Origin: Reclinomonas americana ATCC 50394
Lineage: Eukaryota
NCBI GenBank assembly: GCA_048213135.1
Contig: PS015078.1
Span: forward strand, 137,599 to 174,316
Reading direction: 5' to 3'
DNA: 36,718 bases
Position numbers and translations under genes: made by a program. Below the pieces are notes generated by a model that saw nothing but the letters and a program-made list of their open reading frames with translations, was not told the origin of the DNA and ran no database searches. Positions 1 to 36,718 of this stretch are shown piece by piece; position 1 is the first letter of the stretch, and every line of letters begins with the position of its first letter.

Positions 1-1972
1 TCCATCTGCGTGTCCTTGTTCTCAATCTCGATCACCATCTCCTCCAGCTCGCGCGCTTGATTCAGATACTCCTCGGCCATGTGCTGCGTGAGTGGGGCAT
101 GAATGGAAAGCACCACTTCCTCACTCACAGTGGGGTGAGAACTCACCGCCACTTTCTTCAGCAGCTTGTGCTTTTGCACAAACACCTCGCGCATTTGTGC
201 TCGTGCGCGATCGCCCTCTCGTCGGACGGCGTTGATGTGACCCGACAACTCGCCCAGACAGCTCTCCTTGGCCAGCCGGTCGGCCGTAATGTGTGAATCC
301 ACTATTCTCTGTGGATGCAGAGGTCNNNNNNNNNNNNNNNNNNNNNNNNNNNNNNNNNNNNNNNNNNNNNNNNNNNNNNNNNNNNNNNNNNNNNNNNNNN
401 NNNNNNNNNNNNNNNNNNNNNNNNNNNNNNNNNNNNNNNNNNNNNNNNNNNNNNNNNNNNNNNNNNNNNNNNNNNNNGGCAACAGAGGAGGCCACGATCG
501 AGCGAGCTCGAGATGGGTGTGGCGGGGGCGAACCATGACATCGTTGACCAGATCCTGTCGATCTTGCGCCGTGCACGTAATGGGCTCGTCGGCATGCCCG
601 CCCAAGCCCCTCTCCGAAAGGTCGCTGCGCCAGTCGCGTGTCGAAGGCACCGGCATGCTGGTGCGGTACAGGGTCGACAGCTGCATAATGCATGTGAGAG
701 ACCACTCACATTAGCAGAATGAGTGAAAGTGTGCGTGACACACACCGCCGACTTTTTCCGACTCTTGCGCTTCTCTCCCACGAGCACGAGGCTTGGCGTC
801 TTCGGGCCGCGAGCCGGCAGGAGGTCGTCACCAAAGAGGCCTTTCGGCGCGGTGATCTTGACCCACCAGTTCTCCACCGCGTTGACGATCGAGGCCCGCA
901 TGGCCTCCATTCGCTGCTCGCTCCAGTACGTGAGGAACGCTTGCATGCTGGTGAGTGCGGTGCGCACTACGCGGTCCTCGAACGAGTGGAACACGCCGTG
1001 CACGGCCAGATCCTTGTACTGCTCCTGCGCCATGCCTTTTTCCTCGTCGCTGAGAAGGATCGACTGCCACTCCACTTTGCGCTGCACGCGCTCCAGATAG
1101 GCCTGGTGGTACAGCTCCTCACCCACACTGCGACCGAACACGTTCACACCGAGGCTGCGAGAGGTGGTGCCGGTGGAGCTGTTGAGTGCCGCGTGGCTGC
1201 TGGCGGTGGTCGGACGCGACAGTGAGCTCATGTTGAGCGAGGCCACCACCTGCAGGCTGATGGGAGGCGTCACGGGGCGTCGTGGAGACGAGGGACCGGC
1301 GCTCAGGTGCCCGCTCGAGGGCGGCCGCGACAGTGGTGGCTGACTCGACGAGCGACCGCCACTCAGACTCCCTCCGCTGACCGCCGGTCCAGCGTGCGAA
1401 ATCGATCCAGAGCCGCCAGTTCCACTCTGCGCCACCAGCGACGGCTGTGTGGAGCGCGGCGCTCGCATCAGTGGCCCCAGGTTCTTCACACTGCCGAGCT
1501 CCGAGGCTTTTGGCGGTGGCGAGAACGGCGACGAGCCGGCGGTGAGATCAGAGAGGCGTGAGTAGCTGCGACTCTGCACGCGCGTTGTGAGTGGCGATCA
1601 CATACACACACCCTCTCTCTCTCATGCACACACCTGCGAGTCCTCGCGCTTGAGGGCGCCACGCCGCGCGTCTGGAGTGGCGTCACCGGCGTTGTCCACG
1701 TCGACAATCAGCCGCTGCGACCGTAACCTGTCCAACCCGTGCGGTGTCGACGGCAGCGACACATCACGTGGCGTCTCCTTGCTGCCAACCGATGCCGTCA
1801 TGTCGAGCTCATCGCCGGCAGCCGCCGCCGCCGCCTGTTGATGAAACACCCAGCCTGCCGAGCCCAGCAACTCGTCGCCACCGACAGGATCCACGCCAGC
1901 CGCCAAACCCACAGGCACAGTGAGTACACTCGGTCGCCGCTCCGCGCCGAAGCTGCTCGTGCGGCGATCCAT
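1..1972 (-). CDS. Hypothetical multi-exon protein: Ser/Pro-rich N-terminus followed by coiled coil; 3' end runs off the window
   Basis: ATG at 1972 (MDRRTSSF). GT-AG intron ~1633-1574, then a long exon to ~746. Later exons encode DSHITADRLAKESCLGELSGHINAVRREGDRARAQMREVFVQKHKLLKKVA and HMAEEYLNQARELEEMVIEIENKDTQM (heptad-like). Interrupted by the gap at 326-477; one junction is ambiguous. Confidence 0.65.
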
Positions 1973-2168
1973 TCACTTTTCTCGAGGGAGAGAGAGAGTT
2001 TCAGTAGACAGGGAAGAAAACGCATGCTGAAAATTCGGCAGTTTTTGTGTCCGATCGCCACGTTCGCAACAAAGACAACAGTGTGTGATCTTCGCTCCTG
2101 TCCCTTGCGTGCGGCATTCGTGAGAGGAGTGAGCGGGCGAGTGAGGAGCGAGAAGTGATCGACACGCC
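1973..2168. promoter_or_regulatory. Divergent (bidirectional) promoter region
   Basis: 196 bp between head-to-head ATGs at 1972 (-) and 2169 (+). Confidence 0.6.
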
Positions 2169-4057
2169 ATGAACAAGTACGATGTGCTGCGAGTGGTTGG
2201 CGAAGGTGCGCGTGCCATGGCCGCTCTCTCGCACACACACACATACAACACCCCTCACTCTTTTCTCTCTCTCTGTGCGTGTTCGTAGGCGCCTACGGCG
2301 TGGTGTTGATGTGCCGCAACAAGGAAACGGGTGAGATTGTGGCCATCAAAAAGTTTAAGGAGAGCGAGGAAGACGAGATGGTTCGAAAGACCACTCTGCG
2401 CGAGGTCAAGATCCTGCGCATGTTGAAGCAGGAGAACATTGTCAACCTCAAGGAGGTGCGTGTGTGTGTAGAGAGAGCATGAGGGAGAGAGCGAGAGAGC
2501 AAGTGTCCTGATGTGGTGCTGTGGTGCACTCGCAGGCGTTCCGTCGCAAGGGCCGTCTGTATCTGGTGTTTGAGTACGTGGAGAAGAACATGCTGGAGGT
2601 GCTGGAGGAGCGGCCGTCGGGACTCGACCACAACTTGGTGCGATGGCACATTTTCCAGCTGCTGCAGGCGATTTTGTGGTGCCACTCCAACGATGTGATT
2701 CATCGTGACATCAAGCCCGAAAACCTACTCGTCAATCCCGACCACACCATGAAGCTGTGTGATTTCGGTGAGTCAGCGGCGGCTTTGCCGGGGGGGGTGT
2801 GAGTTGTCTCTCCGCACTTGACGGTTGACTGTTTGTTTTCTCGCTCCAGGTTTCGCTCGCACTGTCACACAACGCGGTGCGCATTACACGGACTATGTGG
2901 CCACTCGGTGGTACCGTGCGCCAGAGCTGCTGCTCGGAGATGTTAATTATGGCAAGCCGGTAGACATTTGGGCCATTGGGTGCATCATGGGCGAGCTGAC
3001 CGACGGACAGGCCATGTTCCCGGGCGAGAGCGAACTCGATCAACTGTGCGTCACACACGCACCACATCTCTGTATTCCAGTGTTGCTTTGCTTACCTGTT
3101 TGTGTGTGCCAGGTACGTGATCCAGCGAGTGCTGGGACCGCTGACGGCCGAACAAATGGAGCTCTTCTACCGCAATCCTCGGTTCGTGGGCTACAAGTTC
3201 CCCGATATGAGCCGTCCGGAGACGCTGGAGAAGAAGTACTGCGGGAAGATGACCAAGAAGGCGCTCAGCTTCCTCAAGGGCCTGTTGCAAATGGATCCGT
3301 CGAAGCGATTCAACGCCGAGGAGGCCTTGCAGCATCCGTACTTTGAGGGACTTGTGCCGCCCAACGGCACTCGTCCCGTGCAGATCAACAAGCCGGTGAA
3401 GCAACAGCTGGACGAGAGACCGTCGACGCAACAGTCGCGCGCACCTGGTTCGCCTCTCCTCTTGTTTTTCCACTGTCGCTGCTCCGGACTCATGTGTATC
3501 TGTGTGTGGTTGGATGTGGCAGTGGATTCGCCCACGTCGGTGGTGCAGACGCCGCAGTCGGTGCAGACTCCGCAGGCGCAGCAGCAGCAGCAGCAGTCAT
3601 CGTCCTCGTCGCAGTCCTCTCAGCAGCAGTCACCTGTCGGTGGCCACCATCAGCAAGCTGCTCAGTCGCAACAGCAGCAGCAGCAACAGCAACAACAGGC
3701 GCAGCAGCAGCAGCAGCAACCGCAGCAGGTGCCGCCGTCGCAGAACAAGTTGCTGCAGCAGCGACAGTACGAAGTATTGTTGCAGCAGCAGCAGTTGCAG
3801 TTGCAGCAGCAGCAACAGCTGGCAGCGCAGCACCAGCTGCAATCACAATATGGCAGACCGTCGTCGCAGGTTTGTGTGCACACCAGTGTGCTTCTGTGCT
3901 ATCTCTCTGGTGCTGACTGGTGTGCGCGCAGGGTGGCATCTCACTGGGTGGACCGTCGGCGGCTCCGAGCCCCGTGCCGTCCTCCTCGTCGTCATCGCAT
4001 CATCACGCAGCCCACATGGCACACGTCCTGCAGCAGCAGATGCACCAGCAGCAAGCA

Positions 4058-4089
<32 letters not shown>

Positions 4090-4771
4090 CCCGTTGTATC
4101 ATGCCTCGCAGGCGGCTGGCGGCTCATACTACCCCAACGGTGCAGTTGGCGCTGGCTACTATCCTGGAAACGGAGCAGGAGGGCAGGGTCATCACGAAAC
4201 GCACGGACATCACGGACAGCCACCGTCACCAACATACTCGCCACACGGCTACTACCCGCAGGGCGTCGCGCCGGGTCAGGGTCATCATCCGAACGGTGGC
4301 GACTACGGCACCGGTTCTGAGTCGTCGGCACTGATGCACTACTCGTCATCACTGCCGTCCTCACCACCGGCGTCGCCATCGCTGCCTGTCAAGCCTTCTG
4401 TGGTGAGTCAGTTTCTTCAGTTGTGGTTCCATTTCGGTGCACGACTTCTCATTTGGGTGCGCGCGCAGGACGAGTATGGATACCCTCGTGGACGCGAGTC
4501 GGTGCTTTCCATGGGTGGCGGCAGCGTCGGCAGTCGATCTGATGCACCGCGAAAGAAGGGACCAGAAGTCGCAGGTAGCAAGATGCCGAATGCAGGCACG
4601 AGTGGTGTGCCTGCCCAGGCGGGCATGATGGGTGCGGCACCTGGAAAACCGCTGCAGTACGCCAGCAGTGCTGCCGGCGCCCCGCTGATGCACGCTGCCA
4701 TGCAACAGCAGCAACAGCAACAGTTGCAGCAGCAGCAGCAGCAGTTGCAGCAACAGCAACAACAATTGCAG

Positions 4772-4803
<32 letters not shown>

Positions 4804-5819
4804 ACAGCAACAGCAGCAACAGGGTCGCGCGCGAGGTGGAGATCGTGCCGGCCCACCACCAATGTCGCAAGCAGAATGGGAGGACGGCTCCCTGTCGACA
4901 AGGAGTCGCACGATTCGCTCGCCGCTCGACATGTTGCGTCGCCGTCAGCTGCCCACTTTTCATTAAGTTGACTCACTTGCCTGTTTCGCTGTGCGTGCAG
5001 GAATGTCATGTCGTCGGCACAACAGGCGCGATCATCGGCACGCGCTGAAATGATTGACGGCAGAAGACCACAAGGTGCGTGTGGGCGCGACAGAGAGAGA
5101 CTGACGATACTGTTTCCTCATTGCTCGTTTGGCTGCAGACACGACAAACACCGATGTTGTGAGTCCGCGCGGCGTCTCACAAAGGAAACGGAACGCGATG
5201 CCCACCAAAGTCGGGGTTTGTGCCGCCACTGTCTCCTTTGTCCTGCGTGCGTGTTCGGTGGCAGCTCATTGTCATGTCGTTCAGCAAATGCGCGAGTCGA
5301 TTGCCAGTCGTGAGGGTGGTCATCGTGGAATCGCTGCGGCGTTGCCGCCAAGTCGCGAAGGCCACCGCAAGAAGCAGTTCACACAGGGCAACGCTCTGCC
5401 GCCAGTGGCCAGTGGATACTCGAGCGGTTTGTCATTCGCACCTGCATCATGTGCGCGCTCTGTTGCTCACCACCGCCTCTCTCTGCGCAGTGTCGTCTGG
5501 CATGGCGTACACCACGTCCGACTCGGGCGACGACTACCTCGGCCTCCTCGAGCGAGTACCGTCGCGACTGAGTCGACGCGACAATGGGCCGACGCTGTAC
5601 GAGGCCTCCACCGACGAGGATGATCAGCGGTGCGAGATTCTGTTGTTGATGATTCAATTCTTCCAATGCTCACGCTCCTCTCGTTGCAGTGTCTTGGGCA
5701 AGCGCGGCAGCAACGGTGACCTGCATCACGCTGCGGCCGCCGCAGCTGGCATGAGCGGCGGCGCTGGTGCCGGTTTGCACAATGGGAACCTAGCGTACCC
5801 ACGCAAGTACGGCCACTAA
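2169..5819 (+). CDS. CDKL5: CDKL5/LF5-like cyclin-dependent kinase-like (CMGC) kinase with long poly-Gln/low-complexity C-terminal tail, ~13 exons
   Basis: Spliced product [84 protein letters not shown]...[10 protein letters not shown]...DFGFAR...[18 protein letters not shown]. Introns 2206-2288, 2456-2535, 2768-2849, 3046-3112, 3448-3522, 3870-3931, 4403-4468, 4933-5000 and further ones keep the frame to TAA at 5817-5819. Confidence 0.92.
3580..4822 (+). repeat. Coding CAG/CAA (poly-Gln) tracts within the kinase tail
   Basis: CAG/CAA runs at ~3580-3840, ~4029-4090 and ~4703-4822. Confidence 0.95.
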
Positions 5820-6147
5820 CTGGTGCTCTCTTCCCTCCTGCATGGGTGTAATTTTGTTTGATGTTGATGTTGATGTTGTTGTTTGTTGATGTGGTAATAT
5901 AACTCTCGGGCTTCCCACACGCGTGCATGCATGTATAATCAAGTCTTCTTTTTTGTATTGCATTGTTGTATACAAACACGCACACACACTCTTGCACACA
6001 TACAAACCAGGCACAAAAACCGCACACTCTTGCTGTCGCCAACCTCACACCATCCCGATACGGTGAGGGGAAAAAGTANNNNNNNNNNNNNNNNNNNNCG
6101 GATGGGTGCAGGCAGAAATTGCACACACACAGTGAAACACCAGAGAG

Positions 6148-7424
6148 TTATCGCCGCGGTGGTCGGCCTGTTGGTGTTGCGGCACGTCGTCGTGGAGCTG
6201 CTGGTGAGGGTGCACGCTTGGGGCCAGGAGGCGGTGTGCCCGCAGTGGCGGCGGCAAGGATTGAGTTGGGCAGCGACATTGGCGCACCACTGCCCGAGTG
6301 CGGTTGTGGTGTCACAGAGCGACCCCTCGCGTTGGACTGGCTGATTCCACTTACAGTGCTGGTGATAACGCCACCGGCACTGTGCGTCCGGCGGCCTGGT
6401 GTTGCGCTGCGTGCTGGTGCCGCGTTGCTTCGTCGTCCTGACGAGCTCTGATCAAAACTGGCCGTGTGGATGGTGCTGGCCAAGCGCAGCGTATGCAACG
6501 TCTGCGCCGTCATCCGCCGCTCTGGTGACACGCACCCACAGAACAAGACCTACACAAGGTAGTGGAGAAGGAGATGCGTGAGATACCGGATGAGGAAAGA
6601 AGGTGGTGGTGCGTGCATGCATGCGTGCAAACCTTGCTGTACTCCATCATGGACGACTGCAGCAAGTGGGTGAGCACGCTGGACCGGAACGGCACATCGT
6701 GGCTCTGGTTTGCCAGCGCCTTGATGACACCGTGCAACGCCACAAGGCCGCGATCGGGCTTGGTTGTTCCCATAGCACGAGTGTGCTCCGAGCCCACCAA
6801 GCGCACCAGCGACAGGGTGCCACGCATCACCTCCGTGTCGCCCACCGGTGACCGGTCCGCCGGCAGCACGCCCACCATGTGCACCTGGAACACCAAGTGC
6901 GACATGGCCTTGTCGTGTCCGCCAGCCTTGCGGTTCTCCACCGCCGTGCGCAGCAACTCAAAAATGTCCCCGTGATTCTCAATCGTCACCTTGGTCACGT
7001 TGGAGATCACCGTTGCGCCGTGATCGTCGCGTGTCAGCACATGCGATCGCTTTGGCTGCGTAGATGGGAAAAAATGAGTACGCTGGAAGGAAATGAACAA
7101 CGAGACGTGCTCAATCACGACTGCAAACCTGCGAGCGGTCGGCAAACAGGTCGGAAATGACCTCATTGTGCAACTCCACATAGGTGACACTGGTGGTGAA
7201 GTCCCAACCCTGCGCGGCCCAGTCGCCACGCGACAGGCGCAGCAGACGCTGGGTCGCTCGCGCAGCGAAGCCGTAGTCGCCGTCGAGTTCACGCACTGAG
7301 CCGGCAGTCGACTCTTCTGACAAATCGCCCTCCAGCGCCCGCAACCGACCGCTGCCCGTGCCACCGTACAGCAGCACCAAAGGATTGAAGCCTTGCAGTG
7401 CAGAGTCCACCAACGGCGCGATTT
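6148..7424 (-). CDS. C-terminal part of a kinesin-14-like protein: motor-homology domain with degenerate catalytic motifs
   Basis: EIAPLVDSALQGFNPLVLLYGGTGSGRL...VTYVELHNEVISDL...MSHLVFQVHM...GTLSLVRLVGSE...GLVALHGVIKALA...VPFRSSVLTHLLQSS...KVLFCGCVSP...QTLHTLRLASTI follows kinesin motif order. Two GT-AG introns; TAA at 6150-6148. Confidence 0.88.
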
Positions 7425-7902
7425 CTACGTGCAGCAAAAAAACAGAGGCGAGTGAGACGGGCAGTGGCGGTATGAAATGCATAGTGTGTGNNNNNNNNNN
7501 NNNNNNNNNNNNNNNNNNNNNNNNNNNNNNNNNNNNNNNNNNNNNNNNNNNNNNNNNNNNNNNNNNNNNNNNNNNNNNNNNNNNNNNNNNNNNNNNNNNN
7601 NNNNNNNNNNNNNNNNNNNNNNNNNNNNNNNNNNNNNNNNNNNNNNNNNNNNNNNNNNNNNNNNNNNNNNNNNNNNNNNNNNNNNNNNNNNNNNNNNNNN
7701 NNNNNNNNNNNNNNNNNNNNNNNNNNNNNNNNNNNNNNNNNNNNNNNNNNNNNNNNNNNNNNNNNNNNNNNNNNNNNNNNNNNNNNNNNNNNNNNNNNNN
7801 NNNNNNNNNNNNNNNNNNNNNNNNNNNNNNNNNNNNNNNNNNNNNNNNNNNNNNNNNNNNNNNNNNNNNNNNNNNNNNNNNNNNNNNNNNNNNNNNNNNN
7901 NN

Positions 7903-9225
7903 GGACTGCTGGCCAGCGCAGTGCCGGTGCCGGCCGACGTTGACGAGGACGCTGACGATGGGTTGGGCACGTCGGATCGACCGGGATCGGCTGCAGCGGC
8001 GGCGGCGGCGGCGGCGGCGAGCAAGCGGTACAGGGCGCTGGGGCCAGTCGGCAACCCGTACGCCGGACGCAGTCTTGTTGCGTTTTCTCTTTGAGCGCGC
8101 ATTCCGTGCAAGGCGAATCGTCATTGAGAGTGTTGTTTTTCGTGCAGCCTGCTGCCGCGCAGTCGGGATGCAATCGCGAGGTGCCGAGCCGGCCGCTGGA
8201 TCTGCCGCCAGAGATGATGAAGGAGGTGTTGAGAATCGACCCAGACTTTGTGACGACGGTGAAGCGCGGCGAGGCCCCGACGGCGATGCCTGAAGTGGCG
8301 CCGTCATGGGCGCGTCTGAGTGAGCGACAGCTGGTCAGCGAGCTGGAGCAGTCACGACAGCAGAGTGCGCACCTCAAGCGCTCTCTGCACCTGAAGAACC
8401 AGAGCCTGGCTCGCGCCCTGCTCGACAGCAAGGCGCTGCAAGCACGCTGCTCGCAGGATGTGGACAACGTGAAGCGCTCGCTGGACGTGCAGCTCCACAT
8501 GATGCGCTCCAAGTTCCAACACGCCGAGAGCATCAAGAAGCGACTAGAGGTGAGTGAGTGAGCTGATTTTGAAGATGCGAGCCTCTGCTCACTTTGAGTG
8601 TGTGGGTGTGCAGGATGGACTTAGAGCACGCGAGTCGGAGCTCGCACGTGTCACGCACGAGACACCACAGATTAGGCGGCAGGCGGATACGGCTGTGCGC
8701 GAACTCAAGGCAGCGCAGGATCATGAGCTGCGGACCATAGATATGGTGAAGTTGAAGGAGGACCTCATTCGAGAGCTTGTAGATATTGAGCGGCGGACAA
8801 AGAGCGTTGCGTTGGCTGTTGCATTCTTGTGCTTCCACTTCATTGTGCACTCTTGTGCTCACAATCGATGCACGTGCAGTTGGATGCGCGGTATTTGGAC
8901 TTGGCGACGGATTTGAGGCAATGCGAGGGCGACGTCGAGCGCAGCGAGAAGGAGGTGCTGCAGTTGCGCGAGAGCGTACAAGAGGGCAACGAGAAGTGCG
9001 CCCAACTGCGACAAGAAATGTCGGAGCGCAAGGGCAACATCCGCGTCCTGCTGCGGGTGGCCGCTCCCCGCAACGAGGACGAGCCTCAGGTGCAGCTGTC
9101 GTTCCCGGAACCCGCCGGTGCACCGACCCAGGTTGTGCTGGAGACGCCGCAGTTGTCGTCGCCGTACCTGGTGCAGCTGGATCGCGTCTTCCGGCCAAGC
9201 ATTCCCAACTGGGAAGTGTGGCAAG
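7903..9225 (+). CDS. Middle part of the same kinesin-14-like gene (coiled-coil stalk, neck, first motor strands) on an apparently inverted contig
   Basis: Coiled coil, then ERKGNIRVLLRV (kinesin-14 neck, cf. LKGNIRVFCRVRP) and QLDRVFRPSIPNWEVWQ. Introns 8077-8147, ~8550-8613 and 8806-8879; phase-1 donor at 9226. Confidence 0.85.
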
Positions 9226-9394
9226 GTTCGTACACACANNNNNNNNNNNNNNNNNNNNNNNNNNNNNNNNNNNNNNNNNNNNNNNNNNNNNNNNNNNNNN
9301 NNNNNNNNNNNNNNNNNNNNNNNNNNNNNNNNNNNNNNNNNNNNNNNNNNNNNNNNNNNNNNNNNNNNNNNNNNNNNNNNNNNNNNNNNNNNNN

Positions 9395-9712
9395 GCCCTC
9401 TGGCAAGTACTCGGCCAGCGCCATGGCCACGGCCTGCGCCACGTCGGGTGCTCGGGACGGGATCTTGTCGCCGCCACTCAGCGCCGACGACGCAGAAGAG
9501 GATGGCGCCGTGGCTGACGTGGCACCGGCCTCATTGTCGGCTCGCAGCAGACACGCCACAGCGACACGCACATCACCGTCGGCGCGCAACAGCTGCCGCT
9601 CAATCTCATCAGCACTGGCACCGCCACTGGACGACGACGAACGAGAGCCCTGATCGGTGGTGGTGTCGACCAGCAGCGGGAACACCGAGCGCAACGTGGC
9701 CACAACCTCCTC
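9395..9712 (-). CDS. Exon with CUE/UBA-like motif, probable N-terminal part of the kinesin-14-like gene (upstream exons to ~10090 unresolved)
   Basis: Follows acceptor ttccgcag and encodes EEVVATLRSVFP...ADEIERQLLRADGDVRVAVACLL; the frame is open into the gap at 9394. Confidence 0.55.
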
Positions 9713-10468
9713 CTGCGGAAAGAGAAAATGAGAGGCAAAGGTGAGACGAAGAAGAGTGTGATCGACATCACTCTCTGCACACACGCACGCACACGCACGC
9801 ACAAAGAGAGCAAGGTGCATGCACAGAGATATGGTGCGTACAGCACAGCGTTGCAAGTGAGGGAGAGAGAGAAAGAGAGAGAAAAAGAGAGAGAGAGAGT
9901 GGTGTGTCTGAGGCACGCTTGTCCGTCATAACGGTAATTCATGCAATGCTGCCCTCACATGTACGAAAAAGAAGACACGCACAGAGACACACAATGCCCA
10001 CACACACACAGACAGAATGCTTCCTATGAGAGCGTCTAAGCACCTTGGAGACCACGTGACGAGGAAGCGCGACTCCAGACGTGGTCATTTCGCGTGTTTT
10101 GTCGTTTTTTGGTGGTTGTGTCGCACGTGCCACCAAACAGCCTCTCACACTGTGTGTGTCGCTCTGCCTCTGTCACTCACTCACGCACACGCTGTCGTTG
10201 TCTGTACGCTCTCTGTGTGTGTCGCGTGCGTGGGACTCGTGCACTTCTCTCCGACAATCCAACAAATGTCTGAAATGCCGCTTGTCTCAAGTCCGATTGA
10301 TCGACGTCCGTGGCATTCGCAGCCACTTTGCAGTGGTTGAAGGGTTTTTCCTTTATACGTTCACACACAGACATGCAGACACACACGCACACACCCAGGG
10401 GCGGGAGAAGAGTTGACAGAGAAGAGACAATATTTTGTTTGTTTGGCGAACAACTGGGCAGAAACATA

Positions 10469-11915
10469 TCACATGCTGCCCGAGACACTGCCACCCGCGC
10501 CGCCGGCTGGCTCGTCCAGCGTCGAGACGCACTCCCACTCGCCACTCGGCGTCTCCTTCCACAGCGAGACGACATTGTCGCCCGACGAGACCGCCAATAC
10601 ATTGCCTGTGTACATGCACATGCATGCACGTTGAGTTGTTACGACGAACTTGAGAGAGAGGTATTACTCCGTGCTCCGGCAAACCTGCAATGCTCCACGA
10701 GACGCGCCACACGGTCGGTCCGCTCTTGATGATCTTCTTGTGCTCCCACTTGAGTTCACCACCCTCGCCGTCCAGCGACGAGGTCCACACCACCACACTG
10801 CCGTCTTGCGAGCACGACGCAATCGTGTCGCGCGGCAAGCCAATGTTCGGTGCCCATGCCACATCGCGCACCCAATCGCTGTGCACCTCTTGCAAGTCCT
10901 GCTCCAGCACCCACTTGTCACCGTCGTTCCTGCACTTTTTTCAGCACGACGAAAGCTATCCTCATGCAGTGTGAGAACGAAACTTCCAAATCTTTACCAG
11001 GTGGTCGCAGCCGCCCGTCACCAGCCGCCGGCTCAACCGCACATCTGCGCGAGGAGAACACAGTTGCCGAGTTGGCAAACGCGAGACAAAAAAGAGAGTA
11101 GTGAGACGCGGACGAGTACGCAACGCTGTGCCGAGTCTTGCGTGGAGGCCGGTGGTACGGCCGGGGCCCAGGATACTGCATTGCAGCCGATCTTGTGTGC
11201 GTCGAGCACGCTGTCCACAGCCCAGGTGTCCTCCGCTGTGGGGATGCCTTCGCAGTGAGAGACGAGGGCGGAGGGCGAGGGGGAAAGGAGAAGTCCGTCG
11301 TACGCAACGCTGGTGTGTGAGCACTGCAAACGAGCCGTCAGAGGAGGCGGTTGCGAGTGACAGACCGAGTTCGTGCGGCGCCCAGGCAATCGAGTTCACT
11401 GCAGCACACCAACACTCGAGGTCAGCGACGGGCGTTCCTGTCCACACCGCCAGCATGCATGCTCGCCTGACGAAGTGTGCTGCGTGTGATTGTGGATCTT
11501 GTTCCACACATTCTCAGCCGTCTCCTTCCACAAGAACACCATGCGATCGTACGAGCATGAGGCAAGAATGCTGCCAAACGACGGGTGTGCCCACGCCACT
11601 CGCCACACAGGTCCCTCATGACTGCCGACAACGGGAGATGAGAAGCGCAACTCGAAAGAGGTCGATCGATTCGCACGCATTCAACTCACCCGCGCAGATC
11701 AGTCTTGTACACCTGACGATCACCTGTCACATCAAACAGCTTGATGGTGCGATCTGATGAGCAGGTGGCCAGACGACGACCATAGTAGTCCAGTTGTGCA
11801 TCGTGCTACTCTCACAGACACACACGCTATTAGTCACTCTTGAATTCTGCAGGCTGTCTCACATTCTCTTTCTGCGCGCAACGATCATATCCTCGTGCGC
11901 CGTGTCAAACGCCAT
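10469..11915 (-). CDS. SEC13: Protein transport protein SEC13 (WD40; COPII/nuclear pore/GATOR2), 8 exons
   Basis: [35 protein letters not shown]...[26 protein letters not shown]...[26 protein letters not shown]...[14 protein letters not shown]...[17 protein letters not shown]...IASCSQDG...[29 protein letters not shown] at 10471-10469. Confidence 0.97.
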
Positions 11916-12020
11916 GGTGCGTGTGCTCGCCTGTCAACAGTGAGCGTGTGAGTGAGCGAAGACAAGTGGCAGTCACGCCAAACGCGTGGCACGCTGCTCT
12001 ACAATACGCCATGTGACTAT

Positions 12021-12054
<34 letters not shown>

Positions 12055-12380
12055 GGCAACACACACGCGCGGGAAAGAGAGACTGGAAGACACGCGCAGA
12101 GGGCAACGAGAGGGAGAGAGAGGCATGGGAGAGTGCAACGGCCACATGGCGCACACGCATTCACATGTGTGCGCGTGTGTGTGAATGGATGTGCACAGAC
12201 ACAGGCACGAGTGCACATGCCCCACTGTGTGCGCGTGAGAAAGAGAGAGCGCGCGCCACGTGGGCCACGCACGCACCATCGTGAACGAATTTGTGGCTGC
12301 GCTTTTCCCGCCCCGCGAGCGTCGTCGGACAAAGCCGTTGCAACTCCACATTTTGGTGCATTGCGCGAGAGGGATCAGTC

Positions 12381-15138
12381 ATGGTGGTCGCGCCACGAGC
12401 GGCGCACAGAGCCGGTTTGCCCATCTTCATCATCGCAGTGATGGTGGTGATGATGATGGTGGTTGTGCTGGCGACTGTGGTTGCGGGCAGTCGAACGAGT
12501 GAGCAAGCGGGACAAACACCGCTGCTGGTGGAGCTCGACGCCGATGTGGAGCCGCGGTCTGTGGCTGCTGACACGGGTCGAGTTGACGAGGTGCTCTTGG
12601 CCAGTGCGTCCACGAGCGGTGGCGGCAACGGGACAGTGGCAAGAGACGTGATCAACACCAATGCGACGCAGATCTCCAGGTGCGCAGCGCTGCGAGAGGA
12701 GCCGTCCTCTGCGGGTTTGTGAGACTGATTGTATGTGTGTGCGTGTGTTTGCGTGTGCCTCTGTAGCTGGGTGCGCAAGCTGCCGCGCTTCGACTTTCGG
12801 CTGAAGCCAGTGACGAATGAGTTCTCCACCGACAACCCGGCGTACTGGCAGGGCGTTGCAGTGTGGACGGGATTCGCCTTGATCGTTGTGATTGGCTTTG
12901 TCGGTGCGTGTGGGGACGGAGAGCGAGAGGAAGGAGGAGTGAGCTGCAGCAGTCTTGTTTCTACAATTCTTTGTCGTTCTCGAGCGCCTGCTTGATTGAA
13001 TCCACCTTTGCTGCGACGGAGCTGGCTACTCACCTGTCGATGCGCAGTCGCTCTGCTGTGGACGTGCGGTGCTCGTGTGTGCAAGTGCTGTCCAAATTGC
13101 TGCGGCGGTGTACTGCCACGGGAGAACTTTTGTTGTTGCGGAGGCGGCTATCGTTTCCGCAAATATGGCAGATGCGAGCGCAACTTTCCCTGCGCACTGC
13201 TGCTGCCGCTGTCCATCACGATTATTGCCATGGCGGCACTTGGTATTGCGTACAGCCGGCGACTGCACGACAGCGTCGGGAACTCGTCGGCCACGGTCGC
13301 CGGAGTGGGCGACACGGCGTCGCAGCGTGGTGAGTGTTGGAGATTCGAGTTTATGCGAAGCTCCTACACCTCATGCTGATGCGCTCCTTGTGTCCGCGAC
13401 GCAGTCGTTACTGTCACCAACGCACTCTTTGGTGTCATGCCGCAAATGTCGACGAGCGATAGCCAGACGCTCTCCGATGCGAAGCAGACGGTCAACAACT
13501 GGAAAGTGAGGACACTGTTGTGTGTCTTGTTGCTGCTTCTGATCTTGTACTCATGGGGATGGTGGCGTGCTGCAGCTTGACATCTCCAAAGTCAACGATG
13601 CAATCGGCAAGTACGAGAATGTGCGCAACATTGCACTCATTGTGGTGGACAGCCTCTTGATTGGTGAGTCCCTCACAAGCCTTGTTATCTCGTGACAGGC
13701 ATCTCACGCGCCTCTGCCTTCTCTACAGTGTTCGGCATCATGGGCATCTGGTGTGTGATGTTCCGCGGGCCATCCATGCTGACATTGTTGAGTGCTTCTG
13801 TTGGTGTCTTCCTTTGCGCTTGTTCGGCTCACCGTGATCGGCAGCCTCGGATGGTGCACGTTCTTGGCGATTTTCCTGGCCTGGCCGCTGGCCGGAATCC
13901 ACTTTTCCGGCACCATGGTGGTGGCCGACGTGTGTGCAGAGGTATGATCAACCGACATTCATTTTTAACTTATCGCAGCCCTCATAATGCTGGTGGTGTA
14001 GGTGGACGATTACCTGGCCGCGCAAAAGGCGCTTCCGGTAACTGTGACCACAAAGAGCACCGCGACCACGCCTCCGGCCAACACGCGCACCGACACAATC
14101 GTGGCAAACACCATTGACAAGATCACCAACTGTCAGCAGGCGATTGATGTACGTCTAGTCACGGAGAGAAACCGAGAAAAGAGAAATGGTGTTAATTCTC
14201 ATGACTGGTTTTCGTACGCAGTCGGCGGTCAAGATCGATCCGGTTGTCGACTCGGCGTGGACGCAGCTGCTGACGTCGATGAATTCAGCACTCCGACCGT
14301 ACTCGGTGGTGGTGACGCAGACCAACTACACCAATGCGATGAATGCGATCAGCTCTCAGCAGTCCGGCAACTCGACGAGCAGCACACTGCAGCAGTCGAT
14401 GGCCGACGCCGCACGCCTCACGGCACTGTCCTCCGATTTGACCGCCATGAAGTCGTGTGCCTTTGTGCAGCGAGCGTTTGAGTCTGTGCGCAGCGACTTG
14501 TGCACCTCGGCTCTGTTGCGTCCTGCAATTGGGGGTGGCGTGGAAGGGTTGTCACTGACTGTGCGTGCGCTTGCAGAGTGGCCGTCAACGTCATGTGGGT
14601 TTCGTTCTTTGTCATTGCCAACTCGTGCGTGGCCGTGCTGATTCTCGCATTCGTCATGGCCAAGCGGCACAAGGTGAGGGCAAGAAAAGAGGGCGAAGAT
14701 GAGAAGAGAAAGATTACAGAACATTTCAGCTATTGGTGATGCACGAGAGAAGAGTTGTGCACATGTCGGCAGGTGGAGCGAATGCAATGGTCATTCTCAC
14801 TGCAACTCGTCCCGTGACGCGCAGGATTGGCAACTGTCTCCGTCGATGGCGGGACGAGACCGCAAGAAGAAGCGCCAGCGCATGTTTGGTGTGGACGACA
14901 CACCGTCGCTCGCAGACAATGATGTGGAGAAAGCGTACGAGCCTCGTCGCTCAGTCGACGAGGACGATGCAGATCGCCGATGGGTACGACTTCCTTCATG
15001 CAAGAAGATGGTATCACCGACCACTCACTCCTCATCGCGTCACAGTTCACAAGACCGTCGTCGAGAGAGCGCCGGCGTTCCTCCGAGCGTGATCGACGAG
15101 GCGCCGACGACGAGGATCACAGACGGAACCGCATCTGA
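12381..15138 (+). CDS. Tweety (TTYH)-family multi-pass membrane protein with an extra N-terminal signal/hydrophobic segment, ~12 exons
   Basis: SWVRKLPRFDFRLKPVTNEFSTDNPAYWQG + TM1 resembles the Tweety N-terminus (LPHFDLxFxxVxxxFxPxxxxYQQ). Cys-rich loop, TM2 (ALGIAYSRRLHDSV), YENVRNIALIVV before TM3, TM4 ending VADVCAEVDDYL, DLC before TM5, and a charged tail ending at TGA 15136-15138. Confidence 0.75.
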
Positions 15139-15372
15139 GGAAAAGCATGCCTGGACTCTCACCTTTTTTTCGTTCCGTTGCAGTTGGTGAGTGCAACGCG
15201 TCCCAGTTCCCCAGTCACAAGATCGCGAGGATCTCACGTGAACGCCTTGCGCAGCATACGAATACCCGTGCAAGTGCCACGACAATCAATATCTACCATT
15301 CGAGCCGCCTGCGGACGCCGCTGGCGTGCACCTCCAATATCCATTGTGAAGAATAGAGTTCTTGTGTATTCG

Positions 15373-15655
15373 TTACCGCGATGACATGCTCCCAGCACGA
15401 CTGAATGGCCATAGTCGGAACACCACCACACCCTGTACCATGCCCATGGGAAGGGGACCTGCACGCACACGCGTGGCGTCACACGACGGGCCATCAACTG
15501 CAAAAGCAAGCGACGGCACTCACCAACATGTCGCGAATCGTGTGCCACCCTGGCGTTGTCACCGAGCAAGTACACGTGGCCGCGAGGGACCATCACACCG
15601 TTGCATTCGTCGCCAGGCAAGCCAACTATTCTAGCCAGCGTCCAGTTCGGCCCCT
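15373..15655 (-). CDS. C-terminal exons of an S26 peptidase, mitochondrial inner-membrane protease IMP1/IMP2-like
   Basis: GPNWTLARIVGLPGDECNGVMVPRGHVYLLGDNARVAHDSRHVG|PLPMGMVQGVVVFRLWPFSRAG; intron 15523-15459; upstream exon(s) lie in the gap. Confidence 0.85.
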
Positions 15656-15689
15656 CTGCGCGCCGCGTGGAGTGAGTCGGGGAAGAGAG

Positions 15690-15730
<41 letters not shown>

Positions 15731-16465
15731 GGGGGGGGGGGACGGACGACGTACGTANNNNNNNNNNNNNNNNNNNNNNNNNNNNNNNNNNNNNNNNNNN
15801 NNNNNNNNNNNNNNNNNNNNNNNNNNNNNNNNNNNNNNNNNNNNNNNNNNNNNNNNNNNNNNNNNNNNNNNNNNNNNNNNNNNNNNNNNNNNNNNNNNNN
15901 NNNNNNNNNNNNNNNNNNNNNNNNNNNNNNNNNNNNNNNNNNNNNNNNNNNNNNNNNNNNNNNNNNNNNNNNNNNNNNNNNNNNNNNNNNNNNNNNNNNN
16001 NNNNNNNNNNNNNNNNNNNNNNNNNNNNNNNNNNNNNNNNNNNNNNNNNNNNNNNNNNNNNNNNNNNNNNNNNNNNNNNNNNNNNNNNNNNNNNNNNNNN
16101 NNNNNNNNNNNNNNNNNNNNNNNNNNNNNNNNNNNNNNNNNNNNNNNNNNNNNNNNNNNNNNNNNNNNNNNNNNNNNNNNNNNNNNNNNNNNNTACGCAA
16201 AAGATGTGCATGCAGCGATGAAACACGACAAATTTGACAACATTTTGACATGAACTTGACTCGACATGTACGTGCGCACACGGTGCACAGACAAAAGGGA
16301 TAGGGAGGTGAGACACACACACACAGAGAGAGAGAGAGAGAGTGGGAGAGCGAGAAGAGCACATCAGCATGTTCGAGATGTAGAAGAAATCGATATTGCA
16401 AAGGAAACGCGCAGGCGAAGACATGGTGTGGCGCGGAGCAGCATCATGCACCACCGACTACGTAC

Positions 16466-16545
16466 CGTGGCGCAGCAGTGCGTGCAACCGGAGCTTCATC
16501 GTCTTCCGGTTGCGAGTCCTTCAGTACGCGGCGGCGATTGGCCAT
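16466..16545 (-). CDS. First exon (MANRRRVLKDSQPEDDEAPVARTAAP-R) of the gene continuing at 19177, on an inverted contig
   Basis: ATG 16545; phase-2 donor gtacgt at 16465 is compatible with the phase-2 acceptor at 19176 on the + strand. Confidence 0.65.
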
Positions 16546-17060
16546 GATCGGTTCGAGATGGATGCAGGAGAAGCAACAAGCAAAGACAGGAGTGAGGTGA
16601 GGGTGGGGTGGTCTGCGCTCGCAGAGAAAGACAGAAAAGAGGTATGCGCAATTTCGCTTTTGCCGGACGTCCAATTGCCCACGTGACAGGTTTTGCCTCG
16701 TATTTCAGGGGTGGGGTAGGTCGCACGCGCACTATGTACGGTCGGAGGTATTCAATTGCTAATGACGGGTTCTGCCGCGTTCCCATTGCAATTCGATGAT
16801 ATCGATGCATGCAAACTCGAGACATCATATGATCGATATCATGTGCAGCCATAGGTCCCAAAAATCGAACACGAAGGACCGATGGCCACAATAAGCACAC
16901 CACCTTCTCGCCTACCCCCAGTGCGCAGGCCAGAAGACGGCGAGAGATCGAAAACGCGAAGAAAAAAATGCGTTCAACGCATGTACTCAATCATGCAAGC
17001 AAAGCCGACACACTCACACAGGCACGCAGCACTCACACGCACAAGAAGTGGGCCTCGCGC

Positions 17061-17682
17061 TCACTTCTCCTCACCAGTCGCAGCGCCCTCTGCAGCCTTG
17101 AGGTCCGTCCACTGCACACCGACCGACAAATGGTCAGAAACCGAGCACAATGTGAACAAAGACATGCACAGCGCACAGAGAGAGAGAGAGAGAGAAGAAG
17201 AAAAAGAAGAAGAGGAAGAAGAAGAAGAGGGAAGGAGGGAGAGAAAGAGATCGAAGCAACGAACGTCCACTCACCTTGACTTGAAACTCGAGTTCCGTGG
17301 ACCCATCCGCATCCCGCTCATGCTCAATCGCGAATGTCGACTGGCGCAGCGGCACAGCAACACGCTCACCATTCACCTGCAGCAGCATGCATGCATGACA
17401 ATGAGTGAGCATGCGTTGTGTAAAAATCACACTCACTCTATCTCACACACACAGAAAACGCACCTGAATGCGGAACACACCCTGCCCGTTCTCCACGGCA
17501 TCCGCTAGCCGACGCAGAGTCGACACAAAGTGCGTGCGACCGACTTTGCGCTCCACATCGCGCTCACTGCACAAACAAACAGCAATCAGCACACACACTC
17601 TCACGCACACACAATGCACAGACACACGATGCACTCACGCAGAGGAGAACGCGCGCTGTGCATAGGTAAACGCTCGCAACAT
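17061..17682 (-). CDS. Amphi-Trp domain protein (99 aa, 4 exons) with a putative mitochondrial presequence
   Basis: Exons 17682-17639, 17566-17464, 17376-17275 and 17111-17061 give MLRAFTYAQRAFSSAERDVERKVGRTHFVSTLRRLADAVENGQGVFRIQVNGERVAVPLRQSTFAIEHERDADGSTELEFQVKWTDLKAAEGAATGEEK. This matches the prokaryotic pattern RDVE...FVxxLRRLADALExG..F.IQ..GER..VP....F.IEHER.....E.EFQ.KW. Confidence 0.85.
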
Positions 17683-17747
17683 GATTCTGCGTTGTTGTTG
17701 TATGGCCGTGTAATTTCACATCACTCACTTGCTTCCTCACCGCGCAC
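17683..17747. promoter_or_regulatory. Ultra-short divergent intergenic region
   Basis: 65 bp between ATG 17682 (-) and ATG 17748 (+). Confidence 0.55.
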
Positions 17748-18247
17748 ATGCAAGTCGACAGACCTGTCTCTGGCAGTGCATCAGCAGCAGCACCACCACT
17801 GCGCCTAACAGTGGCCGATGTGAGCTTTGCAGGTGACGCAGCCACCTTGTACCAGTTGCTGTACAGTCTGGAGGATGATCCTCGCGCACGTGAGACACTA
17901 GAGAAGACGGTGAGAGGGAGAGAGAGAGAGAGAGAGTGTGTGTGTGTGTGTATGTGTTGCTTATCGACCCGTGACACCCCGTGCAGTACAGCGAGATCAA
18001 GGCGAAGATTACGCGATTCAAGGCCGCGATTCAAGAGCTCCCTGAGCTGTCGTTTATGGAGCAGAGGCAGCAGCATGAGGCCAAGCGGAGGCAACTGGAG
18101 GAGAAGCTGTTGCGCGCACGTGCATGTGTGTGATGGATTGCGACGCTCACTGTCACTTGTATACACAGAGCGCTCATTCGACAGCTGACCACTGGTGGCA
18201 TGCAGGTCGTGCAGCAGCTGCAGGATCTGAGTCCTGAGAAAGAATGA
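17748..18247 (+). CDS. Small helical protein, probable Mediator subunit Med9-like, 3 exons
   Basis: ...VSFAGDAATLYQLLYSLEDDPRARETLEKT|YSEIKAKITRFKAAIQELPELSFMEQRQQHEAKRRQLEEKL|ALIRQL...; the helix-LP-coiled-coil pattern resembles Med9 (recognised from memory only). Confidence 0.5.
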
Positions 18248-18322
18248 AACCTCGTCTTCGTTGTCTTGCTGTCACATCGTCCCACTTGTTTTGTTGACGG
18301 AAGAGAGAGCAAGGAGAGAGAG

Positions 18323-18427
18323 ATGATGAACTGGTGGGCGACACGTGTGCGTCCGCTGGTGGTCAGTGCTGCGGTCGCTGGTCTGGCGGCGTCGTTTGTG
18401 ACCAGTTCCATTGCGTTTCCCGTGTGG
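18323..18427 (+). CDS. Probable first exon of the IMP1/IMP2-like peptidase (hydrophobic anchor), on an inverted contig
   Basis: MMNWWATRVRPLVVSAAVAGLAASFVTSSIAFPVW followed by donor gtgcgt at 18428; resembles the segment preceding box B of IMP peptidases. Confidence 0.5.
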
Positions 18428-19176
18428 GTGCGTGCATTGTATGCATCTCTCTTCCTCGACTCTGGTCAACGTGTTCAGCAGCGTCGCTCTTGTTCTCTCC
18501 TTGGCGTATCTCACCCTCACTGTGCATTGCACTAGTTGTCTGTGCATTGCCACGTGATCGCATTCCTGTCGCACTTCCCTACTGGTGATGCTCCGTCCTT
18601 GCCTCCTCTGCATTGTCACGTGGTCTCACCTCACTCCTCTCATGCTCCGCCTTTGTCTCTCTCTCTCTCTCTCNNNNNNNNNNNNNNNNNNNNNNNNNNN
18701 NNNNNNNNNNNNNNNNNNNNNNNNNNNNNNNNNNNNNNNNNNNNNNNNNNNNNNNNNNNNNNNNNNNNNNNNNNNNNNNNNNNNNNNNNNNNNNNNNNNN
18801 NNNNNNNNNNNNNNNNNNNNNNNNNNNNNNNNNNNNNNNNNNNNNNNNNNNNNNNNNNNNNNNNNNNNNNNNNNNNNNNNNNNNNNNNNNNNNNNNNNNN
18901 NNNNNNNNNNNNNNNNNNNNNNNNNNNNNNNNNNNNNNNNNNNNNNNNNNNNNNNNNNNNNNNNNNNNNNNNNNNNNNNNNNNNNNNNNNNNNNNNNNNN
19001 NNNNNNNNNNNNNNNNNNNNNNNNNNNNNNNNNNNNNNNNNCGCTGCCTCCAGTGTGGTGCGTCTTGCTGTTGTGTCTCTCCCTGCTCCCTTCTCTCTCT
19101 CTCTCTCTCTCTACCATTAGGCACACATTGTCCTGTCCCTCACACACGCTCTCTCTCACTCGCACGCGCAATGCAG

Positions 19177-21527
19177 TCGCAGTACTCGCGATCGCACCCT
19201 CTCCGAGTCTGCTCCTCCTCGCCGCCGCCGCGACGATGATGGCGATGACGAAGACGAGGAGGATGAGGAGATGGAGGAACGAGAGGATGGCGAGGTGGTC
19301 GATGAGGATGACGAGTCTCTGTCGGGCTCTGAGGGCGATGGCGATGACGAGGATGAGGAGGATGAGGAGGANNNNNNNNNNNNNNNNNNNNCTCGGGGAG
19401 TGATGGAGATGGGCCCTACGAGGGCAAGGGTGATCCCTCGATACGCGTCTGGTTACCTGCAGCTGGTGTGTGCTCCAGATGCTATCGCGGTTGGCTTCTG
19501 CTGTTGTACGTTGCTTACAATCTCTTGCAGGTCGCCGTCGACCCGATTCTAGATCGAAGACACCGGTACCGCGACCACGCTCACGCTCCGGTTCGAGCTC
19601 AGAGGACGGCAAGTTGGCTTCAGCTGCAGCCCCAGTGCCTGAGCGGAAGCAGTCACTGCGCAAGCGTCTCACGGCTGGCGATTCGCGTGGTGGCAAGCAC
19701 TCGGAGAAGCCGGCCGCTCTTCCCAGTGTGCGACGAAGCGACCGGCTGCACCCGTCGAAAAACGAGGAGCACGACTCGGATGTCGAAGTCGTCAGCAGCG
19801 ACGCGGAGTCGGAAGTCATGAACATCGACAGCGACGCGGAGCCGGAGGTCCCCAACCTCTCCGACACGAACACGAACGACGTCGATACGAGCGGCGATGT
19901 GCATGGGCATGAGGATGACGACGATGACGACGAGGATGAGGGCGATGACGACGAGGTTGAGGGCGCGCAGTCGTGGAACGTAGTGTCGGCGCCGTCAGCC
20001 ACACACACTGTGAACCATGGACAGGGAGCTGCTTCCGGTTCGCAGCCACAGTCGCAGCCGCAGTGGTCGACACTGCCGATAGGCGGACATGCCATTCCAC
20101 CACCGTCGACACCTCTCACCGGGTTGTCGAGTCTGACAGCGTCGACTCCCCTGATGAGTGGGCCCTCGTGTCCGTCTCCAGCCCCAGCCGCTGGTGGCTT
20201 CCGACCGTCGTCGCCAGTCTCGGTGTTGGCTTCTGCCGCCGCACTCGTTGGCAGTGCCTCCACTGCAGCTGCATCCAGCCAGGCTTCGACGACGGCAACT
20301 GCTGCTGGTGGTGCTTCCCGCCGTCAGTTTCCCGCCGAATCGGCAGTGCCGATGGACGTTTCCAGCACACCAGCTCCGCCGCCGCTGCCACAAGTACCAC
20401 CACCGCCACCACCACCACCACCACCACCACCACCACCACCGTCGCCGTTGCCGTTGACTCCGGTGGCAACAGCAGGAGGGAGTCGTTTTAGCGACGATCA
20501 AGACGGCGCTCACCACGTTGCCACCGCCACTGCCGCAGGAGTCGTCGGGTTGCCCTCGTCGTTGCCGATCTCGCTAGCAGCAGCAGCAGCAGCAGCAGCG
20601 GCCGCCGCCGCCGCCGCGGGCACAACGACCACAGTGACCACGACTGCCTCCAGCTCCGCGTCCCGGAGCTCCCCCTCCCTTGTCGTGCTGGGGAAGCGTG
20701 GAGCCGATGATGCCGACGATGAGCAGCAGCCGCTGAAGCGGCAATGCACCGAGGCCGCGCGGCCGCAGTACATTCGTGTGCGAGTGGCCAAGGAGGAACA
20801 CCCCGAGTGGCTGCGCACAGGCCTCCCGCCGATGGCGGAGGTGAAGCGCAAGTGCCCTGACCATCACAAGGTGCCGGTTGCTAAGAACGGCAACGCGGGA
20901 GGACTGGCGTACGATCTCTGCGGTCTAACAGACGCCGAGCGCGGGAGTGCGACGGTGTTTGCGGTCAGCAAAAGCCGCGATTCCGACACCAGCTCCACTG
21001 TTTTCCTGGGCGATTCGGCACCGCTGTACGCCAGCGCTCTGCAACGCCTGGCCGCCACGGGTGACAAAATCACCATTGTGATTGCCAATCCGGATCCGCG
21101 TGGCTGGGATGGCAGCGACGAGCGCGTGCGTTGCGCCATGTCGCAGCAGAGATCGCTTGCAGGTCCGGAGCTGGCGCTTACGGAGGTGTACGAGATGGCC
21201 CGCAAGGACATTCCCAGCGAGTATGGCCACCGTGAGTCATTTTCTCCGACCAACTTGTCTTCTTCTCTCGTCTCACGCGCATTCTGACTATTTGCAGGCG
21301 CCGACGGCGCCGTGCGAGTGATGTCGTGTGTACATGACAGCGCTGCGCTGAGACTGTTGATTCAGTCGTACATGGCAACGTCGTCGCACACGGTGTGGCT
21401 CCATCGCCGCCGCAGCAGCCCCATCCTCCTGTTTTCTGGCTACGAAACCGTGGACGAGGTGATGGCCTGCGTCGAGCATGAGCTGCAGCGGGGCGAGTGC
21501 TGCGTTTACGTGTGCCCTCGTAAGTAG
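19177..21527 (+). CDS. Hypothetical nuclear protein: acidic tracts, poly-Pro/poly-Ala, bipartite NLS-like motif and an unrecognised globular C-terminal region (3' end uncertain, may extend to ~21915)
   Basis: Exon from 19177 (RSTRDRTLSESAPPRRRRDDDGDD...), long exon ~19531-21231 containing LGKRGADDADDEQQPLKRQC, intron ~21232-21297. Confidence 0.7.
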
Positions 21528-22144
21528 CGAGTTGCCGGTGTGCCAACAGAGATGATTAGTGAAAAATGAGACAGTGATTGACCGGGTCGGTGACGTCGAC
21601 AAGTCCCGCACTTGCATTGGACAGGACGATTTTGCTCACGCACTTTGCCCATTCGTTGCCAAATATGGCTCACGGCTGCGGCACTGTGTTGAAGAAAAAC
21701 ATCACTATCGCTGCTGCCTGGGTGTGGCGGTGTATGGGGATATGGGGCGGAACTCCCCAGTATCGACCTCGATCTTTCATGTTGTGTACACACTCACCAC
21801 AGCGCGCCGCGCAGAGTCTCGCATGTTGGTTTGTTGTTGGATCCAGGGACATTCACCGTGGCATTTTGTTTGTGGTGCATTCGGGAATGAATTCACCTCA
21901 GAAGGGCGCTTGTGAGCGGTGGCAGACACAAAGCATATTTTGGGTGTGTCTTGTGCACTGGTGCCCCTGACAACAGCGACATGGGCAGCACGACGAAGGG
22001 TAGGCAATTCGACGCCGATCGAAGGAATTCGTAAAATTCGCTTTTTTCAAGAGCCGAGCCTTTTTTCTTTCAATTATTCTTTTCTTTCTCTCGCAGCGAG
22101 CAAAGAGCACCCCTATCTGACATTAATTCGAACCCACCTCTCTC

Positions 22145-23191
22145 ATGACGAACTCTTCCCGTTCACCGTCCCAGAAGACAGCCGGCGCCAGTATTCAACA
22201 CGACGGCCCGTGCGGAGGTGAGCGACGGCCGGAGAGAGTGCGCAAGAGAGTGCGCATGTGTGTGAGTGTGAGAGTGTGTGTGAGTGTGATTACATCACTC
22301 TCTCTCGTGCATATAGCGTGCATGCACTGCTTCTTTGCCATTGCGCATGTACGGAAAATCGAAAGAGAGTCATTTCGCGCACAGAGAGGGCGAGAGAGAT
22401 AGGAACTCTTATTTTTCGCCATAGCCCACTATAGAGCACGTCCTCGGCCTGGCACACCCTTATCCGCGTGGGGCGAGCTTCCGTCGAATTGCCAAGTCTC
22501 GGAAAATTCATTGTCATGTAATTCGCAGATCCGGATCCGATTACGGCCTCTGCCTCTGACAACAACAGTGGACTGCGCGTGTCCGGCCACTTGGACGGTA
22601 CCATCAGGGCGATGTCTCGGGACCAAGTGCACCTGTGGACCATCGACATTGGCATCCACCCCTGCAACACCATCACATCGCTCGCCGTCGACGACAACGT
22701 CGGCGGGGTGCTCGTGGCAATCGGTACGGAGCATGGACTCGTGTACCTCGTACTGGTGGATAGCGCCAAAAACACCGTTCGGATCATCGCATGCGTTCAC
22801 GTGCGAGGCGGAAGCGCAGTCACAGCAGTTGCCGTCGGGGGCGATGTCGAGGCGTCCGCTGACCCGGATCCGGACGACCGCGACGAACCGGGACCGCTGT
22901 ACGTCCTCGCTGGCACCGCCAGCGGCGAGCTATGCGCATGGCGCCTCTGGTCTGGCCATGGGGATGACCGTGCAGATGCAGAGCCGGAGCTCGTCCACCA
23001 CAGCTCTGCGCATGAGCGAAACCCACGCGATGATTTCGATCCCGACGACCACGACAGCGTCAGCATCAACACGCTGGCAGTGGTCGGAGCAGGCGAAACA
23101 TTTATTTCGTTTCGCTATTCCAACGACGGCGTCAGCCATGGTCGCGTGTACACGTACATGGGCCCGGCCGTAATCGACCTCCCCGGCGACG
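22145..23191 (+). CDS. Hypothetical WD40-like beta-propeller fragment protein
   Basis: Exons 22145-22217, 22425-22472 and 22529-~23191 join in frame (second intron GC-AG). Repeats PITASASD..LRVSGHLDGTIRAM, TITSLAVD..LVAIGTEHGLVYLV and AVTAVAV..YVLAGTASGELCAW. Confidence 0.6.
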
Positions 23192-23502
23192 GTGCGTGAG
23201 TGGTTCGCGCGCGCGACGGCTGGTTTTGTTGTGTTTTAGCCTCGCTGCAGCCGTTCCCTAATTTTCTGCAGTGCAAAGATATAATTGTTGATTCGAAATG
23301 CTGTTGCCCCATGCCTCCCTTCGCCTTGGCGACGGAAATGGAAGACAAGGAGAGAGGGTCCAGTATTTCAATATCGGCCATGCTGGCTCGGTATCATACC
23401 TCACCTCTCCCGCAGCTACCGCGACACGCAGACGACGTCAAGTAATTGCACAAGGAAAATTCAATGACATGCTCACAATACAGCGGCCAGATGCACCAGC
23501 GA

Positions 23503-23539
<37 letters not shown>

Positions 23540-23625
23540 TGCTGCGTCCACAATCACCACAAGTGCTCCCACAAGCTCTCTCCAGTGTGAGAGTACAACT
23601 TGAGCAACTCGTGAACCATCTCGTG

Positions 23626-25429
23626 ATGGCGCTCACAGTAGCACCGATTGCATCGCGGACACACAACTTCGCCCACCTCGTTGCAGTGGCGGAACTGGCA
23701 GCACTTGGGCATTCGGCTGTGCAGCGAGGAGACATTGAGAGGATAATCACCAAACTCGTTCACACACGCTTCAGTGCGCGTCTCTCTCTCTCTCNNNNNN
23801 NNNNNNNNNNNNNNNNNNNNNNNNNNNNNNNNNNNNNNNNNNNNNNNNNNNNNNNNNNNNNNNNNNNNNNNNNNNNNNNNNNNNNNNNNNNNNNNNNNNN
23901 NNNNNNNNNNNNNNNNNNNNNNNNNNNNNNNNNNNNNNNNNNNNNNNNNNNNNNNNNNNNNNNNNNNNNNTTGCGACGACCTGCGTCGTATCCGTCGGTG
24001 GCAGAGGCGGAGGTGGGCGAGGAGGTGGGCCGCGGCTCGCGACTGTCGGTGTCGGCTCTGGCGCCTGCGTCGGCCGATGTGCAGCTGCGCGCGTTGATTG
24101 AGGAGGCCAAGTCGCGTGAGCTGCTGCGGCGTGTGCATGAGGAGGAGGCGGAGTTGGCGGCTCGGCGGCAGGCGCGGTGGGAGTCGCATGAGGCGGTGGT
24201 TCGCGATGAGTTTGGTTTCACGCGTCGCAGCGATGGTGCTGCCGCCTCGACGTTTGTGTCGTCGGCGCGACCGCCGGTGCCGCAAACGGCGCAGGAGTTG
24301 TCGCATGTGCTGCGTGGGTACTATGAGAAGCAGCATGCCGCGCGTCAGCGGCTCATGGAACTGGCCGAGGAGGCTGTCATGCAGTCGGAACACTTGCTGA
24401 CGGAACCGGCGCCCGCTGTGGCGTTGGATGCGCGGCGCGAGTTGCGTGACTGCAGCTGTGTGTGTGATTCATATTACTGTCCACTCAATCATACCCGTGC
24501 AGGTCGGTTCTGTCAATGGGTGCACCTACTCCGACTGCGGCGGCGACGGCATCTCGGCGAGCATCGCGACCCCTGGCCTCGTCGGTTGGGCGCTCACCGG
24601 GCAGTGCGCCGAGTGTGCGTGAGCGATTATCGGCACTGGTGGCCATGTCATCGTCGGCCATTCCTCTGTCGTCGTCCACGGGCAGTCTGTCGTCGTCGTC
24701 GTCGCGCTTTGATCCGCTGCGAGTCACGGTGTCGTCGTCCAATCATGCCACGAGCGGCGTTGACACGCTGCGCCTGCGTGAGTGGCGACGCAAGGCCAGG
24801 GAGAAGCGAGCGGCGGAGCTGGGTATTGTGTCGCGCGAGGAGCAGGAGGCACGATTGGAGAGTTTGGAGCCGAGCTACGCAGACTTGAAGGCGGTCATGC
24901 GGCGGTTGCATTACAATCCGTTGACCCCGGACTGGAGGAAAAAGGGTTAGTAGGGGAGAGGAGGAGAAATGAGAGCAGAGTAATTTGTGGGTGTGGCGTG
25001 ACAGCAAGAGACAGGAGTGCGTGTTGCTTTTGAGGGCCTGTCGGTCGCACTCACGCGTGAAATGCTATGCAGTGGGTGTGTGCGATTTTGAGGACTGCAC
25101 CCTCGGCAGCGAGTACAAGTGCTCGTCGTGCGGCACGAGGGAATTCTGCGAACGGCACTTCCACATGTATCATGACTTGCTGGGACTGGAGGATCACACA
25201 GGAACAATGTGGTGAGTGCTGTGTCAGAGAGAGAGAGANNNNNNNNNNNNNNNNNNNNTCGATGCTGCTGTTGCTGCTCAAGGGCAAGCTCACGCGCCGC
25301 CTCTGCATGAATGCATCGCGATCAACACTGCATTCTTCTTGTGAAAAATGCAACACTGCTTACCGCTGTCGTAGTGCTCATGATGATGGATGCCGCTTGA
25401 GTGGAAGCCCAGCTGATGCGCCGCCATGA
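23626..25429 (+). CDS. Hypothetical multi-exon protein with coiled coils and a C-terminal Cys/His zinc-finger-like motif (ends uncertain, two gaps)
   Basis: Exons ~23971-24440, 24503-~24946 and ~25073-25211 join in frame; motif VCDFEDCTLGSEYKCSSCGTREFCERHFHMYHD. Confidence 0.6.
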
Positions 25430-25846
25430 CATCGACCTCGGCCGGGAGCACTCGCCTGCATAAAGAGAAAAAAAAGGAGTCGGCATCCCCGTCGCCATGT
25501 CCACTCGCAACACGCAGCAGCCATCGATATGCACACACAGCACACACAGATGCAACTGCACACGCGCACACAGAAAGAGCGAGCGAGAGACACACAGAAG
25601 AACGAAGGAAACGAATGCATTTTTTCTTTTTTGTTTTGTTGACTTACCCCAGTGGCCTCACACGAATCGGTGATGTGGGCGGCTGCGGAGGCGATCCCAC
25701 ATGCGCCAGAGGCACATTGCTTGCGGTCGATGCCATTGAGAGAGCGAGCTGCGACGTGGACAAAGCACGCCCGTGACTCACCGCATCTGTCCACATCCGT
25801 TATCTCCACCACCAGAGGAGACTTCACTCTCTCTCTTGTGTTAGAG

Positions 25847-26292
25847 ATGAGTGCGATTCTGCTTTCGTGGATCAACGATGAGGTTGGTCTGTCACGGCGA
25901 GTGCAGAACTTTGAGCGGGATATGTCCAATGGGTATCTGCTCGGGGAACTGCTGTGTCACTATCGCGTGTTGCCGAGCTTGGAGGGCTTCACCGATGGCT
26001 TCCGCCCAGAGCAACAGGTGTGTGTGTGTGAGGGGAGAGGGAGAGAGAGAAAAGGGGGAAAGAGAGACTGAGAGAGAATGATGATGAAAGTGTGAGTCAG
26101 GCGTGCTGCAAGAAGACGCACACACACAGAGAACAGTGTTGCAGACGATGAGACTTGTCGAGCAAACGCCATCACTTCCTCATTCACTCANNNNNNNNNN
26201 NNNNNNNNNNNNNNNNNNNNNNNNNNNNNNNNNNNNNNNNNNNNNNNNNNNNNNNNNNNNNNNNNNNNNNNNNNNNNNNNNNNNNNNNNNNC

Positions 26293-26355
<63 letters not shown>

Positions 26356-29300
26356 GTCTCTTTTCTAATTTGCAGCCACCATGCATTCCGATGTACCACA
26401 CTTGTTGTTTTCTTGTCTCCTGTATTCTCAGTCCTCTTTCCTCGGGCTGATCCAGCTGTCTTCTCTCCGTGTCCTCTGAACCCCCTCCTCGATGTTCCTT
26501 TCTTTGTGTCTCAGACATCACACTTCTCTTTCCTTCTGCATGCACTCAACGATGATTCAGTTGTCTTCTCTCTATCGATGTTCCTTACTCCTTCCATCTC
26601 ATTCCAGTGATCGTTTGACACGCACTCCACACCGATCTTGTTGGCTCCCTCCTTCTCTTCTGGACCCCTCCTCTATATTGCAGCCTCGCAATCTCTTTCC
26701 ATGACATCAACTTAGTCCTCATTCCTCCGGCATGCATTCTACACCGTTCCTGTTGTCTCTCTTTGCCGGTGTCCCTTTATTCGCCTGTCTCAGAGATCGA
26801 CACGCACGGTACGAGGTCCTGTTATTTCTCTCCCTCTCGCCCTCTCTGCTGCTCATGCTCAGCGAGTTTCATCCTCTTTCGCTCTCCCTTCTCTTCCTTG
26901 CGTCGTCTTTTCTGCGCTCGTTTCCCCTTCCACCTTACCCCTTTCCCCCCTCTCCCTCCTTTCTCCCCTTCCCCCTTTCCCCCCTTTCCCTTTCCCTTTC
27001 CCCCTTTCCCCCCCTTTCCCTTTTCCCCTTTCCNNNNNNNNNNNNNNNNNNNNNNNNNNNNNNNNNNNNNNNNNNNNNNNNNNNNNNNNNNNNNNNNNNN
27101 NNNNNNNNNNNNNNNNNNNNNNNNNNNNNNNNNNNNNNNNNNNNNNNNNNNNNNNNNNNNNNNNNNNNNNNNNNNNNNNNNNNNNNNNNNNNNNNNNNNN
27201 NNNNNNNNNNNNNNNNNNNNNNNNNNNNNNNNNNNNNNNNNNNNNNNNNNNNNNNNNNNNNNNNNNNNNNNNNNNNNNNNNNNNNNNNNNNNNNNNNNNN
27301 NNNNNNNNNNNNNNNNNNNNNNNNNNNNNNNNNNNNNNNNNNNNNNNNNNNNNNNNNNNNNNNNNNNNNNNNNNNNNNNNNNNNNNNNNNNNNNNNNNNN
27401 NNNNNNNNNNNNNNNNNNNNNNNNNNNNNNNNNNNNNNNNNNNNNNNNNNNNNNNNNNNNNNNNNNNNNNNNNNNNNNNNNNNNNNNNNNNNNNNNNNNN
27501 NNNNNNNNNNNNNNNNNNNNNNNNNNNNNNNNNNNNNNNNNNNNNNNNNNNNNNNNNNNNNNNNNNNNNNNNNNNNNNNNNNNNNNNNNNNNNNNNNNNN
27601 NNNNNNNNNNNNNNNNNNNNNNNNNNNNNNNNNNNNNNNNNNNNNNNNNNNNNNNNNNNNNNNNNNNNNNNNNNNNNNNNNNNNNNNNNNNNNNNNNNNN
27701 NNNNNNNNNNNNNNNNNNNNNNNNNNNNNNNGATTGAGGAGAAGAAGCTGGAGGACGCGTTGATTGCCAAGATCCTCAAGCAATCGGAGGAGGAGAAGCG
27801 CATGGCAGCTGAACTGCAGCGTGTCAAGGACCTCGAGGCACAGGTGCGGGAGAACCGCATCGATCGTGAGCGAGCGTATCAGCAGCGACGCGAATTGGAG
27901 CGTGCACAGGCCGAGGTGCGCGCCAAGCAGTCTGCTGAGCGCGAGAAGGAGGAATACTGGCGCAAGGTTTGCCATTTTCTTTCAATGCAGTTCGACTACC
28001 AACGGGATCGTGACACTGCGCATCACCACAGACACAAGCGGAACGACAGGCGTACGAGCAGCTGACTGCTGAGCGCAAGTCGCGGAAGCGACAACAGCGC
28101 GTCGCCGACTGCAGTGCCATTGTGGATGATCTCATCTCCCTGACCTCGGTGGTGTGCGTGCACCGCGAGGCCACGGGTGGTGAACCGCTGCCGCCTCACG
28201 ACTGGGACGACTTGATGCGTCTCTTTGTCAAGAGCCTCCCACTGGAAGAGGCCATGGTGTGTGGGGGAAAGGAACTACTGTTTGTGAGGGAGAGTCGCAC
28301 TCGTTTCTTCTCTCCCCAGCTCTCTTTCTATGCCCTCTCTCCGTTCCTGGCACTTCTCACACAAAATATTTCTCTTTCACTTTCGTTTTATCATCTCTCT
28401 CATTCTCCTGTTCTCCTCTTTTCCTGTCTCTCTTGTCCTCCCTGCTGTCTCTTTCCCTCTCTCGCTTTCCCCCTCTCACTTCCTCTCTATTCCACCCACT
28501 CACAGGAGGTCCCGGAGGCCGGCTCGGCAACCAGCCCATCGGGCAGTGCCGCCGCCGACAACCCATCCAGTGCCGCACCGACGTCTCCGCAAGAGTCGGC
28601 AGTGCACAAGCTGCTCGACGATGCCGACATGCTGGACTACTTGCATCGGCGCGCCGAGTGGAATCCTGCCATTCTGTTGCGTCTCTGCTCACTTTCTTCC
28701 TCTATTCCTTCTGTCTCTCACTCGCTCTTTCCAATCATCAGCATGCAAGGAGTCGCGGCAGAGGAACGCGCAGGCTCTCCGAGTGGCTCGCGGCCTGGCA
28801 GTGCCGCATCCGGCGAACCGCTCGATCCCAGCGTGCAGTGCTTGGGCGACATTCTGACTGTGATTGAGGATGCTGCCGGCCGCGTGAAGCTGGACGCCTG
28901 GAGCAGTGGTCTGCTGCACCGACAGGGAGCGTCGGTGGCCAACCGCCAGCTGCGCTTCATTCTCGTTGGACCGCCAGGCAGTGGAAAGAAGACTGTGGCA
29001 CAGGCCATGGCGTCGCGCTTCCACCTGACTACCATTCAGTTGACCGAGCTCATTACGGCTGCTGTTGACGCCGCATCCAAGCCACCGAGGTTTGCGTGAG
29101 TGCAACGTTGTTCCCGTGGACACTCGATGCTCACGTCCTATCGTCTACGCAGTGCCCAGGAGTTGGAGGACGGTGAGCTGAGTGCTGCCGCTCAGTTGCG
29201 CAAGATTGGCGAAGCTGTGCGCCGCGATCTGGGGCGCGGGCGTGAAGTCAGCACAGAAATGTGCGTTCGTCTGGTGGAACACTACGTCGAGTATTCGCTG

Positions 29301-32300
29301 CCGGAGCAGTCGGCCGGCTGGATCCTCGTCGATTTCCCCGCCTCCATTGAGGCCATTAAGCTGCTGGAGAGGGCACTGACGGGGTGTGTTGTTCTCTTCT
29401 GGCATGAGTCAGTGTGTGTGGCAGTGGCTCATCTGTCACCTCGCCGCCCAGATACGACGAAAATCAACCACCGCCACATGTGTCCACCGTGTCTCCACCC
29501 ACTGTCATGCCACCAGATCCTCGCGGTGCGTCCCTCCCCGGTGCACGAGCACAACAGTGTCACGACTGTTGCTCATACTCTTGCACAGATGAACCGCCTC
29601 GCTCTGCCTTTGACGCCGCCATTCTGCTGGACATTTCACGCGACAACATCTTCAAGCGCTCGTTGGGCTGGCGCGTTGACCCGCAGCAACCGGGAGCACG
29701 TTATCACTTGGATTTCAATCCGCCACCCCCTGTGCGTCTTCGTCGCCGGGATGCACCTTGCGCGTCATCGCAGACTCATATGTGCGTGTGTGTGTATCAC
29801 AGGAGATTGCTGGTCGATTGGTGCCGGAGAATCCCAGCGAGGAGGCGACAGCGGCCAAGGTTGTGCCGCAGCTGGACGAGTACGACGCGCGGGAGCCGGA
29901 AGTGCGATCGTGGTTCGAGCAGACACACGTGCTGTATGCGGTAGATGGAAACGAATCGATTCGCGACGTGCAGCGTGCGGTTTTGGAAGCAGCGCGAGAT
30001 GCGGCGTCACTGAAGGGTCAGCGCGCCGAGTCGATTCTGCCTCGCTTCCAGGTGTGTGGGCGTTGGCCGAGAGAGAATTTTTCCTTGCGTCTCCCACTAA
30101 TCCACTCGATGCAGCTCTCGCTGCTTTTGCGTGAGGCCGCCCGCCGTGGCGATGTGGACACGGTGCAACGGTGCATTCAGCATGGTGCCGACGCGACAGT
30201 GGCCGACGACTGGGGTCGTACTGCGTTTCATCACGCTGGTTTGTCGTTGGTGACACGAATCTCTCTGTTCAGTTGCACTCGCGCTGACATGTGATCCACA
30301 GCCATGGAGGGACATACCTCGGTGGTGGCATACTTGGCCACTGTACCGGGCGTGCGTCTGAATGCGCCGGATCGCTTCGGTGCCGATGCCATGTCGGAGG
30401 CAACCCGCCACGACCATCGCGGCGTCATCAACGAGCTCTCGTCGCACGGCATCCCGCCGAGCGAAGAGTCACTGGTGCGTCCCGCTCAAAACTGGCGATC
30501 TTTCCTTCGTATTCCCGTCGCACTCAACTGTAATTCTCTCGTGCAGGGCGAGAAACTGTGCCGTGTGGCGAAGACTGGCGATTTGACGGCATTGAAGGCC
30601 GTGGCCACTGGCGCCGACCTGGCCAAGACCGATCGAGGTCGGTGATATAATAATATGTGGGACTACTCACCATTTGGGCTGCTCATCTCATCGGTTTGTG
30701 CGCACAGACGGTCGTTCGGCATTGCACGAGGCTGCTGCGATCGGTTCGCCCGAAATGGTCGAGTTCCTCGTGTCGCAGGTCCTGGATCCAAATCTTGCCG
30801 ATCGGTGCGTTCTGTCCTCCCTCCGTTCTCACTGTGTGAATGATTGTTACTCATCACGCAAGTGACCAGCTTTGGCGAAACTTCCCTGGGAATTGCACGG
30901 GCGGCGCCGGGGGTGGTCATTGACGGAGTGCCGTCTGCTGCCGGTGGAGCACGTGCGTTTCCTTCATCTGCAGTCGGCGTCATTGTTTTTCGCACTCACT
31001 CTTCCCTTCTTGCCTCGATAGCGGATGCCAAGCGTCAGCAAGTCTTTGAGATGCTGCAAAAGGCGGCAGCCGAGTACATTGCTCCGTCGGACCTCGATCA
31101 CGACTTTGCGTCATTGTTGCAAAACTGTTGAGTTTCCGCTGTTTTTTGCTTTGGAGTGCAGAAGACCACCGTCTAACAGTCGCTGCAGTCTGGCTCAAGA
31201 CCGAAAACCTGTACACCAGCGGCCTGCGACAAGTGTTCCACGGACTTCGACTGGAGAGACACGCTTTTACGGGCTACTTGTCGCAGCTGAAGCGAACATT
31301 CGAGGAGTTCCTCCGCCGACCAGACGCACAAAAGCAGCGACAACTGGACGAGTTTGTCGAGTCGTTCAATGCCGTGCACGATGACATGCGGTGCGTCCTC
31401 TATATTTGTGGCGTTGTTACCGATAGGCACCGTGCTCATCACATCGCCTCTCGCAACAGACGAGATGTGGCTGTGAAGGAGGAGCTGCACAAGCGCACCG
31501 ACGAGCTGCGCGATCGTCTGTGGAAGCTGTGCGATCAGCGACGAGTCACGGCTCAAACCGAGCGGCAGAAGCTATTGGACGCGGGTGGCGTGAAGAAGCA
31601 GCGCGCTGCGGTGGAGCAGCTGTACGTGACGCTGATGCAGTTGGAGTGCGACCGATATGTGGCTGCGCGCGAGCTGATTGAGGACTTTAGTGCCGCGCAC
31701 TCACATGCGGTACGTCGTGTCACTGTTTCGCTTGTTCGTGCCGCTGTCGGACTTATTGCGACTTGCAGGTGTTGTACGAACGCCAAGTGGATCCACAGTC
31801 GTTCTACAATATTCGAACTGGCGGCGAAGTGGTGATTCGAACCAAGCAAGCTGATGGTTTGTTTGTGTGTGACCTATGGTGCACTGATGTAATGGATGCG
31901 AGCCTCACTGAGATTTTCGCAGCTGGTGCCAAGGGCGGCAAAAAGGCACCCAAGGCCGGTGCACCGAAGGCTGGCGCCGGCAAGAAGGCGCCTGCGGACA
32001 AGGGCAAGGGCAAGGGTGCAGTCGAGGAGCCAGTTACGTGCCTGCACATGGGTTTTTCCGATTGACGCTTGTGGCTCACGTTGGTGCGGATGGCAGGATG
32101 CGGTGGCGACGGCATTTGAAAATGCCACCGTGCTGCTGGGCGCCTATGCTGGTGAGCGCTTCGTCTTTGCTTGTACCGTTCTCTCTTTTTCTCATGATCT
32201 TTGTNNNNNNNNNNNNNNNNNNNNGCACACAACAACAACAGAGCTCACCGAGGCCATTGAGGGCGCACCACTGTCGTTGTTGCGCCGCGCTATTCAGCAG

Positions 32301-33811
32301 GAAGACAACGGCACAGCGGCGCGTCTGGCGGAGATCAAGAGACACGCTGAAGTCACCCTCAAGGTACCGTCGTGGCATTCCTCCTCCGTTTCACCAACCA
32401 GTCATTCTCACTCTTAATGTGTTTGCAGGACATGGACAATCGCTCGGCTGCGTACTTCAAGCGACTAGAGGAGGCCACTGGGGAGCGCTTTGAGCGTGAG
32501 AATGCCGCAGTCATGAGTGTCGTTGTCACGCTGCAGCGCACGATTGAGCGCGGCCAGCCTCTTCGTCATCATTTGGTGCTTGATGATGACCAGGCGACAG
32601 TCGATCGGCATAACTTGGTGCGTCCGCCATCGGCCCGTCTCGCTCCACTGCCACCCAAGCCAGAGAAACGTTGCGTGAACTAGCGTGCGCTCAAGAATCG
32701 GCGGTGCGCTTTCCACTCACTGCTCGTCGTGTGCAGTGGTGGGTGTCTTCACGCAGCAGCAACTGGCGGTGCTGGTCGGCGCGTTCCGCACGGCGGCTGT
32801 CACCGAGACCGAGATTCCGATTGCCACATTTGTGCGCACGATTCTCAACCTCGTGCACACCAATGGGGACGACTTGCCTGCCGAGTGGCGAAATCTCAGC
32901 AAGGAACACCTGCAGCGAATCGGTGTGGCGTTCGACAAGCAGCACAATGGCCTGATGCAAATCCGAAGCCTGCTGGTGTCGCTCATCTGTCCGTCAATGC
33001 CCACACTCGCCGACCTGGCCAACATGAAGGAACAGCTGTTGACGCTGACCGACGGCGGCGATCAGGTTTGCATTCGGCCCGATGCGTGTGAGTGTGCTTT
33101 TTTGGTGCATCTCGTTGCTGACGAACAGCCGTGCTTGTGACAGGTGTCCAAATCGCAGCTCATGAGCGTGCAGTTTTGGTTCGACAGTGCCGGTGCTGGC
33201 AGCGAGAAGCAGCTGCAGACGTCGCGCAACATCAAGCACCTGCTCTTCGGTGAGTGATGTCATGGGCGACTGGGGTACGAGCTGCGCAGCGCTAATCGTC
33301 CCTCCCCTTTTGTCAGAGTCGTTTGCCGTGGGCCAGCCACCAATGGTGCGGTGGCGCGAGCTGCTGTTGACGCTGTGCGCGGACACGCAAACGGCTGTCG
33401 GTTTCCGCAAGGCACTGGCCGTGGTACCAGCCGGGTCCACGTCAAGTCGTGCCCTGTCCGCCAGCGAGTGGTTCTCGGTGCTACACATGGGTGTCGCACC
33501 GCAGCACGCTCGTGCCAACGTCTCTCCGTCTCTGGTACGTGCGCCTTGAGTCGTTTAAGAGAAGGACGACGACTTATCTCGCTCGATGAATGCAGGCGGA
33601 AATCGAGTCCGTGTTCCGGGAACAGCGAGCGAACGCTGCCACCGATCAGCTGTCTCTCGACGAGTTTTGTGTGTCAGGAATGGGCGCGGCCATGATCGAG
33701 GAGTGTCATGTTGCGTCGACGCACGCTGTTGGGAAGAACGCAACACGAACTTACTTGTCCATCTGCATGCAGCTTTACAAGCGAACCGATCTGGATGCCC
33801 TTCTGCGATAA
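25847..33811 (+). CDS. SPEF2: Sperm flagellar protein 2 / central-pair CPC1 orthologue (CH domain, coiled coil, adenylate-kinase-like domain, inserted ankyrin repeats, C-terminal helical/EF-hand-like region); >26 introns, part hidden in gaps
   Basis: MSAILLSWINDEVGLSRRVQNFERDMSNGYLLGELL; LIAKILKQSEEEKRMAAEL...VRENRIDRERAYQQRRE; GPPGSGKKT; GWILVDFPASIEAIKLLERALTGY; RYHLDFNPPP; FNAVHDDMRRDVAVKEELHKRTDELRDRLWKLCDQRR; LMQLECDRY; TAA at 33809-33811. Confidence 0.92.
26292..26350 (+). repeat. (CT)n microsatellite, one of many intronic CT/GA/CA tracts that often abut assembly gaps
   Basis: Direct reading; similar tracts at 12023-12050, 15695-15740, 17915-17950, 23505-23534 and 34241-34300. Confidence 0.95.
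26925..27033 (+). repeat. Polypyrimidine (C3-6 T3-4)n low-complexity tract in a SPEF2 intron
   Basis: ccctttccccctttcccttt... runs into the gap. Confidence 0.9.
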
Positions 33812-33934
33812 TGGAGTGTGGAGTACGAGACACAGAACTACTGTAGTGTACAAACAACAAACGAAAAGCACGAAGGGCGGCAACAAAAGCACGCACGCTG
33901 TCCTCCTCGTCCTCTCTCGTTCTCCAATCTAATC

Positions 33935-34241
33935 ATGAGTACGCGAAAGAGAGGCGCAAGTGGTGGACCCACACTCGTGCTTCGTTTGGATGTCAAAGAG
34001 GCCGCACTCAAGGCCAAGTACGACGCATTCAACAAGTACCAAGTTGCACTCGCACTCAATGCATCTCTCTCTGTCTCTGTTTCTCTCTCTGTGCTTCTTG
34101 CGCACACTGACACGTGCGTTGCAGGAGACCAAGGCAGCGGCGTCACAAGCGGCCGCCGACGATGAGAAGAAGAAGCATGCAGAGTTGCAACAGCAGCAGA
34201 GAAAAGGACTCAAGAGACCACTGACAGAGGTGAGTGAGCGA

Positions 34242-34299
<58 letters not shown>

Positions 34300-36375
34300 G
34301 ACGACACNNNNNNNNNNNNNNNNNNNNTCTCTCTTCTTCTTCTTCTTCTTCTCTCTCTCTCTCTCTCTCTCTCTTACCTCTCCTTGCCTCCCTCCTTGCC
34401 CCTCTCTCACCTCGCCCGCAGATGTCTGCCGACGAGACCATGTCTCCCTTGCCGGGCGACTTGGGTGCGGCAGGTGGCTCTGGATCCGCGTCGGCGACGC
34501 CTGCAGGTGCTGCGGCCGCGCTCAGTGAGAAGAACCGCGGATTCAAGCTGTCATCGCGTCTTGTCAAGAAGCTGGAGGAGCGCAAGGATGGCGATGGAGA
34601 TGAGCCGGCGACGAAGAGGCGGAAAGCGGTGAGAGAGAAAGAGAGAGAGAGAAAGAAGAGCAGAGCAAGGATGCTGACCTCGGTTGTGCGCTCGTGTGTG
34701 TGTTTGTGTGCAGGATGGGTATGCTTGGTGGTGGTCTCTGCTGGTGTGCGCTCATGTCAACTGACTTGTCTCTGTCTGTCTGCGTGTCGTGGCAGCGAGG
34801 AAGAGGAACAGGAGGTGTGCATGGATTCCCTGTGTTCCTGCTGCTGTTGCCGTTGTTATGTGACTCGTGCGATTGGCAGGAGTCGAATGTGGTGGTGTGC
34901 GAGTGCTCGGCGACGGATCTCGCCAATGGCGACATCAATGAGGCCTTTAAGCATTTTGGGCGCATCGACGGTATCCGCTGGTGGACCAAGACGTGCGTGC
35001 TGTCTCTCTCGCTCTCCTCTTCTGCACGCGTGTCGCTGAGCAGTGCTTCTGTTGTTGGTCGCTTCGCAGCAAGTGCAGCGTCATGTTCGAGTCAACCGAG
35101 GCGGCGCGCACCGCGCTCGGTCACTATCCCGACCGAAAAATGCAAATCAATGGCGGCGATGTGATTTTGCGTTGGTCGCTGCCTGACGAGCGGCGCTTTG
35201 CCGGCAACGCGTACCGAGGTCGTGGGCGCGGTGGTTTCCGGGGCAGCTATCGTGGTGGTGCCGGTGGTTTCCGCGGTGCTGGTGGCGGCTTCCGTGGTGG
35301 CCGTGGTGGTCTCGGATACCAGTCGAACAGACCAGGTTTTGGGTGCGTTGATCGCCTTGCGTTTTTCTCCTCCCACGCCGCCGCCACCGCTGACCTTGCG
35401 TATGCACGCGCAGCTTCGGCAACTACAATGCTCCCGACGAGTTCGTGTCGGGCTACAGCGCAGCACCGTCGCCACACATGGGCTACGTGCCCGGCGCGTC
35501 GAGCTCGTCGTCGTACTCGACTGGCGGATATGAGCCGGCCGCCACGCCGAGTGTTGCGTCTCCGTACTTGGCGCGCTCGCCACCCTGCATGACGAATACC
35601 AACCTCGCATGTTCTTCTCTCCTTTCTCTCTCTCTGGTTGCATGCAGATGCGACTCGGGCGCTTTGTTCCCGCAGGCTCATCATCGCCACCGCCGGCCGA
35701 CAGCAGTGACATTTCGCCGCAATATTCGGCATCGTCACCAACGTCGCCACCCGGTAAGACACACACATACACATTTTGCACCTTGGCACCTTCCTGGCCA
35801 ATCGGCTGCTCACCTCCTGCACCTCGCAGCGTACTCGAGCAGCGCACTTCCGTCGTTCTCCGCGGGCGGCAGTGGCGCCGCCGCCGTTGGTCGCGATGCC
35901 TCGCGCGATGTAAGACCGGCATTCACCGCGCTACCATCGTTCTCCTTTGGCGGTTCCTCTTCGTCAGCCTCGCCCGCACCGGCATCCACCGGCGGCTACA
36001 CCGCTCCCGCCTTTGTGCCCTCCAGTGGTTCCGTGCCTTGTTGTTGTCTACGTTGGAAGCGATCTGTAAGCTCACTTCGTCTGTGTCACAGATGCCGCAC
36101 CGGCGCCGTACGCTCCCAGCAGCGACAGCGTCTACTCAGCCAGTGACTCGCCCTACGGCGGCGGCTACAGTGTCGGCGCCTCGTCAGGCGACGCCTACTC
36201 GGTCGACTACTCCCCGGCTGTCCCCGAATCAGCACCTGCAGCCGCAGCCGTCGCACCAGCTGAATCCACCGGGTACTCGCCCACTCCTTCTGCGCCAAGT
36301 AATGACGACTCTGCATCGTCGTCAGAACCGTCAGCTCGCTCCTCGCGACAAATGCGCTCATACGAGGACATTTGA
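33935..36375 (+). CDS. NELFE: Negative elongation factor E (NELF-E)-like RRM protein with RGG box and Tyr/Ser/Pro-rich tail, ~11 exons
   Basis: EAALKAKYDAFNKYQETK, GLKRPLTE and KNRGFKLSSRLVKKL parallel, in order, the human NELF-E motifs EEALQKKFNKLKKKKK, GVKRSLSE and KNSGFKRSRTLEGKL. An RRM follows (INEAFKHFGRIDGI...KCSVMFESTEAARTAL), and the protein ends RQMRSYEDI-TGA at 36373-36375. Confidence 0.8.
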
Positions 36376-36410
36376 ATACAAAACGAAATCGCAGTGACAT
36401 TTTTTCCGCC

Positions 36411-36684
36411 ATGGCATTGTTGAGTGAGAGGAGTGTGTCTCTTTTCTCTCACCTTCTTCTCTCTCACACACACTCTCTGTGTCTCTCTGTCTCTGTAACA
36501 GGCACGGTGTGACTGCGGCCATCCCGCACACAGACTCCACCCCGGATTTTGTCAATCCTCTCACTGAAGTGCGTGCATTGTTTGTGTGTCTCATTGCAGC
36601 ACCCATCTCTCACTCTCTTTCTCTTGTGCACAGGATATTGAGCTGCTCAATCAGATCCTCTACGATGTGATTGTGGCACACCAG
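36411..36684 (+). CDS. 5' exons of the next gene, possibly phosphoenolpyruvate carboxylase (partial)
   Basis: ccgccATGG start. Exons 36411-36418, 36502-36568 and 36634-36684 give MALHGVTAAIPHTDSTPDFVNPLTEDIELLNQILYDVIVAHQ, similar to the PEPC N-terminal PLxxDIxLLxxILxxVI motif; only 42 aa are visible. Confidence 0.45.
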
Positions 36685-36718
36685 GCACGTGTCTCTCTCC
36701 CCCTCACTCTCTCTCTCT

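Follow-up and report, generated by a model that had tools for sequence, protein, structure and literature searches.

Two donor classes among the introns of the window

The window, by which we mean the whole 36.7-kb stretch of DNA analysed and to which all counts refer, carries Sec13 together with CDKL-like kinase, kinesin-14-like, Tweety-like, Med9-like and SPEF2-like genes, all of them interrupted by short introns. The 5' splice sites considered here fall into two classes, N-type donors, which have G at +5, and S-type donors, which consist of GTT with G at +6. The curated set, assembled by a curator aware of the hypothesis, comprises 77 introns, 60 of them in a stricter tier 1. It holds 56 N-type donors, 47 after an exon-final G and 9 after another base, and 19 S-type donors (Table 1), 18 after a non-G base and one, ambiguous, after G. 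Five of the 19 S-type calls belong to tier 2, and in tier 1 the class makes up 14 of the 60 introns.

Table 1. S-type introns in the window; the slash marks the exon-intron boundary.
Position	Strand	Assignment	Donor	Length (nt)	Location and remarks
4933..5000	+	S-type intron	CAT/GTTGCGT	68	CDKL-like kinase tail
8077..8147	+	S-type intron	CTT/GTTGCGT	71	kinesin-14-like gene
8806..8879	+	S-type intron	AGC/GTTGCGT	74	kinesin-14-like coiled coil
11806..11882	-	S-type intron	ATC/GTTGCGC	77	Sec13 intron 1; TAG acceptor
11236..11308	-	S-type intron	AGC/GTTGCGT	73	Sec13 intron 4
11045..11124	-	S-type intron	AGC/GTTGCGT	80	Sec13 intron 5
10930..10983	-	S-type intron	GAA/GTTTCGT	54	Sec13 intron 6
13787..13844	+	candidate S-type intron	ATT/GTTGAGT	58	Tweety-like gene; ambiguous
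14515..14576	+	S-type intron	TCT/GTTGCGT	62	Tweety-like gene
18109..18168	+	S-type intron	GCT/GTTGCGC	60	Med9-like gene
24441..24502	+	S-type intron	CGA/GTTGCGT	62	connects two coding frames
28676..28741	+	S-type intron	TCT/GTTGCGT	66	SPEF2-like gene
31127..31188	+	S-type intron	ACT/GTTGAGT	62	SPEF2-like gene
32033..32096	+	S-type intron	CCA/GTTACGT	64	SPEF2-like gene; low-complexity region
32670..32736	+	S-type intron	AAC/GTTGCGT	67	SPEF2-like gene
33710..33772	+	candidate S-type intron	CAT/GTTGCGT	63	SPEF2-like gene, last intron
35553..35647	+	candidate S-type intron	AGT/GTTGCGT	95	low-complexity tail
36028..36091	+	doubtful S-type member	GTG/GTTCCGT	64	sole case after G
36419..36501	+	candidate S-type intron	ATT/GTTGAGT	83	open until next donor 36569

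All 19 words were found at the positions and strands given by the original prediction, which had counted about 18 shifted donors among some 95 introns; that abundance holds at 19 of 77, the total number of introns being different. It had also held that the shifted class follows a non-G exon base, as it does at 18 sites with 36028 as the ambiguous exception, and that it outnumbers the normal donors in that context, then put at about 10, which agrees with our 18 against 9. The tie between donor class and the -1 base is strong in the curated introns (Fisher p = 8e-10). Counting N-type after G, N-type after non-G, S-type after G and S-type after non-G in turn, tier 1 alone gives 38/7/0/14 (p = 9e-9), and the introns of a motif-blind gene finder, which knows GT and GC only, give 34/11/1/11 (p = 3.6e-5).

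In composition, the S-type donors comprise 13 GTTGCG and 3 GTTGAGT words with one each of GTTACGT, GTTTCGT and GTTCCGT, the heptamer GTTGCGT alone providing 11 of the 19, and the commonest words on the N-type side are GTGCGT (16) and GTTTGY (10). Every S-type intron runs from GT to AG, with CAG acceptors in 18 and TAG in one, and the median length is 66 nt as against 68.5 nt for N-type introns; since similar lengths and CAG acceptors are common to both, the two form one intron type. The branch motif [CT]T[CGA]A[CT] followed by YAG occurs in its strict form in 12 of the 19, the remainder having near variants such as CTTAC. Minor-spliceosome (U12-type) donors have the consensus RTATCCTT, which is found in 0 of the 19, and a U12-type identity was rejected. 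The best reading is that S-type introns are genuine U2-type GT-AG introns cut directly before GTT.

Probable cleavage directly before GTT

Splicing at the claimed GT-AG borders leaves the frame open across both flanking exons at all 19 sites, whereas intron retention does so at just two (28676 and 33710). We took as a donor-like alternative any N or S pattern with a YAG acceptor and an intron of 45-130 nt. By this measure, the claimed donor is the sole frame-compatible solution at 4933, 8806, 11882, 11124, 32033 and 35553, two frames being open with it at the last of these, and it is the sole donor-like one at 10983 and 31127, where a second acceptor is possible. Donor-like in-frame alternatives are left at 8077, 13787, 14515, 18109, 24441, 36028 and 36419.

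The choice made by gene finders at these sites varies. The motif-blind finder selected 11 of the 19 S-type sites, among them 4933, 8077, 8806, 18109, 28676 and 32033. An open frame needs splicing at both 8077, where the exon offers further donor-like pairs, and 18109, where the upstream exon has a weak Med9 Pfam match. An intron is likewise needed at 14515, which was picked by a trained finder and missed by the blind one, and which has three weaker in-frame donors with introns of 95-122 nt. At 24441, a single 62-nt intron suffices to join both coding frames, other in-frame options being present; the gene finders instead placed a 4-nt exon between two introns. Both finders preferred 13751 (G/GTGTGTG, in frame, 94-nt intron) to 13787, and the trained finder took 36040 at the 36028 site, which has several in-frame alternatives, and 36424 (A/GTGAGAG, requiring a different acceptor) at the 36419 site. 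The intron at 28676 is typical in every respect, being CT-rich with a CTCAC branch site and a CAG acceptor, yet it is not forced by the frame, because retention is also in frame there; the same applies to retention at 33710, where the intron has typical length, a CTTAC branch site and a CAG acceptor, and where the C-terminus of the SPEF2-like protein does not align with homologues.

Protein collinearity gives a finer measure of the cut at five junctions, three of them in Sec13 (11882, 11308, 10983) and two in SPEF2 (31127, 32670). The Sec13 junction at 11882, HEDMI/HDAQ, aligns without a gap to 17 of 18 homologues, which excludes both cleavage at GTT/GC, adding one residue that those 17 homologues lack, and cleavage at G/TT, by which an invariant His would be lost. 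Across 11308, 14 of 18 homologues align without a gap, and a GTACGA donor 5 nt downstream was rejected, as it breaks the frame when read by eye; for KIWK/NDGDKW at 10983, the number is 8 of 18. Sec13 junction 11124 lies in a variable loop, so that homology is little informative there. In SPEF2, 13 of 14 homologues align across the 31127 junction without a gap, the following exon aligning to SPEF2 (9ijj_4M, 933-997) from its first residue. The exon tail before 32670, RPPSARLAPLPPKPEK, has its counterpart in proline-rich segments of SPEF2 homologues, and the junction is gapless, with an equal 22-residue spacing, against 3 of 9. Alignment of this tail rules out donors at 32618, 32622 and 32637 as well as GTT/GC at 32670, which would forfeit the gapless spacing. 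The predicted cleavage before GTT, rather than at GTT/GC or G/TT, is thus upheld at 11882 and 32670. A perfect GTGCGT at 32618, inside the exon, is evidently unused, which indicates that donors here are not defined by sequence alone.

Word usage in the window points the same way. S-pattern donors make up 12 of 84 motif-blind introns, while the pattern occurs at 75 of 2356 GTs on the sense strand (p = 1.5e-5). Among the 17 copies of GTT[GAT][CA]GT on that strand, 16 act as donors. Sense-strand GTTGCGT coincides with a claimed donor in 11 of 11 cases, two further copies being antisense. Control words hardly ever act as donors, with 0 of 21 for C at +3, 0 of 24 for G at +3, 2 of 21 for a base other than T at +7 and 0 of 30 for a base other than G at +6.

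Taken with these results, it is very unlikely that the class is a by-eye artefact in which the true splice lies at GTT/GC, at a GT five bases downstream or at another in-frame GT, or in which the intron is retained. An in-frame GC donor does lie 3 nt downstream at every GTTGCG site, Sec13 holds a true GC-AG intron at 11466, plausible rival donors exist for 13787, 36028 and 36419, and retention keeps the frame at the two sites named above. Against these points stand the gapless collinearity at five junctions, the recovery of 11 sites by a motif-blind finder, and the donors GTTGAGT, GTTACGT and GTTTCGT, for which there is no GC alternative; moreover, the requirement for G at +6 and T at +7 and the tie to the -1 base are unexpected for GCGTNN donors or random calls.

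Register statistics and possible U1 pairing

The S-type donors have T at +3 in 19 of 19, and at +4 to +7 they show G (16/19), C (16/19), G (19/19) and T (17/19). This downstream block resembles positions +3 to +6 of N-type donors after non-G, which show G (8/9), C (7/9), G (9/9) and T (9/9). We considered five key positions, G(-1), G(+1), U(+2), G(+5) and U(+6), at which N-type donors have no mismatch in 33 cases, one in 22 and two in one, and S-type donors, aligned with the shift, have one mismatch in 17 of 19 and two in the other 2. Aligned in this way, the two classes follow a single rule, by which no more than one of these five positions is mismatched. The base at register +4 is C in 23 of 28 donors lacking -1G as compared with 17 of 47 donors having it (p = 1.2e-4). 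The base preceding S-type donors (T10 C5 A3 G1) was compared with -1 of N-type donors after non-G (p = 0.68) and with -2 of N-type donors after G (p = 0.10); it is closer to the former, and hence gives no sign of pairing past the shifted G. These statistics fit a displaced register, whether reached by a +1 shift or by a bulged U at +2/+3, between which they do not discriminate.

In the mechanism we propose, ordinary donors would read (G)/GU-NN-GU, mostly GUGCGU, and the second class H/GU-U-NN-GU, the conserved G-U being placed at +6/+7 rather than +5/+6. The block from +3 to +7, U-G/A-C/A-G-U, would pair with U1 A7 to A3, as +2 to +6 of ordinary donors do. This could be achieved in a +1-shifted register, with the intron +1G occupying the slot of the exon -1G opposite U1 C9, or through a +2/+3 bulge, with +1G and +2U paired normally and one U bulged out. 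The GU itself would then set the cleavage site at the U6/catalytic stage, where one extra nucleotide would be accommodated. We infer that the (U)GCGU block of S-type donors probably pairs with U1 in one of these two registers.

Within the 36.7-kb window we found no snRNA genes. Pairing was evaluated with a standard and an assumed U1 5' end. With the standard end, 9 of 13 GTTGCG donors score 0.0 kcal/mol in all registers under a nearest-neighbour model, and the S-type mean is -0.83 in the shifted and -0.14 in the canonical register, most GTTGCG sites being at 0.0. The canonical-register energy is 0.0 for 18 of the 19 S-type donors, which by definition lack G at +5. The strong C preference at register +4 in donors without -1G suggests that the organism's U1 may carry G at position 5. 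Pairing turns favourable only if such a G5 U1 is assumed; the S-type means then become -3.75 (shifted), -3.15 (bulged) and -0.14 kcal/mol (canonical), and the shifted register is the best for 16 of 19, about 0.6 kcal/mol ahead of the bulged one. Given the near-zero energies with standard U1, the register argument leans on two assumptions, a U1 variant and canonical flanks. A G5 U1 still pairs more weakly with S-type donors (-3.75) than with N-type donors after non-G (-6.6), and yet the former are twice as common.

It is unlikely that the donors are instead set after U1 or by proteins with the U1 helix playing a minor part, for example by the U6 ACAGAGA box pairing G+6/U+7 over a flipped-out U, or by U1C/Luc7-type contacts. 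Such a scheme would agree with the lack of stable pairing, in any register, at most GTTGCG sites when U1 has its standard 5' end, and with the reading of G-U at +5/+6 by U1 as well as U6 in other systems (PMC4856993). Against it, the C enrichment at register +4 in donors without -1G is the selection expected from a G5 U1 and is not a known U6 contact, and -1G and the intron side compensate for each other in the way that classically marks a U1 helix.

Rather unlikely, too, is a dedicated snRNA paralogue, that is, a second U1 (or U6) fully complementary to GUUGCGU, acting in the canonical register with its own snRNP. The S-type class is abundant and very uniform, with GTTGCGT dominating, and is commoner than energetically better N-type donors after non-G; in addition, a preprint on Archamoebae describes altered U1 recognition sequences in that group and says that Physarum has standard and modified U1 variants (10.1101/2022.06.08.495308). 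However, GTTGAGT, GTTACGT and GTTTCGT reproduce the diversity seen in the N class, as expected with one U1 reading both, and the sole published U1 candidate from Mastigamoeba, given in the same preprint, amounts to one sequence.

Comparison with known systems

As described by Tan et al. (2016, NAR, PMC4856993), experiments in human cells have validated both the shifted and the +2/+3-bulged register, all validated noncanonical registers accounting for 1.5% of 201,541 human sites. In the human +1 shifted-register sites of Roca & Krainer (2009, Nat Struct Mol Biol), as presented there, cleavage occurs at GU, as it does here, and, as we propose here, U1 pairs out of register by one position with the G-U at +6/+7 and +1G lies opposite C9. 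Those sites are rare, whereas the S-type class comprises about one quarter of the window's introns, with an inferred register, and differs in having U nearly always at +3 and in occurring only after non-G exon ends. The human +2/+3 bulge register (Roca et al. 2012, Genes Dev; PMC4856993) resembles our class in having GUU ahead of an ordinary +3 to +6 word; one or the other U can bulge while the remainder pairs canonically, which fits the T at +3 in every S-type donor. Its defining pattern, GUU plus a word pairing with U1 6 to 3, is present here, with T+3 in 19/19, G+6 in 19/19 and T+7 in 17/19. Just 68 human sites are predicted to use this register (PMC4856993), and the bulge model alone leaves unexplained both the avoidance of an exon-end G and the excess over unbulged donors after non-G. 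An uncoupling of pairing and cut sites like that proposed here is also known from U1 binding at a distance, with U6 setting cleavage (Hwang & Cohen 1996, cited in PMC4856993), although such cases are engineered or isolated and have larger offsets, whereas here a fixed 1-nt offset marks a large natural class.

Among protists, co-evolution of U1 with the donor consensus is described for Archamoebae, in which Mastigamoeba balamuthi has GUGCGY as its main donor and a U1 candidate with ACGUAC, a variant of the G5 kind, and Entamoeba donors are GUUUGU (Roy & Bowser 2022 preprint, 10.1101/2022.06.08.495308). The window shows comparable GTGCGT and GTTTGY donors and a C preference at +4, while the base at +6 is given as C in the preprint and is T here. 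In the available text of that preprint a single donor consensus is reported and the terms 'shifted' and 'bulge' have 0 occurrences. The Mastigamoeba variant would fit the idea of a variant U1 only if the present organism is related.

The original prediction's interpretation is, overall, partly supported. Donors of the S-type kind already have human precedents, at <0.1% of sites; as a mainstream class they are not known. About one quarter of the window's short introns begin in this way, which makes a pairing mode that is a rarity in humans look routine in this organism.

Two donor words on one intron architecture

The introns of the window are short (median ~68 nt), carry a branch motif of the CTCAC, CTGAC or CTCAT type and end nearly always in CAG, and on this single architecture two donor words occur that differ by a single U inserted after GU: a normal, N-type word with G at +5, and a shifted, S-type word beginning with GTT and carrying G at +6. 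Our curated set holds 77 introns, 60 of them in a stricter tier, with introns containing runs of N, micro-exon artefacts and predicted introns within long open frames left out. Fifty-six donors are N-type (47 after an exon ending in G, 9 after another base), 19 are S-type (18 after a non-G base and one, the doubtful site 36028, after G), and two belong to neither class. Donor class is associated with the last exon base, -1, at a Fisher p of 8e-10 in the 77 introns, which were curated with knowledge of the hypothesis, of 9e-9 in the strict tier and of 3.6e-5 in the blind set.

The original prediction had proposed, from sequence reading, a shifted class that follows non-G exon bases, and this rule is supported by 18 of 19 S-type against 9 of 56 N-type donors; it estimated some 18 shifted donors, some 10 normal ones after non-G and a shifted share of roughly one intron in five, close to the 19, 9 and 19/77 of the curated set.

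The nine N-type donors after non-G have G at +5 and T at +6 in every case, G at +3 in eight and C at +4 in seven, and the same block stands one base downstream in the S-type donors (G in 16/19, C in 16/19, G in 19/19 and T in 17/19). Counted over five key positions (-1G, +1G, +2U, +5G and +6U), mismatches number zero in 33 N-type donors, one in 22 and two in a single donor, while S-type donors, scored with a displacement of one position, have one mismatch in 17 cases and two in 2. When the S-type donors are counted in the shifted register, register position -1 is G in 67 of the 77. As read from the genomic sequence, the S-type word is used only where the exon supplies no G at -1.

Genes of the window and protein evidence for the junctions

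The window (36.7 kb, ~58% G+C, 13 runs of N) is a gene-dense, intron-rich stretch from a flagellated eukaryote, and its features are collected below. The interruption of the kinesin-14-like gene may mark a join between scaffolds, or else the gene may be truncated.

Genes and other features of the window
Feature	Position	Strand	Remarks
CDKL-like kinase gene			
Polyglutamine, CDKL-like kinase tail	3525-4900		Long CAG/CAA runs
Kinesin-like genes			Two genes
Kinesin-14-like gene	7903-9238		Enters N gap 9239-9394 at onset of motor domain
Segment past the N gap	9395-9954		Plus strand not kinesin-like; minus-strand open frame with own intron, 9802-9713
Sec13	11915-10469	minus	Seven introns, four of GTT type
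Sec13 intron 3	11399-11466	minus	68 nt; GC-AG, CAG/GCGAGC...GCAG
Tweety-like membrane protein gene			
Small unknown gene, predicted start	17682	minus	Head to head with next start, ~20 bases apart
Med9-like protein gene, predicted start	17702	plus	
SPEF2/CPC1-like central-apparatus gene			Long
Ankyrin-repeat-like segment, SPEF2-like model	30115-30952		By eye from translation; between adenylate-kinase-like part and conserved C-terminal region
Long intron	28257-28505		249 nt (~68 typical); largely CT-rich or (GA)n/(CT)n simple sequence
Long intron	34230-34421		192 nt; as preceding, contains N gap

All 19 S-type words listed by the original prediction (13 GTTGCG, three GTTGAGT, and one each of GTTACGT, GTTTCGT and GTTCCGT) were found in place, and for each of them we enumerated every GT-AG or GC-AG pair that keeps the two flanking exons in frame. 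The proposed S-type splice gives an open frame at 19/19 sites, and retention of the intron does so at 2/19 only (28676 and 33710). At 4933, 8806, 11882, 11124, 32033 and 35553 this enumeration leaves a single donor-like solution, which is the proposed S-type donor, and at 13787, 14515, 18109, 24441, 36028, 36419 and 8077 it also returns competing in-frame donors.

Protein conservation bears on several of these junctions. The spliced Sec13 product, whose best match is 65% identical, was aligned with 18 homologues: junction 11882 (HEDMI/HDAQ, the slash marking the cut) is gapless against 17/18, 11308 against 14/18 and 10983 against 8/18, and 11124 falls within a variable loop. An in-frame GTT/GC alternative at 11882 and 32670 would add one residue, and protein collinearity argues against it; a G/TT cut at 11882 (a TT-AG reading in which the acceptor also shifts by one base) was rejected, since another residue would then stand in place of the invariant His of HDAQ. 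The GC-AG reading of Sec13 intron 3 is dictated by the conserved SSVNS that spans that junction. A metagenome scan with a Sec13 exon returned 80 loci with a top identity of 63%, none of them close enough for intron comparison.

In the SPEF2-like gene, the alignment to the solved SPEF2 begins at the first residue of the exon 3' of 31127, and this junction is gapless against 13/14 homologues. The proline-rich exon tail at 32670 is clearly matched in homologues, 3/9 of which show an identical 22-residue spacing, and its homology rules out the upstream donors 32618, 32622 and 32637. Donor 32618 (TTG/GTGCGTCC) presents a perfect normal GTGCGT word, in the wrong frame, and homology carries the exon 52 bases beyond it; on this sequence evidence the word is an apparently unused decoy or nonproductive alternative site inside the exon. 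No match came from a word-based search of proteins for the SPEF2 exon, or from searching the PDB for exons 32739-33065 and 31024-31125.

Specificity of the S-type word

A motif-blind finder, a dynamic programme whose score draws on codon usage, intron length and the 3' end alone, with all GT dinucleotides equal, selected 11 of the 19 S-type sites. The S pattern accounts for 12 donors among the 84 introns it predicted, compared with 75 among 2356 sense-strand GTs (p = 1.5e-5). Retrained on this output, it recovered 15/19, which is non-independent evidence. Since our first gene finders produced excess introns within long open frames as well as micro-exons, their raw output serves as a blind control only. 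The donor-trained finder mis-modelled Sec13 and the gene at 24441, both models being broken because it was trained on a single donor matrix.

The word GTT[GAT][CA]GT occurs within genes in 17 sense-orientation copies, 16 of which are donors, and in 7 antisense copies; the one unused sense copy follows G. Control words served as donors in 0/21 cases with C at +3, 0/24 with G at +3, 2/21 with a base other than T at +7 and 0/30 with a base other than G at +6. A homopolymer sequencing error adding a T would neither track the -1 base nor demand T at +7, and U12-type introns were rejected in turn, the U12 consensus being absent from the S-type donors. Taken as a set, the 19 sites are in our judgment very likely to be real donors.

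Two GTTGCGC donors, at 11882 and 18109, are the sole S-type donors without T at +7, and they share the same ten bases, GTTGCGCGCA (11873-11882 on the minus strand and 18109-18118 on the plus strand). In the Tweety-like gene, position 13517 (ACT/GTTGTGT) shows the GTGTGT word with an extra T, followed by a branch site and a CAG 59 nt downstream; it is a possible further donor of the shifted class.

A proposed displaced U1 register

In the proposed mechanism the displaced block would base-pair to U1 in the manner of the normal block, either with intron +1G opposite U1 C9 (shift) or with one U at +2/+3 looped out (bulge), and the cut site would still be set by GU. The full statement, real S-type donors together with a displaced U1 register, we hold to be probable.

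Nearest-neighbour energies with a standard U1 end are 0.0 kcal/mol in all registers for most GTTGCG sites. In the curated donor list, C at register +4 is found in 23/28 donors without -1G against 17/47 with it (p = 1.2e-4), and because of this enrichment the donor sequences suggest that the U1 of this organism carries a G in place of the U at position 5 (G5 U1). Under the assumed G5 U1, S-type donors reach -3.75 (shift), -3.15 (bulge) and -0.14 kcal/mol (canonical); their pairing is weaker than that of N-type donors after non-G (-6.6), although they occur twice as often. The base preceding S-type donors is pyrimidine-rich, like the -1 base of N-type donors after non-G and unlike the A-rich -2 of N-type donors after G. 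Because S-type donors pair less well yet are commoner, and in view of this pyrimidine-rich preceding base, shift and bulge are both retained. Alternatively, a dedicated U1 paralogue complementary to GUUGCGU could serve the S class; the window itself gives 0 Rfam matches at gathering thresholds, and hence no sign of an snRNA gene.

A broader and rather doubtful reading is that a single U1 register reads a fixed heptamer, G-[G/U]-U-N-N-G-U, with the first G the most constant position and the cut separately set at the contained GU. U1 register and cut would then be uncoupled by 1 nt in about a quarter of the introns, served by a G5 U1 or a second U1 paralogue, and this would be the first organism with a noncanonical register as a mainstream, selected donor class.

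Relation to known systems and implications

To our knowledge, U1 registers of the shifted and bulged kinds have been seen solely as rare exceptions, in human genes. In 2016, Tan et al. (PMC4856993), in the portion of their article drawn on here, described such registers as experimentally validated in human cells and rare there, with 68 predicted +2/+3 bulge sites and all validated noncanonical registers combined accounting for 1.5% of 201,541 human sites. Noncanonical registers are already known as a type of event; what is new here is their frequency, their uniformity and their strict dependence on the last exon base. The GTGCGT and GTTTGY donors of the window can be set beside the GUGCGY donors of Mastigamoeba balamuthi, with its U1 candidate ACGUAC, which has G at position 5, and the GUUUGU donors of Entamoeba, as reported by Roy & Bowser (2022, 10.1101/2022.06.08.495308), in whose text the words "shifted" and "bulge" are absent. 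Along with these donors, the G+C content and flagellar genes of the window would suit an archamoeba such as Mastigamoeba, a tentative lead. A literature search on the S-type donor words, with supplementary files outside its scope, found no relevant paper, and one on bulged registers in intron-rich protists found nothing relevant.

At stake is whether noncanonical registers represent accidents that cells tolerate or a design they can use. In genomes of this kind, many genes will be predicted wrongly by finders trained on one donor matrix, and, if the reading is true, an organism in which about a quarter of introns have such donors, under a clean -1 rule, would offer a natural system for the coupling of U1 binding and cut-site choice.
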